Assembly: GCA_026391215.1 (NCBI GenBank)
Contig: JAPLDX010000048.1
Span: forward strand, 22,052-86,051
Direction: 5' to 3'
From: Bacteroidia bacterium
GTDB taxonomy: Bacteria > Bacteroidota > Bacteroidia > Bacteroidales > VadinHA17
Length of the DNA: 64,000 nucleotides
In this document: in pieces, positions 1 through 64,000 of the stretch
How positions within the stretch are numbered: position 1 is the first letter of the stretch
Layout of the letters: every line of letters begins with the position of its first letter
Program-made: the position numbers and the translations under genes
The notes under the pieces: generated by a model
Told to the model about the DNA's origin: nothing
Seen by the model: only the letters and a program-made list of their open reading frames with translations
The model's database searches: none

Positions 1-2422
1 GAGCTGGGCAGGCAATGTGGTTACCATCAGCGGAACTCCTACGACGACAACAGGAAGCCCGTTTGGCTATACAGTAACACTTACTGGAGGATGTGGAACA
101 GAGACAACAAACGGAACGATAACAGTCAATCCGGACAATACGATAACACTAACATCTGCTACTGTAACCAAAACGCAATGTGTAAAGATCAATGGAGCGA
201 TAATAGATATTACTTATTCGACAACAGGTGCAACAGGAGCAACAGTAACAGGATTACCGGCAGGAGTAACAGGGAGCTGGACAGGTAATACTGTTACAAT
301 TAGCGGGATACCCACAGCAACAGGAATCTTTAACTACAATATAACATTAACTGGAGGCTGCGGAACTGCGATCTCAGTAGGAACAATAACAGTCGCTGAT
401 GTTGTTGCGACAACTCTTCCCGAAGTAATATGCTTGTATGATCTCTCATGGAGCATGAACAGAGATTTTTATGATAATAGCACATCTGATCCTTTTGCAA
501 TAAAATTATACCATGCCAGAAATGCACTCTCAGCTTTCGTCGATCTGCTTTATAGTAATGAACCTTGTCAGTCAGCTTTGGGAGTGGCAAGATTTCCCGA
601 TTCTCCACAGGTTGGATGTGATGCCGGTACTGTCGAGATTTCACAATTCCTTGATAATCTGTATGATAATTATCTCACAGGTCCCTCGGGAAGAATTCAG
701 TCATTAATTGCTGATGGTAACAGCACTCCTCTTTTAGAAGGAGTCAATCATGCTATTGGGCTTTTCAACACAACAAATGCCAACAAAACAATTGTATTAT
801 TGACGGACGGCCGGCAGAATTGCCCATATTCAGGCATATCAAGCATAATAACAACCACAAATACCAGTTTGAAAAACGCAGGAATAAAGTTGTTTACAAT
901 AGGTTTCGGGGACTATGGCATAGTTCCGGACGACATCCTGGAACAGCTTGTTAATGGAACAGGAGGGAGGCATTATAATATTAGAACCTCTGAGAGCAAA
1001 TTGACTCCTCCTTATGACCCTGATGACCCTTCTTCTCTTGTTACATGGAATGCCGGAACTGCATTGAATGCAGTATTTAACAATATAATAAAAGTATTGC
1101 TGGGATTGGGAATATCAGATGACCCGCTGGATATAATTAACCAGGGCGAAGTAAAACAGTTCGATATACCGATAACAATTTTTGATGAGAAGGTATGTTT
1201 CTTTGTCAGCTGGGTAACTCCTCAGGAGAACTACCTTAATATTAAATTATTAACACCGGCAGGTACCGAACTGTCGCTTGACCAGGGCGGTATTAATATA
1301 ATACATCGTAATAACCATACCATAATCACCCTTTACGATGCATTGCTCAGTCAACCGGGCATGACCGGAATCTGGAAACTGAAAATTGACGGAACTGCAC
1401 TGGGAAATCCATCGGAGTTTTACCAGCATACAGTATTGAATACATCCAAAAAGCTTGATCTGAAAACATGGTTTGACAAGGAAAAATATTTAACCGGAGA
1501 GAAAATAAAAATATATGCTGAACTTTTGCTTGAGGAAAAACCGCTTGCAGGGCTGAATAAAACAATTATTATGGGAACCAGTCCGGAAATGAATCCCGGG
1601 AACTGGCTGGTAAGCAGGAAGCTTGACGCTCAAATGATTGAAAAAGCAAAGCAAAAGCAGCTTGAAGAATATCTGAAAGTGATCTCTGCTCAACATCTGA
1701 TTGAGAACCTGAACAGGGAAGCAAGAGAAGAATATCTTAATTCTCAGACAAATAATTTCCTGAAAAATATCGATCCGATAGAGGTAAGAATTCATGCATT
1801 AAGGGATGAATACCATCTGCTTCCACCGGGAGATGTTAAAATAAAAGGGCTGGCATTTAATGATAACGGCAAAAATGGAGATCAGAAAGCCGGAGACGGT
1901 ATTTACACTGCTGTTTATGTTCCAAAGCTGGAAGGCACATACAGTTTTAATATCTCATTCTCTGACTCAAGCCACGGTGAAAAGATATTACGCGAAAGCC
2001 ACATGCAGACTTTTATCAACTCCGGATCAAAATTGAAGTTCACCATCAGGAATATAAAGTTTATTGATAAAACAACGACCGGAGAAAAACTCTATGACAT
2101 AACATTCACATTAAAAGACAAATATGGGAATATCCCTATGCCTTATGCACTGGCTGATTTAAATCTTTCCATTGGCAAAGGCTTGCTTGTGGGGGTAATT
2201 ACTGATAACATGAATGGCACTTTCACTCAGAGAATATCACTTCCTTCAGGGGTAAGACTGAGAACAGTGATTTTATCATTCTCATCAGGCGAATTATCAG
2301 GCAGCAGGAAAATAGCCACGGGGACAGTGAAAATAATACTGCCTGCTATTGCCTTGATTTTGGCAGGAGCAATATTTTTACTGGCCGGTAAGAAGAAGAA
2401 AAAAAGAACGGATCAACTATGA
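1..2422 (+). CDS. VWA (MIDAS) domain protein with N-terminal Ig-like repeats, choice-of-anchor-X-like motif and C-terminal TM anchor; 5'-partial
   Basis: Frame is open from base 2 ([13 protein letters not shown]...), so the true start lies upstream of the window. Repeat [29 protein letters not shown] elements DLSWS (440-454), STP and LLTDG. Motif [20 protein letters not shown]-terminus [19 protein letters not shown] followed by KKKKKR. Confidence 0.8.
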
Positions 2423-2462
2423 AACCCGATAAAATGATAAATCCCAATATTGCCATTGGTCT

Positions 2463-5400
2463 ATGCAGATAAAAACCGGACATATTATCAAACGTATTAC
2501 AGTTGTAATATTGATGGTTTCTTTTGTGTCTGAATTATTTTCACAATTGTTTACAAACTCCGGTATTTCACCTTTACCTGCAAAAACACTTAAATCTTCG
2601 GTAAACTGGGTTGATCTTAACATGGATGGCTATCTGGATCTGTCAGTTTCTGGTGAAGATTGGGATGGATCCGGTTTGGCGCAGGGAATATTAAATATAT
2701 TCAACAGCAGCCATACGATTGGATCAAACATCAGTATCAGACCACTTAGTGAAGGCTATCAGACGTGGAGTGATTTCAACAATGATGGTTATCCCGATCT
2801 GCTTTATGCAGGTAAGAATACCGTGGCGACAGCAGGAGTTGATACCTTTGAAGTTTCACTTGTTTATCATAGTAAATTTTCAGGTTTTACACCGTTAACC
2901 AAAGCTACAGCAGACTGGGGTGATTTTGATAATGACGGGGATTACGATGTCCTTATAGCTGGAAAAGATGCAGGAGGTACAGTCGTTACGAACCTTTACA
3001 AAAACACGAAAGGAGTATTCACCGATGTAAATGCCGGATTACCGGGAATTACTGACGGCAAAGTCTCGTTTATAGATTACGACCTTGACCAGGACCTGGA
3101 TATTTTTATTACAGGGCTTGATATTAATGTGAATAAATATACCCGTCTCTGGAAAAATAATGGCGGGACATTTACAGTGACAAACGATCTGTTCGTGAAT
3201 CTCCGGTATAGTCAGTTTGACTGGGGCGATGTTAATGGTGACGGGTATCCAGATCTTATGCTCGGAGGCTGGGATGAAACAAAGTGCCGTGGTATGGTTT
3301 ACATAAACAATGCCGGTAACGGATTCACCCTCTCAACCTATAAAGTACCTCAGGCCAATCGCGGAACTTCAGGCTTCGGAGATGTTGATAATGACGGCGA
3401 TCTGGATGCTTTTATTTCGGGTGTGAAATTCCAGACGTCTATTCTTTATAACCTGGTTTTCTATAATAACGGAACAGATTCACTTGTACCTGATAATTTC
3501 TCACTACCCGACAGGATCGTCTACAGTTCTGCCCAGTTCGCAGACTATGATAATAATAATGTCCTGGATTTTGCGGCAAATGGCGCTAAGGAAGATGGTA
3601 ACGGAATGACATTTATTGGCATTAATTCATTCGCAACCCCGAACTCAAAACCATCTGTTCCGGTAAATCTTACTACCGTGGTTGAGGGGACATCAGTAAC
3701 ATTGAGCTGGGATAATGCCACTGATAATAATACTCCTCCGCAATCGATAACCTATAATATCTATGTCGGAGTTGCAGGCAATAAAATTAAAATTGTATCT
3801 CCGGTTGCTGACCTTACAACAGGATTCCGAAGGATAGCCAGATCCGGTTATATACGTGATAATGTCTGGACACTGAAAGATCTCCCTGTCGGCACATATC
3901 TCTGGGGAGTCCAGGCTATTGATAATTCACTTGGAGCTTCGGCCTTTTCAACCGAATCGACCTTCGACATCAAAGAACGGTTCACGAAAGTAACTTCAAC
4001 CGAAACTCCAAACATAAGTTCACCTGCAATCTTCTTTGACAGCGACCACGATAATGACATGGATATATTCCTTAATTGCACCAATTCATTGCAGATTATT
4101 GAAAATACCCTCAGTCCATTCACCCAGGCTAATTACAGAACGATCTCGGCTGACAGCTACAATCCCATTTCCACAATTACTCCGAATGATTATAATAATA
4201 ATAATCAGATCGATTTTAGCATCTCTGGAAACTATACTGTGAATGGTTTACGTGATTCAAGCATTGCATTGTATGGTTTCAACAGTGCGTTTAACTATAG
4301 TGTTGTAAATGAAGCCCTTGTAAAAAATATCAATTTTGAATATGTTCTGTGGACCGACCTTAACAATGACGGGAAACAGGATTTCATAACGTCAGGAATG
4401 ACAACCAACCTGACGACCAATAAGCCGGTCACCAGGCTTTATAAGAATCTGGGGAACGGGATTTTCCAGAAAGTCACACATTCAATAAGAGGCTTCGAAA
4501 AATGCGGGGCAGTAGCGGGTGATTTTGATAATGATATGGATGTTGATCTGATCATATATGGAAAGGATTCACTTGGAACTGCCAACACATATGTCTACAT
4601 AAATAAGGGGAATTTTGTTTTTACAGAAGAGCTGATATCCGGTAATGAATTATACAGAAAGTATCTTCAAAGCGGAATCTTTACAGGAGATTATAATCTC
4701 GATGGTCAGCTTGACATTTATTTGTCGGGGAATAACCTTCTTAATGACAAGTATATAAAAGTTCTCCTTAACAATTCGATGAATTTTACCGATGCCAACC
4801 TCCAGATAAGGACTTCAACCACTATGTCTAATTTCTGGGCCGATTATGATTATGACGGAGACCTTGATCTTTATTCACTATCCATTTATGGTTCACTTGA
4901 TAAAACGCGGCTCTATCTTAATAATAATGGTACTCTTGAGGAAATAATCATTGATCTTGCTGCCTCGAATAAACTTGAATTGCCGTTCATGGCCGTCAAT
5001 CTCGATAACAAAAACGGCCTGGATTTTCTGATGAAAATTGGTGCCGGAAACTACAATCAATATTATGATAACTGGGGCTCTAATGAACGGATAAGCACTG
5101 CTCCTGCCAACACACGGTACGACCAGGATAAGCTTGATATTATCCTGAAATGGGACAAATTATCATCTTGTCCGGGTTGTACTTATAACATAAGGGTTGG
5201 AACTGTGCCCAATGGGGTGGATATTATGTCGCCAATGTCGGATATCAGTACTGGCTACAGGTATGTTATTCAGCCGGGCAACGCTTACATGAATGAAAAA
5301 TGGAGATTATGTGATCTGCCGGTTGGAACATATTACTGGAGTGTGCAGGCAGTCGATCCTTCAAATACAGGGGGTCCCTGGTCTGCAGAAAATTCTTTTG

Positions 5401-8354
5401 TGGTCAGTCATATAGATGCGGATTTTTCATTCACAACTGTATGTAAAGGAGATTCAACAGCATTCAGTGATCTTTCTGTCGGAACGGATCCTATTACAAA
5501 ATGGAAATGGAGTTTCGGTGACGGCACTGTGAGCACCTTAAAGAATCCCAGGCATTTATATTCAGTTGCTGGTACTTTCACAGCCGGATTGTGGGCTTAT
5601 TCAGAAGTCGGAGATAGTGCATATCAGAGTTATGATGTACTGGTGAAAGCTGTCCCTGTTGCTGATTTCTCTGCAAATATTGCCTGCCAGGGAACACCAA
5701 CCACCTTTACAAACAATACAAATACCGGAGGACTCACAATCCTTAACTGGTTATGGAACTTTGGAGATGGACAAACATCAGACCTCCTGAATCCCGGAAC
5801 ACATGGATATCTCAATCCTACTGATTATCAGGCATCACTTACAGTCGTTGCAGATAACAGTTGTTCTGATGTAATTAACAGAACAGTTACGGTAGCCAGT
5901 TACCCTGCAGCTCTGATTACAACAGATGGATCACTGATTTTCTGTAAAGGAGACAGTGTAACTCTTTCCGTAACACATATCAGCAGCTATACATATGAAT
6001 GGATGGTCGGAGGGACCGCCCTTACCGGAGGAGATTCAAGCAGATACATAGCGAGGTTATCAGGGAATTACACTGTCGAGGTTGTTAATACAATCGGGAA
6101 CTGCAGGGATACCTCTTCAGTTATTGCAGTAACAGCACTGGATGCACCGGCAGCACCTTTGATAATTGCAGACGGTTCAAAGGTTTTCTGTGAGGGTGAC
6201 TCAGTAGTGCTGAGTGTTACAAATACTTCCGGATATACATATCAATGGAGACGCGACGGTGGGACAGTAGGAACCGATTCATACCAGCATGTTGCAAAAT
6301 CAGCTGGCATCTATTCTCTTACCGTTTCCAACTCGACAGGATGTGCTGTTGATGCAACGGATACTTTAAGTGTCACAGTAAATCCAAAGCCCACCCTGCC
6401 GGTTATAAGCATTAGCGGACCTACTACTTTCTGCCAGGGAGGAAGTGTAGAACTTAGTGTTGTAAATAATCCGCTAAACTCATATCAATGGGAGAATAAC
6501 GGAGCAGCCATGTCCGGAGCAACAACAAATGCTTATACTGCTCAGAATACAGGGGTTTATTCATTGAAAATCTCAAACTCAAGCGAATGTAGTATAAAAA
6601 CTGAAAACGATACAGTCAGTGTATTAACAGCTCCTTCTGCACCATTGATTTCAGCAGGCGGGGCACTTGAATTCTGTCTGGGTGATTCAGTGGTTTTAAG
6701 CGTTACAAATACTTCCGGATATACATATCAGTGGAGACGCGACGGTGGGACAGTGGGAACCGATTCATACCAGCATGTTGCAAAATCAGCTGGCATCTAT
6801 TCTCTTACCGTTTCCAACTCAACAGGATGTGCTGTTGATGCAACGGATACTTTAAGTGTCACAGTAAATCCAAAGCCCACCCTGCCTGTTATAAGCATTA
6901 GCGGACCTACTACTTTCTGTCAGGGAGGAAATGTGCAGCTTAGAGTTGTAGATAATCCGCTAATCTCATATCAGTGGGAGAATAACGGAGTTGCCATGTA
7001 CGGAGATACAATAAATGTTTATACTGCTCAAAATGCAGGGATTTATTCATTGAAAATCTCAAATTCAGATGGTTGTTATACAAGAACTGAATCTATAAAT
7101 GTTAGTGTTCTCACAGCACCATCTGCCCCTCTGATATCTGCAGCAGGGGCTATAGAATTCTGTTCAGGGGATTCGGTTATCCTTAGTGTTACCAATACGG
7201 TGGGAGACAATTATTATTGGAAACTAAATGGGGGCGCTGTAGGGACAAATTCAAATAAGTATACAGGAATAAATTCAGGGACCTATAGCCTGGTGGTATC
7301 CAACAGCAATAGATGCTCTGTTACCTCCACGAATTCAATTGATGTCATTGTGAAGAGTGTTCCAACTGTCGGAGATCTCAGTACTGAAGGGAAGCCGGAT
7401 TTCTGCGAAGGGAAGAATGTGATTCTCAGCATACCTTCTGTTGCCGGGTTCACTTACAGCTGGAGAAATGAATTCGGACCAATTAATGTCTTCACAAACA
7501 GCTATACAGCAACAACAACCGGCAAATACCAGCTGGAGATTTCAAATGCTTCAGGATGCAGTGTAAAAACTTCTCCAGTACAGGTTACAGTAAAACCATC
7601 ACCAGACAAACCTGATATAACTGATTATAATTACACGGAAAACAAGTGTCCGGCAGATGATCCTATCAGGCTTGAAGTTACCAATGCAGTTGAGGGTTAT
7701 CAGTATCAGTGGTATAAGGATGGAGTGAAAAGTGTTAACGATACGCTATCACATCTTGAATTCTATGAACAGGGTATATACAAGGTTGTGGCCGGTCTTG
7801 ATGAATGCCAGGCAGAATCTGATGCTTTTCCGATCACTCTTCCTGCGTCTCCCGATAAACCACTGATATATGCACAGGGCAATGTAGTATGGTACTTGGC
7901 ATGCAGTAATATGAAAGCCAAGGAGTATAAATGGTACTGCGACAGCAAGCTCATTGAAGGAGCTAAGGAGTACTTTTATGTTGTAGGGAGAAAGATGGGT
8001 GATTATCAGGTAAGCATTTCAAACGAACAGGGATGCTTTACAAGAAGTGATATCGTCACAATACCGGTCCCTGAAACAACGGAAATAGAAAATGCTGATC
8101 TGTTTGAAGGGATAATCATATATCCCAATCCTACAAACGGATTCTTCACAATCGAAATTGATAACAACTTATTCGGAGAACTGATCATCAGGATAATATC
8201 GGAGCAGGGGAAAGTAATAAGAGACATAAAGCTGGATAAAACGACTGAACACTTCTCCTCTGAAATTGACCTCAGCGGGCAGGCTTATGGTATTTATATC
8301 ATTAATCTGACCATTGAGAAATATTCTGCAACGAGGAAAGTGATTCTCAAATAG
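2463..8354 (+). CDS. T9SS type-A cargo, 1963 aa: 2 x (7-blade FG-GAP propeller + FN3-like), 2 PKD, about 9 Ig-like domains, CTD
   Basis: Signal peptide ending LFS-Q. 14 Dx[DN]xDG-type blades. Two YxWxVQA[IV]D FN3-like ends. Two W[SN]FGDG PKD motifs. Seven FCxGxx[VN] Ig-like repeats. C-terminal IYPNPT...RKVILK. Confidence 0.9.
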   Translation: MQIKTGHIIKRITVVILMVSFVSELFSQLFTNSGISPLPAKTLKSSVNWVDLNMDGYLDLSVSGEDWDGSGLAQGILNIFNSSHTIGSNISIRPLSEGYQTWSDFNNDGYPDLLYAGKNTVATAGVDTFEVSLVYHSKFSGFTPLTKATADWGDFDNDGDYDVLIAGKDAGGTVVTNLYKNTKGVFTDVNAGLPGITDGKVSFIDYDLDQDLDIFITGLDINVNKYTRLWKNNGGTFTVTNDLFVNLRYSQFDWGDVNGDGYPDLMLGGWDETKCRGMVYINNAGNGFTLSTYKVPQANRGTSGFGDVDNDGDLDAFISGVKFQTSILYNLVFYNNGTDSLVPDNFSLPDRIVYSSAQFADYDNNNVLDFAANGAKEDGNGMTFIGINSFATPNSKPSVPVNLTTVVEGTSVTLSWDNATDNNTPPQSITYNIYVGVAGNKIKIVSPVADLTTGFRRIARSGYIRDNVWTLKDLPVGTYLWGVQAIDNSLGASAFSTESTFDIKERFTKVTSTETPNISSPAIFFDSDHDNDMDIFLNCTNSLQIIENTLSPFTQANYRTISADSYNPISTITPNDYNNNNQIDFSISGNYTVNGLRDSSIALYGFNSAFNYSVVNEALVKNINFEYVLWTDLNNDGKQDFITSGMTTNLTTNKPVTRLYKNLGNGIFQKVTHSIRGFEKCGAVAGDFDNDMDVDLIIYGKDSLGTANTYVYINKGNFVFTEELISGNELYRKYLQSGIFTGDYNLDGQLDIYLSGNNLLNDKYIKVLLNNSMNFTDANLQIRTSTTMSNFWADYDYDGDLDLYSLSIYGSLDKTRLYLNNNGTLEEIIIDLAASNKLELPFMAVNLDNKNGLDFLMKIGAGNYNQYYDNWGSNERISTAPANTRYDQDKLDIILKWDKLSSCPGCTYNIRVGTVPNGVDIMSPMSDISTGYRYVIQPGNAYMNEKWRLCDLPVGTYYWSVQAVDPSNTGGPWSAENSFVVSHIDADFSFTTVCKGDSTAFSDLSVGTDPITKWKWSFGDGTVSTLKNPRHLYSVAGTFTAGLWAYSEVGDSAYQSYDVLVKAVPVADFSANIACQGTPTTFTNNTNTGGLTILNWLWNFGDGQTSDLLNPGTHGYLNPTDYQASLTVVADNSCSDVINRTVTVASYPAALITTDGSLIFCKGDSVTLSVTHISSYTYEWMVGGTALTGGDSSRYIARLSGNYTVEVVNTIGNCRDTSSVIAVTALDAPAAPLIIADGSKVFCEGDSVVLSVTNTSGYTYQWRRDGGTVGTDSYQHVAKSAGIYSLTVSNSTGCAVDATDTLSVTVNPKPTLPVISISGPTTFCQGGSVELSVVNNPLNSYQWENNGAAMSGATTNAYTAQNTGVYSLKISNSSECSIKTENDTVSVLTAPSAPLISAGGALEFCLGDSVVLSVTNTSGYTYQWRRDGGTVGTDSYQHVAKSAGIYSLTVSNSTGCAVDATDTLSVTVNPKPTLPVISISGPTTFCQGGNVQLRVVDNPLISYQWENNGVAMYGDTINVYTAQNAGIYSLKISNSDGCYTRTESINVSVLTAPSAPLISAAGAIEFCSGDSVILSVTNTVGDNYYWKLNGGAVGTNSNKYTGINSGTYSLVVSNSNRCSVTSTNSIDVIVKSVPTVGDLSTEGKPDFCEGKNVILSIPSVAGFTYSWRNEFGPINVFTNSYTATTTGKYQLEISNASGCSVKTSPVQVTVKPSPDKPDITDYNYTENKCPADDPIRLEVTNAVEGYQYQWYKDGVKSVNDTLSHLEFYEQGIYKVVAGLDECQAESDAFPITLPASPDKPLIYAQGNVVWYLACSNMKAKEYKWYCDSKLIEGAKEYFYVVGRKMGDYQVSISNEQGCFTRSDIVTIPVPETTEIENADLFEGIIIYPNPTNGFFTIEIDNNLFGELIIRIISEQGKVIRDIKLDKTTEHFSSEIDLSGQAYGIYIINLTIEKYSATRKVILK
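6216..6929 (+). repeat. Intragenic tandem duplication, period 486 nt (two Ig-like domains)
   Basis: 6216-6443 and 6702-6929 are identical except for 5 synonymous third-position differences. The second half of each 486-nt unit is more diverged. Confidence 0.95.
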
Positions 8355-8362
8355 AAAGGGTT

Positions 8363-8433
8363 ACAGTTTACGGTGCGTGGTCCAGGATATTTAGTACCAT
8401 TGTACCGTACACCATATACCATGAACCGTTTTT
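8363..8433 (+). terminator. Imperfect inverted repeat with 7-nt periodicity followed by a T-tract; possible intrinsic terminator
   Basis: Left arm ACAGT/ACGGT/GTGGT at 8363/8370/8377. Right arm ACC[AG]T at 8396/8404/8411/8418/8425, then TTTTT. Lies just after the stop of 2463-8354. Confidence 0.45.
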
Positions 8434-8476
8434 CATCACCACAAATCTGCTTCTTATCAAATACCGTGATAAAGAG

Positions 8477-8508
8477 TTGTTATTACAGGAAAAAAATCCT
8501 AAATTTTG
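8477..8508 (+). promoter_or_regulatory. Putative Bacteroidota primary-sigma promoter (TTG-N20-TAAATTTTG) for the giant cargo gene
   Basis: Variant of the TTTG-N19-21-TAnnTTTG consensus, about 25 nt before ATG 8534. The same motif and spacing recur before 39498. Confidence 0.55.
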
Positions 8509-8533
8509 TGTTTTTTCCATCCATTTAGGCGAG

Positions 8534-11500
8534 ATGAATAAAAATTTCCTGATAAAGCCGGCATTAATACTCCTGTGCATTATCATTAACATTGATTTGT
8601 TCCCCCAGACTTTTGTTGATACCGGCATAACGCTAACAGGAGTTCAACGGAGCTCATCTTCATGGTGCGATTATGACAGGGACGGAGATATGGATATTCT
8701 GATCACCGGAGACAATATATCAAAAATATACCGGAACGATGGGAGCAATACATTTAATGAACAGACCGGAATAGTCCTTGAAGGGATCTGGCAAGGATCC
8801 GTATCATGGGGCGATTATGATAATAATGGATACCCGGATATCCTGATGACCGGATATAGCTCTTCCGGCACAATTTCAAAAGTATACCGCAACAATGGTG
8901 ACAATACATTCACCGAACAGACCACCATAGTTCTGAAAGGAGTTGGTGATAGTTCAACAGAATGGGGAGATTATGACAATGACGGAGATCAGGATATTCT
9001 ATTGACAGGTAATGGATATTCAAGAATATACAGCAACAATGGCGATAATACCTTTACCTGGCAAACGAGTATCAGCCTTCAGGGCATTTCTGAAAGTTCT
9101 GTAGCATGGGGAGATTATGACAGGGATGGTGATCTTGATATTTTATTGACCGGTGGGGATATTTCAAAAATATACCGGAACAATGGTAATAATACTTTTT
9201 CAGAACAAACCAGCATCAGCCTTATAGGAATTTCTTGTAGTTCAGTGGACTGGGGCGACTATGATAATGATGGCTATCTGGATATTTTATTAACAGGAAA
9301 CGACAATTCCGGGACTCCATTGTCCAAAATCTACCGCAATAATGGAGATAACAGCTTCTCAGAACAAACCGATATAGGATTAACGGGAGTAAACTATGGC
9401 TCTGCAGTCTGGGGTGATTATAACAATGATGGTTATACGGATATCTTATTAACTGGTTCTAATTACGGAGGACCAGTTTCCAAAGTATACAAGAACAATG
9501 GCAATAATACTTTTACTGAGCAGACAGACATTATACTTACTGCTGTCTATAACAGCCGTGTTGCCTGGGGTGATTACAATAATGACGGGAAACTTGATAT
9601 CCTGTTAACAGGCGATACCGGCAGCGTGACTGTATCTAAAATCTATCAAAATGCCATTGCGACAGCAAATACTGCACCGGCCGCACCGGCAGGATTATCT
9701 GCCACATCTGATGAAACATCAGTCACTCTTCAGTGGAGCAGTGTGACTGGTGACGCCACTCCTGCCGGAGGGATGAGCTACAATGTACGTGTGGGCACTT
9801 CTCCCGGGGGTAACGATGTGGTTTCACCAATGTCACTGACAGCGGGGTCACACCTGCTGCCAGTAAACGGTAATGACGGATCAAATACTTCTTATGTCCT
9901 GAAAAATCCTCCAAAAGCCACCTTATACTGGAGCGTTCAGGCAATCGATAACGGATTCCTGGGAGGTGCATTTGCTGATGAACAATCGCTCACGTATTCT
10001 GTATCATTGCAGGCTTCACATGTTTTTACAGATAGTATAAAGACATCATCAGTAATACTGAACTGGACCAGGGGAAATGGTTCTGCCTGTGTGGTATTTG
10101 GTAAGAAAGGCAACAGTGGATCAGCTGCACCGGAGGATGGGACTACATATACTCCTGATCCTGCGTTTGGCACTGGTTCGCAAATCGGATCAACCGGATG
10201 GTTTTGTGTGTACAGCGGAAATGGATCCAGTGTCAATGTTGTCGACCTGGAACCAGCAACATATTATGTTTTCCAGGTTATAGAGTTTCAGGCCGGACCG
10301 GCATATTATTTTACAACTGGGCAAGCCAATCCTATCACATTCCGCACAACTACTTTTGTTGAACTGACCGGTGTTACACTTGAATCAGTAACCAACTGTT
10401 CATCAGCCTGGTGTGATTATGACAGAGATGGAGACCTGGATATCCTTTTGACTGGGAATGGAATTTCAAAAATATACCGGAACGACGGAAGCAATACATT
10501 CAATGAACAAACCGGTATTGTCCTGGAAGGAGTATCAAACAGCTCTGTCGCCTGGGGAGATTTTAATAATGATGGCTATCCGGATATACTTCTGACAGGG
10601 GATGGACCCGGCTATCCGGTTTCCAAAGTATACCGCAATAATGGCAATAACACTTTTTCAGAGCAAACCAGCATAGTCCTCATAGGGGTAAGCAACAGTT
10701 CAGTAGCATGGTCAGATTATGACAACGATGGTGATCAGGATATTTTATTGACCGGGAATGGAAATTCAAGAATTTACAGCAACAATGGTGATAATACATT
10801 TACGTATCAGGCGGGAATCATTCTACGGAATGTAAACAGGGCAGCTGTCGACTGGGCTGATTATGACAGGGATGGCGATCTCGATATTTTATTAATCGGG
10901 TGGGGATGGACAAATATTTACCGGAATAATGGCAACAACACCTTTACTGATCAAACCAGTATAAGCATTCAGGGAGTTAATGATGCTACAGCAGCCTGGG
11001 GTGACTATGATAACGATGGCTATCCGGATATTGTACTGGCCGGATGGGATAATTCACAATGTATATCAAAAATCTATCACAACAATGGAGGCAATAGCTT
11101 TACAGAACTAACCGGTACAGCGCTGACTCCGGTATGCAACGGATCGGTTGACTGGGGCGACTTTGATAATGATGGCTACCTGGATATCCTATTGGCTGGC
11201 TGGGGTCCGGCAGGACCTGTTTCCATAATATACAGCAACAACGGCAATAGCACTTTTTCCGAGCAGACAGACATAAATCTTAAAGGTGTTGGCAGCAGCT
11301 CTGTATCCTGGGGTGACTATAATAATGACGGTAAGCTCGATATCCTGTTAACAGGCGATACCGGCAGCGGCTATGCATCCAAAATCTATCAGAATGCAAC
11401 AGGAACCGCTAACATTGCACCGGCGGCACCTCCAGGATTATCTGCCACAGGTGTCCCAACATCCGTTGCATTTCAGTGGAGTGGTGTAACAGAAGATGCG

Positions 11501-14500
11501 ACTCCTGCAGGGGGAATGAGTTATAATCTGCGCATCGGCACCTCTCCCGGGGGCAGCGACGTGATTTCTCCGATGTCACTTGTCGCCGGATCACATCTTT
11601 TACCGAATTACGGCAATGTGGGTTCAAGTGTATACTATACACTTAAAAATCCACCGAAAGCAACTTTATACTGGAGCGTCCAGGCAGTAGACAATGGATT
11701 GATGGCAGGCGCATTTGCGGCCGAACAATCAATAGCCTTTTCCATATCATTACAGGCCTCACGGGTTTTTGCCGACAGCATAATGCCATCTTCACTGAGA
11801 TTGAATTGGACCCGTGGTAATGGTTCCGGCCGTGTGGTTTTTGCAAAGAAGGGTAACAGCGGAACTGCAACCCCGGAAAATGGAATGACTTATACTGCAA
11901 ATACTTCCTTTGGCAGCGGTTCACAAATCGGGACAAGCGGGTGGTATTGTGTATATAATGGAACCGGATCAGGCGTTGAAATTACCGGATTGGAACCACT
12001 GACAAACTATATTTTCCAGGTAATTGAGTATGACGCAGGTAATATTTATTTTACTGAAACCGGTCAGTCCAATCCTGTAGTAATACAGACTAATGCATTT
12101 ATTGAACAGACAGATATACTCCTTCAGGGTATAAGTCACAGTTATTTAGCCTGGGGTGATTACGACAGGGACGGAGACCTCGATATCGTGCTGACGGGGG
12201 ACGGAATGTCAAAAATATATCGCAATGAAGGGAGCAATACATTTACTGAGCAGGCTGGTATAATCCCGGAAACCATTAGTAACAGCACAGTTGCCTGGGG
12301 AGATTATGATAATGATGGTTATCCGGATATCCTCTTAACAGGAGATGGTCCATCGGGACCGGTTTCAAAAGTGTACCACAACAATGAGAACAATACATTT
12401 ACTGTACAAACGAGCATAATCCTCCAGGGAATTAGCAATGGTGCAGCTGAATGGGGGGATTATGACAATGACGGGGACCAGGATATTTTACTCGTTGGCA
12501 ACGGACATACCAGAATATATAGTAACAACGGCGATAATACTTTTACGTGGCAGGCTGGGATAACTATTCAGGGTGCTTCTGAAAGCTCTGCAGCCTGGGG
12601 TGATTGTGATAACGACGGAGACCTTGATGTTTTACTTACAGGGTGGAACAGCGCGAGAATATTCCGCAACAACGGAGATAATACATTTATCGAAATTACC
12701 GGGCTCCCGCTGCATGGAGTATCCTGGGGTTCAGCCTCATGGGGCGATTATGACAATGATGGCTGGCTCGATATCCTGCTGGCAGGAAACGGAAGTTCAA
12801 AAGTCTATCGTAATAACCATAACAATACTTTTTCTGAACAGACAGGAATAACCATGGTGGGTACCTGGAACAGTTCAGCAGCATGGGGTGATTTTGATAA
12901 CGACGGATACGCTGATATTTTGTTGACAGGCTGGGGACCTGACAAACAGATATCCAAAGTTTACCGGAACAATGGCAATAACACCTTCTCTGAGCAGACT
13001 GGAATAACTCTTACCGGTATCAACAACGGCTCTGCAAGCTGGGGTGATTACAATAATGACGGGAAGCTCGATATACTATTGTCAGGTGATATCCAGAATG
13101 GAGGAGTAACCAAAATATATCAAAATAATTATATAACGTCAAATGCTGCACCTGCAGCACCAGCAGGATTATCAACCACCAGTAATGAAACATCCGTAAC
13201 TCTTCAGTGGAACAAGGTTATCGGTGATGCAACACCTGCCGATGGAATGAGTTACAATGTGCGCATTGGTACCACTCCCGGAGGAAGTGATGTGGTTTCT
13301 CCATTATCATTGACATCAGGATCAAGACTGCTGCCGAAGCAGGGTAATGCACAGTCGAACACTTTTTATATTCTTAAGAATCCCCCAAAAACAACATTTT
13401 ACTGGAGTATTCAGGCTATTGACAATGGATTAATGTCCGGGCCATTTGCTGCTGAACAATCGTTTACCTATTCTGTATCACTTCAGGCATCAAATGTCTT
13501 TGCAGACAGTATCAGGCTATCGTCAGTACAATTGAAATGGACCCGTGGCAATGGTTCTGCCTGTGCGGTTTTTGCAAAGAAAGCAAATACCGGAACTGCG
13601 GTACCCGTAAATAGCACCGTTTATACTGCAAATACTGTATTTGGAAGCGGCCAGCAAATTGCCACAAGCGGGTGGTATTGTGTCTACAACGGGACAGGAT
13701 CAGGTGTAAAGGTCACGGGACTTGAAATATTGACGGATTATATCTTCCTTGTTATTGAATATGATGCCGGACCGGTATATTATGCAGAAACAGGAAACTC
13801 CAATCCAGCTGTTGTACAGACCAATGCATTTGAAGAACAAACAGGTATTGTTCTTCAGAATATGGGCAATACGGCAGGAGCCTGGGCTGATTACGATAAG
13901 GACGGAGACCCGGATATCCTGCTTACAGGAGACGGAATGTCAAGATTGTACCTAAATAACGGAGACAATACATTCACCGAACAGGCTGGTATAATTCCGG
14001 ATAACTTCAGCAGCAGTACAGTTGCATGGGGTGATTTTAATAATGATGGTTATCCGGATATCCTTATAACAGGGGACTGCCAATCAGGTCAGGTTTCCAG
14101 AGTGTACCGCAACAACGGAGACAATACATTTACCTGGCAAACCAGCATTGTCCTGCCTGGGATAAACAACGGTTCGACAGAATGGGGAGATTACGACAGC
14201 GACGGGGACCAGGATATCCTGCTGGCAGGGAATGGTTTTTCAAGAATATACAGCAACAATGGCGACAACACCTTTACATGGCAGTCGGGAATAAGCTTAC
14301 CGGGGATTTCAAACGGCGCAGCAACCTGGGGCGATTATGACAACGACAGTGATCCCGATGTTTTATTAAGCGGGTGGGGATTTTCAAAAATATTCAGAAA
14401 TAACGGAGACAGGACTTTTACCGAACAAACCGGCATCAGCCTCCAGGCAACTAATGACGGAGCATCAGCAGCGTGGGGCGACTATGATAATGATGGTTAC

Positions 14501-17500
14501 CTGGATATTCTATTGACCGGATTAAACAATTCTTCAGGTCAGATATCCAAAGTCTACCATAATAACGGAGACAATACCTTCACCGAACAAACTGGTATAA
14601 TCCTGACAGGAATAAACAATGGCTCCTCAGCCTGGGGTGATTTTGACAATGATGGTTTTGCGGATATCCTTTTATCCGGTTATACTGCTACCCGTCAAAT
14701 TTCAAAAATATACCGGAACAATGGTGACGGTACTTTTTCGGAACAGACAGGAATAGTTCTTGCAGGTGCCGGGAACTGCATCGCAGCCTGGGGCGACTAT
14801 AACAATGACGGGAAACTCGATATCCTGTTGTCAGGCGATTCGGGCTACGGAGGGATATCCAAAATATATAAGAATTCATATATAACATCCAATACCGCAC
14901 CGGGGACACCATCGGGATTATCAGAAACAACCGGAGAAGCATCCATTACTCTGCAGTGGGGCGATGTAACAGGCGATGCCACTACTGCAGAAGGAATGAG
15001 TTATAATGTGCGCATTGGCAACACTCCGGGAGGGAGTGAAGTGGTTTCACCAATGTCGCTGGCATCTGGATCGCACCTGATACCGAGGCGTGGCAATGTC
15101 TGGTCAGGTACTTCATTTATACTGAAAAACCCTGCAAAAACCACTTTTTACTGGAGTGTCCAGGCAGTTGACAACGGATTATTGGCAGGTGCATTTGCTG
15201 GTGAACAATCATTCAACTATTCAGTTTCACTGCAGGCTTCAAATGTGTTTGCTGATAGCATCAAACCATACTCAGTAAGATTAAACTGGACCAGGGGCAA
15301 TGGTTCTGCCTGTGTTGTTCTTGCAAAGAAAGGCAACAGCGGAACAGCAACTCCTGAAAATGGTATAATCTATACAGCGAATCCTGTATTTGGGAATGGT
15401 TCCCAAATTGGAACAAGCGGTTGGTACTGCATTTATAATGGAACAGGATCAAGTGTAAAAGTCACTGGTCTCGAAGCATTGACTGATTATGTTTTTCAGG
15501 TTATTGAATATGATGCAGGACCATCATATTTCACTGAAACCGGGCAGGCCAATCCTGCTGTTGTTCAATCTAATGCATTTGAGGAGCAGACAGGTATAAC
15601 TCTTCAGGGTGTAAATAACTCTTCGTCTGCATGGGCTGATTATGACAGGGACGGAGACCTGGATATTCTGCTGACGGGAGACGATGTGTCAAAAATATAC
15701 AGGAATAATGGTAACAATACATTTACTGAACAGACCGGAATAATCCTGCAGGGAGTAAATAACAGTTCGGTGGCATGGGGCGATTATGATAATGATGGTT
15801 ACCCGGATATCCTCTTGTCAGGCTGCAGTCCTTCAGGAGTAATTTCCAGGGTATACCGCAACAACGGCAACAATACATTCACTGAGCAGACAAGCATTGC
15901 CCTGCAGGGTGTGTGCAACGGTTCAGTGTCATGGGCAGATTATGACAACGACGGAGATCCTGATATTTTATTGTCGGGAAGCGGTATTACAAGAATATAC
16001 AGCAACAACGGAGATAATACATTTACGTGGCAGACAGGCATAGTTTTGCAAAACACTGATGGGAGCTCGGCAGCGTGGAGTGATTATGACAGGGATGGAG
16101 ATCCTGATCTTTTACTGACCGGGTGGAATAATTCAAGAATATACCGTAACAATGGCAATAATTTTTTTACTGATCAAACCGGCATAAGTCTTGAAACAAT
16201 CAGTCAGGGTTCGGTAGCCTGGGGCGACTATGATAACGACGGTAATCCTGATATTTTATTGACAGGATATACCAATTCCTGGGTCCCTATATCCAAAATT
16301 TACCATAACAATGGCAATAACAGCTTCAGCGAACTTGCAGGTACATCATTAACAGGAGTTGGCAATGGTTCAGTAGCCTGGGGTGATTTTGACAACGATG
16401 GTTATCCTGACATACTGTTAACCGGCTATGATCCAGCAGGAAAACAGATTTCTAAAGTTTATCATAACAACGGTAACAGTACCTTTTCAGAACAGCCAGG
16501 CATTGTACTTAAAGGAGTGGGCCACGGCTCAGCAGCCTGGGGCGATTACACCAATGACGGGAAACTGGATTTTATGTTAACTGGCTATTCCGGTTACGGA
16601 GGCATATCCGGGATTTATCAGAACTTCATAACAACCTCCAATAGTGCACCGGCTGCACCAACAGGATTGTCGGCCACAGGCACTGAGGCAGCTGTCACTT
16701 TTCAGTGGAGCGGAGTTTCAGGTGATGCCACCCCAACGGCAGGCATGAGTTACAATGTACGCATTGGTACGACACCCGGGGGAAGCGAAATAGTTTCTCC
16801 AATGTCGCTGACTTCCGGATCGCGTTTGCTGCCTGATCAGGGCAACGCCTGGTACAATACTCAGTTTATCTTAAAGAAACCTGAAATGGCAACCCTGTAC
16901 TGGAGTGTACAGGCTATTGATAAAGGATTATTGTCCGGACCATTTTCTGCTGAGCAGACATTCACCTATTCCTTCCCTCTTCAGGCTTCAAATGTTTTTG
17001 CTGATAGCATTAATCCCTCATTCTTGAAGCTGAACTGGACAAGAGGCAATGGTTCAGGCTGTTTAGTATTTGTGAAGAAAGGCGACAGCGGGTCAGCCAT
17101 ACCTGTAAACAGTACGGTGTATTTAGCCAATACTGTATTTGGCAGTGGTACACAGATTGGCTCAACCGGGTGGTACTGTGTTTACAATGGAACAGGAGCC
17201 AGTGTCAGAATTATGGGGCTGGAACCTTTGACAAATTATGTTTATCATGTAATAGAGTTTGATACAGGGCCGTCATATTTTACTCAGACCGGACAAGCTA
17301 ATCCGGTTATTATCCAGTCGAATGCATTTGCCGAACAGACCGATATAATCCTCCAGGGAGTCAACAATAATTCAATAGCCTGGTGTGATTACGACAGGGA
17401 CGGTGATCTTGATATTATCCTGACCGGAGACGGAATGACCAAAATATACCGGAATGAGGGCGTCAATACATTTATTGAACAGACCACGATAGCATTACAG

Positions 17501-20500
17501 GGAGTAAGCAGCGGTTCTGTAGCCTGGGGCGACTATGATAATGATGGTTACCCGGATATCCTGTTAACCGGGGATAGCCCTTCAGGTCCGGTTTCCAGAG
17601 TGTACCGTAATAATGGCAACAATACTTTTACTGATCAGGCCAGTATAGTCCTTATAGGAGTAAGCAACAGTTCGGTAGCCTGGGGTGATTACAATAATGA
17701 CGGGAATCCTGATATCTTATTATCCGGGCATGACAAGGACAATAATGGAATTTCCAGGATATACCGAAATAACGGAGATAATACTTTTACCTGGCAGGAA
17801 GGGATCAGCCTGTATGGAGTTTCTGAAAGCTCCGTAGCCTGGGGGGATTATGATAACGACGGCGACCTGGATATTTTACTGACCGGTTGGAGCAGTTCAA
17901 GGATCTACTGCAATAACGGAGATAATACTTTTACTGAGCTCTCCGGGATAACCCTGTACGGAGTCTCCTGGGGTTCTACAGCCTGGGGGGATTACGATAA
18001 TGATGGTTACCTGGATATCCTTATGACGGGAAATGGAATTTCAAAAGTGTACAGGAATAGCCGGAACAATACTTTTTCTGAACAAACCGGCATAATCCTG
18101 CCTGCAATATGGCAGGGCAATGCAGTCTGGGGGGATTATGATAATGATGGTTATGCGGATATCCTGTTAACGGGTTATGCTTCAGCAGGGCATGTTTCCA
18201 AAGTTTACAGGAACAACGGTAACAACACTTTTACAGAGCAAACAGGAATAGTTCTTAAGAATATCGGCAACGGCAATGCAGTCTGGGGTGATTACAATAA
18301 TGACGGAAAGCTCGATATTCTTTTATCAGGTGATACAGGAAACGGAACAGTTACAAAAATATATCAGAACTCTCTTATTAGTTCCAATGCCGCCCCAGCA
18401 GCACCAGGAGGATTATCCGCAACAAGTAATGAAACATCAATAATTTTTAAGTGGAACCGTGTGACAGGAGATGCTACCCCTGCAAAAGGAATGAGTTACA
18501 ATGTGCGCATCGGTACAACACCAGGAGGAAGCGATATGGTTGCACCAATGTCACTGGCATCAGGTAAAAGACTGGTACCTGAGATGGGAAATGTCCAGTC
18601 AGATACTCTCTTTATACTTAAGAATCCTAAAAAAGGCACTTATTATGGGAGTGTCCAGGCTATCGATAACGGATTTTATCCAGGTGCATTTGCTGTGGAA
18701 CAATCGATTACCTATTCTTATTCGGTACAAGCTTCATATATTCATGCTGATAGCATAAAGGCTTTGGATATGATTATACGCTGGAACAGAGGTAACGGAT
18801 CCGGCTGTGTTGTCTTTGCAAAGAAAGGAGATAGCGGATCAGCGGTTCCGGCAAACGGCACTACATATACTGCTGATCCGGTTTTTGGTAATGGATCACA
18901 GATTGGCGCCACAGGATGGTATTGTATTTATAACGGAACCGGGATCAATGTTAAAGTGAGTGGGTTGGAACCGTTGGCCAGTTATATTTTCCATGTAATA
19001 GAGTTCGAAACAGGGCTATCATACTATACTCAAACAGGGCAGTTTAATCCTGCTGTTTTGAAAACGAACCTGTTTGCTGAACTTACCAGAACAATACTTC
19101 CTGGTATTGGAGGTCATTGTTCATCTGCCTGGGGCGATTATGACAGGGATGGAGATCTGGATATTTTGTTGACAGGATACGGGATATCAAAGATATACCG
19201 CAATGATGGCAGCAATACATTTAATGAACAGACCGGTATAATTCTTGAAGGAGTATCAGCTTCCTCTGCGTCCTGGGGGGATTATGACAATGACGGATAT
19301 CTTGATATTTTATTGACCGGGTGGTCAAATAATGGATATTCAATGTCCAAAATTTACCGCAATAATGGTGACAATACGTTTACCTGGCAAAGCAGTATTT
19401 CGCTTACCGGAGTAGTCAATGGTGCTGTAGCCTGGGGTGACTACGATAATGACGGGGATCTTGATGTTTTGCTGACAGGCAGCAGATATTCAAAAATATA
19501 CCGGAATAACGGTGATAATACTTTCACTGAACAGACAGCGATCTCATTAACAGGAGTAGATTCAGGCACTGCTTCCTGGGGAGATTATGATAACGATGGT
19601 GATCTGGATATTTTAATGACAGGTCAGGCGGTGGCCAGTCCGGTTGCTAAAATCTTCCGAAACAATGGTGATAATACCTTTTCTGAGCAGACAGGCATTA
19701 ACCTTGAGGGAATAAACGAAGGTTCAGCGAAATGGGGAGACTATGATAACGACAGTTACCTGGATTTCTTTGTGGCAGGACAGGGACGCGCCAAATTATT
19801 CCACAATAATGGCAATAATACTTTTACTGAACAAACTGGTATAAGTATTCCTGGTATCAATCAAAGTTCAGCAACCTGGGGAGATTATGATAATGATGGC
19901 TTTATTGATATTTTATTGTCAGGGAATGAAAATACGGGTCTTACAGTATCAAAAATATTCCGGAACAACGGCAATAAGACGTTTTCAGAACAAACAGACA
20001 TTATTTTGCCTGGTGTCTCCCGCGGCTCAGTAGACTGGGGCGATTATGATAATGACGGGAAACTGGATATCTTATTAACCGGTGATAGCAGAAATGGAAG
20101 TATATCCAAAATCTATAAGAATTATATTACAAAATCCAATGCCGCGCCGGCAGCGCCATCAGGATTGTCGGCCACCACTAACGAAACATCAGTAATTCTC
20201 AGGTGGAACAGGGTAACAGGTGATGAGACCCCCGCCAAAGGAATGAGTTACAATGTACGCATCGGGACTTCTCCCGGAGGGAGCGATGTTGTTTCAACAA
20301 TGTCACTGACCTCCGGATCACACTTGCTTTCAGGCATGGGTAATGCTCAGTGTGATACGATGTTTATCCTGAAATATCCTGATAAAGTCACTTATTACTG
20401 GAGCGTTCAGGCTATTGATAACGGACTAAAGCCAGGTCCTTTTGCTACTGAACAAACGATTATTTATTCAGTACGGTTGCAGGCTTCTCAGATCATTGCC

Positions 20501-23500
20501 AGTGACGTTCAGGCATCGCAACTATCACTTACCTGGAGAAGGGGAAATGGTTCTTCCTGCATGGTATTTGCAAAGAAAGGTGACACTGGTTCCCCGCTGC
20601 CATCAGACGGCATCACATATACATCTGATCCTGTGTTTGGCAACGGTTCACAAATTGGCACATCTGGCTGGTACTGTGTTTATAACGGGACCTCAACTAA
20701 CGTCAGTATTACCGGACTGGAGCCATTGACAAATTATATTTTCCAGGTAATAGAGTATGAAACCGGTCCCTCATATTATACTCAATCAGGGCAGGCCAAT
20801 CCTATTGTCGTTATGACAAATGTATTTGCTGAACAAACCAGTATAATCCTGCCGGGAGTTTCTAACAGTACAGTAGCATGGGGTGATTATGATAATGATG
20901 GTGATCTCGATATTTTACTGACAGGAGTTAAAATCAACAATGAAAGAATTTCAAAGATACACCGGAATGATGGCAGTAATACTTTTGCCGAACAGACCGG
21001 CATAATTCTTCAGGGAGTCATGAATGGATCAGGAGACTGGGGCGATTATGATAACGACGGAGATCTTGATATTTTACTTACAGGAGAAGGAATATCAAAA
21101 ATATACCGGAACAACGGGAATAATACTTTTTCAGAACAAACTGGCATTAACCTGCAGGGAGTTAGTGAGTCTTCAGTAGCATGGGCTGATTATGATAACG
21201 ATGGATATCTCGATATTTTACTTTCGGGGAATAACACAAGCGGGATAGCCGTTACTAAAATCTATCGGAACAACGGGAATAATTCATTTACTGAACAGAC
21301 AGGCATAACTCTGCCTGCAATCGGATACAGTGCACTGGCATGGGGTGATTACGATAATGATGGGTATAAAGATATTTTGCTGGGTAATTCGAAAATATAT
21401 AGGAACAACGGTAATAATACTTTTACTGAACAAACCAATATTAATCTATATGGGGTTGGTGAACCTTCGGTAGCATGGGGCGATTACGACAACGATGGAT
21501 ATCTGGATATTTTATTATCCGGAACTTCAAATCCCGAATCTGTATCTAAAATATATCGTAATAACGGGAACAATACTTTTTCTGAACAAACAGGTATCAA
21601 CTTGAAGGGAATTAACCAGGGATCAGGCTGCTGGGGAGATTTTGATAATGATGGTAATCTTGATATTTTGTTAACCGGAGGGGGATTCACAAAAATATAT
21701 CACAACGAAGGAGACAATACTTTTACAGAATATCCCGACCTGGGTCAGTCAGGCCTTCAAAACAGTTCGGCCGCCTGGGGCGATTACAATAAGGATGGGA
21801 AACTGGATATTCTTTTATCAGGGCAATCTGCCAATGGTTATATTACAAAGATCTACCGCAATTTATCTGGCACATCCAATATAGCTCCGGAAGCCCCTGC
21901 AGAACTGTCATCAACCATAAATGAAACATCAGTAATTCTAAAATGGAACAGGGTAACGGGTGATGCAACTCCTTCGAAGGGAATGAGTTATAATGTTCGC
22001 GTCGGCACTTCCCCCGGAGGCAGCAATGTTGTCTCCCCAATGTCGCTGGCATCAGGATCACGACTCCTTCAGAGTTTGGGCAATACCCACGCAGATTCTC
22101 TTTTTATTCTGAAGAATCCCAAAAAAACCACTTATTACTGGAGTGTCCAGGCAATTGATAATGGCTTTTTACCCGGCTTATTTGCTGCTGAGCAATCACT
22201 TACCTATTCCTTATCGGTGCAGGCCTCAAATGTCTTTGCCGACAGCATAAAACCATCATCGTTAAGACTGAACTGGACAAGAGGTAATGGCTCGGGATGC
22301 GTCGTATTCGCAAAGAATGACAACAGCGGTATGGCAGAACCTGTAAATGGTACAGCTTATTCTGCTAACCCTGTATTTGGTAACGGCACCCAGATTGGGA
22401 CCAGCGGATGGTACTGCGTATACAGCGGAACTGGAATTTCTGTAAATGTCACAGGCATAACGACCACTGATAATTATATTTTCCACGTAATTGAGTTTGA
22501 ATCAGGCCCCTCATATTATACCCAGACAGGGCAGGCCAATCCTTTTATTCTTCTTCCTTCTATACTTGCAGAGCAAACCGGGATAAACCTTCCGGCCATT
22601 GGAAACCGTTCCTCAGCTTCCTGGGGCGATTACGACAGGGATGGAGACCTGGATATATTACTGGCGGGAGATGGAATATCAAAGATCTATCAGAACGATG
22701 GCAATAATGTCTTTTCAGAGCAAACCGGTATAACCTTGCCGGGAATATGGCAGGGTTCTGCTGCATGGGGAGATTATGATAATGATGGTGATCTCGATAT
22801 TCTGCTGACCGGTTACCATTCCTCAGTAAGAATATCTAAAGTATATAGGAATAATGGCAACAGCTCATTTACCGAGCAAACAGGCATAATACTGACAGGC
22901 GTAGGAAATAGTGCTGTAGCCTGGGCTGACTTTAATAGTGATGGGCTTCTGGATATTTCACTTACTGGTGATTGTCCCTATGGCTCAGTTACTCAAATAT
23001 ACCGCAATAATGGCAATAATTCCTTTACAGAGCAGCCCGGATTAAACATCCTGGGAGTCAACAACGGATCAATTGAATGGGGTGATTATGATCATGATGG
23101 CGATCCCGATATCCTTTTAACAGGCAATAGTACAGAAGGCACAATTTCAAGAATCTACTCCAACAACGGTGATAATACTTTTACTTACCAGTCAGGTATT
23201 AATCTGACAGGAGTTGGAGAAGGTACAGCAAAATGGGGCGACTATGACAACGACAGCAACCTGGATATTATACTTTCAGGAAACGGAATAACAAAAATAT
23301 ACCGTAACAACGGAAATAGTACTTTCTCTGAACAAACCGGCATAAGCCTCCAGGCAGTTCATCAGACTTCAATAGCCTGGGGTGATTATGACAATGATGG
23401 TTTTCCGGATATCTTTTTAACAGGGAATAATAATAGCTGGATCTCTGTAGCCAAAATCTACCATAATAACGGTGACAATACTTTTTCAGAACAGACAGAC

Positions 23501-26500
23501 ATAAATCTAACTGGCATCTGCCGTGGTTCTGCAGCATGGGGTGATTACAATAATGATGGCAGGCTTGACCTGTTAATGACTGGTGAAAAGCAAAATGGAG
23601 AAAGAGTAATAAAAATCTATCGTAATTACTCGGCGACAGTCAACATTACACCTGCATCACCGGCCGGATTATCGTTAACCAGCAACGAGACATCGATAAT
23701 TCTCAGATGGAACAGGGTTGCAGGTGATGTCACTCCCCCAAAAGGAATGAGCTACAATGTCAGGATTGGTACTTCTTCCGGAGGATACAATGCAGTATCT
23801 CCAATGTCACTTTCATCAGGATCACACATGGTATCCAAAACAGGAAATGCCTGGTCCGATACTCTGTTCATTCTGAAGAATCCTAAAAAAGCAACCTATT
23901 ATTGCAGTGTCCAAGCTATAGACAATGGATTACTCGCCGGCTCCTTTGGATCAGAACAATCTATTGTCTTCTCTGCCTCTGTCCAGGCTTCAAAAATCAT
24001 AGCTGACAGTATACAGGGTAAAAGCTTAAAGCTGCTGTGGGAACGCGGGAATGGATCTGCCTGTATCGTATTTGCTAAGAAAGGTTCGGACGGAACAGCG
24101 TTACCTGTAAACGGAACGTTGTATACAGCAGATCAGGCATATGGGAATGGTACGCAGATTGGCGCCAGCGGATGGTACTGTGTTTACAGCGGTACAGGGA
24201 ATGGTGTAAAGATTAACAACCTAGAACCGGCTACTAGTTATATTTTCCATGTAATAGAATTTGAAGCGGGTCCTGTTTATTATACCCAGACCGGGCAGGG
24301 CAATCCTTTTACATTGCAGACAAATATGTTCACTGAGATGACAGGTATATCACTGCCGGGTATCGCTTCCGGGACTGCACTCTGGGGAGATTATGATAAT
24401 GATAACGATCTTGATATCCTGCTGACCGGACTAATAATTAATAATGTAAGAATTTCAAAGATATACCGGAATGACGGAGGCAATAAATTCACTGAACAAA
24501 CCAGTATAAGTTTTACCCCATTAAACGGAAGTTCCGCAGCATGGGGCGATTATGATAACGATGGAGATCTTGACCTTTTATTGACAGGGTATAATGGTCT
24601 GTCACCTGTTTCAAAAATATATCGCAACAATGGTGATAATACATTTGCTGAGCAAAGCAGCATAAATCTGCCTGCAATCAGTGATGCGTCAGTATCCTGG
24701 GCAGATTATGACAATGACGGTCATCTCGATATCTTATTGTCAGGGAACACTGGTGAGTCAGGGATAACTAAAGTATTCAGGAACTATGGCGACAACACTT
24801 TTATTGAACAGACTTCCATAGTACTTCAGGGATTGTCAAGGGGCTCTACAGCATGGGGTGATTACGATAATGACGGAGATCCTGATATTTTACTGACCGG
24901 AGGGAACAGTTCAAGGATTTATTGTAATAATGGGAATAATACATTTACCGACCAGTCAACTATTTATCTGAGAGGACTCGACGGAGGCTCAGTTGCCTGG
25001 GGCGATTATGATAACGACGGTGATCTGGATATTTTGTACAGCAGCAACGGTGCTTCATTGGTTTACCGCAATAACGGAAACAACACCTTTGAGGAGCAAA
25101 CCAGCATAATCCTGCAGGGAGTTCATGAGACATCTGCAGCCTGGGGTGACTATGATAATGACGGATATACCGATATTTTACTGGCAGGTTATAATGACTC
25201 ATGGATACCTGTCACCAGAGTGTACAAGAACAATGGCAACAACACTTTTACTGCGCAGAATGGAATAATCCTGACAGGCGTCGGGGATCCCTCAGTAGCC
25301 TGGGGAGATTATGATAACGACGGGAAGCTCGATATTTTATTGACAGGGAATACGAAATCAATACTCGTTTCAAAGGTTTACAGAAATGATTGTTTAATAT
25401 CCAATACAGCTCCATCAGCTCCAGCTGGTTTGTCAGTTACCAGTAATGAAACATCGGTGATCCTTAAATGGAACAGAGTATCAGGCGATGCGACCTCCTC
25501 CAGGGGAATGAGCTATAATGTTCGTATCGGTACCTCCCCGGGAGGAAGCGATGTGGTTTCACCTATGTCGCTGACATCAGGATTAAGGCTTTTACCGGCT
25601 CTGGGTAATGCCCAGTCCGATACAGCTTTTTTCCTGAAGTATCCTAAGAAGATCACTTATTACTGCAGTGTCCAGGCAATTGATAATGGATTTTCTTCCG
25701 GGCCGTTTGCTTCCGAACAATCCATCACATATACGTATTCATTACAGGCTTCACAGGTAATAGCAAGTAATATCCGGGGATCAACATTGAACCTGAACTG
25801 GAACAGAGGTAATGGATCAGCCTGTCTGGTATTTGCTAAAAAATCAGAAGTTGGTTCGGCATCTCCCGTTGACAATACAACATATATTGCCAGTCAGCAA
25901 TTTGGAGCTGGTTCACAGATTGGCACAACAGGCTGGTACTGTATTTACAATGGAACCGGCAACAAAGTGACTGTCACAGGACTGGAAGCATTGACGAAAT
26001 ATACATTCCATGTGGCGGAATACGACGCAGGTCCGAAATATGATACCAGGTCAGCTCAATTCAACCCGGCAGTTGCAGAAACCGGACTATTTGATGAGCA
26101 GACAGGAATAACAATACCGGCGCTTTCGCAAAGCAGTACAGCCTGGGGTGATTATGACAACGATGGTGATTTTGACCTTTTGCTTACAGGTCTTTCATCT
26201 TCAGGGAATTTGTCTAAAATATTCCGTAACGAGGGGAGTAATGTATTTGCCGAACAGACCTCAATAACTCTTATGGGTGTTTCCGGAGGTTCCTCCGCAT
26301 GGGGCGATTATGATAATGACGGAGATATTGATATTCTGCTTACAGGCAGCGGATATTCAAAAATTTACAGGAATAACGGAAACAATTCTTTCTCGGAACA
26401 GACCGGTATTAATTTACTTAAGGTACAAAAAAGCTGCGCGGCCTGGGGAGATTATAACAATGATGGTTTCCCGGATATCCTGTTGACAGGCAATAGTTCA

Positions 26501-29500
26501 ACAGGTAATATATCGAAAGTTTACCGCAATAATGGTGATAATACATTTACCGATCAGACAGGCATTGTTCTGCAGGGAGTTTCTGAAGGTTCCTCTGCAT
26601 GGGGCGATTATGATAATGACGGCGACCTGGATATTTTACTGACCGGAACAACTAACGGATCAGTTTCAGGAGCAGCTTCAGAAATCTACAGGAACAATGG
26701 TGATAACACATTTACTGAACAATCCGGCATAACCCTCCTGGGAGTTTATCAGAGTGCTGCAGAATGGAACGATTATGATAGTGACGGCGATCTTGATATA
26801 ATGATAACCGGGTCCTCTTCAATAGGATATATTTCCAGGATTTACCGCAATAATGGTGACTATACTTTTACCCTGCAGACGACTCTTTCCTTTCCCGGAA
26901 TAATATCCGGGACCATAACATGGGGAGATTTTACAAATGACGGAAATCCGGATATCATACTCACAGGGACAATCAATGGTTCTGCCTCCGGAGCTGTATC
27001 AAGGTTCTACAGGAATAACGGTGACAATACCTTCAATGAGATGCCCGGAATCGTCCTCTCTGGAGTTTATCTGAGCTCAGCTGAGGCAGGCGATTACGAT
27101 ATGGACGGGAATCCGGACCTCCTTCTTACAGGCTCCGGTATTGACGGTAATCCTATAGTAAAATTATATCGTAACCTTATTTCAATACCAAACAATGAAC
27201 CGGCTGCACCAACAGGTCTGACAACCACAAGCAGCGAAGCATCAATTTTATTCCGGTGGAAAAGGGTTTCCGGAGATGCAACACCTTCCATGGGTATTGG
27301 TTACAATATCAGGATCGGTACTTCTCCCGGCGGAAGTGATGTGGTATCCCCGATGTCTCTCTCATCAGGATCACGCCTTGTACCTGATTATGGCAATTCC
27401 CGTTCCGATTCTGTTTTTGTTCTGAAGTCACCAAAGAAGATAACCTATTACTGGAGTGTTCAGGCTGTTGATAACGGATTCAATCCCGGACCATTTTCTG
27501 CCGAACAATCTGTAACGTATACAATATCCGTACAGGCTTCCAGGGTAATTGCAGCTTCTGTTGAGGGAACAAACATTGATCTTGAGTGGACCAGGGGAAA
27601 CGGCTCTGCATGTGTAGTCTTTGCGAAGAAAACAAACAGTGGTTCAGCATTGCCTGTTGACGGAGATACGTATAGTGCTGATGCAAATTTCGGTGCAGGA
27701 ACCGAGATCGGTACTACCGGATGGTATTGTGTTTATTATGGAACTGATAATTTTGTCAATGTAAGAAACCTTGAATCACTTACATATTATACATTCCATG
27801 TAATAGAATTTGATCCGGGACCGGTATATGATACCAGGACAGGCCTGGAAAATCCATTAATAACTAAAACCGGATTATTCGATGAACAAACAGGAATAGC
27901 CATTCAGGGAATAACACAGGGATCAGTTTCCTGGGGTGATTATGACAGCGATGAAAACCCGGATATTCTTATTACAGGAAGCGGGTATTCAAGGATTTAT
28001 CACAACAACAGTGACAATACCTTCGCCCAGGCAGTAACAATGACAGGTGTCTTCTACAGCTCCGCTGCCTGGAGCGATTATGACAATGATGGTGATATTG
28101 ATATCCTGGTTACAGGAAGTGCATCCTCAAAAATTTACCGCAATGACGGTGGGAATACTCTTACCGAACAGACAGCAATAATTCTTGCCGGAGTTTCATA
28201 TGGTTCTTCAGCCTGGGGCGATTATGACAATGATGGCGATCCTGATATATTACTGACAGGCCGGCTGAGCTCAGGAGAAGGAGTCACGAAGATTTACCTT
28301 AATAATGGCAATGACACTTTCAGCGAACAAACACGAATCAGCCTGCCAAATGTATACTACAGTTCTGTTGCCTGGGGCGATTATGATAATGACGGGTTTT
28401 TAGACATTCTTCTTTCAGGTACTTCAAATGGACTGCCGTCGGGAGCATTATCAAAAGTTTACAGGAACAATGGCGATAACAGTTTTACCGTGCAATCAGA
28501 AATAATCCTCCAGGGAGTATATCAGGGCTCAGCAGCCTGGATCGATTATGATTCTGACGGCGATCTTGATATTTTACTCTCAGGAAGCACTGGCATCTCG
28601 GCCTCATCAGCTGTTTCGAAAATTTACCGAAATAATGGTGAGAACAGTTTCACAGAGCAAACCGCAATAAGCCTCCATGGAGTCTATCAAAGTTCTGCAG
28701 CATGGGGCGATCTTGATAACAATGGATATCCGGATATTCTGCTGACAGGCCGGTCAGCCAGCGGTGAATACAGGGCTGATGCATACCTTAATGATGGTGA
28801 AAATAACTTTACGGAACAGGAGAGTATTAGACTGACAGGAGTAATTTACAGTTCAGCAGAATTGTGTGATTATAACAAAGACGGTAAGCTCGATTTGTTA
28901 CTGTCCGGACAGTCAGGCAACGGTGCCATTTCAAAAATTTATCGAAACACTTCAACCGGTTCTAACAGCGCGCCTGCCACACCGATCGGCTTAACAGCCA
29001 CAGAAACAGAAACATCACTGATACTTAAATGGAACAGGGTTACGGGTGATGCTACACCGGCCGGCAGCATTATCTACAATGTACGTGTTGGTACTTCACC
29101 GGGAATCGGTGATATTGTATCTTCCATGTCAACGGCTTCAGGATCATCACTGATCCCTGATATAGGGAATGCCAGATCAGATACCCTTTATATCCTCAGA
29201 TATCCTCAGAAAACAACTTATTACTGGAGTGTTCAGTCTGTCGACAACGGATTTATGACCAGCCCGTTTGCAGCAGAACAAACTTTCGTCTTTACCAGTT
29301 CTGTTCAGGCATCTCTTGTTTATGCTGATAACATCCAGGGATCAAGCGTAAGCCTGACCTGGCGAAGAGGTAACGGAACAGCTTGTATGGTATTTGCAAA
29401 AGAGGGTGGAACAGGAATCGCTGAACCTGCAGACGGTACTGATTATACTGCCGGCCAGGTATACGGCTCCGGTACACAAATTGGCACAAGCGGATGGTAC

Positions 29501-31093
29501 TGTGTCTATAAAGGTACAGGAAACAATACGGTGATTACCGGACTGACCCCGATGCAAACATATTCTTTCCAGGTAACTGAATATGAAGCTGGTCCTGCTT
29601 ATTATACTCAAAGCGGCCAAGGCAACCCTGTTGCAGTACGCACAGGATTATTCGCTGAACAGACAGGAATAACTCTGCCCGGTGTAACAAACAGTTCATC
29701 AGCCTGGGGTGATTATGATAACGATGGCGATCTTGATATTGTTATTACCGGAAACACAAGCTCCGGACGTATTTCGAAGATATTCCGGAATAATGGCAAT
29801 AATAGTTTTACAGAAAATACAGGGGTGAGCCTTCCGGGAATAGGTTATGGTTCTGTTGCCTGGGGAGACTATGATAATGATGGAGACATTGATCTTTTAC
29901 TTACAGGTACCTCCAATGGTTCTCCATCAGGAGCCTTATCCGGAATATTCAGGAATAACGGCAACAGTACATTTACCGAACAATCTGCAATTGCTTTGCC
30001 TGGAGCTTATTACAGCTCTGCTGCCTGGGGCGATTATGATAATGATGGCTGGCTTGATATCTTAATAACAGGAACAAACAATGGCTTATCATCAGGTGCA
30101 TTTTCAAAGATCTTCCGCAATAACGGGGACAACACTTTCACAGAACAAACAGGCATTGACCTGCAGGGAGTCTGTTTCAGCTCAGTTGTCTGGGGTGATT
30201 ATGATAATGATAATGACCTTGATATTCTGATGGCCGGCAGCCTGCTTTCAAAGATTTACCGTAATAACGGGAATAACTCCTTTACCGAACAAACGGGCAT
30301 AACTCTTCCGGGAATCAATAACGGATCAGTCGCCTGGGGTGATTATGACAATGACGGTGATCTTGATATCCTGATAACAGGATCTTCCTCATCAGGGTAT
30401 AATTCAAAGATATTCCGCAATAACGGAGATAATACTTTTACGGCTCAGAATATCATCAGCATAACCGGGATCTCCTATGGTTCAGGGAACTGGGGTGATT
30501 ATGACAATGATGGGCTTCTCGATATTCTGATAACCGGGCGGGCTGGAAATACTTCATCAGAGATAATCACTGAATTCTATCATAATAATGGCAACAATTC
30601 CTTTACAGAGCAGACCAATCTAAGCCTGGAAGGCGTTTATAACAGCTCAGTTGCCTGGGGAGACTATAATAATGACGGGAAGCTAGATATACTGCTTACA
30701 GGACAGAACTCGAGTTATGTTCCGGTGTCCCGGATTTACAGGAATCTTTCAGCAGAACCAAATACTCCTCCGGGAGTACCGACCGGATTGTCGTCTGCTG
30801 TAAGTGATACATCAATAATTCTGTCATGGACGAAGGCAAATGATGATAACACTCCGGCCGCCGGGATCAGCTACAATATCCGCATTGGCTCTTCATCAGG
30901 GGCAAATGATATAGTGCCGTCAATGTCGCTGAATAATGGAACGAAATTATTCCCGGGCATCGGGAATGCACAGTCAGGGACATCCTTCCTTCTTAATTAT
31001 CCTAAGAAAGCAACTTATTACTGGAGCGTTCAGGCTGTTGATCATGGATTTGCTTCCGGAGCTTTTTCAGAAGAAAAAACATTTGTCTTTTAA
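8534..31093 (+). CDS. Giant FG-GAP/FN3 repeat protein, N-terminal part (7519 aa; 13 propeller units; signal peptide but no T9SS CTD)
   Basis: ATG 8534 gives MNKNFLIKPALILLCIIINIDLFP-Q, a typical signal peptide. 13 x 7 WxD[YF]DxDG blades, each set followed by FN3-like domains. Ends at TAA 31091-31093 inside a repeat linker. Confidence 0.9.
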   Translation: MNKNFLIKPALILLCIIINIDLFPQTFVDTGITLTGVQRSSSSWCDYDRDGDMDILITGDNISKIYRNDGSNTFNEQTGIVLEGIWQGSVSWGDYDNNGYPDILMTGYSSSGTISKVYRNNGDNTFTEQTTIVLKGVGDSSTEWGDYDNDGDQDILLTGNGYSRIYSNNGDNTFTWQTSISLQGISESSVAWGDYDRDGDLDILLTGGDISKIYRNNGNNTFSEQTSISLIGISCSSVDWGDYDNDGYLDILLTGNDNSGTPLSKIYRNNGDNSFSEQTDIGLTGVNYGSAVWGDYNNDGYTDILLTGSNYGGPVSKVYKNNGNNTFTEQTDIILTAVYNSRVAWGDYNNDGKLDILLTGDTGSVTVSKIYQNAIATANTAPAAPAGLSATSDETSVTLQWSSVTGDATPAGGMSYNVRVGTSPGGNDVVSPMSLTAGSHLLPVNGNDGSNTSYVLKNPPKATLYWSVQAIDNGFLGGAFADEQSLTYSVSLQASHVFTDSIKTSSVILNWTRGNGSACVVFGKKGNSGSAAPEDGTTYTPDPAFGTGSQIGSTGWFCVYSGNGSSVNVVDLEPATYYVFQVIEFQAGPAYYFTTGQANPITFRTTTFVELTGVTLESVTNCSSAWCDYDRDGDLDILLTGNGISKIYRNDGSNTFNEQTGIVLEGVSNSSVAWGDFNNDGYPDILLTGDGPGYPVSKVYRNNGNNTFSEQTSIVLIGVSNSSVAWSDYDNDGDQDILLTGNGNSRIYSNNGDNTFTYQAGIILRNVNRAAVDWADYDRDGDLDILLIGWGWTNIYRNNGNNTFTDQTSISIQGVNDATAAWGDYDNDGYPDIVLAGWDNSQCISKIYHNNGGNSFTELTGTALTPVCNGSVDWGDFDNDGYLDILLAGWGPAGPVSIIYSNNGNSTFSEQTDINLKGVGSSSVSWGDYNNDGKLDILLTGDTGSGYASKIYQNATGTANIAPAAPPGLSATGVPTSVAFQWSGVTEDATPAGGMSYNLRIGTSPGGSDVISPMSLVAGSHLLPNYGNVGSSVYYTLKNPPKATLYWSVQAVDNGLMAGAFAAEQSIAFSISLQASRVFADSIMPSSLRLNWTRGNGSGRVVFAKKGNSGTATPENGMTYTANTSFGSGSQIGTSGWYCVYNGTGSGVEITGLEPLTNYIFQVIEYDAGNIYFTETGQSNPVVIQTNAFIEQTDILLQGISHSYLAWGDYDRDGDLDIVLTGDGMSKIYRNEGSNTFTEQAGIIPETISNSTVAWGDYDNDGYPDILLTGDGPSGPVSKVYHNNENNTFTVQTSIILQGISNGAAEWGDYDNDGDQDILLVGNGHTRIYSNNGDNTFTWQAGITIQGASESSAAWGDCDNDGDLDVLLTGWNSARIFRNNGDNTFIEITGLPLHGVSWGSASWGDYDNDGWLDILLAGNGSSKVYRNNHNNTFSEQTGITMVGTWNSSAAWGDFDNDGYADILLTGWGPDKQISKVYRNNGNNTFSEQTGITLTGINNGSASWGDYNNDGKLDILLSGDIQNGGVTKIYQNNYITSNAAPAAPAGLSTTSNETSVTLQWNKVIGDATPADGMSYNVRIGTTPGGSDVVSPLSLTSGSRLLPKQGNAQSNTFYILKNPPKTTFYWSIQAIDNGLMSGPFAAEQSFTYSVSLQASNVFADSIRLSSVQLKWTRGNGSACAVFAKKANTGTAVPVNSTVYTANTVFGSGQQIATSGWYCVYNGTGSGVKVTGLEILTDYIFLVIEYDAGPVYYAETGNSNPAVVQTNAFEEQTGIVLQNMGNTAGAWADYDKDGDPDILLTGDGMSRLYLNNGDNTFTEQAGIIPDNFSSSTVAWGDFNNDGYPDILITGDCQSGQVSRVYRNNGDNTFTWQTSIVLPGINNGSTEWGDYDSDGDQDILLAGNGFSRIYSNNGDNTFTWQSGISLPGISNGAATWGDYDNDSDPDVLLSGWGFSKIFRNNGDRTFTEQTGISLQATNDGASAAWGDYDNDGYLDILLTGLNNSSGQISKVYHNNGDNTFTEQTGIILTGINNGSSAWGDFDNDGFADILLSGYTATRQISKIYRNNGDGTFSEQTGIVLAGAGNCIAAWGDYNNDGKLDILLSGDSGYGGISKIYKNSYITSNTAPGTPSGLSETTGEASITLQWGDVTGDATTAEGMSYNVRIGNTPGGSEVVSPMSLASGSHLIPRRGNVWSGTSFILKNPAKTTFYWSVQAVDNGLLAGAFAGEQSFNYSVSLQASNVFADSIKPYSVRLNWTRGNGSACVVLAKKGNSGTATPENGIIYTANPVFGNGSQIGTSGWYCIYNGTGSSVKVTGLEALTDYVFQVIEYDAGPSYFTETGQANPAVVQSNAFEEQTGITLQGVNNSSSAWADYDRDGDLDILLTGDDVSKIYRNNGNNTFTEQTGIILQGVNNSSVAWGDYDNDGYPDILLSGCSPSGVISRVYRNNGNNTFTEQTSIALQGVCNGSVSWADYDNDGDPDILLSGSGITRIYSNNGDNTFTWQTGIVLQNTDGSSAAWSDYDRDGDPDLLLTGWNNSRIYRNNGNNFFTDQTGISLETISQGSVAWGDYDNDGNPDILLTGYTNSWVPISKIYHNNGNNSFSELAGTSLTGVGNGSVAWGDFDNDGYPDILLTGYDPAGKQISKVYHNNGNSTFSEQPGIVLKGVGHGSAAWGDYTNDGKLDFMLTGYSGYGGISGIYQNFITTSNSAPAAPTGLSATGTEAAVTFQWSGVSGDATPTAGMSYNVRIGTTPGGSEIVSPMSLTSGSRLLPDQGNAWYNTQFILKKPEMATLYWSVQAIDKGLLSGPFSAEQTFTYSFPLQASNVFADSINPSFLKLNWTRGNGSGCLVFVKKGDSGSAIPVNSTVYLANTVFGSGTQIGSTGWYCVYNGTGASVRIMGLEPLTNYVYHVIEFDTGPSYFTQTGQANPVIIQSNAFAEQTDIILQGVNNNSIAWCDYDRDGDLDIILTGDGMTKIYRNEGVNTFIEQTTIALQGVSSGSVAWGDYDNDGYPDILLTGDSPSGPVSRVYRNNGNNTFTDQASIVLIGVSNSSVAWGDYNNDGNPDILLSGHDKDNNGISRIYRNNGDNTFTWQEGISLYGVSESSVAWGDYDNDGDLDILLTGWSSSRIYCNNGDNTFTELSGITLYGVSWGSTAWGDYDNDGYLDILMTGNGISKVYRNSRNNTFSEQTGIILPAIWQGNAVWGDYDNDGYADILLTGYASAGHVSKVYRNNGNNTFTEQTGIVLKNIGNGNAVWGDYNNDGKLDILLSGDTGNGTVTKIYQNSLISSNAAPAAPGGLSATSNETSIIFKWNRVTGDATPAKGMSYNVRIGTTPGGSDMVAPMSLASGKRLVPEMGNVQSDTLFILKNPKKGTYYGSVQAIDNGFYPGAFAVEQSITYSYSVQASYIHADSIKALDMIIRWNRGNGSGCVVFAKKGDSGSAVPANGTTYTADPVFGNGSQIGATGWYCIYNGTGINVKVSGLEPLASYIFHVIEFETGLSYYTQTGQFNPAVLKTNLFAELTRTILPGIGGHCSSAWGDYDRDGDLDILLTGYGISKIYRNDGSNTFNEQTGIILEGVSASSASWGDYDNDGYLDILLTGWSNNGYSMSKIYRNNGDNTFTWQSSISLTGVVNGAVAWGDYDNDGDLDVLLTGSRYSKIYRNNGDNTFTEQTAISLTGVDSGTASWGDYDNDGDLDILMTGQAVASPVAKIFRNNGDNTFSEQTGINLEGINEGSAKWGDYDNDSYLDFFVAGQGRAKLFHNNGNNTFTEQTGISIPGINQSSATWGDYDNDGFIDILLSGNENTGLTVSKIFRNNGNKTFSEQTDIILPGVSRGSVDWGDYDNDGKLDILLTGDSRNGSISKIYKNYITKSNAAPAAPSGLSATTNETSVILRWNRVTGDETPAKGMSYNVRIGTSPGGSDVVSTMSLTSGSHLLSGMGNAQCDTMFILKYPDKVTYYWSVQAIDNGLKPGPFATEQTIIYSVRLQASQIIASDVQASQLSLTWRRGNGSSCMVFAKKGDTGSPLPSDGITYTSDPVFGNGSQIGTSGWYCVYNGTSTNVSITGLEPLTNYIFQVIEYETGPSYYTQSGQANPIVVMTNVFAEQTSIILPGVSNSTVAWGDYDNDGDLDILLTGVKINNERISKIHRNDGSNTFAEQTGIILQGVMNGSGDWGDYDNDGDLDILLTGEGISKIYRNNGNNTFSEQTGINLQGVSESSVAWADYDNDGYLDILLSGNNTSGIAVTKIYRNNGNNSFTEQTGITLPAIGYSALAWGDYDNDGYKDILLGNSKIYRNNGNNTFTEQTNINLYGVGEPSVAWGDYDNDGYLDILLSGTSNPESVSKIYRNNGNNTFSEQTGINLKGINQGSGCWGDFDNDGNLDILLTGGGFTKIYHNEGDNTFTEYPDLGQSGLQNSSAAWGDYNKDGKLDILLSGQSANGYITKIYRNLSGTSNIAPEAPAELSSTINETSVILKWNRVTGDATPSKGMSYNVRVGTSPGGSNVVSPMSLASGSRLLQSLGNTHADSLFILKNPKKTTYYWSVQAIDNGFLPGLFAAEQSLTYSLSVQASNVFADSIKPSSLRLNWTRGNGSGCVVFAKNDNSGMAEPVNGTAYSANPVFGNGTQIGTSGWYCVYSGTGISVNVTGITTTDNYIFHVIEFESGPSYYTQTGQANPFILLPSILAEQTGINLPAIGNRSSASWGDYDRDGDLDILLAGDGISKIYQNDGNNVFSEQTGITLPGIWQGSAAWGDYDNDGDLDILLTGYHSSVRISKVYRNNGNSSFTEQTGIILTGVGNSAVAWADFNSDGLLDISLTGDCPYGSVTQIYRNNGNNSFTEQPGLNILGVNNGSIEWGDYDHDGDPDILLTGNSTEGTISRIYSNNGDNTFTYQSGINLTGVGEGTAKWGDYDNDSNLDIILSGNGITKIYRNNGNSTFSEQTGISLQAVHQTSIAWGDYDNDGFPDIFLTGNNNSWISVAKIYHNNGDNTFSEQTDINLTGICRGSAAWGDYNNDGRLDLLMTGEKQNGERVIKIYRNYSATVNITPASPAGLSLTSNETSIILRWNRVAGDVTPPKGMSYNVRIGTSSGGYNAVSPMSLSSGSHMVSKTGNAWSDTLFILKNPKKATYYCSVQAIDNGLLAGSFGSEQSIVFSASVQASKIIADSIQGKSLKLLWERGNGSACIVFAKKGSDGTALPVNGTLYTADQAYGNGTQIGASGWYCVYSGTGNGVKINNLEPATSYIFHVIEFEAGPVYYTQTGQGNPFTLQTNMFTEMTGISLPGIASGTALWGDYDNDNDLDILLTGLIINNVRISKIYRNDGGNKFTEQTSISFTPLNGSSAAWGDYDNDGDLDLLLTGYNGLSPVSKIYRNNGDNTFAEQSSINLPAISDASVSWADYDNDGHLDILLSGNTGESGITKVFRNYGDNTFIEQTSIVLQGLSRGSTAWGDYDNDGDPDILLTGGNSSRIYCNNGNNTFTDQSTIYLRGLDGGSVAWGDYDNDGDLDILYSSNGASLVYRNNGNNTFEEQTSIILQGVHETSAAWGDYDNDGYTDILLAGYNDSWIPVTRVYKNNGNNTFTAQNGIILTGVGDPSVAWGDYDNDGKLDILLTGNTKSILVSKVYRNDCLISNTAPSAPAGLSVTSNETSVILKWNRVSGDATSSRGMSYNVRIGTSPGGSDVVSPMSLTSGLRLLPALGNAQSDTAFFLKYPKKITYYCSVQAIDNGFSSGPFASEQSITYTYSLQASQVIASNIRGSTLNLNWNRGNGSACLVFAKKSEVGSASPVDNTTYIASQQFGAGSQIGTTGWYCIYNGTGNKVTVTGLEALTKYTFHVAEYDAGPKYDTRSAQFNPAVAETGLFDEQTGITIPALSQSSTAWGDYDNDGDFDLLLTGLSSSGNLSKIFRNEGSNVFAEQTSITLMGVSGGSSAWGDYDNDGDIDILLTGSGYSKIYRNNGNNSFSEQTGINLLKVQKSCAAWGDYNNDGFPDILLTGNSSTGNISKVYRNNGDNTFTDQTGIVLQGVSEGSSAWGDYDNDGDLDILLTGTTNGSVSGAASEIYRNNGDNTFTEQSGITLLGVYQSAAEWNDYDSDGDLDIMITGSSSIGYISRIYRNNGDYTFTLQTTLSFPGIISGTITWGDFTNDGNPDIILTGTINGSASGAVSRFYRNNGDNTFNEMPGIVLSGVYLSSAEAGDYDMDGNPDLLLTGSGIDGNPIVKLYRNLISIPNNEPAAPTGLTTTSSEASILFRWKRVSGDATPSMGIGYNIRIGTSPGGSDVVSPMSLSSGSRLVPDYGNSRSDSVFVLKSPKKITYYWSVQAVDNGFNPGPFSAEQSVTYTISVQASRVIAASVEGTNIDLEWTRGNGSACVVFAKKTNSGSALPVDGDTYSADANFGAGTEIGTTGWYCVYYGTDNFVNVRNLESLTYYTFHVIEFDPGPVYDTRTGLENPLITKTGLFDEQTGIAIQGITQGSVSWGDYDSDENPDILITGSGYSRIYHNNSDNTFAQAVTMTGVFYSSAAWSDYDNDGDIDILVTGSASSKIYRNDGGNTLTEQTAIILAGVSYGSSAWGDYDNDGDPDILLTGRLSSGEGVTKIYLNNGNDTFSEQTRISLPNVYYSSVAWGDYDNDGFLDILLSGTSNGLPSGALSKVYRNNGDNSFTVQSEIILQGVYQGSAAWIDYDSDGDLDILLSGSTGISASSAVSKIYRNNGENSFTEQTAISLHGVYQSSAAWGDLDNNGYPDILLTGRSASGEYRADAYLNDGENNFTEQESIRLTGVIYSSAELCDYNKDGKLDLLLSGQSGNGAISKIYRNTSTGSNSAPATPIGLTATETETSLILKWNRVTGDATPAGSIIYNVRVGTSPGIGDIVSSMSTASGSSLIPDIGNARSDTLYILRYPQKTTYYWSVQSVDNGFMTSPFAAEQTFVFTSSVQASLVYADNIQGSSVSLTWRRGNGTACMVFAKEGGTGIAEPADGTDYTAGQVYGSGTQIGTSGWYCVYKGTGNNTVITGLTPMQTYSFQVTEYEAGPAYYTQSGQGNPVAVRTGLFAEQTGITLPGVTNSSSAWGDYDNDGDLDIVITGNTSSGRISKIFRNNGNNSFTENTGVSLPGIGYGSVAWGDYDNDGDIDLLLTGTSNGSPSGALSGIFRNNGNSTFTEQSAIALPGAYYSSAAWGDYDNDGWLDILITGTNNGLSSGAFSKIFRNNGDNTFTEQTGIDLQGVCFSSVVWGDYDNDNDLDILMAGSLLSKIYRNNGNNSFTEQTGITLPGINNGSVAWGDYDNDGDLDILITGSSSSGYNSKIFRNNGDNTFTAQNIISITGISYGSGNWGDYDNDGLLDILITGRAGNTSSEIITEFYHNNGNNSFTEQTNLSLEGVYNSSVAWGDYNNDGKLDILLTGQNSSYVPVSRIYRNLSAEPNTPPGVPTGLSSAVSDTSIILSWTKANDDNTPAAGISYNIRIGSSSGANDIVPSMSLNNGTKLFPGIGNAQSGTSFLLNYPKKATYYWSVQAVDHGFASGAFSEEKTFVF

Positions 31094-34000
31094 GCTTCAG
31101 TACAGGCACAGATGATCTTTGCAGATAACATCCGGCCTTCAACCCTCGATTTGCATTGGCATCGCGGCAACGGATCAGCTTGTGCTGTATTTGCCCGTAA
31201 AGGAAACAACGGGACTGCATCACCAGTCAATGGAACTTCCTATACGGCTGACAGACAGTTCGGTGCAGGTACGCAGATAGGGACAACCGGATGGTACTGT
31301 GTTTATAACGGGACAGGTAATAATGTAAATATAACCGGACTGGAACCGCTGAAAACCTATATCTTCCATGTTATAGAGTATGAAAACGGGCCAGCTTACT
31401 ACACCAAAAAAGGACAGAGTAATCCATTTGTTACCCAAACCGACCTGTTTGTAGAGCAAACCTCTGTAACCCTGCAGGCAGTAAGCGGCGGATCAGTAGT
31501 ATGGGGAGATTATGACAGAGATGGCGACCTGGACATACTGCTGACCGGAGGAGGCGTTTCGAAAATATACCGGAATAATAATGACAATACTTTCTCGGAA
31601 CAAACAACCATTGTTCTGCCCGGCGTGACAAACAGTTCTTCATCATGGAGCGACTTTGATAACGACGGTGATCTCGACATTTTACTTACAGGCGGGAATA
31701 TTGCAAAAATCTTCCGTAATAATGGTGATAATATCTTTACCGAACAGTCTTCCATAACTCTGCCGGGAGTCACTTATGGTTCAGCAGCATGGGGCGATTA
31801 CGATAATGACGGCTATCAGGATATTCTTCTTACAGGCCGGCTCAGCAGTATGGAGTATACATCCAGAATCTTCAGGAACAATGGAAACGCTACATTTACA
31901 GAACAAACTGACATTGCCATAACAGGAGTCTATAACAGTTCTGTTTCATGGGGTGATTATAATAATGACAGTTATCCGGATATATTAGTGACAGGTAACA
32001 GCAGCTCTGGTCCGGTTTCGAAGATATACCGTAATAATAAAGACAACACTTTCATTGAGCAGACAGGTATCAAGCTGGAAGAAGTAGGATACAGTTCGGC
32101 AGTGTGGGGAGATTATGATAATGATGATGACCTGGATATTTTGCTGACGGGCAACAGTATCTCAAAAGTGTACAGGAATAACGGTAATAATACTTTCTCT
32201 GAACAGCCTGGTATAATACTTCAGGGAGTTGCTTACAGCTCGGCAGCCTGGGCTGATTTTGATAACGACAGTAATTCAGATATAGTTATTACCGGTACAA
32301 CAAACGGAACTGCATCAGGGGCAGTCACGAAATTCTACCGCAATAATGGCGATAATACTTTCGCGGAACAATCAGGTATAAGCCTTGCAGGAATTTTTAA
32401 CAGTTCAATAGCATGCGGTGATTACAACAATGATGGCAAGCTTGATATTCTTCTTACAGGAAGTAATGCGGATGGTTCTGCAGTATCTAAACTATATACA
32501 AATTACTGTGCAACAAGCAGGATAAAGCCGGGTATTCCGGTACTGGTTTCAAATGCAGTATCCGATTCATCAATAATGTTGAAATGGAACAGGGTGCTGC
32601 GGAATGGCAAGCCTGTCAGGGGAATGAGTTACAATGTAAGGATTGGATATTCACCGGAGGCCAATGATGTTATGTCATCAATGGCTTTAACGACTACAGG
32701 AACCAGGCTTATCCCAAAGATGGGTAATGTTCAATCCGATACCATTTTTGAACTTCGGAATCCCAGGCGAAACAATTTTTACTGGAGCGTCCAGGCAATT
32801 GACAATGGATTTAATGCGGGAGAATTTACCGAAGATATGGGCTTTAATTTCTCATCCTGGATCCAGGCTTCCGACCTTTTTGTAAATGATGTCCAGGGAG
32901 CAAGGTTGAATCTCTTCTGGAAAAGAGGTAACGGATCAGAATGCCTTGTATTTGTAAAAAAAGGGAACAGTGGAACTGCATCACCGGCTAACGGTACTCC
33001 TTATGAAGCCAGGGCAAAATTTGGTGCAGGAACCCAGATTGGCACAAGCGGATGGTTCTGTATTTACACAGGAACAGGCAACAACGTCACTGTGACAAAT
33101 TTAGAGGGATTAACCGACTATATCTTCGCTGTTGTGGAAACCGATGGAGGATTTAGTTATTATAATAATTTAAGAGGACATGGTAATCCGCTGGTTGTAA
33201 AAACGGGTGCATTTACAGAGGAGAGTTCAATAAGTCTGATTGGAGTAAAGAATGGTTCAGTCATCCCAGGTGATTATGATAATGACGGCGATCCTGACAT
33301 CCTGCTTACAGGAAACGGAAGCTCCAAAATATACAGGAACACCGGCAATAATAATTTTGCTGCGCAGAATGCGATCATTCTTACAGGTGTATCGGAAGGT
33401 TCTTCAGCATGGGGTGATTATGATAACGATAATTATCTTGATATCCTGATAACAGGACTTACCAGCGAAAATGCTCCTGTCACAAAGATCTATCATAATA
33501 ACGGGAACAACACGTTTACTGAACAAGCAGGTTTAACCATACCGGGAGTTTATAACAGCTCGGTAGCATGGGGGGATTATGATAACGATGGATTTCTGGA
33601 TATTCTTCTGACCGGCAGATCAGCTGCCAACGATATTATTTCTTCAATTTACCGCAATAACGGAGACTATACTTTTACAGGGCAAACAGGTATTATCCTT
33701 CAGGGAGTATATTCAGGCTCCTGCATATGGGGTGATTATAATAATGATGCTAATCTCGATATTCTCCTGACAGGATTTAACAGCAATAATATTCCTGTTA
33801 CAGGTCTCTACCGAAACAATGGAGATAACTCATTTACAGAACAGACAGCCGTTAATATCAGCGGTGTTGCCAGGAGCTCTGTTGACTGGGGCGATTATGA
33901 TAATGACGGAGATCTTGATATCCTGATAACCGGACAATCGGGCACAAGCTTTATTGAATATGTCTCAAAAGTATACCGCAACAACGGAGACAATACCTTT

Positions 34001-37000
34001 ACAGAGCAGACCGGCATTGAGCTTAAAGGAGTTCACAAGGGTTGCGCAGCATGGGGCGACTACGATAACGACGGCTTATCAGATATTCTTCTGACAGGAA
34101 ACTCAGGCACAATTGAGAGCGATTATGTTTCAAAGGTCTACCGGAACAATGGCAATAATACTTTTACTGCACAGACCAATATAAACCTCCTGAGTGTTTA
34201 TAACAGCTCAGCTGAATGGGGAGACTACGATAAGGACGGCAGGCTGGATATTTTCCTTGCAGGTTATAATCCTGATTACGGATCGGTAACCAGGGTTTAC
34301 AGGAACATGTCTTCGGCATCCAACAACGCACCATTAGCGCCGGCAGGTCTCATAACGACAAGCAATGAAACATCCCTGATCCTGAGATGGAACAGGGTGC
34401 CGGGCGATGCCACACCTGCAAAAGGAATGAGCTACAACGTGCGTATTGGTACCTCGCCGGGAATAAGCAATGTGGTTTCGACAATGGCATTGACCTCAGG
34501 GTCAAGGCTTATAACTGGTTTGGGCAATGCCCAGTCCGATACAATGTTTGTTCTGAAATATCCTCAGAGAGCAACTTATTACTGGAGCGTTCAGGCTATC
34601 GATAATGGCTTTGCTCCAGGTACCTTTGCTGCAGAACAGTCATATGTCTTCTCAACGCCGGTGCAGGCTTCCCGCCTTTTTGCCGACAGCATTCTTGTTT
34701 CAGGGATAACACTTCACTGGAACAGGGGAAATGGATCTGCCTGTGTTGTTTTTGCAAGAAAAGGTTCCACCGGTACAGCTGCTCCGGTTAATAATACAGA
34801 TTATACGGATGACAATAACTTCAGTGCCGGAACCGAGATTGACGCCTCAGGTTGGTACTGCATTTACAGCGGAACAGGAAATAAGGTTAAGGTAACCGGA
34901 CTGGAGCTTCTGACAGACTATACATTCCAGGTAATAGAATACGATCCGGGTCCGGTATACTTCACACAGACAGGACAGTCCAATCCTGTTATTGTGCAGA
35001 CAAGCATATTCTCAGAGCAGACAACTATAAGTCTTGCCGGAGTAACATATGGTTCGGTTGCCTGGGGAGATTACGACAACAGCGGTTATCAGGATATTCT
35101 GTTAACGGGTACGACAAATGGCAGTTATACGGGTGCTGTAACAAAAATATACCGGAACAATGGGAACAATACTTTCTCAGACCAGGTTGTCATAAGCCTT
35201 CCTGGTGTGATGAACAGTGCGGGAGCCTGGGGAGATTATAATAATGATGGTTATCTTGATATACTGCTGAGCGGTCTCGATATAAACAATGCACCTGTTT
35301 CAAAGATATTCAGGAACAATGGCAATAACAGCTTTTCAGAACAGACTGAGATTAGCATTACCGGCGTAAGGGAAAGCTCTGCAGACTGGGCAGACTTAAA
35401 TAACGACGGGAAGCTTGATATTGTAATTGCAGGAACTTCAGCATCAGGAGAAATTTCGAAGATCTACATTAACCTGGGCAATAATAAGTTCAGGGAGCAG
35501 CAGGGTATCAATCTTCCGGGAGTGACAAATGGTTCTGTTGTATGTGCTGATTACAATAATGACGGCTTTACGGATATTTTGATGACCGGATCGGGATTGT
35601 CCAGGATTTACCGAAACAGTGGTAACCCATTTTTAATGGAATTTATTGAACAGCAGGGCATTGATCTGACAGCTGTTTCAAAGAGCTCTGCAGCCTGGGG
35701 CGATTATGATGGCGACGGGGATCCCGATATCCTGCTTACAGGCTATGATATTACCGGTAATGTTCCGGTATCACGGGTTTACAATAATAACAACGACGCC
35801 TTCACCATCGCGGATATAAACCTGACAGGAATTGCCGGATCATCAGTCGCCGACAACTCAGTTATCGGGGCCAGTGAAACAATATGGGGCGATTACGACA
35901 ATGATGGCGATCCTGATATCCTTCTGACAGGAGAGACATCCTCCGGACGTATCTGCAGAATTTACACCAATAACGGTAACGGCACCTTCAAGGATCAATC
36001 AAATTTCAACCTGCCCGGAATAAGATACAGCTCAGCAGCATGGGGAGATTATGATAACGACGGGGACCTGGATATTATCCTTACAGGGGAACAGGGTGCT
36101 TCACGAATAACAAAGATTTTCAGGAACGAAATAGCGAAGTATAATGTCAGGCCCCAGGCACCTGAAAGATTAACCTCAGTGATTGGTGTACACAATACAA
36201 TACTCTCCTGGGATCCTGTGAAAAATGATGAAACGGCTCCGGAAGGACTGACATATAATATCAGGATAGGAACAACTTCTGCCGGCAGACAGGTAATGGC
36301 TCCGATGGCATCGACCGCAGGAATACGAAGAATAACTGCAATGGGGAATGCCCAGCTCGATACCTTTGGAATAATCCAGAACCTGCGGCCAGGAACCTAT
36401 TACTGGAGTGTTCAGGCGGTCGACAATGTATTTGCCGGAGGAACATTTGCAGCTGAGGCAAGCTTTACCATCGACAGCATTCAGGCGAGCAATCTGGAAG
36501 GCAAGCTGGTTGCAAACAGTAGCAACGCTCTTTCAATAAAATGGACAAACGGCAACGGGGAACGAAGAGTTATGTTTTGCAAACAGGGATCAACAGGGAC
36601 CGCAGTGCCTGCACATAATATAACCTATGGCGCAGATCCCGTATTCGGATATGGCGATCAGATAGACAATACCGGCTGGTATTGTATCTTTAATGGCAGA
36701 GGTGACAGTACGGTAGTAAGCGGTCTGTCACAGGGAGTGGCATATTCTTTCCAGGTCATAGAATATATTGGATCTACAGGAAGTGAATTATACTACAGGC
36801 TATCAGGCGAAAATAATCCAGGCATTTTCTCATCCGGATTATTCTCAGAACAATCAGATATCGCTCTAGATAAGGTATATAACAGCTCAGTTGTCTGGGG
36901 TGACTATGACAACGATGGCGACCTTGATATTTTGCTGACCGGTTATAATACACTTGAATCAGGATCAGCTGCTATTTCAAAGATCTACCGCAATAACGGC

Positions 37001-38330
37001 AACAATTCGTTTACAGAGCAGACAGGCATTAATCTCTTTGGCGTTCAGAATGGCTCAGTTGCGTTTGGCGATTATGATAATGACAATGACCTGGACATCC
37101 TGCTTACAGGTATGACCAGCGGCTCATTCCCTGTTTCAAAAATATACAGGAACAATGGCAACAATACCTTCACCGAGCAGGCAGGTATCAGCCTGATCGG
37201 AACAAGCTACTCTTCCGCCAGCTGGAGTGATTTCAACAAGGATGGCTATCTTGACATTCTCCTTACCGGTCAGGGCGCCGGATCAAACCTTATATCAAAG
37301 ATCTACAGGAACAATGGAAATAGTACTTTCACTGAACAGGTTGACATAAGCCTGGAACGCGTTTCAAAAGGTTCATCTGCCTGGGGAGATTATGATAATG
37401 ACGGTGATATAGATTTTCTGCTTACAGGCAATAACAGCTATGGAACACAGCAATCTGTTTCGGTTATCTATGCGAATAACGGCGACAGCACATTTACCGT
37501 GCAGTCAGGAATCAGCCTGCCGGGTGTAATGAACAGTTCTGTTGTATGGGGCGATTACGACAATGATGACGATCTTGATTTACTGCTAACAGGATATAAT
37601 AATGATGGCACAATGCTTTATATATCAAGAATATACAGGAACGATGGTAATAATGTATTTACTTATCAGTCAGGAATAAAGCTCGAGGGTGTGGCTAACA
37701 GTTCGACAGCATGGGGTGATTTCGACAATGACGGTGATCTGGATATTTTATTGTCCGGCCGTCTTGTATCAGGAGGATTCACCTCAAAGATATACAGAAA
37801 CAACAGCAATAACACATTTACGGAAGTGCCCGGCACTTCATTTACAGGTGTCGGCTACTGCTCTGTGGCATGGGGTGATTATGATAACGACGGGGACCTT
37901 GATATATTAATGACAGGACAGAGTACCGGTTCAACAGTAGTATCAAAGATCTACAGGAACAATGCAATAATGAAGGCAGGGGATTACGGAGCCAACAGAA
38001 AGCCAGCTCCACCGGCAAACCTTGCTTCTGTACGTCTGCCTGAGGGTATGAAGCTTTCATGGTCACCGGTAAAAACTGATGAAACACCTTATAAGTCATT
38101 AACCTATAATATATATGTCAAATCGCGTGAAGAAGGATATCTGACCTTCTCAGCGCAATCCGACAGTGTCACGGGATTCCGCCGGATAGTATCGATGGGG
38201 AATGCCCAGACAGACACGACTTATCTTATAAAGAATCTCACACCGGGGAAATATGACTGGAAGGTCCAGGCTGTTGACCAGGGTTACAGGGGAGGATACT
38301 GGGCTGACGGAGGGATGCTTAATGCAAAGA
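8600..38330 (+). repeat. 17 tandem coding repeats of about 1.75-1.85 kb (propeller + FN3-like-1 + FN3-like-2; unit 17 lacks the second FN3)
   Basis: The [ST]YN[VIL]R-type motif recurs near 9780, 11520, 13250, 15000, 16750, 18495, 20245, 21985, 23750, 25510, 27300, 29075, 30870, 32625, 34430, 36250 and 38100. Confidence 0.95.
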
Positions 38331-39325
38331 ATGTCCAGGCTTTCTTCAACGCAGGAACAGTATGCCAGGGATCTCCAACGAATTTCACTAACCAGTCGAC
38401 CGCCTATAAAGAAACAATTCAAAGTTATGCATGGGATTTTGGAGACGGTACAACTTCCGTTGAAAAAGAACCAAATCATACTTTCAGCACTTCAGGGATA
38501 CATAATGTAAAACTGATTGTAACTTCAGTGACTGATATTGATACCCTGATAAAGCCCGTTATGGTAAATCCGACTCCGGCACCTGATTTTTCAACGGAAG
38601 GTATATGTGAGGATGCTGAAATTACCATTGTAAACCTGACTGTTACACAAGGTATCAATATCACTGTTTGGGGATGGGAATTCGGAGACGGGCTTACTGA
38701 TACAGTAAGAAATCCGGGATCGCATGTTTATATAAATTCCGGTGAATACCCGGTATCTCTCACTTCCATTACTGATCACGGATGCAGCAGATCCACTGTT
38801 AAAGCGATTAACGTTGCTGATGCTCTTTCGAAACCGCAGATGTTTTCAAAGGGTCCGGTTGTATGGTACCTTGCCTGCAGCAACGACAGTGCAAACTATT
38901 ACCATTGGTATTGCAACAGGGAACTTATCCAGGGTGCAAGTAGTTTTCTTTACATCGCTAACCGGAAAGTCGGAAGATATTATGTAAGCATTTCTGATAA
39001 TGGTCAGTGCTTTACTGCAAGTGATACAGTGGGAATACCGACTGGTTATACCGGAATTGAGGAAATAGATCCGTTTGCCGGACTCACTCTTTACCCCAAT
39101 CCCACTTCAGGATTAGTTACGATTGATTTTGAGAACCAGTTGTTTGGAGACCTGAATATTAAAATACTGACAATTGGGGGTAAGGAGATATACAGCAGCA
39201 AGTTCGGGAAAGCGACAGAGCATTTCTCGGGCGAAATTGATCTCAGCGATAAGGCGGAAGGGATCTATTTTATTACATTCATCCTGGAGGATTATTCTGC
39301 GGTAAGGAAGATAGTCTTAGAATAA
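31112..39325 (+). CDS. Giant FG-GAP/FN3 repeat protein, C-terminal part (2737 aa from ATG 31112; 4 propeller units, 2 PKD, Ig-like domain, T9SS type-A CTD; no signal peptide)
   Basis: Same frame as 8534-31093. Begins mid FN3-like domain. Ends LYPNPTSG...RKIVLE. Confidence 0.85.
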   Translation: MIFADNIRPSTLDLHWHRGNGSACAVFARKGNNGTASPVNGTSYTADRQFGAGTQIGTTGWYCVYNGTGNNVNITGLEPLKTYIFHVIEYENGPAYYTKKGQSNPFVTQTDLFVEQTSVTLQAVSGGSVVWGDYDRDGDLDILLTGGGVSKIYRNNNDNTFSEQTTIVLPGVTNSSSSWSDFDNDGDLDILLTGGNIAKIFRNNGDNIFTEQSSITLPGVTYGSAAWGDYDNDGYQDILLTGRLSSMEYTSRIFRNNGNATFTEQTDIAITGVYNSSVSWGDYNNDSYPDILVTGNSSSGPVSKIYRNNKDNTFIEQTGIKLEEVGYSSAVWGDYDNDDDLDILLTGNSISKVYRNNGNNTFSEQPGIILQGVAYSSAAWADFDNDSNSDIVITGTTNGTASGAVTKFYRNNGDNTFAEQSGISLAGIFNSSIACGDYNNDGKLDILLTGSNADGSAVSKLYTNYCATSRIKPGIPVLVSNAVSDSSIMLKWNRVLRNGKPVRGMSYNVRIGYSPEANDVMSSMALTTTGTRLIPKMGNVQSDTIFELRNPRRNNFYWSVQAIDNGFNAGEFTEDMGFNFSSWIQASDLFVNDVQGARLNLFWKRGNGSECLVFVKKGNSGTASPANGTPYEARAKFGAGTQIGTSGWFCIYTGTGNNVTVTNLEGLTDYIFAVVETDGGFSYYNNLRGHGNPLVVKTGAFTEESSISLIGVKNGSVIPGDYDNDGDPDILLTGNGSSKIYRNTGNNNFAAQNAIILTGVSEGSSAWGDYDNDNYLDILITGLTSENAPVTKIYHNNGNNTFTEQAGLTIPGVYNSSVAWGDYDNDGFLDILLTGRSAANDIISSIYRNNGDYTFTGQTGIILQGVYSGSCIWGDYNNDANLDILLTGFNSNNIPVTGLYRNNGDNSFTEQTAVNISGVARSSVDWGDYDNDGDLDILITGQSGTSFIEYVSKVYRNNGDNTFTEQTGIELKGVHKGCAAWGDYDNDGLSDILLTGNSGTIESDYVSKVYRNNGNNTFTAQTNINLLSVYNSSAEWGDYDKDGRLDIFLAGYNPDYGSVTRVYRNMSSASNNAPLAPAGLITTSNETSLILRWNRVPGDATPAKGMSYNVRIGTSPGISNVVSTMALTSGSRLITGLGNAQSDTMFVLKYPQRATYYWSVQAIDNGFAPGTFAAEQSYVFSTPVQASRLFADSILVSGITLHWNRGNGSACVVFARKGSTGTAAPVNNTDYTDDNNFSAGTEIDASGWYCIYSGTGNKVKVTGLELLTDYTFQVIEYDPGPVYFTQTGQSNPVIVQTSIFSEQTTISLAGVTYGSVAWGDYDNSGYQDILLTGTTNGSYTGAVTKIYRNNGNNTFSDQVVISLPGVMNSAGAWGDYNNDGYLDILLSGLDINNAPVSKIFRNNGNNSFSEQTEISITGVRESSADWADLNNDGKLDIVIAGTSASGEISKIYINLGNNKFREQQGINLPGVTNGSVVCADYNNDGFTDILMTGSGLSRIYRNSGNPFLMEFIEQQGIDLTAVSKSSAAWGDYDGDGDPDILLTGYDITGNVPVSRVYNNNNDAFTIADINLTGIAGSSVADNSVIGASETIWGDYDNDGDPDILLTGETSSGRICRIYTNNGNGTFKDQSNFNLPGIRYSSAAWGDYDNDGDLDIILTGEQGASRITKIFRNEIAKYNVRPQAPERLTSVIGVHNTILSWDPVKNDETAPEGLTYNIRIGTTSAGRQVMAPMASTAGIRRITAMGNAQLDTFGIIQNLRPGTYYWSVQAVDNVFAGGTFAAEASFTIDSIQASNLEGKLVANSSNALSIKWTNGNGERRVMFCKQGSTGTAVPAHNITYGADPVFGYGDQIDNTGWYCIFNGRGDSTVVSGLSQGVAYSFQVIEYIGSTGSELYYRLSGENNPGIFSSGLFSEQSDIALDKVYNSSVVWGDYDNDGDLDILLTGYNTLESGSAAISKIYRNNGNNSFTEQTGINLFGVQNGSVAFGDYDNDNDLDILLTGMTSGSFPVSKIYRNNGNNTFTEQAGISLIGTSYSSASWSDFNKDGYLDILLTGQGAGSNLISKIYRNNGNSTFTEQVDISLERVSKGSSAWGDYDNDGDIDFLLTGNNSYGTQQSVSVIYANNGDSTFTVQSGISLPGVMNSSVVWGDYDNDDDLDLLLTGYNNDGTMLYISRIYRNDGNNVFTYQSGIKLEGVANSSTAWGDFDNDGDLDILLSGRLVSGGFTSKIYRNNSNNTFTEVPGTSFTGVGYCSVAWGDYDNDGDLDILMTGQSTGSTVVSKIYRNNAIMKAGDYGANRKPAPPANLASVRLPEGMKLSWSPVKTDETPYKSLTYNIYVKSREEGYLTFSAQSDSVTGFRRIVSMGNAQTDTTYLIKNLTPGKYDWKVQAVDQGYRGGYWADGGMLNAKNVQAFFNAGTVCQGSPTNFTNQSTAYKETIQSYAWDFGDGTTSVEKEPNHTFSTSGIHNVKLIVTSVTDIDTLIKPVMVNPTPAPDFSTEGICEDAEITIVNLTVTQGINITVWGWEFGDGLTDTVRNPGSHVYINSGEYPVSLTSITDHGCSRSTVKAINVADALSKPQMFSKGPVVWYLACSNDSANYYHWYCNRELIQGASSFLYIANRKVGRYYVSISDNGQCFTASDTVGIPTGYTGIEEIDPFAGLTLYPNPTSGLVTIDFENQLFGDLNIKILTIGGKEIYSSKFGKATEHFSGEIDLSDKAEGIYFITFILEDYSAVRKIVLE

Positions 39326-39331
39326 AGGTGC

Positions 39332-39396
39332 ACGGTCCACGGCGAACGGCACATGATGTTTTATACCCTTGTATCGTGTGCCTTGTGCCGTTTTTT
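39332..39396 (+). terminator. Heptad-periodic inverted repeat with T-tract; possible intrinsic terminator
   Basis: ACGG at 39332/39339/39346. AACGGCACA (39345-39353) is the perfect reverse complement of TGTGCCGTT (39384-39392), which is followed by TTTT. The loop is long (about 30 nt). Confidence 0.5.
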
Positions 39397-39439
39397 CGTC
39401 CCAACTTTCTCTGCTTTAGTCAAATAAGTCGAAGAATTC

Positions 39440-39471
39440 TTGTTTTCGGTCGAAAATTATAGTAAATTTTG
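39440..39471 (+). promoter_or_regulatory. Putative promoter (TTG-N20-TAAATTTTG) for 39498-46523 and the downstream trio
   Basis: Same motif and spacing as 8477-8508; about 26 nt before ATG 39498. Confidence 0.55.
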
Positions 39472-39497
39472 TTAACATTTCTTTAGACCTGATCGGG

Positions 39498-42400
39498 ATG
39501 AATGGATTTTTTCTGAAAAAACAGGGTTTATTGTGGATTTTATTATTTAGTAACCTGACTCTATTTCCGCAAACATTCACAGAACTGACCGGGACAACAA
39601 TTCCTGGTGTAAACTATAGTTCGATATCACCAGGTGACATTGACAAAGATGGTAACCTGGATTTTTTTATTACGGGTTCTGCAGGTTCTTCACTCTTGTC
39701 TAAAATCTACATCAATAATGGTAACAGTACATTTACAGAACTCTCAAGTGTTTATTTCCCGGGGGTGTTTTATGGATCTGCATGCTGGAGGGACTATGAT
39801 AATGATGGAGACTTAGATATACTCCTTACCGGTTCAATAAATATATCAATTTCCTCAGCAGATCTGATTTCAAAAATTTATCGCAATGATGGATCAAATA
39901 CGTTTACTTCACTTTCAGGTATAAATATTACTCCACTCTACTATAGCTTTACTGACTGGGGCGATTATGATAACGATGGCTATTCAGATATTTTAATCTC
40001 AGGTGCCACTGGATCAGATGTAGCAGTTACAAAAATATATCACAATAATGGAGATGATACGTTTTCTGAAGAAACGGGGATAATTATTCAAAGTGTACAA
40101 CGTGGGATAACAAAATGGGTTGATTTCGACACTGACGGATATCTGGATATTTTTATTTCAGGATCAAGTAGTCAGGGTATAATCTCAAAATTCTATCATA
40201 ATAATGGTAACGGTACTTTTACTACTATAATAAACACAAACATACCTGGTATGGCTGATGGATCAGTTGAATGGTGTGACTATGATAATGACGGAGACCC
40301 GGATTTTTTGATATCGGGTTTAGGTCTTACAAGAATATACAGGAATGATGGGAATTGTATTTTTACTCAACAATCTAATATAACACTCCCGGGATTGCGT
40401 TATAGTTCAGCTAGTTGGGGTGACTATGATAACGATGGTCATTCCGATTTTGTTATAACCGGCTCCACAAATAGTTCTTATTCAGGAGCAATTACGAAGA
40501 TTTATCATAACAATGGCAATGATACATTTACCGAACTTTCAGGCACCAGCTTACCAGGTGTTTATAAAGGCTCAGTAATATGGGCAGATCTGGACAAAGA
40601 TGGGAGACTTGATCTAATGTTGTCAGGCATTAATTCCAGTAATACCAGGATAACCAAAATATTTAAGAACAATACTACTGTTTCAAATAATGCACCATTA
40701 TCAGTTGGAGGATTATTGAGCTCTGTGAATGATTCCTCCGTAGTATTAAAATGGAATAGAGTTCAGGGTGATTCAACACCAGCCAGGGGGATGAGCTTCA
40801 ATATCAGAATTGGATTTTCTCCTGGTGCTGGTAATATTGTTTCGCCTATGGTGAATGGATCAGGGTACAGACTCTTAACTGGATATGGCAATACATTCTC
40901 TGACACAATATTTATTTTAAAACATCTTAAGAAAAATACATATTACTGGAGTGTCCAGGCTATTGATAATGGATATTCAGCCGGGCCATTTGCAAGCGAT
41001 CAGCTCTTTACATTTTCGGCTTCTTTACAAGCTTATAAAGTCATAACGGAAAGGATCCAGGGATCGGCTGTTGATCTTCGGTGGCAACGCGGGAATGGAA
41101 ATGGTTGTATGGTATTTGCTAAAAAAGATAACCTTGGCTACGCATCTCCTCAGAATAATACTTCCTACATAGCTAATTCACATTTTGGGCTTGGTACTCA
41201 AATTGGCTCCACAGGATGGTTCTGCGTCTACAATGGTACAGACATGACTGTTACTGTAACAGATCTTGAAGGCTTAACTGATTATATTTTTCAGGTATTT
41301 GAGTATAACACCGGACCCCTGTTTTACAATAATTCCGGGCAGGGAAATCCTGTAACTGCCAGGACATCTGTTTTTACAGAACAAACTGGTTTAAATCTTT
41401 ATGGTGATATTTGGAGTTCCGAACAGTGGGGAGATTATAACAATGATGGATATCTTGATCTTATTATTGCTGGTTATAGTGAAACGAAAATTTACATGAA
41501 TAATGGGGACAAAACCTTTTCCGAACAAACTGGAATTAGCCCTCCAGCTACATATCATGGTGTTGTGAAATGGGGAGATTACAATAATGATGGGTATCTT
41601 GATATACTGATTTCCGGGTATGGATTTTCAAAAATATACAGGAATAACGGTGGTACTACTTTTACTGAAATGCCATCTGCCGGATTTATCGGACTTACAT
41701 CAAGCTCTGCCGATTGGGGCGATTTAGATAACGATGGTGATCTTGATGTTATACTTAGTGGTATGTCCGGCACAACTGAGGTGACAAAAATATATCGGAA
41801 TAATGGAGATAACAGCTTTACTGAACAACCCGGAATTGATATTTCTGGCTCCTCCAGCGGGATAATTAAATGTGTTGATTATAATAATGATAGTTATATT
41901 GATATATTTATTTCAAGTGCCAATTTTTCAAAAATATACCATAATAATTCAGATTTTACATTTACTGAACAAACAGATATAAATCTATTTGCCATTCAAA
42001 ATGGTTCTGTTGACTGGGGTGATTATGACAATGATGGAAGAATTGATGTAATAATAGCAGGATATAATGGTGCATACGGAGTGCGAACAAAAGTATACCG
42101 CAATCTTGGAAATAATGTTTTTTCTGAGCAGAACGATATAGTTTTACCAGTGCTTCAGGATTGTTCCATAGTCTGGGGTGATTATAATAGTGATGGGTAT
42201 TTGGATATTTTAATGTCGGGAGATAACTGGTACATTCCCATGACTAAAATATATTTAAACAACAGGGATAATACTTTTTCAGTGCAAGATAATATCAGCC
42301 TGCCTGACTTAAGTTATTCTGCTGCCGCATGGGCAGATTGCGACAATGACAACGATCTGGATTTTCTGGTTACAGGCACAACCACTTCAGGCATTTCAAA

Positions 42401-45400
42401 GTCATTTATTTTCCTTAATGACCTTATAGTCAAAAATACTCGACCTCAATCTCCTATGGGATTGAAAGTTACAAAGGATACATATAGTACTATACTCTCC
42501 TGGAATCCTGTTACAACTGATGAAACTCCCCCCAAAGGATTATCCTATAATCTTCTGGTCGGAACAACCTCCGGGGGAGAACAAATAAAAACTGCTATGT
42601 CATCTGTCATAGGTTTTCACCGATTGGCATCTTACGGAAACTGTTTCCTTGACACATTTTATATTTTGAGAAACCTCCTGCCAAAAACTTATTACTGGAC
42701 AGTTCAGGCAATTGATAACGGTTTTTATAGCAGTTCTTTTGCACCGGAAAATAGTTTTACTATTGACAGTATCCAGTCGAGCAGGCTAGAAGGGGAGCTT
42801 TTAAGCAATAATAGCTCTGGTATAAAAGTTAAGTGGAAGAACGGAAATGGATCACATAGGATAGTATTCTGTAAACAAGGCACATCCGGAATTGCATTAC
42901 CTGTTAACAATAAAACATACTCAGATGATCCTATCTTCGGATATGGTGACCAGATTTCAAATTCGGGATGGTATTGCGTCTTTAATGGAAGAGCAGACAG
43001 TACAACAGTTTATGGCTTATCTCCAGGTGTTGCTTATTCCTTCAATGTCATTGAATATATCGGAATGACAGGCAATGAGAAATATTATAGATGTTCAGGA
43101 GCAGCAAATCCCGGTATCTTTTCCACAGGCATTTTTTCTGAACAAACGGACATAAGCCTTTCAGAATCTTATCATGTTGCCTGGGGTGATTATGATAATG
43201 ATGGACTGTTAGATATATTGCTTTCCGGCTATCCTTCAAAGGTATATCATAATAATGGTGATAATTCTTTTACTCAACTAAGCGGCGTCACCTTTCCAAA
43301 TAGTGCTTTTGCAACATGGAGCGATTTTGACAACGATGGAGATCTAGATATTTTTGTACCAGTAGATCTGGGTTTAAAAATATTTTTGAATAATAACAGT
43401 ATCTTTTCCGAAATCCCGGAATTAACGACTCCTATCAAAGACGCATATTCATTTAGCTGGTGTGATTATGATACTGATGGGAATATGGATTTTTTAATTA
43501 CCGGTACATCTGGAACCTACCCGGATTTTAATCCTGCTTCGATAATATATCACAATGACGGCGATAATAACTTCCAACCTCAGGAAGATATTGCTCTTGA
43601 AGGAGTTTGGTATAGTTCTTCAGTCTGGGGTGATTATGATAATGATGGTGATCTGGATATTCTTTTAACTGGTACTAATTCTTCTTCAAAGTTTACAAAA
43701 TTATATCGCAATGATGGCAAGAATAGTTTTATTGAACAATCCGATATCCAGCTTGCCAGAGTCTATCTGAGTTCAATTGCCTGGGGTGATTATGATAATG
43801 ATGAAGATCTGGATATTTTATTGACCGGTGCTGGAGCTGGAAGAATATCCAAGATATACCGGAATGAGCGCAATAATAAATTTAATGAACAGACAGGAAT
43901 AAACCTGACGGGAGTTGATTACGGGTCTGTTGCCTGGGGTGATTATGATAATGATGGCTATCTGGATATTCTGTTGACCGGAAGAACACAGCAGGGCAAT
44001 AATATTTCGAAGATTTATCATAATAACGGTAATAACTCATTTACAGAGGTAACCAGTATATTCCTTACTGGTGTTTTTGTAAGCTCAGTCGCTTGTGGTG
44101 ATTATGATAATGATGGTGATCTCGATATTTTGATGTCAGGCAACACTGGATCGGCTAATATTACTAAAGTCTACAGGAATAATATTATAATGAAATCAGG
44201 CAGCTTTACCGCAAATATTAAGCCGGGTACCATTTTGAATAATAAGGTTTTATTTCAGCCTGATGGCATAAAGCTGGCCTGGTCACCTTTAAAGGAAGAT
44301 GAAACGCCCTACAAAGCAATGACATATAATATTCGAATTGGCAATTCAAGAAAAGGTTCAAATATTTGCCCTTCTCAAACAGATTCTATAACCGGATATC
44401 GCAGAATAAATGAAATGGGTAATGCCAATATGGATACCACTTATTTTATAAGAAATCTTGCTTCAGGAAAATATTACTGGAGTGTCCAGGCAGTTGACCA
44501 GGGATACATGGGTGGAACATGGTCCGCGATAGATTCTTTTGAAGTCAGAAATGTCCAGGCGTTCTATTCTGCAGACGAAGTATGCCTTGGACTCTCAACC
44601 ACTTTTACTGATCAGTCTGTTGCCACCGACAGCATTGCTGAATGGAAGTGGGATTTCAGGGACGGATCCTCATCTTCTGAACAGAATCCGGTTCATACCT
44701 ATTCCATTAGTGGAAATTACAACGTAAAACTGGTAATTACTGATAATAGCGGCATTAAAGACTCTCTGGAACAGAGCGTTATCGTTAAACCTAAACCGCT
44801 TACAGGCTTTTCCGCACCGGCTGTATGCCAGGGAATACCTGTAACTACGACTAACACAACGAATAACAATGGATTGACAATTTCTTCATGGAGCTGGAAT
44901 TTTGGAGACGGAGGTACATCAACCGATCTGCAACCGGCTCCACACGGATACCTTAATGCAGGCGATTATTCGGTAAAATTGAAAGCTGTTGGTTCAAATG
45001 GCTGTGCAGATTCCGTAACAAATATTGTTTCAGTCGGAAGCTATCCTGTTGCCGCAGTAACAGCAAATGCACCCCTTACTTTCTGCAAAGGAGACAGTGT
45101 TACTCTGTCAGTTCCATATAATGCTGATTACCTGTACACCTGGAAAGTAGACGGAACAAATCTGACAGGCGGCGATTCAAGCAAATATATGTCAAAACTG
45201 ACCGGCAGCTATTCTGTCGAGTTGGTTAATCCGAAAGGAAGCTGTACAACAACCTCTTCTGCCGTTGCAATAACAGTTAAGGATGCTCCGGCAGCTCCCC
45301 TGATATCTGCAGCCGGAGTTGTGACATTCTGCCAGGGCGATTCTGTAATTTTAAGTGTAACGAATACACTTAATTATACTTATCAGTGGAAGCTCAACGG

Positions 45401-46523
45401 GGGCGCCGTTGGTAGTAATTCCTGTCGATTCTCAGCAAAAAACGGCGGAACATATAACCTTAGTGTCACGAATTCAACCGGATGTTCAGTTGCTTCAACA
45501 AACTCAGTAACTGTTACAGTCAACCCGTCGCCAACGGCTGGCAATATCAGTCTTCAAGGTGAAAAGTCGTTCTGTGAGGGGGAATCGGCTACTCTGAGCG
45601 TACCATTAACAGCAGGGTATACATATAAATGGAGAAACGAAAACGAACTTATTCCGGGAGCTGAAGCAGAAAGTTATGTTGTCACTGCCTCAGGAACATA
45701 CCAGTTAGAAATCTCGAACTCATCAGGCTGCTTAGTGAGGACTACCCCCGTCAGTATTACAGTGAAACCGACACCTGAAAGGCCTGTTCTTAGATCAACC
45801 AACTATACAAAAGACGTTTGCCCGGGAGACAATCCTATAAGGTTAAGCGCCATCCGGGAAGTTGCAGAGTATGGTTACCTGTGGTACAAGGATGGACAAC
45901 CGCAGTATAGTGATACTCTTTCATATATTGAATTCTACGAAGGAGGATTCTATATGCTTGAAGCGAAACTGAGCGAGTGTTCGAGTGAATCCAAGGTTGA
46001 CACTATCAATCTCCCGAATGGTCCTGAGAAGCCGGTGATCTATGTCCGCGGATCGATAGTCTGGTATCTTGCATGCAGCAATATGACGGCAAATGATTAC
46101 AGGTGGTATCGTGACGGGAAACTGATAGAGGGTGCTAAGAGCTATTTTTATGTAGCCGGCAATATAGTAGGACTATACCAGGTAAGTATAGCAGATATCC
46201 AGGGATGCTTTACCAGAAGCGATTTGGTGGCCGTTCCCGCAGGTTACACCGGAATAGATGATGTTGATCTTTTTACCGGACTTAAAATTTACCCGAATCC
46301 AACCACCGGACTGATCAACATTGAAATTGAAAATGAGATTATTGGTGATCTTTTAATCAAGATTATTAATCAGGATGGGAAAGAATTATATAACTTTATC
46401 TTCGAAAAAAGTTCAGCTTATTTTTCAACTGAACTGAACCTGGGAGGACAACCTGAAGGATATTATTTGATTATCTTTGATTTAAACAGAAAGCTTGCAG
46501 TAAAAAAGATCATTTTAGAATAA
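39498..46523 (+). CDS. T9SS type-A cargo, 2341 aa: 3 FG-GAP propeller units with FN3-like domains, 2 PKD, about 5 Ig-like domains, CTD
   Basis: Signal peptide ending TLFP-Q. 21 blades. WDFRDG and WNFGDG PKD motifs. FCKGDSV, FCQGDSV and FCEGES repeats. C-terminal IYPNPTTG...KKIILE. Confidence 0.9.
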   Translation: MNGFFLKKQGLLWILLFSNLTLFPQTFTELTGTTIPGVNYSSISPGDIDKDGNLDFFITGSAGSSLLSKIYINNGNSTFTELSSVYFPGVFYGSACWRDYDNDGDLDILLTGSINISISSADLISKIYRNDGSNTFTSLSGINITPLYYSFTDWGDYDNDGYSDILISGATGSDVAVTKIYHNNGDDTFSEETGIIIQSVQRGITKWVDFDTDGYLDIFISGSSSQGIISKFYHNNGNGTFTTIINTNIPGMADGSVEWCDYDNDGDPDFLISGLGLTRIYRNDGNCIFTQQSNITLPGLRYSSASWGDYDNDGHSDFVITGSTNSSYSGAITKIYHNNGNDTFTELSGTSLPGVYKGSVIWADLDKDGRLDLMLSGINSSNTRITKIFKNNTTVSNNAPLSVGGLLSSVNDSSVVLKWNRVQGDSTPARGMSFNIRIGFSPGAGNIVSPMVNGSGYRLLTGYGNTFSDTIFILKHLKKNTYYWSVQAIDNGYSAGPFASDQLFTFSASLQAYKVITERIQGSAVDLRWQRGNGNGCMVFAKKDNLGYASPQNNTSYIANSHFGLGTQIGSTGWFCVYNGTDMTVTVTDLEGLTDYIFQVFEYNTGPLFYNNSGQGNPVTARTSVFTEQTGLNLYGDIWSSEQWGDYNNDGYLDLIIAGYSETKIYMNNGDKTFSEQTGISPPATYHGVVKWGDYNNDGYLDILISGYGFSKIYRNNGGTTFTEMPSAGFIGLTSSSADWGDLDNDGDLDVILSGMSGTTEVTKIYRNNGDNSFTEQPGIDISGSSSGIIKCVDYNNDSYIDIFISSANFSKIYHNNSDFTFTEQTDINLFAIQNGSVDWGDYDNDGRIDVIIAGYNGAYGVRTKVYRNLGNNVFSEQNDIVLPVLQDCSIVWGDYNSDGYLDILMSGDNWYIPMTKIYLNNRDNTFSVQDNISLPDLSYSAAAWADCDNDNDLDFLVTGTTTSGISKSFIFLNDLIVKNTRPQSPMGLKVTKDTYSTILSWNPVTTDETPPKGLSYNLLVGTTSGGEQIKTAMSSVIGFHRLASYGNCFLDTFYILRNLLPKTYYWTVQAIDNGFYSSSFAPENSFTIDSIQSSRLEGELLSNNSSGIKVKWKNGNGSHRIVFCKQGTSGIALPVNNKTYSDDPIFGYGDQISNSGWYCVFNGRADSTTVYGLSPGVAYSFNVIEYIGMTGNEKYYRCSGAANPGIFSTGIFSEQTDISLSESYHVAWGDYDNDGLLDILLSGYPSKVYHNNGDNSFTQLSGVTFPNSAFATWSDFDNDGDLDIFVPVDLGLKIFLNNNSIFSEIPELTTPIKDAYSFSWCDYDTDGNMDFLITGTSGTYPDFNPASIIYHNDGDNNFQPQEDIALEGVWYSSSVWGDYDNDGDLDILLTGTNSSSKFTKLYRNDGKNSFIEQSDIQLARVYLSSIAWGDYDNDEDLDILLTGAGAGRISKIYRNERNNKFNEQTGINLTGVDYGSVAWGDYDNDGYLDILLTGRTQQGNNISKIYHNNGNNSFTEVTSIFLTGVFVSSVACGDYDNDGDLDILMSGNTGSANITKVYRNNIIMKSGSFTANIKPGTILNNKVLFQPDGIKLAWSPLKEDETPYKAMTYNIRIGNSRKGSNICPSQTDSITGYRRINEMGNANMDTTYFIRNLASGKYYWSVQAVDQGYMGGTWSAIDSFEVRNVQAFYSADEVCLGLSTTFTDQSVATDSIAEWKWDFRDGSSSSEQNPVHTYSISGNYNVKLVITDNSGIKDSLEQSVIVKPKPLTGFSAPAVCQGIPVTTTNTTNNNGLTISSWSWNFGDGGTSTDLQPAPHGYLNAGDYSVKLKAVGSNGCADSVTNIVSVGSYPVAAVTANAPLTFCKGDSVTLSVPYNADYLYTWKVDGTNLTGGDSSKYMSKLTGSYSVELVNPKGSCTTTSSAVAITVKDAPAAPLISAAGVVTFCQGDSVILSVTNTLNYTYQWKLNGGAVGSNSCRFSAKNGGTYNLSVTNSTGCSVASTNSVTVTVNPSPTAGNISLQGEKSFCEGESATLSVPLTAGYTYKWRNENELIPGAEAESYVVTASGTYQLEISNSSGCLVRTTPVSITVKPTPERPVLRSTNYTKDVCPGDNPIRLSAIREVAEYGYLWYKDGQPQYSDTLSYIEFYEGGFYMLEAKLSECSSESKVDTINLPNGPEKPVIYVRGSIVWYLACSNMTANDYRWYRDGKLIEGAKSYFYVAGNIVGLYQVSIADIQGCFTRSDLVAVPAGYTGIDDVDLFTGLKIYPNPTTGLINIEIENEIIGDLLIKIINQDGKELYNFIFEKSSAYFSTELNLGGQPEGYYLIIFDLNRKLAVKKIILE

Positions 46524-46533
46524 TTATATATAA

Positions 46534-48507
46534 ATGAAACGATCAGCTCCTCTTATCCTGTTTATCATTTTTAATCTCATACCCGGATTAAAGGCTCAGG
46601 TTGAATTTTCAGATAAAGAGAAGTCTATAATTTATACAAACGCCGTGAAGGTGCTTGAGGATTATCAGACAACGATAAATCAAATGGGTGAATATGTTAT
46701 AAGTGATATCGAGAAAGCCAAAAGCAGCGCTGAAGCCTTCCTTGAGCTTTTTGTAAACAGGCAGGTATTTATCTATAATGATCTGGACCCCACAAATAAA
46801 CAGACCCAAAAACTTAGTGAATTTTACGAGGCTGAAACATATTCAAACAGTATAATACTCTGGTATCCCGACGGCATAACAATTAACCTCGACCTTACCA
46901 ACGCGAAGGTGAGTAATATAATGTCGCACGAAAACAATATCTACTCAATCGACATACTCGCTAAAAAATCAATAAATGGCAACTTTCAGAACCAGACACT
47001 TAACCAGAACGTGGAGGATCTGACTTTCAGGATTGCTTTCAGCATGGAGAATAAAACATTAGGCGACTTCAGGATTGTTGGAATCAGAAGCGCAGCATCA
47101 AACACAGTGGTTGACTATTCACAGGCGCTTAAAGAGGTTAACGCAGAAGACCTTAATGATGTGGATCTGGCCAAGATCCAGAGTGAAATAAAAGCTATAC
47201 TCCAGGATTATACAAATTTCCTTTCATTAATTGGTGATCCTCAGGAGCCTGCCGAGGACAAGGAATTCTATAAGGAGAGCTTTCTCAAACTCTTCCCGGC
47301 CAACGATACCAGGGTCTATAACGATATTTCACCAGAACCGGAAACAAGCCTGATTTCTGTTGCAGATTATTTGACCAGCTATATTGCCGATTATCCGAAC
47401 GGGATAAAAAACCTCTCCATAAATGCTGATTCAGCAAAATTCGGCAAAGTGATAAAAGCTGATGACGGAAGCTTCTTTACCTATACCAATGCCAATAAAT
47501 TCTTTTCAGGAAGCTATAAAGGCAAGGATGCTTTCAGAAAACCTTTTGCACTCATCTTTAAAATCTCATTTAAGTCTGTTGAAAAGACATTCTCGGATTT
47601 CCGGATAAGCAGTATTGATATATCCGCAGTTGATTTCTATGAAGCAACTCCCGGAGCAGCTGGTGCAGGAGAACTTCCGCAGATAGTAATTAAACCTGTT
47701 ACCAGAAAAGGTTTTGTTATTTCACTTATCGGTTCATTCGGATTGACAAACATAACTAACAAGAACATTGAATCCCTCACACTTCCCAAAGATTCGGTTT
47801 CCTGGAATACTTCACCCCTGTCAGGCTATATAACCGCTCTTGGAGTCAGTTACTATTTCAACGACAATATTTCTGTACGTAGTGGGCTGGAGTTCAACAC
47901 ATATTCCGCAAAATATGACCTGTCTGGTAAATTCGGGAATAAGATCCTTACAGCTGATATCAATTCCGACCAGTTTTACAAAAAAATTGTAGCTGATTAT
48001 GATTCGACAGTTACAATCAATTATCTGACTCTCCCGATCCTTGCTGGCTATACAAGCGGAAAACCGGGGAAATTCGGATTTTTTGCAGAAGGAGGAATAA
48101 AAATATCCATACCTCAGAAAGCCTCATATAAAACTTCAGGTAAATATAAATACTGGGGCTATTATCCTGACAATCCTACTGTACTTCAGCGTATGGATCC
48201 GGAAATAATGGATCCGGACAATACAGGCACTCTTACTCCTTTTGGGTATTACTACAAGCCTGATATTGACGAAACAAACACGGTAAAAATAAAGGGTTTC
48301 AACCTGGCCTTCTATGCATCTGCAGGTATAAATATTCCGCTCGGGTACTATTCTTCTATTACATTTGGCCCGGAAGCTATAATAGGTCTTACGGATATTG
48401 GAAGCGACAAAGGAAAATACCTCGATATTTTTGGCACAGAACACGATCACATGCCAACAAAGATCAAAAGTTTTGGTTTCAGAATAAGTTTAGCATACAA
48501 ATTGTAG
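46534..48507 (+). CDS. Predicted outer-membrane beta-barrel protein (PorT/OMP_b-brl_2-like C-terminus) with two tandem N-terminal domains of unknown function
   Basis: Signal peptide ending LKA-Q. Internal repeat LEDY...FLELF...YNDLDP...YPDGI versus LQDY...FLKLF...YNDISP...YPNGI. C-terminal amphipathic strands, a YLTLPI motif and terminal FGFRISLAYKL. Confidence 0.65.
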   Translation: MKRSAPLILFIIFNLIPGLKAQVEFSDKEKSIIYTNAVKVLEDYQTTINQMGEYVISDIEKAKSSAEAFLELFVNRQVFIYNDLDPTNKQTQKLSEFYEAETYSNSIILWYPDGITINLDLTNAKVSNIMSHENNIYSIDILAKKSINGNFQNQTLNQNVEDLTFRIAFSMENKTLGDFRIVGIRSAASNTVVDYSQALKEVNAEDLNDVDLAKIQSEIKAILQDYTNFLSLIGDPQEPAEDKEFYKESFLKLFPANDTRVYNDISPEPETSLISVADYLTSYIADYPNGIKNLSINADSAKFGKVIKADDGSFFTYTNANKFFSGSYKGKDAFRKPFALIFKISFKSVEKTFSDFRISSIDISAVDFYEATPGAAGAGELPQIVIKPVTRKGFVISLIGSFGLTNITNKNIESLTLPKDSVSWNTSPLSGYITALGVSYYFNDNISVRSGLEFNTYSAKYDLSGKFGNKILTADINSDQFYKKIVADYDSTVTINYLTLPILAGYTSGKPGKFGFFAEGGIKISIPQKASYKTSGKYKYWGYYPDNPTVLQRMDPEIMDPDNTGTLTPFGYYYKPDIDETNTVKIKGFNLAFYASAGINIPLGYYSSITFGPEAIIGLTDIGSDKGKYLDIFGTEHDHMPTKIKSFGFRISLAYKL

Positions 48508-48523
48508 TGTAACAAAGAAAACA

Positions 48524-49162
48524 ATGGATTATATGCCTAAGAGAATCTTAATAACACTGGCGATATTGTTTGTAAGCCTCTGTGTCACAGCACAGGAGAC
48601 AAAAACTGCCATTACCAGCAAACAGGCAAAAATTACAGATGAAATTAACCTGAGCGCTGCCGATATTGAATTATTCAAGCAACAAACCAAGCAGAAAGTT
48701 GAAGAATTCCAGCAATATATTGTCACACTTGGAAGCAAGGATGAACCTGCCGAAAAGCGTAACATGGCCGAAAAAGAAGCATTAAAGCTCTTCTACAAAG
48801 GCGCCGAAATGGAAATAACGACAATTCTTCCGGATGGAACAGTACAGAAAGTAAACCGGCCGATGGAAAAATACCTGGCCCGACTGAAGTCCCTTCCTTT
48901 TACCAAGGTCATTATTAAATTCTACGATATTGCATATATAAGGGAATTTACAAAAGGTCCTGATGGCAAGTATTACTCAACAGCTACCATAATCCAGGAA
49001 TTCACAGGCTTCAGCAATGACGATATTATTTACACAGATGTCACTAAAAAGGAAGTGGAAATCATAATCGATATTGTTGAGGATACCTTTTTCCAGGAAA
49101 AAAGATGGAAGATATTCCTTGGCGATATCAAAGCTACAGAAACAAAAACAGCCGTTTCCTGA
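48524..49162 (+). CDS. Exported hypothetical protein; stand-alone homolog of the repeated domain of 46534-48507
   Basis: Signal peptide ending VTA-Q (start 48524 or 48533). LGSKDEPAEKR...ALKLF aligns with IGDPQEPAEDK...FLKLF; KGPDGKYY...EFTG aligns with KADDGSFF...FFSG. Confidence 0.75.
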   Translation: MDYMPKRILITLAILFVSLCVTAQETKTAITSKQAKITDEINLSAADIELFKQQTKQKVEEFQQYIVTLGSKDEPAEKRNMAEKEALKLFYKGAEMEITTILPDGTVQKVNRPMEKYLARLKSLPFTKVIIKFYDIAYIREFTKGPDGKYYSTATIIQEFTGFSNDDIIYTDVTKKEVEIIIDIVEDTFFQEKRWKIFLGDIKATETKTAVS

Positions 49163-50019
49163 TGTCAGCTTTTTACTGCAGAATAAGACTGATCCGGGGC
49201 TCAATCCTGGTAATCCTGATATTTCTTATCAGCTGTCCGCTCTTTTCACAGAATCTTTCCGATCCGCAGAAAGAGCGTGAAGATATATTTATAGCAAGGA
49301 TAAAGCAGTTTAATGAATTTGCCGACAGGTTCAACCTTAAAAGCGATTTTAACGGGAATCCTGCTGATTCTGCATTTAGGGCTAAAATGCCGCGCGAAAG
49401 AATGATACCTCTTCTCTTTGACCTTAAAGATCCGCGCATCCAGACTTCAGATACAAGATATTCAGCTGATTATGTCAGGATTAAGGAAGAATTTGTCAGA
49501 GACGTTATTCAGAAGAAACTCTTTCTCTATAAATATTCACAGGGAATTATTGCAGAGGCCAGGTCCAGGGTAATATTTCAGGGAGAACCTCAGAAAATAA
49601 GGCTTTTTCTTATCCAGGAAATTGTGGGTGATGACATGGTCAAGTGGGTTCTCTATTCAGCCAAAGGTGATATGCTCAATGTTTTTAAAACGGATACTTC
49701 AATGGTCAGGTTCATTCCGCCTTCAAGCAATGAGACTGATTTTATAAACCTGAAAAGGGCGCTTGAGGATACTGACCATCTTCAATATTATGCATCACAT
49801 AACTTTGAACCTGACTATCTTACATTATTCTTTTCTTATATCGGAGCCGGCTTAATAAAATTTGAATATGTTGAAGAGGTTGTATATCATATTATTGATA
49901 TCCCGGGCTGGTATATAAAAGTAAAGGATTTCAACAGAACCGATCTTAATTCAGGCTGGCTTATAACCGATGTAATGAAGAACGATCTTGAACTGCCTGC
50001 TTTTATCAAAATCCCGTAA
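49162..50019 (+). CDS. Exported hypothetical protein, 285 aa
   Basis: ATG 49162 overlaps the TGA of the previous gene. Signal peptide MSAFYCRIRLIRGSILVILIFLISCPLFS-Q. Long open frame with no family recognised. Confidence 0.75.
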   Translation: MSAFYCRIRLIRGSILVILIFLISCPLFSQNLSDPQKEREDIFIARIKQFNEFADRFNLKSDFNGNPADSAFRAKMPRERMIPLLFDLKDPRIQTSDTRYSADYVRIKEEFVRDVIQKKLFLYKYSQGIIAEARSRVIFQGEPQKIRLFLIQEIVGDDMVKWVLYSAKGDMLNVFKTDTSMVRFIPPSSNETDFINLKRALEDTDHLQYYASHNFEPDYLTLFFSYIGAGLIKFEYVEEVVYHIIDIPGWYIKVKDFNRTDLNSGWLITDVMKNDLELPAFIKIP

Positions 50020-50021
50020 CT

Positions 50022-50888
50022 CTACTTTAAGCTGACAATCGCCTCCACAGGCCAGTGATCGGAAATGTAGACGCCACGCTCTTTTTTAATTAAGGTCCTG
50101 TGATCCAGGACTTTCATCCCGTTTCGTACAAAGATATAATCGATTCTTCCTGAACCTCCTTTATCGCTGAAGTTGTTAAAAGTATATTCAGGACCAAAAG
50201 GCCGTTTTTCAGAAATATTATGTGAATCTGTCAACAGCGGTACACTTTCCGCCGGACCCGTAAGTATTGCATATCCCTTGCTGACAGGCAGCATGTTAAA
50301 ATCACCGGTGATAATGAAAGGGTATCCTGATGCAATGGAATCAACCTTGTTCAGGAGAAGTCTGGAGCTCATTATTCTTGCGGAATCGGAATCATGCGCA
50401 AAATGTGTGTTGAAGAAAAATAAATGTTCATGATTATTCCTGGCAACCAGCTCTGCCCATGTTACGATCCGTGGAAGATTAGCACCCCATGCCTGCGATC
50501 CTTCAGCCTCCGGTGTTTCGGAGAGCCAGAAGGTCTTTGATCGAGCCATTTCATACCTGTCCTTTCTGAAGAAAACAGGATTCATTTCACCTCCCTTTGC
50601 ACCGTCGCTTCTTCCCACACCTATCGATGCATAACCTGCAAGAACCGAATCGAGAACCTCATACTGATTCAAAAGAACCTCCTGCATGCCAAGCAGGTCA
50701 GGTTTCTCAGATTTTATGAAATTGCAGACTATTGCCGCCCTGTTCGGCCATGCATTCATACTATCGACAGGAGTATTTAACCTGACATTCAGTGTCATTA
50801 CTTTAATAGCATCCTTGCCTGCTTTATCGGCGCAACCGGCAAAAATGGATAAAAGGATAACTGAAAAATAGAAAAAAAGATTTTTCAT
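50022..50888 (-). CDS. Endonuclease/exonuclease/phosphatase (EEP) family protein, probable lipoprotein
   Basis: Motifs MTLNVR, GMQEV, FNTHF, TGDFN, RIDYIF and SDH. The start at 50888 gives MKNLFFYFSVILLSIFAG-C, a lipobox-like signal. Confidence 0.85.
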   Translation of the reverse strand: MKNLFFYFSVILLSIFAGCADKAGKDAIKVMTLNVRLNTPVDSMNAWPNRAAIVCNFIKSEKPDLLGMQEVLLNQYEVLDSVLAGYASIGVGRSDGAKGGEMNPVFFRKDRYEMARSKTFWLSETPEAEGSQAWGANLPRIVTWAELVARNNHEHLFFFNTHFAHDSDSARIMSSRLLLNKVDSIASGYPFIITGDFNMLPVSKGYAILTGPAESVPLLTDSHNISEKRPFGPEYTFNNFSDKGGSGRIDYIFVRNGMKVLDHRTLIKKERGVYISDHWPVEAIVSLK

Positions 50889-50905
50889 CTCAGGTAGATT
50901 TTGTT

Positions 50906-50913
50906 CAAAGATA
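50906..50913 (-). promoter_or_regulatory. Putative -7 box TATCTTTG for the EEP lipoprotein gene
   Basis: Exact TAnnTTTG match 17 nt upstream of ATG 50888; no clear -33 element. Confidence 0.5.
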
Positions 50914-50982
50914 ATCATCTGGATAACAATCCGGTTAACCTTACCATGAATTGTATGGGGAGAGTGATACTGCAATATTTCA

Positions 50983-50990
50983 TATATTTG
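50983..50990 (+). promoter_or_regulatory. Putative -7 box TATATTTG for mutL
   Basis: Exact TAnnTTTG match 26 nt upstream of ATG 51017. Confidence 0.55.
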
Positions 50991-51016
50991 CTGCTGAAGA
51001 AATAAATTGCTTCTTA

Positions 51017-52825
51017 ATGCCCGATATAATCAAGCTTTTACCTGATTCAGTCGCTAACCAGATCGCTGCCGGTGAAGTCATTCAGAGACCAGCTTCAGTT
51101 GTTAAGGAGCTTATGGAAAATGCCGTTGATGCAGGGGCGGGGAAGATCAGTGTAATGATAAAAGATTCAGGTAAAACCCTGATCCAGGTCATTGATGATG
51201 GCTGGGGCATGTCGGAAACTGACGCCAGGCTTTCATTCGAGCGTCACGCAACATCCAAGATTTCTTCAGCCAGTGATCTTTTTGCAATCAGCACAAAGGG
51301 ATTCCGCGGAGAAGCTCTGGCCTCGGTTGCTGCCGTATCAATGGTTGAATTAAGAACAAGAAAAAAAGGCACTGAAACCGGAACTCTTATTGTGATCAGT
51401 GGTTCAAAGGTTGAAGCGCAGGAACCATGCAGTTGTCCCGAAGGATCAAGCTTCTCGGTTAAAAACCTGTTTTATAATATACCTGCAAGGCGCAAATTCC
51501 TTAAGTCAGATATGACTGAGTTCAGGCATATTATAAATGAATTTCAGAAAGTTGTAATGTCACATCCTGAAATAAGGTTTTCACTTCATCATAACGAGAG
51601 CGAAATATATAATCTTACAACAGGAAATTTCAGACAGCGGATAACAGCTGTTTTCGGGAAACAGATCAATCATGACCTCATTAACCTGGAGACTGATACC
51701 AGTCTCATTTCAATAAAAGGTTTTATCGGTAAGCCCGAAAGTGCCCGGCGTACTTACGGAGAACAGTTTTTTTTCATAAACAGGCGGTTTATGAAACACC
51801 CGTATTTTCATAAAGCCGTCTCGGAAGCCTATCAGAATATCCTTCCTGCAGAAGCAATACCCACATATTTTATATTTTTAGAAGCAGATCCTGCTTCAAT
51901 AGACATTAACATTCACCCAACCAAGACAGAAATCAAATTTGAAGATGAACGGTCAATCTGGCAGATACTCATGGCATCAGTGCGTGAAGCTCTCGGTCGT
52001 TTTAATATTGTCCCTTCACTTGATTTTGAAAATGAATCACTGATTGAAATCCCTGTCAGAAAATCGGGCGATTCAATGCCACAACCACCGGTAATTGAAA
52101 TCAATCCTGGCTACAACCCGTTTGATTCCGACGAACAGGCTTCTCATAAAACAGGCTTAATTGAAAAATTTGAAAGGGAAAATACTGCAAACTGGGAGAA
52201 GCTGTATTCAGCACTTGAAAAAGGAGAGGAGCTCCCGGAAACAACAGCAGGAATAAATGAAACAGGAAGAAAATTCTTCCAGATCAGGAACAAATATATT
52301 GTTTGTCCTGTTAAATCGGGCTTGATGCTTATTGATCAGAAGAGAGCTCATGAGAGGATACTTTTTGAAAAATTCCTTGAATGTCTCAGTAAGAACAGAT
52401 CGATAAGCCAGACAGAACTTTTCCCGGTAAGTGCTGAACTTAATCCTGCCGATATTCTTGTTTTAAAGGAAATAGGGGATGATCTTAAAATTCTCGGATT
52501 CAATATCGGATTTCCAGGGAAGAATAGAATTATTGTCAAGGGACTACCTTCTGGTTCAGATTCATCCGATCCTGTAGGGATGCTCGGGATATTAATAGAA
52601 GAGTTCCGGAACGCCAGGTCAGATCTGGCTGCAGGTGCCAGGGAAAAACTTGCTGCGGCTATGGCAGCAGCATCTGCCATACCTTATGGAAAGTCGTTGA
52701 CACAGAGCGAGATGGAAAACCTGTTTGACTCTCTGTTTGCATGTTCCGCACCGAATTATTCACCTAAAGGCAAATCAATTGTAATCATAATTACTCTTGA
52801 AGACATTGACAAAAAATTCAAATAG
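51017..52825 (+). CDS. mutL: DNA mismatch repair protein MutL
   Basis: MPDIIKLLPDSVANQIAAGEVIQRPASVVKELMEN, HATSKI, TKGFRGEALAS, DINIHPTKTEIKF and a C-terminal DQKRAHERILFE motif. Confidence 0.97.
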   Translation: MPDIIKLLPDSVANQIAAGEVIQRPASVVKELMENAVDAGAGKISVMIKDSGKTLIQVIDDGWGMSETDARLSFERHATSKISSASDLFAISTKGFRGEALASVAAVSMVELRTRKKGTETGTLIVISGSKVEAQEPCSCPEGSSFSVKNLFYNIPARRKFLKSDMTEFRHIINEFQKVVMSHPEIRFSLHHNESEIYNLTTGNFRQRITAVFGKQINHDLINLETDTSLISIKGFIGKPESARRTYGEQFFFINRRFMKHPYFHKAVSEAYQNILPAEAIPTYFIFLEADPASIDINIHPTKTEIKFEDERSIWQILMASVREALGRFNIVPSLDFENESLIEIPVRKSGDSMPQPPVIEINPGYNPFDSDEQASHKTGLIEKFERENTANWEKLYSALEKGEELPETTAGINETGRKFFQIRNKYIVCPVKSGLMLIDQKRAHERILFEKFLECLSKNRSISQTELFPVSAELNPADILVLKEIGDDLKILGFNIGFPGKNRIIVKGLPSGSDSSDPVGMLGILIEEFRNARSDLAAGAREKLAAAMAAASAIPYGKSLTQSEMENLFDSLFACSAPNYSPKGKSIVIIITLEDIDKKFK

Positions 52826-52839
52826 TAAACGGAAACAGA

Positions 52840-52870
52840 TTGTCAGATTGCCGGAGAAATATTAGTTTTG
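52840..52870 (+). promoter_or_regulatory. Putative internal promoter TTG-N20-TAGTTTTG for the rhomboid-rhomboid-EEP genes
   Basis: Exact TAnnTTTG at 52863-52870, with TTG at 52840-52842. Confidence 0.55.
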
Positions 52871-52911
52871 TCCCGGCAATGTAATAGATAGGAATTTCTC
52901 AAAAAATTCAG

Positions 52912-53655
52912 ATGAGCAGATACGGAAGAGGCTTTTTCGGGTTACCCCCGGTTGTGAAAAACATTATAATGATCAATGTGCTGATGCTTTTGGCATATTA
53001 TGCCGTAAAAAGTGTCTGGGGCATTGATCTGAACGGTATTCTGGGGCTCTATTTCCCGAAATCAGAGAGTTTCAAGCCTGTGCAGATACTTACCCATATG
53101 TTTATGCACGGAGGCATCTGGCATCTTTTCTTCAATATGTATGCACTTTACATTTTCGGGCAGGTGCTTGAGCAAGTATGGGGACCGAAACGATTTTTAA
53201 TCTATTACATGGTGTGCGGACTTGGCGCAGCACTGGTTCATGAATCAGTAATTGCCTTTGAGTACAGCAAGCTTATGAAAAATATAAGTCCCGAGCAATT
53301 GCAGATGGTGCTTGACGAAGGCGCAGCTTACCTGGGAGCAGGTAAAGTCTTCACTGATCAGACAATGCAGGACCTTCAACTGCTGCTGAATACTCCCACT
53401 GTGGGAGCTTCCGGGGCTATATTCGGAGTGCTTCTTGCTTTTGGTGTGCTTTTCCCGAATACCCAGTTAATGCTGCTTTTCCCGCCTATTCCAATCAAAG
53501 CCAAATATTTTGTCCTGGTATACGGTGCAATTGAACTTGTCCTTGCATTTACTCAACCGGGAAGCAACATTGCCCATGCTGCCCACCTTGGAGGTATGCT
53601 CTTTGGATTTATTCTCATCAAATACTGGCAAAAGACGACAAAAACCCTTTACTGA
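52912..53655 (+). CDS. Rhomboid family intramembrane serine protease
   Basis: HMFMHGGIWHLFFNM, catalytic GASG, AHAAHLGG and multiple TM segments. Confidence 0.93.
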   Translation: MSRYGRGFFGLPPVVKNIIMINVLMLLAYYAVKSVWGIDLNGILGLYFPKSESFKPVQILTHMFMHGGIWHLFFNMYALYIFGQVLEQVWGPKRFLIYYMVCGLGAALVHESVIAFEYSKLMKNISPEQLQMVLDEGAAYLGAGKVFTDQTMQDLQLLLNTPTVGASGAIFGVLLAFGVLFPNTQLMLLFPPIPIKAKYFVLVYGAIELVLAFTQPGSNIAHAAHLGGMLFGFILIKYWQKTTKTLY

Positions 53656-54542
53656 TGGGAATCTGGGACGACATAAAGAAAACATTCCATAGCGGAAGCA
53701 ATCTTATAAAGCTGATATACATTAATATCGGCGTGTTCCTGTTGGTCACGCTGGCTGTTATTATAGGCTTCCTTCTTAATAATCCATCAATATCAGAAAT
53801 AACCCTGCAGCAGCTTGCTGTTCCTGCCTCACTTAAAGCCTTGCTTGTAAAACCATGGACATTAGTCACATACATGTTTACTCACAAGGATATCTGGCAT
53901 ATCCTGTTCAATATGCTGTGGCTCTACTGGTTTGGCAGGATCTTTCTTGAATACCTGGACCAGAGGAAACTGGTAGCTGTCTATCTTCTTGGAGGTATCA
54001 GCGGAGCAATAGTTTATATTCTTTCTTTCAACATCTTCCCGGCGTTTACAGGACTGGTATCTGAATCAGTTGCCATAGGTGCTTCAGCTTCTGTGATGGC
54101 GGTAGTCATTGCAATAGCAGCTTATGTGCCTGACTATTCTGTCAACCTGTTTCTCCTGGGCAGGATAAAGATTAAGTATGTGGCGCTGGCAATTTTTGTA
54201 CTGACAACCGTAATGGATTTTTCGGTTAATTCAGGAGGCAAACTGGCACATATTGGCGGTGCCATTCTCGGTTACCTTTATACAATTAATTTGAGAAAGG
54301 GACATGATATTGGAAAAGGATTCAACAGAATAATTGACTTTTTTGTAACACTTTTCAAGCCTCGTAAAAAACTCAGGGTGACTTATAAAAAACCAGCTTC
54401 AGATTATAATTACAATAAGACAAAAGCCGACCACCAGGCAAAGATCAATATGATACTAGATAAGATCTCAAAGGGGGGATATGACAGCCTGACAAAAGAG
54501 GAAAAAGATACTCTGTTCAACGAGAGTCAGAAGAAAAACTGA
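53655..54542 (+). CDS. Rhomboid family intramembrane serine protease with small C-terminal soluble domain
   Basis: HKDIWHILFNMLWL, GASAS, LAHIGGA and C-terminal ILDKISKGGYDSLTKEEKDTLF. Start overlaps the previous stop. Confidence 0.92.
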   Translation: MGIWDDIKKTFHSGSNLIKLIYINIGVFLLVTLAVIIGFLLNNPSISEITLQQLAVPASLKALLVKPWTLVTYMFTHKDIWHILFNMLWLYWFGRIFLEYLDQRKLVAVYLLGGISGAIVYILSFNIFPAFTGLVSESVAIGASASVMAVVIAIAAYVPDYSVNLFLLGRIKIKYVALAIFVLTTVMDFSVNSGGKLAHIGGAILGYLYTINLRKGHDIGKGFNRIIDFFVTLFKPRKKLRVTYKKPASDYNYNKTKADHQAKINMILDKISKGGYDSLTKEEKDTLFNESQKKN

Positions 54543-55621
54543 TGAAAAAATTCCTTCATAAAATCCTTCTGGCGGTAAATGTTCTGCTTGCGCTGGCACT
54601 TCTCCTGTCATACCTGGCTTATCTTATTAATCCTGAGACTTTTGCCTTACTTGCTTTTTTCGGGCTTGCTTACCCGTATATCCTGATGATCAATATAATT
54701 ATGATTGCTATCTGGGCGATGCTGCTGAGATATGAAGCCCTGATATCAGTTTTTGTAATAGCTCTCGGATTCAACCATCTGACAAATTATTTTAATTTCG
54801 GAAAACAAGCAGGAAATAAGGAAGACACATTTAAAGTAATAAGCTATAACCTGAGGTTATTTAATTACTATGAAAATGATGATCCTGATTCTGAAAAGAA
54901 GGTTATTGATTTTCTCAAGGCTCAGAAGCCTGATATTCTTTGCCTCCAGGAGTTTTTCATCAACGGGAATCCTTCTCAACGGGAATCTTCTGTCAGAGCT
55001 GCTCTTGGTGAAAAATATTTCACCCACCTGAAAGTAATAGGTAGCGGCAAAAACAGGTATTATGGTATTATTACCTTCAGCAAATTCCCGATAATCAGTA
55101 AAGGCGAAATAATCCACCCCCGGTCTTCGAGTCTTTCAATTTTCACTGATATATTGATTGAAAAAGATACATTCAGGATATTCAATAACCATCTGCAATC
55201 ATTCAGGCTAAAGAAGATGGAACGTTCATTTCTTGAAGAGATGACCTCCCCTGATGATAAAGAGACGCTTGATGAAATAAGAAAAATTTCAGGCAGGCTG
55301 AAACAGGGATTTGTACGGAGATCGCATCAATCACAGGTTGTTAAAGCTCAGATCGACCATTCACCCTATCCGGTTATTGTTACCGGCGATTTCAACGATA
55401 CGCCGCTGTCTTATTCATACAGGAAAATTCAAAAAGGATTAAACGATTCATTTGTCAGTTCAGGATACGGAGCAGGTTTTACCTATAAAGGGAACTACCC
55501 GCCCAACAGGATCGATTACATTTTATATGACAATGCATTGGAAAGCAGGTATTTTGAGATCTTAAAGGTGAAATATTCCGACCATTATCCTATTGTGGCT
55601 TACTTCAGGAAACGTAACTAG
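54542..55621 (+). CDS. EEP family protein with N-terminal TM segments
   Basis: Hydrophobic N-terminus; motifs SYNL, CLQEF, NNHLQS, TGDFND, RIDYI and SDHYP. Confidence 0.9.
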   Translation: MKKFLHKILLAVNVLLALALLLSYLAYLINPETFALLAFFGLAYPYILMINIIMIAIWAMLLRYEALISVFVIALGFNHLTNYFNFGKQAGNKEDTFKVISYNLRLFNYYENDDPDSEKKVIDFLKAQKPDILCLQEFFINGNPSQRESSVRAALGEKYFTHLKVIGSGKNRYYGIITFSKFPIISKGEIIHPRSSSLSIFTDILIEKDTFRIFNNHLQSFRLKKMERSFLEEMTSPDDKETLDEIRKISGRLKQGFVRRSHQSQVVKAQIDHSPYPVIVTGDFNDTPLSYSYRKIQKGLNDSFVSSGYGAGFTYKGNYPPNRIDYILYDNALESRYFEILKVKYSDHYPIVAYFRKRN

Positions 55622-56562
55622 AAAGGAAGCTTCCTGAAGTCAACATTCCCTCCTGAAACAATTATTCCAATCCTTCTGCCCTTGAAAAAATCGGGATTCT
55701 CTTTAATTATTGCCAGGGTGGTTGCAGAAGATGGTTCAACGATGATCTTCATCCTCTCCCATATCAGGCGCATACACTCTATTATTGATTCTTCTTTAGC
55801 AGTAAAGATCTGATCAACATTTTTCCTGATGATTGAAAAGGTCAGCTCACTCAGTGACGTCAGCAAGCCATCAGCTATTGTTAAAGGATTAACAGAAGGT
55901 GTAAGAATTCCGGTAGTGAATGAGATAAATGCATCATTTGCATTCAGCGGTTCAGCACCGATAACTATTATTTTATCATTTATACCTTTAGTTGTCGTGG
56001 AAGTTCCGCTCATCAGTCCTCCTCCGCCAATTGGGGCGACGATCATTTCCAGGTCGCTTGCTTCTTTCAGTAATTCCAGTGCAGCTGTTCCCTGTCCGCA
56101 GATGACATTGAAATTATCATAAGGATGGATAAGGACAGCGCCGGTTCTTTCCATTATTATTTTTGTTGTCTCTTCACGTGCCTGGAGCGTGGGCTTGCAG
56201 AAAGTTATCTCAGCTCCATAGCCGGCAACGGCATTTTTCTTTACTGTAGGAGCACTTTCAGGCATTACGATGTACGCTTTTACGTTATTCATCGATGCGG
56301 CAAGTGAAAGAGCAGCTGCATGATTGCCTGATGAATGAGTCACCACACCCTTCTTTTTGTAATGATCTGATAAAGACAGAACTGCATTTGTTGCTCCCCT
56401 GAATTTAAATGCCCCCACTTTCTGGAAGTTTTCACACTTGAAGAATAATTCACAGCTGAATAGTTTATTTAATTGCTGTGAAGTCAAAACCGGAGTCTGA
56501 TGAATATAAGGCTTGATGCGCTCGTGGGCTGATTGGATATCGGAAAGAGAGGGCAGATTCAT
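55618..56562 (-). CDS. PLP-dependent fold-type II enzyme, serine racemase / Ser-Thr dehydratase family, no ACT domain
   Basis: FKCENFQKVGAFKFRGA (PLP lysine), HSSGNHA, PIGGGGLMSG, TIADGL and WERMKIIVEP. Confidence 0.9.
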   Translation of the reverse strand: MNLPSLSDIQSAHERIKPYIHQTPVLTSQQLNKLFSCELFFKCENFQKVGAFKFRGATNAVLSLSDHYKKKGVVTHSSGNHAAALSLAASMNNVKAYIVMPESAPTVKKNAVAGYGAEITFCKPTLQAREETTKIIMERTGAVLIHPYDNFNVICGQGTAALELLKEASDLEMIVAPIGGGGLMSGTSTTTKGINDKIIVIGAEPLNANDAFISFTTGILTPSVNPLTIADGLLTSLSELTFSIIRKNVDQIFTAKEESIIECMRLIWERMKIIVEPSSATTLAIIKENPDFFKGRRIGIIVSGGNVDFRKLPF

Positions 56563-56615
56563 TATTGAATGGTTTTATAAGTACCAAGATATAAATATAA
56601 ATCTATGGTAGATAA

Positions 56616-57890
56616 CTAAGCACAGCCCTTTGGCCTGAGTATCAACCTAAGAGATTGATCGTAAGTAAAATATTTCCAGGCCCAGTTGATGAATATCAAA
56701 AGCTTATTTCTGACGCCGATTATGCTCATAAGGTGTATAAACATCCAGACAAACCAGGCAAACACTCCATGAAAATGGAAATGAGGCAACTCAACAACTG
56801 CAAGGTTCTTGCCAACAGTTGCCATTGTTCCGAGATCCTTATATAAAAATTCCTTAAGAGGCTTACTTCCAGACATATTCTTCAGATTCTCCGATAGTAA
56901 TTTGGCTTGTTGTATAGCAACCTGAGCAACCTGAGGATGACCTGAAGGATATTTTTCTTCTGTCATCAATGATATGTCCCCGATTGCAAATATATTTTCG
57001 TATCCTTTTACCCTGTTGAATCTGTCAACATTGAAACGACCGCCCTTGCCATAATTTTCCTGAGAAAAGCCTTTCACCTTATTTCCTGAGATACCTGCAG
57101 TCCAGAGAATTAATCCGGTTTTGATTTTTTCTCCCGTCTTGAGAGTTACACTTTTTTCATCACAATCCACCGCTAATGTATTTGTCAAAACCCTGACCCC
57201 TCTCTTTTCAAGAAATTGTCTCGCTTTACCCGATGATTCCGGTGACATTGTATTTAGCAATCGTTCATATCCTTCAATCAGATAAATATTCACCTTTTTG
57301 TTTTTCAGCTCGGGATAGTCTTTATGAATTACGTATTTATTCATCTCAGCAAGAGCTCCGGCGATTTCAACACCAGACGGGCCTCCTCCTATTATTGTGA
57401 TATTCAGGAGCCTGTCTCTTTCTTCTTCATCAATTGTAGCAACAGCATTTTCAAAATTCATTAGAAGAGTGTTCCTTAGATCCAATGCTTCCGCAATGGA
57501 TTTCATTCCTTTTGAATATTGCTTCATTTTATCGGAACCAAAGAAATAGTTTGTTGCACCATGTGCAAGGACCAGGTAATCGTAATTTAAAGCTCCGATT
57601 GAAGTAATTAGCTTATTATCAGATACATTTACCTCTTTCACTTCTGCTTTCCGGATATAAAAATCGTCATACTTCTGAAATACCTTGCGTATCGGAAAAG
57701 TTATTGAGTCTGCATCCAGCCCTGCTGATGCAATCTCGTAAAACAGAGGCTGAAACTGGTGATAGTTATGTTTATCAATAATGACAACCTGAAAAGGAGA
57801 CTTCCGCAGTTTCTTTGCAAGGGTCAGCCCGGCAAAACCACAACCTACAATTACTACCCTTTTTTTATCCGTTGAAGGAATATTTATCAT
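56616..57890 (-). CDS. ndh: Type II NADH:quinone oxidoreductase (NDH-2)
   Basis: Two Rossmann motifs (VIVGCGFAG, IIGGGPSGVE), the AQVAIQ quinone-site motif and a C-terminal amphipathic WFVWMFIHLMSI segment. Confidence 0.85.
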   Translation of the reverse strand: MINIPSTDKKRVVIVGCGFAGLTLAKKLRKSPFQVVIIDKHNYHQFQPLFYEIASAGLDADSITFPIRKVFQKYDDFYIRKAEVKEVNVSDNKLITSIGALNYDYLVLAHGATNYFFGSDKMKQYSKGMKSIAEALDLRNTLLMNFENAVATIDEEERDRLLNITIIGGGPSGVEIAGALAEMNKYVIHKDYPELKNKKVNIYLIEGYERLLNTMSPESSGKARQFLEKRGVRVLTNTLAVDCDEKSVTLKTGEKIKTGLILWTAGISGNKVKGFSQENYGKGGRFNVDRFNRVKGYENIFAIGDISLMTEEKYPSGHPQVAQVAIQQAKLLSENLKNMSGSKPLKEFLYKDLGTMATVGKNLAVVELPHFHFHGVFAWFVWMFIHLMSIIGVRNKLLIFINWAWKYFTYDQSLRLILRPKGCA

Positions 57891-57953
57891 TCAGGCTGAC
57901 AATTAGTATATAATTTAATAACAAATTCAATAGTTGTTTGTTCAGTGTAAGAA

Positions 57954-59375
57954 CTAAACTCCAAAACTCATATTTTTAATAACTTCAAATATAATACTGG
58001 CAAAGCCGGTAATAACAATACCTGCGATACAAATTCCAAGAGCAAGGCGTGTTGGAAAATCACTTCTGAACTTTTCAATCGGTGCCTCATTGTTGTTAAT
58101 GAACATAGCTTTGACCACCAGAAGATAATAGTATAATGATATTATTGTATTCAAAACGGCTATTAATACCAGGATATAGTACCCATTCTGAGCTGCAGCT
58201 GTAAACAGGAAGAACTTACCGAAGAATCCTGCAAAAGGCGGAATTCCGCCAAGAGAGAAAAGTCCCAGGAGCATAACAAGACTTAATCCGGGATTAGTCT
58301 TGTAAAGACCGTTATATTCATCAATATTTTCTTTGCCTTTTGCATTTGATATAGCTGCAACAACTCCAAATACTGCAAGGTTTGAGAAAATATAAACAAG
58401 AATATAATATATCACCGATGCCATTCCAATCTGATTCCCTCCGATCAACCCTACCAGGATGTACCCGGCCTGTGAAATAGAAGAGAATGCCAAAAACCTT
58501 TTTAGATTTTGCTGGCGGATAGCAAACAGGTTACCAATAGTCATTGTCAATACGGCGCTGACATATATAATTTTCTGCCAGGTGATAATAATTAAAGGGA
58601 ATACTGTAAATAGAACTATAATAAAAATAAAGACTGCAGCGCCCTTTGAAATAACTGACAGATACGATGTTATATTAACCGGAGCGCCTTCGTAAACATC
58701 TGCAGTCCATAAATGGAATGGTACTATCGATATCTTAAATGCCATGCCCGAAAAGAAGAAAATAAATCCCAGTATCTGAAGGTTCTCGTTTCCATACAAC
58801 TGTGCCACTTCATTGAAATAGAGTGTTCCTGTTGTACCATAAATCATCGTCAGCCCGTACAGGAGCACCCCTGAAGAAAGAGATGAAATAAGAATGAGCT
58901 TAATACCAGCCTCAGCAGATTTGTTGTTGTACCTTTCGTAGGCAGCAAGAGCAGCAATCGGTATGGTTGCCAGTTCAAGACCAAGGTAGAACATAAGAAA
59001 ATGACCTGCCGATATCATGAAATTCATACCTATAAGCGTCGAAACAAGAAGGATAAAATATTCACTTATCTTATCATGGTTTTCATCTTTATTAAGCCAG
59101 GTCACGGATTGAATCAGAACAAGCAAAGATCCGATATTAAGGATATTTTTCATGATCAGCCTGGTATTGTTCACTTCATACATTCCTCCGAAAAGTGTCC
59201 CTGTCGGGGATGGCAGAAAACCGACTATAGTGATTACTGCAAACAGGACTATTGAAAACAAACTAATGGATTTCCTGCTTTTGGAACTTGCGAAAATTTC
59301 CACGATCAGAATCAGTAAAGCCGCTACTACCAGAAGAAGCTCATGCCGCATTAATGAAAAATTTACCAGGTTCAT
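57954..59375 (-). CDS. nuoN: NADH-quinone oxidoreductase subunit N
   Basis: GLELATIP, EAGIKL, FKISIVPFHLWTADVYEGAP, KRFLAFSSISQAGY and GIPPFAGFFGKF. Confidence 0.95.
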   Translation of the reverse strand: MNLVNFSLMRHELLLVVAALLILIVEIFASSKSRKSISLFSIVLFAVITIVGFLPSPTGTLFGGMYEVNNTRLIMKNILNIGSLLVLIQSVTWLNKDENHDKISEYFILLVSTLIGMNFMISAGHFLMFYLGLELATIPIAALAAYERYNNKSAEAGIKLILISSLSSGVLLYGLTMIYGTTGTLYFNEVAQLYGNENLQILGFIFFFSGMAFKISIVPFHLWTADVYEGAPVNITSYLSVISKGAAVFIFIIVLFTVFPLIIITWQKIIYVSAVLTMTIGNLFAIRQQNLKRFLAFSSISQAGYILVGLIGGNQIGMASVIYYILVYIFSNLAVFGVVAAISNAKGKENIDEYNGLYKTNPGLSLVMLLGLFSLGGIPPFAGFFGKFFLFTAAAQNGYYILVLIAVLNTIISLYYYLLVVKAMFINNNEAPIEKFRSDFPTRLALGICIAGIVITGFASIIFEVIKNMSFGV

Positions 59376-59439
59376 GATAATATTTTGTGCGATATAATTG
59401 TTTGTAATTCAGTCATAACTGTTTGGCATTTTCAGGGTT

Positions 59440-60945
59440 TTAAAACGGATTCAATGCAAGTATTTTACTTATTATAGGCTGCAGGCTGCCTCTGATCATT
59501 GAAGAAAGCCAGAAAGGAGCCAGTCCGATAAATACAATAAAGCTTATAAGAGTTATTGTAGATACCTTCTCATACCATTTTGCATCGGTCAGATGCTCAT
59601 AATGCTCATTTGTTGCCGGACCCAGAAGAAGTATCGCAATTACTCTCAATATGTATACCGCTGTTATCACAATTGAAGTAATTGCAATAATGGTCATAAT
59701 CCTGTGGAACAGATCCGGATGCTGAAAAGCCCCTGCAAATATTGTCATTTCAGCAACAAATCCGCTGAAGCCCGGAAGTCCCAGAGAAGCCAGTCCGGCA
59801 ATTACATAACAAACTGACAGGAAAGGTATTACTTTCATCAATCCGCCCATTTCATTTATCAGTCTTGTATGAGTCCGGCTATAAATCATCCCGATAAGGG
59901 CAAAGAATAAAGCTGTCATGAGTCCATGGGATATCATCTGGATAATTGCCCCGTTCATTGCTGTTTGGTTCATCATCAGGATTGCAAACAGCACCAGTCC
60001 GCAATGGCTCACCGAAGAATAAGCATTGATGTATTTGAGGTCCTTTTGCACTATGGCGCTAAAAGCTCCGTAAACCACGCTTATTGTAGTGAGAATGATG
60101 AATATCCATGCTAGTTCGTGGGCAGCTTCAGGCATGAGGAACATTGCAACTCTGAAAGCGCCATAGCCCCCAAGTTTCATTAACACTCCTGCATGGAGCA
60201 TTGAAACTGCAGTCGGGGCTGATGAATGACCGTCGGGTGACCATGTGTGGAAGGGAAATAATGCACCAAGCACTCCAAAACCGACAAATGTCAGCGGGAA
60301 AAATATGTACTGAGCCTTCATCGGGATTTTGATCCTGGAGATCTCAAGAATATTAAACGACATCTGCCCACCGTCAGGAGCCGAGTTAAAATGAATTCCC
60401 AGAATCCCTACAAGAATAAGGGCTGAAGCGCCCATAAGCATCAGGGTGAGCTTCATGGCAGAATACTCCTTGGGTCCGCTTCCCCAGATCCCTATCAGCA
60501 AATACATCGGAATGACTGCAAGCTCATAAAAGAGGAACATTGTGAACAGGTCGATTGAAATGAAAAAACCGAAAACACCTGTTGCGAGAAGTATCAGCGA
60601 TATAAAGAATTCTTTAGTAAGAAATTCCAATTCCCAGGATGCAAAGATCCCTGCAAATACAACTATCGATGTCAGCCCGATCATTGCCACGGAAATACCA
60701 TCCACACCAACGGCGTAGTGAATATTGAGGCTCTTAAACCAGACGATATCCTTGATGAACAGCATTTCAGCCGTATCACCGGCATGACGGGCTGAAACAT
60801 AAAGGAAAATGAGAAGTGCTGATAATAGCAACTGCAGACCCATGCCGATGCTGGCAACGATTTTCACCTGCCGCATATCCTTTATCAGCACGATTCCGGT
60901 TATCGTCAGGACCGGGATTAAAACAAATAATGATAATATATTCAT
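59440..60945 (-). CDS. nuoM: NADH-quinone oxidoreductase subunit M
   Basis: GVDGIS, FYELAVIPMY, FPFHTWSPDGH, LMKLGGYG, AYSSVSH and GLPGFSGFVAE. Confidence 0.95.
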   Translation of the reverse strand: MNILSLFVLIPVLTITGIVLIKDMRQVKIVASIGMGLQLLLSALLIFLYVSARHAGDTAEMLFIKDIVWFKSLNIHYAVGVDGISVAMIGLTSIVVFAGIFASWELEFLTKEFFISLILLATGVFGFFISIDLFTMFLFYELAVIPMYLLIGIWGSGPKEYSAMKLTLMLMGASALILVGILGIHFNSAPDGGQMSFNILEISRIKIPMKAQYIFFPLTFVGFGVLGALFPFHTWSPDGHSSAPTAVSMLHAGVLMKLGGYGAFRVAMFLMPEAAHELAWIFIILTTISVVYGAFSAIVQKDLKYINAYSSVSHCGLVLFAILMMNQTAMNGAIIQMISHGLMTALFFALIGMIYSRTHTRLINEMGGLMKVIPFLSVCYVIAGLASLGLPGFSGFVAEMTIFAGAFQHPDLFHRIMTIIAITSIVITAVYILRVIAILLLGPATNEHYEHLTDAKWYEKVSTITLISFIVFIGLAPFWLSSMIRGSLQPIISKILALNPF

Positions 60946-60968
60946 ATTTTACAACTCGTTCTTTCTTA

Positions 60969-62888
60969 CTAATGCCACAGATAGATAAATATCACTGCCA
61001 GCAGTATTGCGCCTGATATAAAAACATAAACATATTTCTGAAGCTGGCCCGACTGGAAGCCTCTTATCCTGAATGAGACAGCCTGCGTTACCGTGGCAAT
61101 TGCATTCATAGTACCATCTACAATATGCCTGTCAAACCAGGCGACCGGTTCTGAAATATATCTGAAGATTATCTTTTTCGTAATGAAAAGATAGATTTCA
61201 TCAATATAGAATTTGTTATATGCCCATTTATATGTGTATTTAAATGTAGCAGCCAGCCTGTCAGGGAGTGAGCTCTTTTTGCCGTAAAAGATATAAGCAA
61301 TTCCTATTCCCAGCAGTCCGATCAGAACAGAAGGCACTGCAATACCCCATTCAATCTCTGACTCAAATGCTTTACTATCGGATGTTACAAGCTTATTAAA
61401 AGGGATTATGCCTGAGACTGCAGCTCCGATTGCGAGTACTATAAGCGGTATGGTCATTGTTACAGGAGCTTCATGAGGAGTGTGTTCATAACGGGTATCT
61501 TCTCCCCAGAAGATATTGAAATAAAGCCTGAACATATAAAATGCGGTAATACCTGCAACGGCATACTCAATAGCAAACAGGATCTTATTATGGCTGAAAG
61601 CAGCTGCGAGTATTTCATCTTTGCTGAAGAAGCCTGAGAAAGGAGGTATTCCTGAGATAGTCAGGCATGCAATAAGAAATGTTATATGAGTGATTGGCAG
61701 GTATTTGCGCAATCCTCCCATATCGTTCATGTAATTGCTGTGAACGGCATGAATTATTGCACCTGCACCAAGGAACAGTAATGCTTTGAACATTGCATGT
61801 GTGAAAAGATGGAACATTGATGCCATGTACCCTAATCCTTCATGCCCGCCATAGCCTGAAACTCCAAGGGCAAGCATCATATAACCTATCTGTGAAATTG
61901 TTGAATAAGCCAGAACACGTTTTATATCAGTCTGTGTACATGCGATCACCGCTGCAAAGAGAGATGAAAATGCACCCACATATGCAACAACATCAAGAGC
62001 CGCCGGGGCTGCTAATGCATAAATCGGGAACATCCTTGCTACCAGGTAGACACCTGCCACCACCATCGTGGCAGCATGGATAAGAGCTGAAACAGGAGTT
62101 GGGCCTTCCATTGCATCGGGTAGCCAGATGTGGAACGGGAACATAGCCGATTTGCCTACACCGCCCATGTACACAAATATCATCGACCATGTCATTACCG
62201 AAAGTCCCATGAAGCTGATGCCGCTTCCCTGAGCAATAGCAGGTCCGGCAGGGTCGGTAAGCGTTATGAAATCAAGAGTCTTTGTATTAAAAGAAAGTAT
62301 AAGGATACCTATCAGAAATCCCATGTCGGCAAACCTGGTGACTATAAATGCTTTCTTTGAAGCTTTTACTGCGGAAGGCTTCTGATAATAGAATCCGATA
62401 AGGAGATAAGATGAAATACCGACAAGTTCCCAAAAGATATACATCTCGAAGATGTTTGTGGAGAGAACAAGTCCGAGCATCGAAAAGGAGAAGAGAGAAA
62501 GGAAAGCATAGTAGCGCTCAAAGCCTTTTTCTCCCTTCATATAACCAAGACTGTAGATATGAACCATAAAGGATACAGTGGTTATTACTATCAGCATCAT
62601 TACTGATATCGGATCAATAAGGACACCTATATCAATATGCAGGTCATCAGTTAACTGCAGCCATGTTGCATTATACGCAATTATCTTTTGAAAAGCACCG
62701 TCGATCTTTTCTGTCTGAAAGAAATATAAATAAGCCGTTATGTAGGAAAGCGCTGTAATAACAGCTAATCCCGAGGTACCAAGCAATCCTGATAACTTTG
62801 GTTTCAGCTTGTGTCCTGCCAGACCAAGCAGGATAAACATAAGAAATGGGATGAGAAGTATCCAGACTGTATATGTAAATGTAACCAT
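60969..62888 (-). CDS. nuoL: NADH-quinone oxidoreductase subunit L
   Basis: FWELVGISSYLLIGF, GKSAMFPFHIWLPDAMEGPTPVSALIHAATMV, HLFTHAMFKALLFL and FSGFFSKD. Confidence 0.96.
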   Translation of the reverse strand: MVTFTYTVWILLIPFLMFILLGLAGHKLKPKLSGLLGTSGLAVITALSYITAYLYFFQTEKIDGAFQKIIAYNATWLQLTDDLHIDIGVLIDPISVMMLIVITTVSFMVHIYSLGYMKGEKGFERYYAFLSLFSFSMLGLVLSTNIFEMYIFWELVGISSYLLIGFYYQKPSAVKASKKAFIVTRFADMGFLIGILILSFNTKTLDFITLTDPAGPAIAQGSGISFMGLSVMTWSMIFVYMGGVGKSAMFPFHIWLPDAMEGPTPVSALIHAATMVVAGVYLVARMFPIYALAAPAALDVVAYVGAFSSLFAAVIACTQTDIKRVLAYSTISQIGYMMLALGVSGYGGHEGLGYMASMFHLFTHAMFKALLFLGAGAIIHAVHSNYMNDMGGLRKYLPITHITFLIACLTISGIPPFSGFFSKDEILAAAFSHNKILFAIEYAVAGITAFYMFRLYFNIFWGEDTRYEHTPHEAPVTMTIPLIVLAIGAAVSGIIPFNKLVTSDSKAFESEIEWGIAVPSVLIGLLGIGIAYIFYGKKSSLPDRLAATFKYTYKWAYNKFYIDEIYLFITKKIIFRYISEPVAWFDRHIVDGTMNAIATVTQAVSFRIRGFQSGQLQKYVYVFISGAILLAVIFIYLWH

Positions 62889-62916
62889 AAGGCTAGTCTA
62901 AGTTGAATTATATATA

Positions 62917-63234
62917 TCAATATCTCATTGTATCAACATCTTCAACATTGATTGTTGTAAACCGCCTGTAAATATTAATTATTATTGCTATAGCTACTGC
63001 AGCCTCTGACGCAGCCACAGCAATCACAAAAAGAGAGAAGAAGAACCCTTCAAGTTTATGTGGATACAGGTATCTGTTGTAAGCCACAAAATTAATATTG
63101 ACTGAATTGAGTATTAATTCAACAGACATAAGTATTGTTATAAGATTCCTTCGTGTAAGAAAGCCATAGACACCGGCAAAAAACATTATTGCGGCAAGGA
63201 TCAGAAAATAGATTAAAGGTACTCCTGTATTCAT
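62917..63234 (-). CDS. nuoK: NADH-quinone oxidoreductase subunit K
   Basis: RRNLITILMSVELILNSVNINFV and VAASEAAVAIAII. The start at 63234 follows the nuoJ stop. Confidence 0.93.
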   Translation of the reverse strand: MNTGVPLIYFLILAAIMFFAGVYGFLTRRNLITILMSVELILNSVNINFVAYNRYLYPHKLEGFFFSLFVIAVAASEAAVAIAIIINIYRRFTTINVEDVDTMRY

Positions 63235-63235
63235 T

Positions 63236-63778
63236 TTATTCTTGTTTAGTTGTTTGGGGATCAGGATTTTTGGGGCCTGCTTTTTTCGCAATTACAATTG
63301 CTGCGACCATTGCTGCCAGAAGCAATATTGAAATCACTTCAAACGGCAGGATATAACCATTTTTACCTACAGACAAAAGAGAGTTACCCACCAGGCGCAT
63401 ATTGACCTCTTTAGCGGCTTCGGCTGTAGCTGAAAACTTAAAATCAAGAATCGTGATTATTGTAACAAATGCTCCTGCAATTGAAGCAAGAGCAGAAAAC
63501 AATGCTTTTTTCCATTCTACAGGCTCAAATTTCTGGTTTATCTGGCTTGTAAGAAGAATTGAAAAGATTATAAGCACGACAATACCGCCAGCATAAAGAG
63601 TAAGTTGTACTGCAGCAAGAAACTGGTAATTCAGCATGAAATACAGTCCTGCAGATGCTACCAGTACAAAGAGAAGATAAGCTGCAGCCCTCAGTATTTT
63701 TCTGCTTGTAACTGTCAGTATTGAAAAGACAATAATAACAGCGGAAAAAAGAAAAAACATTATCTGGTTAGCTATCAT
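63236..63778 (-). CDS. nuoJ: NADH-quinone oxidoreductase subunit J
   Basis: AAVQLTLYAGGIVVLIIFSI and YILPFEVISILLLAAMVAAIVIA. Confidence 0.93.
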   Translation of the reverse strand: MIANQIMFFLFSAVIIVFSILTVTSRKILRAAAYLLFVLVASAGLYFMLNYQFLAAVQLTLYAGGIVVLIIFSILLTSQINQKFEPVEWKKALFSALASIAGAFVTIITILDFKFSATAEAAKEVNMRLVGNSLLSVGKNGYILPFEVISILLLAAMVAAIVIAKKAGPKNPDPQTTKQE

Positions 63779-64000
63779 TGGTCAGCTCCTTTCGTTAATT
63801 GAGAACCAGGTTGATTTAATACTTTTGTCAGAAGAGTCTTGTTAAAGACAGCATGTTCAAATTTCGTAGAAAAGGCAAGAGCATTTGAAGGGCAGTTTTT
63901 TACGCACAATCCGCAGAAAGTACATTTGCCTAGCCAATAAATGTGTTTATCAAGTATCTTCTTATTTTTACTGTCTTCAGTTGTAATTGTTTTTGTAACT
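63775..64000 (-). CDS. nuoI: NADH-quinone oxidoreductase subunit I (4Fe-4S), C-terminal part only
   Basis: Manual translation of the minus strand gives ...LGKCTFCGLCVKNCPSNAL...ADQ*. Its TGA overlaps the nuoJ ATG (ATGA). Too short for the ORF track. Confidence 0.88.
   Translation of the reverse strand, partial: VTKTITTEDSKNKKILDKHIYWLGKCTFCGLCVKNCPSNALAFSTKFEHAVFNKTLLTKVLNQPGSQLTKGADQ

Follow-up and report, generated by a model that had tools for sequence, protein, structure and literature searches.

The window analysed here, a stretch of 64,000 nucleotides from an uncultured Bacteroidales genome (GCA_026391215.1, JAPLDX010000048.1:22052-86051), begins with a single co-oriented block of genes that fills positions 1-50019 and is encoded entirely on the + strand. 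According to the ORF map, this block comprises the 3' part of a gene for a VWA-TM protein (2..2422, open at its 5' end and given as 1..2422 with 806 codons), a first cargo gene (2463..8354), a giant cargo gene in an upstream piece (8477/8534..31093) and a downstream piece (31112..39325), a third cargo gene (39498..46523), and a trio consisting of a barrel gene (46534..48507), the p212 gene (48524..49162), and the p285 gene (49105/49162..50019). The intergenic gaps are 40 nt (2422 to 2463), 179 nt (8354 to the ATG at 8534), 172 nt, 10 nt, and 16 nt, and the stop codon of p212 overlaps with the start codon of p285 in the TGATG at 49160-49164, exactly as described in the initial annotation. The block had also been described as containing only envelope or secreted proteins and as being bordered on the right by housekeeping genes, and both points were borne out. 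A signal peptide is present on every product except that of the downstream giant-cargo piece 31112..39325, the domains found across the block are VWA, FG-GAP, PKD, Ig_7, Por_Secre_tail, and OMP_b-brl_2, and the right border is formed by an EEP-family gene (- strand), mutL, two rhomboid genes, a second EEP gene, a PALP enzyme gene, NDH-2, and nuo genes. The left end of the block lies 1,265 nt outside the window, and the whole block spans about 51 kb.

Just upstream of the VWA gene are a divergently encoded gene for a 610-aa secreted caspase/CARDB protein and a Reg_prop/Y_Y_Y/PP2C sensor gene. The GC content of 0.37-0.46 within the island, compared with 0.39-0.43 outside, does not give the picture of a recent transfer. 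No + strand terminator was predicted in the 179-nt or 172-nt gaps. Terminator counts, as well as promoter counts in 38500-51500, were within about one standard deviation of shuffled sequences, and the promoter count in 1-9500 was about two standard deviations above them in a scan that used no model of Bacteroidota promoters. The PADLOC anti-phage models gave no match for the barrel, p212, p285, or VWA proteins, and only a generic caspase match for the upstream 610-aa protein.

The full VWA-TM gene starts at G000:C31:20787 and encodes 1,228 aa, in the order of a signal peptide, PKD_6 and Thr/Gly-rich repeats, the VWA domain (PF00092, 30.5 bits at a cut-off of 23.8), a choice-of-anchor X domain, a C-terminal TM helix, and KKKKKR. 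The MIDAS residues (DxSxS / T / D) are intact in the translation, where they read DLSWS ... NSTPL ... LLTDG. Signal peptide, C-terminal TM helix, and basic tail are retained by all of the VWA homologues, helix and tail being conserved in the closest 16 as well as in a more distant one. In all six loci with this gene, including L038, L055, L056, L057, and L147, it is located directly 5' of a cargo1-type gene, in line with the proposed grouping of the VWA-TM protein and the cargos in one system. We also considered sorting of the VWA tail by a rhombosortase/GlyGly-CTERM route and rejected it, as the nearby rhomboids scored 34.3 and 28.3 bits with TIGR03902 (cut-off 84), no GG precedes the C-terminal helix, and the rhomboid genes go with mutL and not with the trio (they are absent at L048-L050).

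The cargos are predicted from their sequences to be Sec-exported type A substrates of the T9SS and to depend on it. Their signal peptides were read directly from the sequence without a predictor, as hydrophobic N-termini ending in ...FSQ, ...FPQ, and ...FPQ. With the type A CTD model TIGR04183 (cut-off 23 bits; PF18962 is the Pfam counterpart of this sorting domain), the ORFs that end at 8354, 39325, and 46523 scored 45.9, 37.4, and 32.3 bits at their C-termini, whereas the ORF that ends at 31093 gave no C-terminal match. Cargo 1 (1,963 aa; Pfam and TIGR04183) consists of the signal peptide, FG-GAP propeller(s), PKD and Ig_7 domains, and the CTD, and cargo 3 (2,341 aa; likewise Pfam and TIGR04183) has three propeller units, PKD and Ig_7 domains, and a CTD, and ends 10 nt before the barrel gene. 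The Ca-binding FG-GAP propellers are seven-bladed and sit on fn3-like/PKD/Ig spacers, with about 1-2, 16, and 3 propellers per cargo. The genome also encodes the secretion system, as TIGR04189 (Sov/SprA, cut-off 200) scored 1,070 bits with the N-terminal 900 aa of an ORF of 2,417 aa on contig C111, and a type A CTD is found at the end of at least 20 ORFs.

The middle cargo, 8534..39325, is one frame of 10,263 codons that is interrupted by a single stop. It contains 103 Ca-loop motifs, 11 strict copies of the linker motif WSVQA[IV]D, and, judged by spacing, about 16 propeller and twin-fn3-like units, which are followed by C-terminal PKD domains and the type A CTD. Comparison of the frames showed that the pieces 8477..31093 and 31112..39325 share one frame and are separated solely by the in-frame TAA at 31091-31093 (+ strand). 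The upstream piece has a signal peptide and no CTD, and the downstream piece has a CTD and no signal peptide, which fits the tail of a broken gene. The TAA is at a linker position at which the other aligned linkers have Ser (9 of 12), Thr (1 of 12), or a divergent sequence (2 of 12, TI|DSIQ); in four related sequences the equivalent residue is Ser or Asn, and an intact 9,274-aa gene occupies the equivalent place in relatives. When metagenomes were scanned with a degenerate-codon pattern spanning the TAA junction, no contig matched, and in a protein-based scan with the junction segment the best relatives were at most 56% identical and had open frames at the equivalent position. The single TAA has probably inactivated the giant cargo of this genome, or else it reflects a mis-assembly. 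The three FG-GAP T9SS cargos of the initial annotation are correct with respect to the three type A CTDs, but the middle one carries a nonsense codon as assembled.

The barrel protein (657 aa) has a signal peptide, two X domains (about 23-195 and 196-375), and a C-terminal PF13568 (OMP_b-brl_2) barrel (about 380-657). This Pfam model scored 42.1 bits with the whole protein and 44.7 bits with the barrel part (cut-off 27); PorT presumably belongs to the same family; a literature search on PorT and PF13568 gave no publication. The AlphaFold model had a pLDDT of 80, and the Foldseek matches of top probability for the barrel fold were OmpA, OmpW, Ail, OmpX, NspA, and OpcA. In the profile comparison by hhalign, the two X domains matched each other with 98.2% probability (E 2.7e-14), and by sequence the X domain matched no family in Pfam or PDB. 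The tandem X domains matched the tandem NTF2-like protein TcpC (3ub1) with Foldseek E values of 2e-5 to 6e-5, at TM-scores that are low owing to the multidomain query, and the X domain may have an NTF2-like fold. Judging by general barrel topology, the X domains would be periplasmic. The barrel had been annotated as different from PorP/SprF; the fold matches and the Pfam scan agree with this view and also set it apart from PorV-like barrels. A Pfam scan of the barrel domain up to an E value of 10 listed only OMP_b-brl_2, OMP_b-brl, and Toluene_X, and thus not the PorP/SprF family (PF11751), and the adjoining cargos carry type A and not type B CTDs. An assignment to PorV/PorQ was likewise rejected, as FadL/TodX folds matched with probabilities of 0.14-0.97 and TM-scores of at most 0.20, and the sole sequence signal of the FadL family was Toluene_X with an E value of 0.072, below the threshold. 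NCBIfam gave nothing relevant for the barrel.

The p212 protein (212 aa) consists of a signal peptide and a single free X domain. Since direct BLASTP told next to nothing about how the proteins of the trio are related, we used profile comparison, in which the wider X family matched the second X domain of the barrel with 93.9% probability (E 1.5e-7). No sequence match of p212 was found in Pfam, NCBIfam, or PDB. It is highly conserved, being 67-96% identical between loci where the barrel is only 36-79% identical. The p285 protein (285 aa) has a signal peptide followed by an alpha/beta part in which the C-terminal motif NSGWLI is invariant. Its model (pLDDT 76.5) gave a best PDB fold match with an E value of 0.047 and no recognizable fold among the PDB matches, no PDB sequence match was found, and profile comparison related it neither to the barrel profile nor to the wider X-family profile.

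The linkage of cargos and trio is real. In a data set with one genome per species, the barrel is found no more than 450 nt downstream of an FG-GAP type A cargo in 32 of the 35 testable barrel loci, effectively in 34, with gaps of mostly 16 nt or less, although about two thirds of these loci share the mutL synteny and are therefore not fully independent. As the arrangement recurs in about 34 species-level genomes, the linkage is far beyond chance. The barrel is followed by p212 in 33 and by p285 in 31 of the 35 loci. The neighborhood test suggested in the initial annotation thus placed the barrel, together with close p212 and p285 orthologues, directly after large FG-GAP type A cargos. The adjacency of cargo and barrel persists at 36-44% identity away from mutL (L043, L048-L050, L053), and with these diverged copies at least eight loci that have other downstream genes keep cargo, barrel, p212, and p285 in this order, 3-16 nt apart. 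L014 and L037 have extra barrels between cargos, each duplicate after a cargo, and in L044 three opposite-strand genes part cargo and barrel. Plain barrels of the same subfamily (about 295 aa, no X domains) follow an ORF with a type A CTD in eight of eight loci of relatives and in two of two cases in the genome studied here. The window has three cargos and one barrel, and the FG-GAP type A cargos on contigs C113 and C133 of the same genome have no adjacent barrel. Among 25 genomes of the genus, three carry the barrel, the source genome included. A literature search on T9SS and FG-GAP found no named system or publication for this gene set, and the initial annotation knew of no named system either.

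The p212 domain family is much wider, with 875 clusters at 50% identity. We sampled six distant contexts of this family, and neither a barrel nor an FG-GAP cargo was present in any of them. In three of the six, the p212-like gene directly follows a gene for a secreted caspase (Peptidase_C14), and p212-like genes are also near Peptidase_C1/DUF4384 genes. These distant modules consist of a free X protein, then a p285-like protein, and in addition a fusion of an X domain with a variable domain; each of their proteins has a signal peptide, and a CTD is absent from all of them. One protein (P0378) is a fusion of a caspase domain to an X domain, and the caspases of L060 and L064 have weak X-like C-termini. 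As p212 and p285 thus form a wider exported module that elsewhere lacks cargos and barrels, they look like generic periplasmic adaptors and not like CTD receptors, and as most of the diversity of the p212 family is outside cargo contexts, the function of p212 and p285 does not appear to be intrinsically about T9SS cargo. Calling the whole trio dedicated, as in the initial annotation, goes too far with respect to p212 and p285.

Taking these aspects together, we propose that the block represents a cell-surface locus that is conserved within, and restricted to, a lineage of uncultured Bacteroidales, and in which the barrel would be the cargo-linked outer-membrane partner, anchor, or hand-over point of the giant cargos, with a role for type A cargos comparable to that of PorP/SprF for type B cargos. 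The N-terminal X domains of the barrel may serve as a scaffold at which homotypic X-X contacts recruit p212 and its obligate neighbor p285. This X/p285 pair could be a generic periplasmic adaptor that is elsewhere wired to caspase-like peptidases, FGE-sulfatase-like proteins, and DUF4384 proteins, and that here would link the barrel to steps in which the cargos are handled or processed in the periplasm. For the VWA-TM protein, which is probably an inner-membrane protein with its MIDAS site in the periplasm, we suggest a specific partnership with the cargo1-type propeller protein. We give this explanation as a whole, with its cargo-linked barrel, X/p285 adaptor, VWA-cargo1 partnership, and broken giant cargo, about an even chance of being right; any function of the trio, including a role in export, folding, or anchoring, is suggested by genomic context. 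A further-reaching version, which we put forward only tentatively and consider rather unlikely, is that X/p285 is a widespread, hitherto unrecognized periplasmic adaptor of Bacteroidota that docks by homotypic X-X contacts onto any exported protein with a fused X domain (outer-membrane barrel, caspase-like peptidase, FGE-sulfatase-like protein, or DUF4384 protein), and that the barrel is a dedicated, PorV-independent receptor or anchor for particular type A cargos.

The conserved gene order could in principle reflect inherited synteny only, the trio being an unrelated envelope module that, in a single lineage of Bacteroidales, is situated by chance with an adhesin island on one side and mutL on the other. 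EEP, mutL, two rhomboid genes, EEP, and PALP indeed follow at most loci, and the occurrence of the barrel in only three of the 25 genomes of the genus is as expected for a lineage-specific island. However, this view, which we disfavor and regard as very improbable, does not agree with the diverged loci that keep the gene order in front of different downstream genes, with the duplicated barrels that each follow a cargo, or with the CTD genes that precede the plain barrels in eight of eight loci.

The caspase neighbors of the distant modules could instead mean that X/p285 modules normally partner secreted caspase-like peptidases and that the trio acts in periplasmic maturation, as a proteolytic or regulatory module controlling processing or turnover of the giant cargos, perhaps together with the upstream secreted caspase/CARDB protein, with the barrel as a mere outer-membrane tether. 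The P0378 fusion, the X-like C-termini of the L060 and L064 caspases, the Peptidase_C14 and Peptidase_C1/DUF4384 neighbors, and the caspase/CARDB and Reg_prop/Y_Y_Y/PP2C genes upstream of the VWA gene here and in L055 point in this direction. We nevertheless consider it unlikely, as the upstream caspase gene here is divergent and its product has no X domain, and as this caspase was seen beside the cluster in only one other locus, which has the whole flank in common. Moreover, the barrel-after-CTD rule also holds for the plain barrels without X domains, which points to a relation of cargo and barrel independent of any protease. Even less probable, in our view, is an integrin-like two-chain adhesin, in which the MIDAS-containing VWA-TM protein would be the beta-like chain, the propeller/Ig-leg protein encoded 40 nt downstream the alpha-like chain, and the trio secondary. 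The intact MIDAS residues, the seven-bladed propellers with their Ca loops, the invariant order of VWA and cargo1-type genes in six of six loci, and the conserved TM helix and basic tail are all compatible with such a pair, but the predicted compartments differ, with the VWA protein at the inner membrane and the propeller protein exported past the outer membrane by means of its CTD, and the propeller proteins end in this T9SS CTD without a TM anchor.

The genes of a distinct subfamily of small barrels lie right behind those of type A cargos, and with giant multi-propeller adhesins these barrels are elaborated with two predicted periplasmic domains and two extra conserved proteins. From this we predict that type A substrates have helpers that are specific to the cargo. 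The arrangement raises the question of how proteins of 2,000-10,000 residues are handled in the periplasm and retained at the surface. It also defines three protein families (the X domain, p285, and the X-barrel fusion), none of which has relatives in Pfam, NCBIfam, or PDB, and the 875-cluster family with its link to secreted caspase-like peptidases offers a handle on an uncharacterized Bacteroidota envelope module. If the adaptor and the PorV-independent barrel were as suggested, type A substrates would gain the cognate-barrel route that is known only for type B. These considerations draw on genomic context and structure prediction, and all organisms in which the locus was found are uncultured.

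The closest parallels come from the T9SS itself. In the PorU-PorV and PorZ-PorQ pairs of the Porphyromonas gingivalis attachment complex, a type A-like CTD protein stays with a dedicated outer-membrane barrel, and PorV and PorQ are FadL-like barrels. The locus resembles these pairs in that a CTD protein would be matched with its own outer-membrane barrel, but the barrel here is small and matches the 8-10-stranded OmpA/OmpW/Ail/OpcA class. With SprF-SprB and PorP-PG1035 it has in common that the gene for an outer-membrane barrel is immediately downstream of the gene for a very large T9SS adhesin, and barrel genes are repeated beside several cargos, as with PorP/SprF in general. In the literature, it has been proposed that the neighbor of a PorP/SprF barrel requires this barrel in order to be secreted and/or anchored at the surface (PMC9143113, PMC12618676). 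A 2025 publication (PMC12618676) states that all type A substrates are recognized by the common PorV shuttle, and in this view cognate PorP/SprF barrels serve type B substrates only. As PorV is said there to recognize all type A CTDs, a cargo-linked barrel for type A substrates would lie outside the current doctrine. In contrast to PorP/SprF, the cargos here have type A CTDs, and the barrel is of the PF13568 type and comes with two predicted periplasmic NTF2-like domains and two extra conserved proteins.

Beyond the T9SS, the tandem domains of the barrel match the TcpC 3ub1 fold. The NTF2-like domains of the VirB8/TcpC type, known from type IV secretion and conjugation, act as oligomerizing periplasmic scaffolds. 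The X domains have no sequence relationship to them, no T4SS genes are nearby, and the predicted NTF2-like domains are fused here to an outer-membrane barrel instead of an inner-membrane anchor. As in integrin alpha/beta pairs, a seven-bladed Ca-binding FG-GAP propeller on Ig-like legs is found together with a MIDAS VWA-type single-pass membrane protein, here in adjacent genes, whereas the propeller chains have a T9SS CTD in place of a TM helix and up to about 16 propellers per chain, and a heterodimer is hypothetical. The effector-associated adaptor domains (EADs) of bacterial conflict systems are cytoplasmic and NTPase-centered (Kaur et al. 2020, PMC7159879). The X/p285 module resembles them in that one small domain is common to the core and variable partner proteins of a locus, implying homotypic recruitment, and in that the partner sets overlap (caspase, FGE-sulfatase-like (FGS), vWA, PP2C); unlike EADs, every X/p285 module protein seen carries a signal peptide, and the core has no NTPase.

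The gene block forms an unbroken run on the plus strand, which extends in a six-frame ORF list from the left edge of the window to position 50019, and its initial annotation as a co-oriented array of genes for envelope and secreted proteins was confirmed as a whole. It begins with the 3' part of the gene for VWA-TM, a VWA protein with a C-terminal transmembrane helix (2..2422, 5' open in the window), and continues with the genes of three FG-GAP cargos, namely cargo1 (2463..8354), a giant cargo in two pieces (8477/8534..31093 and 31112..39325), and cargo 3 (39498..46523). A trio of genes follows, coding for a barrel protein (46534..48507), p212 (48524..49162), and p285 (49162..50019, with the start fixed by the family length of 285-287 aa). 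The annotated intergenic gaps of 40, 179, 172, 10, and 16 nt were all exact, the second being measured from the ATG at 8534, and the p212 and p285 genes overlap in TGATG.

The source genome comprises 3.39 Mb in 135 contigs, and the window covers positions 22052-86051 of contig C31. On this contig, the VWA-TM gene begins at position 20787, 1,265 nt before the window, and its full-length product has 1,228 aa. Two genes lie divergently upstream of it, at C31:15157-20276. One encodes a secreted 610-aa protein with caspase (Peptidase_C14) and CARDB domains, and the other a Reg_prop/Y_Y_Y sensor with a C-terminal PP2C-type phosphatase, the sensor being judged from the domains of its homologue in the related locus L055. 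This flank, including an ABC transporter, recurs in L055. On the right, the block is followed by an EEP-family gene on the minus strand, mutL (TIGR00585, 477 bits), two rhomboid genes, a second EEP gene, a PALP enzyme, NDH-2, and nuo subunits. The two tandem rhomboid-family genes after mutL (window 52912-54542, with an EEP-family gene on each side of the group) were considered as rhombosortases and rejected, as they scored well below the rhombosortase cut-off; the mutL-rhomboid-EEP block is syntenic in most relatives and travels with mutL, not with the trio.

FG-GAP repeats dominate all three cargos, and type A T9SS sorting domains (CTDs) end the ORFs at 8354, 39325, and 46523, with TIGR04183 scores of 45.9, 37.4, and 32.3 bits at a cut-off of 23 bits. 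Motif counting gave 8, 103, and 18 calcium loops in cargo1, the giant cargo, and cargo 3, arranged as about seven per ~583-aa unit, and the units are set apart by a twin fn3-like linker containing WSVQA[IV]D. These counts roughly correspond to 1-2, 16, and 3 propellers, respectively. Elsewhere in the same genome, the N-terminal 900 aa of an ORF of 2,417 aa match Sov/SprA with 1,070 bits, and 20 ORFs end in such a CTD according to an HMM built iteratively from the CTDs of the window. Judged by this gene content, the genome uses the T9SS.

The two pieces of the giant cargo gene (8477..31093 and 31112..39325) share one reading frame, with a single TAA between them at 31091-31093; read across this stop, the gene has 10,263 codons. 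As assembled, the upstream piece has a signal peptide and no CTD, and the downstream piece has a CTD and no signal peptide. The TAA falls in the linker motif F-*-A-S-V-Q-A, and the equivalent codon in twelve other aligned linkers encodes Ser in nine cases and Thr in one, with two being divergent. Four related metagenome sequences are open at the equivalent position (Ser or Asn), and in a relative this place is occupied by an uninterrupted gene for 9,274 aa. The TAA may reflect a genuine nonsense mutation, variation within the population, or an error in the assembly.

In the barrel protein (657 aa), PF13568 spans residues 397-622. Its AlphaFold model, based on 30 homologues (pLDDT 80, pTM 0.66), contains two alpha+beta domains followed by the barrel, for which Foldseek matched OmpA, OmpW, Ail, OmpX, NspA, and OpcA. 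For the N-terminal pair, Foldseek gave matches to the tandem NTF2-like conjugation protein TcpC (3ub1, E 2e-5 to 6e-5), and the two domains of the pair, here termed X domains, are paralogues of each other (hhalign 98.2%, E 2.7e-14). p212 consists of a signal peptide and one copy of the X domain; a p212-like profile from 78 diverse proteins aligned to barrel domain 2 with 93.9% probability (E 1.5e-7). p212 is highly conserved, with a mean column identity of 76%, and still reaches 67-72% identity where the barrel falls to 36-39%. p285 has an invariant NSGWLI motif at its C-terminus, and its model (pLDDT 76.5) gave no fold match (best E 0.047), nor had its sequence a match in the PDB. The signal peptides of all three trio proteins stop just before a Gln, consistent with the rule for signal peptidase I substrates in Bacteroidetes, and none of the three has a CTD or a lipobox conserved across homologues.

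Protein searches detected 241 relatives of the barrel and 254 of p285, all from metagenomes or MAGs and all unnamed or hypothetical. We analyzed linkage in one genome per species (38 loci from MAGs labelled Bacteroidales, uncultured Rikenellaceae, Tenuifilaceae, and similar) by calling ORFs and comparing them with the proteins of the window. Upstream sequence exceeded 300 nt for 35 barrel genes, and in 32 of these an FG-GAP cargo homologue ends no more than 450 nt, and mostly no more than 16 nt, before the barrel. Of the remaining three, two (loci L040 and L046) are ORF-calling artefacts, and the third (L044) has three inserted genes on the opposite strand. Where enough downstream sequence was available, the barrel gene was followed by p212 in 33/35 and by p285 in 31/35 cases, and the barrels without them were extra copies between cargos (L014, L037). 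The proposed association of the trio with FG-GAP cargos was thus borne out, as was an association of VWA-TM with cargo1-type genes (see below). In locus L054 (1-11043), the cargo 5' of the barrel is fragmented into over 15 short ORFs, and in L046 (302-2051), the barrel itself falls into two ORFs; these are either decayed copies or error-rich assemblies.

The barrel is patchy within the genus, being present in 3 of 25 genomes including the source genome. The linkage of barrels to cargos is not limited to the trio. Relatives also encode plain barrels of ~295 aa from the same subfamily, and an ORF with a type A CTD lies directly 5' in all eight such loci with upstream sequence. The source genome has only two significant members of this subfamily, both following FG-GAP giants: the barrel in the window, which follows the 2,341-aa cargo, and a ~295-aa PF13568-subfamily barrel directly after a 4,189-aa FG-GAP type A cargo on contig C38 (62365-75844, minus strand). 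The latter has no X domains, and neither p212 nor p285 is nearby. Cargos and barrels do not correspond 1:1, as FG-GAP type A cargos on contigs C113 and C133 have no barrel following.

VWA-TM is composed of a signal peptide, PKD_6, Thr/Gly-rich repeats, a VWA domain (30.5 bits) with intact MIDAS residues (DLSWS...NST...TDG), and a choice-of-anchor X domain (45.9 bits), and its C-terminus is formed by a hydrophobic helix and a KKKKKR tail. All 16 of the closest homologues (41-62% identity) and one more distant homologue retain this transmembrane helix with its basic tail, along with the signal peptide wherever the N-terminus is present. By these sequence features, VWA-TM would reside in the periplasm, anchored to the inner membrane. 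The most distant VWA homologues (proteins P0260 and P0261) lack the terminal helix and basic tail, and their termini (...GHAGLILRL, ...RLGAIWKF) resemble beta-barrel or beta-strand ends, in agreement with the alternative anchoring that the choice-of-anchor domain implies. As in the window, a cargo1-type gene (FG-GAP, PKD, Ig_7, CTD; 1,434-1,808 aa) lies directly 3' of the VWA-TM gene in the loci L038, L055, L056, and L147. L057 shows the same pairing, though a small insertion (3773-5234) with a PIN_2 toxin-like gene and small ORFs separates the two genes. This arrangement suggests that VWA-TM pairs with cargo1.

A p212 profile search against 1.84 billion representative proteins yielded 875 clusters at E <=0.001 and 561 at E <=1e-10. 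Many members are exported proteins of ~200 aa, and others are longer proteins with the domain at the C-terminus. The eight distant p212-like loci that we inspected represent six distinct contexts, since L060/L061 and L062/L063 are duplicates, and neither a barrel nor an FG-GAP cargo adjoined the p212-like gene in any of the six. A p285 homologue was the next gene in 5/6 contexts (E 1e-25 to 1e-62), and four (L058, L059, L060, L066) contained a further gene with an N-terminal barrel-type X domain (E 1e-7 to 1e-30), fused to an FGE-sulfatase, Fib_succ_major, DUF4384, or unassigned domain. A signal peptide was present in all distant module proteins and a CTD in none. The X/p285 set represents an envelope module of its own that is uncharacterised. 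The trio is thus the local version of a general triad composed of a free X domain, p285, and X fused to a variable domain, here a predicted outer-membrane barrel. The neighbors in the six contexts (L058, L059, L060/L061, L062/L063, L064, L066) include genes for secreted caspase, Peptidase_C1, DUF4384, FGE-sulfatase, and Fib_succ_major proteins, as well as Pkinase, VWA, PP2C, WD40, and Tubulin_2 genes.

The initial interpretation, a cargo-dedicated surface module, is therefore retained in part: type A cargos are indeed linked to a different adjacent barrel, but p212 and p285 belong to a wider module, and the six distant contexts inspected have no FG-GAP cargo beside the p212-like gene. We consider a functional coupling of barrel and cargo quite probable. 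The barrel may be a cargo-linked outer-membrane partner, with its X domains presumably facing the periplasm, as N-terminal extensions of small barrels usually do, and these domains could recruit p212 and p285. For the composite mechanism of barrel partner, X recruitment, and VWA-cargo1 pairing, we see roughly even chances.

The main rival, a proteolytic or regulatory role of the trio, is prompted by the caspase links, as the p212-like gene is immediately preceded by a gene for a secreted Peptidase_C14 protein in 3/6 distant contexts and a caspase domain is fused to an X domain in one representative protein, P0378; we consider this role rather unlikely. An integrin-like pairing of VWA and propeller, for which the VWA-cargo1 adjacency could speak, faces a compartment problem and is doubtful. 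That the linkage merely reflects synteny is improbable: synteny with mutL is common to about two thirds of the loci, and the gene order is also kept where the downstream genes are unrelated, including loci with barrels only 36-44% identical (L043, L048-L050, L053).

Among known systems, the present barrel comes closest to the PorP/SprF barrels, whose genes adjoin those of type B cargos and which are needed for secretion or anchorage of these cargos (PMC9143113, PMC12618676). The PorU-PorV and PorZ-PorQ pairs are further close analogues. According to the abstract of PMC12618676, PorV recognises all type A CTDs. Assignment of the present barrel to the PorP/SprF or the PorV/PorQ type was rejected, as it falls outside both groups and matched neither PorP_SprF nor any other T9SS model. 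Our literature search found no paper joining T9SS with FG-GAP. A cargo-cognate outer-membrane partner is already known in kind, and what is new is that the putative partner here would serve type A cargos and carries an undescribed adaptor module.

Follow-up and report, generated by a model that had tools for sequence, protein, structure and literature searches.

A putative giant T9SS cargo gene of 17 predicted propeller units, broken by an in-frame stop codon in a Bacteroidia genome

We analyzed a 64,000-nucleotide stretch of DNA from a Bacteroidia bacterium (hereafter, the window), in which one reading frame spans positions 8534-39325 on the + strand. The best explanation is probably that this frame is a giant T9SS cargo gene encoding a putative multivalent, calcium-stabilised surface-binding fibre, and that it has been broken in the window by a change from TCA to TAA at position 31092. 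The frame runs from an ATG to a TAA over 10,263 codons plus the stop, with the in-frame TAA codon counted as a residue. The intact product computed from this 30.8-kb gene comprises 10,263 residues, with a mass of 1,098 kDa and an acidic pI of 4.25. The original prediction, made from the sequence of the window, had described a single protein of about 10,263 residues; the frame length, the ATG start and the terminal TAA agree with that description, but the TAA at 31091-31093 splits the frame in the window.

The translation opens with the start codon and a Sec-type signal peptide, MNKNFLIKPALILLCIIINIDLFPQ (8534-8608, +), recognized from its sequence and placing a Gln at the probable mature N-terminus. 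This N-terminal start (...SQ/TF.EQT) is common to orthologs and paralogs. The remainder splits into 17 units, 16 of them 577-611 aa long and the last 512 aa. This number, already given in the original prediction, was recovered in the translation and the unit alignment, and it agrees with an ortholog that matches unit for unit and with metagenome contigs that tile the gene. Unit 1 (8609-10354, +) consists of a seven-bladed FG-GAP/VCBS propeller followed by two FN3-like domains, and in unit 2 (10355-12097, +), the unit that was modelled, the propeller occupies residues ~1-350 and the two FN3-like domains residues ~355-465 and ~468-581. Units 3-12, ten units of 577-596 aa, cover 12098-29650 (+), with starts at 12098, 13829, 15578, 17327, 19073, 20825, 22565, 24329, 26090 and 27878. 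Unit 13 (29651-31447, +) holds the in-frame stop, units 14-16 (31448-36841, +) start at 31448, 33212 and 35009, and unit 17 (36842-38329, +) ends the array with a propeller and one FN3-like domain that begins at ~38000.

An alignment of 16 units, together with inspection, gave seven blades per unit and 119 blades in total, with the blade consensus ...AWGDYDNDGxLDILLTG...SKIYRNNGNNTFTEQT... occurring in seven copies per unit. The predicted count of seven loop-bearing blades per unit was thus correct as a count, but the strict DxD/NxDG loop is present in 101 of the 119 blades and is slightly degenerate in the rest. Surplus or absent matches to the motif pattern in units 2, 7, 9 and 15 were accounted for by eye. 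In Pfam, FG-GAP_3 (PF13517) scored 585 bits in the portion of the frame downstream of the stop alone, and FG-GAP was also matched. The FN3-like assignment is based on Pfam matches to fn3 and Pur_ac_phosph_N (an FN3-like fold), on the AlphaFold2 model and on Foldseek matches to FN3; the proposed pair of such domains as a linker applies to units 1-16 but not to unit 17, with its single domain. Between units, identity ranges from 47 to 67% at the protein level and from 65 to 77% at the DNA level. Units 1-6 (8609-17326) are mutually 62-67% identical and were not separated in the unit tree, while units 10-17 (24329-38329) are more diverged, with 47-57% identity to unit 2; the N-terminal units may represent younger duplications or partial homogenisation.

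Downstream of the array lie two PKD domains (38330-38818, +; Pfam PKD_4, 82.5 bits in two stretches), which also gave PDB sequence matches to the PKD domains of ColH. They are followed by a conserved module of ~78 aa (38819-39052, +), delimited by alignment and strongly conserved in both flanking paralogs, and by a T9SS type-A C-terminal sorting domain (CTD) with the stop codon (39053-39325, +). The CTD, matched over the last 78 residues, exceeded the cut-offs of both PF18962 (Por_Secre_tail; 46.4 bits, cut-off 27) and the NCBIfam model TIGR04183 (26.9 bits, cut-off 23), and the NCBIfam scan found only the type-A model, with no match to the type-B model TIGR04131. Of the predicted order PKD-PKD-Ig-CTD, the two PKD domains and the type-A CTD were therefore upheld, but the supposed Ig domain, which corresponds to the ~78-aa module, had no match to a Pfam family. 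With FG-GAP_3 and TIGR04183 both matched, the profile scan proposed alongside the prediction came out in its favour. A model of the C-terminal 300 residues, built from three sequences, was of low confidence (pLDDT 47.8), including in the 'Ig' module, and the CTD within it showed seven predicted strands at pLDDT 60-81.

The in-frame TAA is codon 7520 (31091-31093, +) and falls in the linker between the two FN3-like domains of unit 13. It leaves two listed ORFs in one frame, ORF A at 8477/8534-31093 (7,519 aa when started at its ATG, position 8534) and ORF B at 31112-39325 (2,737 aa). The signal peptide lies in ORF A and the type-A CTD in ORF B, so that the two are joined on one polypeptide not in the window but only in the TCA allele of three metagenome runs (X1-X3). 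Because the TAA separates the signal peptide from the CTD, neither ORF would be exportable by the T9SS route, and the idea that the window allele itself yields the giant protein did not survive. Recoding of TAA was considered and rejected, since TAA terminates other long ORFs within the window.

The gene was found in three freshwater-sediment metagenome runs from one study, in which position 31092 is C (TCA, Ser) in every contig. The depths for C relative to the total were 26.6/26.6 in X1, 11.3/11.3 in X2 and 6.1/6.1 in X3, in assembled contigs, which lose rare variants. An ortholog, the metagenome protein P0003, also has Ser at the site (SFVYSASVQAR, compared with TFVF-stop-ASVQAQ in the window), and the equivalent position in the other aligned linkers is Ser, or Thr in units 10-12. 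Comparison of the window with the three runs listed 57 SNPs, located to either side of the stop. Synonymous changes make up 37 of them and nonsynonymous changes 20, and the one at 31092 is the only SNP that touches a stop. We conclude that the whole length of the gene is under purifying selection. Because the three runs read TCA and the 66%-identical ortholog crosses the site with Ser, the sequences indicate that an intact 10,263-residue allele exists; the window allele would be either a consensus or assembly error or a recent knockout.

The second of these options amounts to a competing explanation for the state of this allele, though not for the nature of the gene. In it, the source strain truly carries the TAA and its copy has recently become a pseudogene, and we give this slightly less than an even chance. 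The 7,519-aa product, having a signal peptide and no CTD, would then be stranded in the periplasm or degraded, and the remaining 2,737 aa would lack a signal peptide. Consistent with this, the window does read TAA, both halves exist as separate proteins in the public record, and a strain SNP is a priori commoner than a consensus error. In addition, about a dozen further fixed differences, mostly synonymous, set the gene in the metagenome-assembled genome (MAG) apart from that in X1-X3. This indicates that the MAG represents a distinct strain or sample. However, the 2,737 codons downstream of the stop are fully open and show purifying selection in the population, and Ser is found in all three runs and in the ortholog.

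Returning to the giant cargo that the intact allele would encode, we ran AlphaFold2 on unit 2, with the other units supplied as an alignment. The resulting model had a mean pLDDT of 86.7 and a pTM of 0.80. Its residues 1-350 contain 28 strands, and two beta-sandwich domains come after them. A Foldseek search against the PDB gave the fungal lectins PVL (2bwr, 4up4) and AAL-2 (4tqj) as the best matches to the propeller, with target-normalised TM-scores of 0.52-0.54 and 20-22% identity, and the remainder of the model matched FN3 tandems. On the basis of this model, the units are predicted to adopt a closed seven-bladed propeller fold. The structure prediction proposed for single units was thus obtained for one of them, and the architecture and the unit model together favour the suggested beads-on-a-string, calcium-loop design. 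VCBS propellers have a DxDxDG loop that binds Ca, and their usual ligands are carbohydrates or proteins; the core VCBS proteins are secreted, and a single one can contain several propellers (PMC8023676, PMC9218822). In the literature, the prokaryotic VCBS core is grouped with PVL and the integrin alpha propellers in one supercluster, of which the DxDxDG cation loop is the hallmark.

We also examined the genome for the corresponding secretion machinery. The genome (3.39 Mb, 135 contigs, 98.9% complete) encodes SprA (1,900 bits), the PorU sortase (1,210 bits) and PorV (487 bits), all above curated cut-offs. The giant gene is the middle member of a tandem cluster of three paralogous cargo genes. 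The upstream paralog (2463-8354, +; 1,963 aa) has FG-GAP_3, PKD and Ig_7 domains and a type-A CTD, and the downstream paralog (39498-46523, +; 2,341 aa) has 17 stretches of FG-GAP_3, fn3, two PKD domains, Ig_7 and a type-A CTD. Elsewhere in the genome, on contigs C38, C113 and C133, there are at least three other multi-propeller paralogs sharing the same tail, with open frames of ~4,195, 2,265 and 2,247 aa. The ~4,195-aa paralog lies on the minus strand at ~64.5-74.8 kb of C38, ~47 kb from porU-porV (C38:13418-17979).

Several further features were observed around the cluster. The region 46534-50019, which begins 10 nt past the third cargo gene, encodes a 657-aa protein whose C-terminal half contains an OMP_b-brl_2 outer-membrane barrel, and after it comes a 304-aa ORF without a family match; the barrel gene or this ORF could be a dedicated anchor or partner of the cargo cluster. 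No match to PorP/SprF was found among the neighbouring genes. On the other side, and likewise on the strand of the cargo genes, a protein of more than 806 aa with VWA and 'choice-of-anchor X' domains (2-2422) ends 40 nt before the first FG-GAP cargo gene, and this VWA gene beside an FG-GAP cargo recalls the pairing of VWA and FG-GAP propeller in integrins. Two genes of the endonuclease/exonuclease/phosphatase family, at 50022-50975 (-) and 54542-55621 (+), stand on either side of mutL (50951-52825), the first of them overlapping the start of mutL by ~25 nt on the opposite strand. On the + strand, scans of both intergenic regions flanking the giant gene for sigma-70 promoters and terminators were negative, and neither region contains a match to the Bacteroidota -7 motif (TAnnTTTG). 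A search for RNA runs holding the gene found none.

Following the established type-A pathway, Sec would export the intact chain to the periplasm, where its CTD would be recognized at the SprA translocon with PorV. The folded domains would then pass outward one after another, and PorU would cut off the CTD, leaving the protein attached to the surface or released. Judging from fold and composition, the product outside the cell would be a calcium-stabilised, acidic beads-on-a-string fibre, whose 17 propellers, diverged from one another but each conserved in an ortholog, may act as multivalent modules that most likely bind glycans or particle surfaces. Each unit would contribute roughly 10-12 nm and the fully extended fibre would measure roughly 200 nm, as estimated from typical domain dimensions rather than from coordinates. 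A role as a lectin or adhesin is our best guess from the same features, at about an even chance.

The same molecule might have a different role, such as a coat or sheath, kin or self-recognition, a decoy or shield against phages or grazers, or a scaffold for calcium or minerals, and taken together we consider these roles unlikely, though not negligible. They are in keeping with the proposal that VCBS proteins serve in bacterial self-recognition (PMC9218822), with the very acidic composition (pI 4.25) and about a hundred cation loops, and with the arrangement of three paralogous cargo genes in tandem followed by an outer-membrane barrel gene. Against them, Pfam and NCBIfam scans of the giant protein found no enzyme domain, toxin domain or polymorphic tip.

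We also examined the number and order of the repeats. Contigs assembled from each run tile 8300-39600 colinearly with more than 99.8% identity to the window, at an even, single-copy depth of ~13x, 10x and 7.5x, and contain no majority frame-breaking indels across the gene. These contigs are short (1-9 kb), with the longest, up to 8.7 kb, spanning unit borders, so that the order of the units rests on the assembly and on colinearity with the ortholog rather than on long reads. In run X1, one variant contig at about half depth differs at 24506-24523 by two indels, a +1 insertion and a -1 deletion, separated by 17 nt; it is either a haplotype with a compensated frameshift or a paralog that was cross-mapped.

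The nearest relatives in the databases are P0003 and P0004, both of them truncated metagenome proteins and each 66.5% identical to the giant. P0004 (5,163 aa, with a signal peptide) aligns to residues 1-5161, and P0003 (7,641 aa, both ends missing) forms a single HSP with residues 1790-9446; compared with the window unit for unit, it shows 0-8 gap columns in each unit. In the unit tree, cleanly cut units paired with their own orthologs at 100% support rather than with neighbouring units; the cutting of the orthologs was automated and imperfect, and five pairings were informative. We conclude that the 17-unit array is real and predates the split from the ortholog, and that collapse or chimerism is unlikely. 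It is highly improbable that the unit count is an assembly artefact, produced by a chimeric join of shorter paralogs or by misordered repeats. Such an artefact could arise in a short-read MAG of 135 contigs that contains five further paralogs of 1,963-4,195 aa, and the per-run contigs do end within conserved stretches. However, all 17 units are unique in sequence (65-77% DNA identity) and evenly covered at single-copy depth, contigs cross unit borders, and P0003 and P0004 reproduce the order and lengths of the repeats over residues 1-9446 almost without gaps, in addition to the fully supported ortholog pairing. The remaining alternative, that the stop is functional and the halves are two separate proteins by design, has the two called ORFs as the sole point in its favour and is close to refuted, because the stop lies inside a domain linker where other linkers have Ser or Thr, ORF B begins in the middle of that linker without a signal peptide, ORF A has no sorting domain, and the gene is continuous in the ortholog and in three samples.

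We next consider how widely the giant cargo gene and its family are distributed. The ortholog is absent from 24 other species representatives of the genus, so the gene is not a core function. The best tail match in those representatives was 43%, in an open frame of 2,364 aa that by its size seems to fit the 2,341-aa downstream paralog rather than the giant. A tail search of genome contigs matched only PKD-level relatives, mostly in Bacteroidota MAGs. In a word-based protein search that admitted candidates of 4,135-13,158 aa, 147 hits were obtained, many of them 4,000-8,000 aa long with a type-A CTD, and the longest match was 7,967 aa. A profile built from the units matched 135,415 cluster representatives at E <= 0.001; among the matches listed from this search of 1.84 billion representatives, the longest was 7,066 aa, and because the window's own 7,519-aa ORF was missing from the list, the search does not amount to a census. 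Proteins of more than 10,000 aa, including multi-propeller ones, are known from other phyla (bioRxiv 10.1101/2023.11.21.568195). From these searches, the giant is an extreme member of a common, uncharacterised family of FG-GAP_3 + fn3 + Por_Secre_tail proteins, not new in principle. It is also the largest T9SS cargo found in this analysis, by a margin that is not wide. The novelty implied by the original prediction is accordingly smaller than it seemed, as proteins of this family of 4,000-7,967 aa are numerous in MAG sets.

If the protein is expressed intact, the size range of T9SS substrates would extend to ~1.1 MDa. The giant chain would then offer a natural test case for feeding a folded multi-domain chain, far longer than the width of the periplasm, through SprA. 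Because the array is conserved unit for unit with the ortholog, its length and unit order were probably selected rather than being repeat noise. We regard as doubtful the stronger proposal that the intact allele is the largest T9SS substrate described, ~1.6 times the length of SprB, that the type-A route thus has no practical size ceiling up to this length, and that the 17 propellers of the fibre differ in binding specificity and form an ordered array instead of a simple spacer; the ordered array, if that reading is true, would follow from the sequence of each propeller having been maintained since a time before the 66%-identical ortholog split off. Otherwise, the giant stands out by its size within a protein family that is abundant and unstudied, and it represents no new mechanism. 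For annotation, it illustrates how a single-base stop in a MAG conceals a giant gene as two 'hypothetical' proteins.

Among known systems, the nearest to the giant are the FG-GAP-like repeat T9SS cargo proteins of Bacteroidota, Ignavibacteria and Elusimicrobiota MAGs, which have the same signal peptide, propeller + FN3 units and type-A CTD. Examples are P0006 (7,525 aa), P0007 (5,888 aa) and P0008 (7,967 aa), all with PF13517, PF00041 and PF18962. The giant is 30-45% identical to complete members of this group and 54-66% identical to the truncated ortholog fragments P0003-P0005. It differs from these relatives in having 17 units, compared with ~7-13, in its longer chain, and in the stop carried by the window copy. 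At the level of the single domain, PVL, AAL-2 and the integrin alpha propeller are predicted to share the same seven-bladed FG-GAP/VCBS fold with DxDxDG calcium loops. PVL and AAL-2 are single-domain, calcium- and GlcNAc-binding proteins, and with an identity of only 20-22% to the giant's propeller their likeness lies in the fold alone.

At the level of the whole molecule, the giant can be compared with SprB of Flavobacterium johnsoniae, a gliding adhesin of 6,497 aa and 669 kDa that is a very large folded T9SS substrate (PMC9251779, PMC9127263). SprB has a type-B CTD and requires a PorP/SprF-type partner (PMC9143113), and the literature on both its length and its CTD bears out the contrast drawn in the original prediction. 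As a T9SS-exported surface protein, SprB is very large, repetitive and filamentous (PMC9127263, PMC9251779), and the giant is predicted to resemble it in these respects. In contrast to SprB, the giant has a type-A CTD and propeller repeats unlike the SprB type; it has neither a TIGR04131 CTD nor an adjacent PorP/SprF-like partner, gives no sign of acting in motility, and is unrelated to SprB. Giant RTX adhesins such as LapA, SiiE and the 1.5-MDa Marinomonas ice-binding adhesin are likewise megadalton beads-on-a-string fibres with calcium-binding repeats. Their repeats are BIg or Ig-like, and an RTX signal at the C-terminus serves for their export by type I secretion. The giant has no homology to them, and what they have in common with it is a design principle.

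Follow-up and report, generated by a model that had tools for sequence, protein, structure and literature searches.

Within the analysed window, a 64,000-nucleotide stretch of DNA from an uncultured Bacteroidales bacterium, positions 8534-39325 (30.8 kb) read as one gene predicted to encode a 10,263-residue T9SS cargo protein, and the single in-frame TAA that interrupts it is considered here, with a probability of about 0.5, to be a real and very recent loss-of-function allele present in the majority of the sampled population. The stop is lineage-specific, occupies a Ser/Thr position, and is accompanied by neither a second lesion in the gene nor a recoding signal. Translation of the frame at 8477-39325 (+ strand) gives 10,283 codons, in which the TAA at 31091-31093 is the sole internal stop, besides the terminal one, as the initial annotation had described. 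The base at issue is window position 31092 (C31:53143), in the context GTC TTT TAA GCT TCA GTA CAG GCA (F*ASVQA). The features concerned are the following:

8534..31090, + strand: giant gene upstream of the stop, 7,519 codons from the ATG at 8534, with a signal peptide and no sorting domain
8534..8608, + strand: Sec signal peptide MNKNFLIKPALILLCIIINIDLFPQ, read from the translation, at the start of the 7,519-aa ORF
31091..31093, + strand: in-frame TAA, in the linker between a fn3-like domain ending at ~31090 and a PAP-N/fn3-like domain starting ~9 residues into the downstream ORF
31094..39325, + strand: continuation downstream without change of frame, 2,743 codons and a stop codon, holding four propellers as well as PKD domains and the sorting domain
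39089..39316, + strand: T9SS sorting domain of type A at the C-terminus (Por_Secre_tail), downstream ORF residues 2660-2735
39498..46523, + strand: 2,341-aa paralogous T9SS cargo with FG-GAP, PKD, Ig_7, and Por_Secre_tail
46534..48507, + strand: outer-membrane beta-barrel of 657 aa (OMP_b-brl_2), a conserved downstream partner

The whole protein comprises a Sec signal peptide, ~17 seven-bladed FG-GAP/VCBS propellers with pairs of fibronectin-like domains between them, PKD domains, and a sorting domain of type A. Thirteen of the propellers, with their fibronectin-like spacers, lie in the upstream part (Pfam matches FG-GAP_3, FG-GAP, fn3, and Pur_ac_phosph_N). The Gln that follows the hydrophobic core of the signal peptide is found at the same place in orthologs (LFSQTF, LYSQTF, LFSQQF). 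The stop, at residue 7520, falls inside the 13th of 16 spacers, with 12 complete spacers upstream of it and the W.RGNG motif of the 13th beyond it at residue 7542. No further stop was found in the 8.2 kb that follow, and the Por_Secre_tail match scores 46.4 bits against a cut-off of 27, which bears out the earlier description of an open downstream region with an intact C-terminal domain. The first ATG of this region, at 31112 and 19 nt past the stop, opens a 2,737-aa ORF whose N-terminus, MIFADNIRPSTLDLHWHRGNG, has no hydrophobic core and no signal peptide. The signal peptide is thus uncoupled from the T9SS sorting domain, as had been proposed: the 7,519-aa part lacks the latter and the 2,737-aa part the former. 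SprB of Flavobacterium johnsoniae is likewise a very large, repetitive Sec-plus-T9SS cargo displayed at the cell surface, and the export of giant T9SS surface adhesins such as SprB depends on the C-terminal sorting domain (PMC10202324). However, SprB has a CTD of type B and another repeat type and is tied to gliding, whereas the window protein has a type-A CTD (PF18962) and FG-GAP propellers, and "adhesin" is used for it here as a putative label.

Comparison with sister linkers and orthologs suggests how the stop arose. In 14 sister linkers, the codon aligned to it encodes Ser in eleven (TCT in four, TCC in three, TCA in four) and Thr in three (ACG, ACA, and ACC); both motifs cited in the initial annotation were found, FSASVQA at codons near 23981 and FTSSVQA near 29303. 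The ortholog comparison that it had suggested gave four orthologs, all reading through the position with Ser or Thr: the G093 gene (same-genus MAG PPR_0149, JBFYPG010000187.1; G093:C187:17746-45063) has ACA (Thr), the G117 gene has TCT (Ser), and P0002 (71% identical) and P0003 both carry Ser. It follows that the stop is lineage-specific, and its simplest route of origin would be a single C>A change in a linker serine codon (TCA>TAA), a proposal of the initial annotation to which both the paralogous linkers and the four orthologs lend weight. The G093 gene is a single 9,095-aa ORF sharing the module design, the signal peptide type, a homologous sorting domain, and the downstream gene order, a 2.4k-aa paralog (2,401-aa ORF) followed by an outer-membrane beta-barrel (648-aa ORF). 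It differs in being uninterrupted and in having 15 propellers against ~17, the window gene carrying extra N-terminal module duplications. The two proteins are colinear from window residue ~2,400 to the end (53-81% identity) and, since the tiles downstream of the stop are 58-81% identical and the colinear tiles upstream 53-72%, there is no decay past the stop. A second copy or assembly of the giant-gene sequence was not found in any collection searched.

These comparisons also bear on a genuine two-gene arrangement, in which the stop is a true boundary between separate, cooperating proteins. The ATG shortly past the stop and the listing of the upstream piece by gene callers as a 7,519-aa protein (P0001) are in keeping with it. 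However, the boundary would lie within a repeat module that shows no break in 15 sister copies or in four orthologs, each product would lack one of the two export signals, and none of 201 same-genus genomes shares the split. The + strand is also free of promoter-like sites for 400 nt upstream of the stop, and the single such match in 30600-31600 lies ~420 nt downstream of it, inside the ORF. A lone stop in an open 30.8-kb frame, aligned to Ser/Thr in every paralogous or orthologous copy, cannot be put down to a gene boundary arising by chance, and this arrangement is considered most improbable.

Any functional role of the stop appears unlikely. Low-level UAA readthrough or reinitiation could act as a throttle, so that few ribosomes finish the 10,263-residue protein; the location between domains, in a linker that would accept any inserted residue, the perfectly intact halves, and the nearby in-frame ATG would suit such a role. 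However, all four orthologs lack the stop, folding of the 100 nt from 31085 is no stronger than that of shuffled sequences (z = +0.46), none of 39 tRNAs has a stop-reading anticodon, all three stop codons terminate ordinary genes, and a reinitiation product would have no signal peptide. UAA followed by G is an efficient terminator in E. coli. Programmed stop recoding (selenocysteine at UGA with a SECIS, pyrrolysine at UAG, programmed readthrough) similarly places an in-frame stop between open, conserved halves, but the codon here is UAA, is not conserved, and has neither downstream structure nor a dedicated tRNA; UAA is not known to be recoded by any bacterial system. Recoding, and with it the readthrough option of the initial annotation, is thus unsupported, and a throttle seems very unlikely. 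A reversible switch, as a reading of the polymorphic on/off allele that had also been suggested, is likewise unsupported, since the site has neither a repeat tract nor an invertible element.

A stronger competitor to a recent null allele is an error in the consensus, with the gene in the cells themselves intact and reading TCA (Ser); we regard this artefact as a serious possibility, though short of even odds. An erroneous A at 31092 could possibly have entered a MEGAHIT-type consensus through low unique coverage, PCR-duplicated damaged templates, or a polishing step. At least four more single in-frame stops occur in the same MAG, at conserved residues of single-copy core genes, each the only lesion in its gene:

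atpD: Gly before the P-loop of F1-beta
pckA: Glu of GDDEHGW in PEPCK
mutS: Walker-B Glu of MutS
metH: Tyr of MetH, Tyr in seven relatives

Invariant motif residues are hit in three of the four, and no second copy of any of these genes is present in the genome. It is difficult to believe that a free-living cell really carries such a set, and on the artefact reading one process would have made these stops as well as that of the giant gene. Real mutS loss would be expected to leave homopolymer frameshifts; among 52 homopolymer junctions scanned there was one candidate (C121) and no clear frameshift, despite the nominally null mutS. G:C>T:A accounts for at least four of the five changes (P = 0.03-0.05) and is also the signature of oxidative library damage (8-oxoG, read as C>A/G>T). 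However, the genus has no MutY, which makes a G:C>T:A bias of natural origin plausible, and the spectrum could be biological. The stops suggest that consensus errors are elevated, to roughly 1e-4 per base if these five represent about one third of such stops in total; at that rate, ~0.14 error-made stops are expected in the giant gene alone. Against an artefact, the giant ORFs of the window, 44 kb in all, contain no frameshift, the sites share no sequence motif, and all lie away from contig ends, except that of mutS at 2.5 kb. The assembly (k=141 de Bruijn graph, N50 50.8 kb) normally implies adequate depth and majority-rule bubbles, and in such a build a single stray read error seldom prevails in the consensus, which counts for a real allele.

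If the null allele is real, the base at 31092 truly being A in the cells as we infer, it should be young: with both halves otherwise undamaged, the change is either very young or not real. Under neutrality, 3.5 new stops per 1% divergence are expected in the intact 8.2 kb, which limits the time since the change to <0.85% divergence, or 0.15-0.26% when indels are counted. At 30.8 kb, the gene presents a large target for mutation: of the single-base changes it can undergo, 4.5% create a stop. Longer sequences are likelier to hold a stop codon and to gather deleterious mutations (PMC11573180). Nonsense alleles and single-lesion pseudogenes of large bacterial surface-protein genes show the same picture, a lone premature stop missing in relatives and a long ORF otherwise intact; the present case does not differ in kind, and lesions of the same type occur in core genes of the MAG.

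The finding is ordinary either way, a one-base knockout or a sequence error. As a knockout, the C>A change would end translation after residue 7,519. The truncated product, by its domain content, would be exported by Sec and, having no sorting domain, go unrecognised by the T9SS, whose translocon SprA is encoded and intact. For the last 2,743 codons, translation could at best come from reinitiation at the ATG lying 19 nt past the stop, and the product, with no signal peptide, would remain cytoplasmic. If the stop is real, the surface protein would be lost, and the premature stop could exert polarity on the paralogous cargo gene at 39498..46523, if the two are co-transcribed.

At 31085-31108 the window reads GTC TTT TAA GCT TCA GTA CAG GCA, which places the stop codon at 31091-31093, and this is the one internal stop in 10,283 codons when 8477-39325 is translated in a single frame. 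The upstream open reading frame (ORF) starts at ATG 8534 and encodes 7,519 residues, beginning with a typical Sec signal peptide (MNKNFLIKPALILLCIIINIDLFPQ; 8534-8608). The downstream ORF, from ATG 31112, encodes 2,737 residues with no hydrophobic N-terminus, and its residues 2660-2735 match the Por_Secre_tail domain of T9SS type-A cargo (PF18962 / TIGR04183) at 46.4 bits, against a cut-off of 27. A signal peptide and a C-terminal sorting domain (CTD) on one polypeptide are a feature of T9SS cargo; as recorded, the TAA at 31091 lies between the two, and they are joined in this genome only if the stop is not real, as they are in the ancestral gene and in the ortholog of G093 (Bacteroidales MAG PPR_0149). 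The initial annotation had described a single in-frame TAA in an otherwise open gene with an intact CTD, and a 2,737-residue product lacking a signal peptide. Its numbers were all correct when sequence and translation were rechecked, and the 10,283-codon translation, the Por_Secre_tail match and the non-hydrophobic N-terminus bear this description out. If the stop is real, the 7,519-residue product would reach the periplasm and stay there, and any 2,737-residue product arising from reinitiation would remain cytoplasmic. The export machinery itself is encoded in the genome, with SprA (TIGR04189) matched at 1,900 bits in a 2,426-residue open frame on contig C111, and GldM and PorP/SprF domains found among the junction peptides. 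The upstream product is on record as protein-collection entry P0001; for the 2,737-residue product there was no identity match on record and no 100% match by homology search.

The giant protein is built of modules of roughly 580 residues, each comprising a seven-bladed FG-GAP/VCBS propeller followed by two fn3-like domains, the second of PAP-N type, with a short linker between them (consensus F/Y-S-x-S-[LV]-Q-A-S). There are 16 spacers and about 17 propellers, and the TAA falls within the spacer 13 linker. In the final 700 residues before the stop, the fn3-like match runs right up to the TAA, and the next domain begins nine residues into the downstream ORF. At the aligned codon the other linkers encode Ser in 11 cases (TCT in four, TCC in three, TCA in four) and Thr in three. 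A C>A change from TCA to TAA is the one-step route to the stop, and the sister linkers uphold the original proposal that this single change explains it.

Comparison with orthologs had also been proposed, and none of those found carries a stop. An orthologous module was detected by protein search in two of 201 same-genus genomes, and no stop occurs at the aligned position in any of the 54 same-genus genomes with matches. In G093 (JBFYPG010000187.1, by record) the position reads GAFSEEKSFSY-T(ACA)-ASVQARMVFADNIRP, within a single open frame of 9,105 codons that gives 9,095 residues from its Met and carries a signal peptide (MRVPSLKRLVLVTAFSATVFSLFSQ) and a homologous sorting domain. The position is Ser (TCT) in G117, a same-genus MAG labelled 'uncultured Rikenellaceae', and Ser in the metagenome proteins P0002 (71% identity) and P0003 (59%). 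From about residue 2,400 onwards, tiles of the window protein are colinear with G093 as far as the C-terminus, across the stop, with identities of 53-72% upstream and 58-81% downstream of it. Serine or threonine in the orthologs, together with colinearity across the stop, shows that the stop is specific to the source genome and that the gene was ancestrally one unit. The core of the initial reading, one gene with a single-base interruption, is supported in this way by both sister linkers and orthologs. A true two-gene arrangement is not supported, since the ortholog reads through as one ORF and no promoter-like or terminator-like site was found near the stop on the plus strand.

No second assembly of this sequence was found in the collections searched. 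The exact pattern with NNN at the stop codon had no matches in metagenome or genome contigs, and homology searches turned up nothing more than 71% identical, nor any fragment that covers the stop junction. A locus search on the generic motifs GWYCVYN and WGDY[ND]ND gave matches of at most 60% identity, all to distant relatives; the P0002 contig was not among them. The nearest relative among protein-collection entries, P0002, is a 7,641-residue fragment lacking both signal peptide and sorting domain; its contig (JGI metagenome) is 28,483 bp, 5.5 kb longer than the gene, and the gene may be interrupted too or may be cut by the contig end.

Outside the stop region, window residues about 600-2,400 map repeatedly onto G093 residues about 320-1,530 (8534-15700 compared), so the window gene has two extra propeller modules gained by recent intragenic duplication (about 17 propellers vs 15 in G093). 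Gene order downstream is also common to both species, with the giant cargo followed by a paralogous T9SS cargo of 2.3-2.4 thousand residues and an OMP_b-brl_2 barrel of roughly 650 residues:

Window 39498-48507 and G093:C187:45467-54608: downstream cargo and barrel pair, conserved gene order.

The ORFs are of 2,341 (cargo) and 657 (beta-barrel) residues in the window and 2,401 and 648 in G093. In the window 10 nt separate the barrel from the cargo; in G093 the barrel overlaps the cargo end by 11 nt.

Several readings would give the stop a function. A recoding site would be expected to keep its stop in orthologs, where sense codons were found (ACA in G093, TCT in G117, Ser in P0002 and P0003). 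The 100 nt at 31085-31184 fold no more stably than shuffled versions (z = +0.46, with 132 of 200 shuffles doing as well), and so give no sign of a stimulatory RNA structure. The 39 tRNAs of the genome have standard anticodons, none with UUA, CUA or UCA, and all three stop codons terminate ordinary genes. An alternative genetic code is rejected on the same observations, and because the five in-frame stops found in this MAG take the place of four kinds of amino acid (Ser, Gly, Glu, Glu, Tyr). Neither a simple-sequence repeat nor an invertible element occurs at the stop, whose context (ACATTTGTCTTTTAAGCTTCAG) includes a T4 run only; substitution of a base does not switch reversibly at high frequency, so the gene does not qualify as phase-variable. 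With no structure, promoter, suppressor or repeat tract, and with all stops in ordinary use, readthrough, code change, phase variation and a two-gene arrangement are not supported, and any functional reading of the stop is very improbable. The on/off allele suggested initially finds no repeat tract to act through, and low-level readthrough, also suggested, lacks conservation, structure and a suppressor tRNA.

Same-frame stop junctions across the genome (3.39 Mb, 135 contigs, with the window at C31:22052-86051) were screened by a paralog test (293 junctions) and a Pfam scan (160 best-coding junctions). Four further genes are split by a single in-frame stop at a conserved residue, which in three of them is an invariant motif residue:

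C112:9678-9680, minus strand: atpD, PYSK-TGA-GKIGLFGGAGVGKT; GGA>TGA, TGA for Gly.
C134:48200-48202, minus strand: pckA, LVGDD-TAG-HGWDD; GAG>TAG, the Glu of GDDEHGW.
C135:2518-2520, plus strand: mutS, SLILLD-TAG-IGRGTSTYDG; GAG>TAG, the Walker-B Glu.
C105:42323-42325, plus strand: metH, EEK-TAA-GEAL; from Tyr.

The metH position is Tyr in seven relatives (TAT in six, TAC in one). No second copy of any of the four genes was found in the genome, and each stop is the only lesion in its gene. Two other junctions differ in kind. On the minus strand of C64, at strand coordinate 16023, a PnuC-like (NMN_transporter) gene has a G-rich low-complexity insertion of about 45 residues, GAGLRAQGSGHKAQGAGQEEERGRKG-stop-GEKMRKENERGGEGEGEK, which includes a TAG and may be a GC-rich palindromic element. 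At C121:31379-31447 (plus strand) there is a possible +/-1 frameshift at a G5 run in an FtsX-like permease gene, in which the FtsX domain begins at profile position 25 directly after the frame change.

Together with the giant gene, at least four of the five changes are G:C>T:A and none is a transition. The G:C>T:A excess is weak (P = 0.03-0.05 for at least four of five), as this class makes up 31-35% of stop-creating targets. No sequence motif common to the five sites, such as a methylation-type systematic error would leave, was seen. MutY (TIGR01084), the 8-oxoG:A repair glycosylase, is below cut-off in the source genome and in all 18 same-genus genomes, with only an Nth-like 90-bit match. 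Among 12 genomes from other families of the order, 8 do have it, and the enzyme appears to have been lost across the genus. The C121 site was the one candidate among 52 homopolymer-associated frame changes and no clear frameshift was found, and thus no trace of mismatch repair having been lost for long. Hypermutation through mismatch-repair deficiency is not supported as the cause of the stops, on this ground and on the lack of transitions.

The age of the stop is constrained by the rest of the gene. Stop-creating changes are 4.3-4.5% of single-base changes in the giant gene, and 3.5 new stops are expected in the downstream 8.2 kb per 1% of neutral divergence. As there is no second lesion, the neutral time is below 0.85% divergence for substitutions only, or 0.15-0.26% with indels at 0.1-0.2 of the substitution rate, and the stop is therefore either very young or not in the cells. 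The gene does not qualify as a decaying pseudogene, as there is exactly one lesion in 30.8 kb and both halves are open and equally similar to G093.

A real recent null allele is the reading we place first, with a probability of about one half. That the stop is instead a consensus artefact is quite possible: it is hard to credit that one free-living clone has newly lost the function of four single-copy core genes, and the G:C>T:A spectrum matches oxidative library damage. However, that spectrum may arise naturally in a MutY-less genus, and a real nonsense allele is most to be expected in a dispensable gene of 30.8 kb. The assembly also speaks against an artefact. It has an N50 of 50.8 kb and no Ns, and 46 contig-end pairs overlap by exactly 141 nt, so it is a k=141 de Bruijn graph (MEGAHIT-type) short-read build; isolated read errors are rare in a k=141 consensus of such contiguity. 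If the core-gene stops are errors, they imply a rate near 1e-4, at which the giant gene would be expected to hold about 0.14 stops made by error; a sensible prior for a real stop is of much the same size. It is rather unlikely that all five stops are real, with MutS now lost in a recently bottlenecked, G:C>T:A-rich mutator clone of a MutY-less genus, and conditionally dispensable genes (F-type ATPase beta, PEPCK, MetH, the giant surface protein) being inactivated in real time; the giant-gene TAA would then be one snapshot of that inactivation process.

The interruption of the giant T9SS cargo gene, by a single base, is thus ordinary and involves no new mechanism. A single nonsense change or base error is an expected event in a very large surface-protein gene and matters little in itself. 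In the closest relatives the gene is normally one T9SS cargo of 9-10 thousand residues; 8534-39325 should be annotated as one interrupted gene rather than two proteins, and the 7,519-residue collection entry as a truncated product. Of most use among the by-products is a caution about this MAG: of its five in-frame stops, four are in core genes (atpD, pckA, mutS and metH), so gene loss should not be inferred from it until the accuracy of its bases, or the clone's biology, has been checked. If all five stops are true, this would be a natural MutY-less, MutS-null mutator caught early in gene loss.
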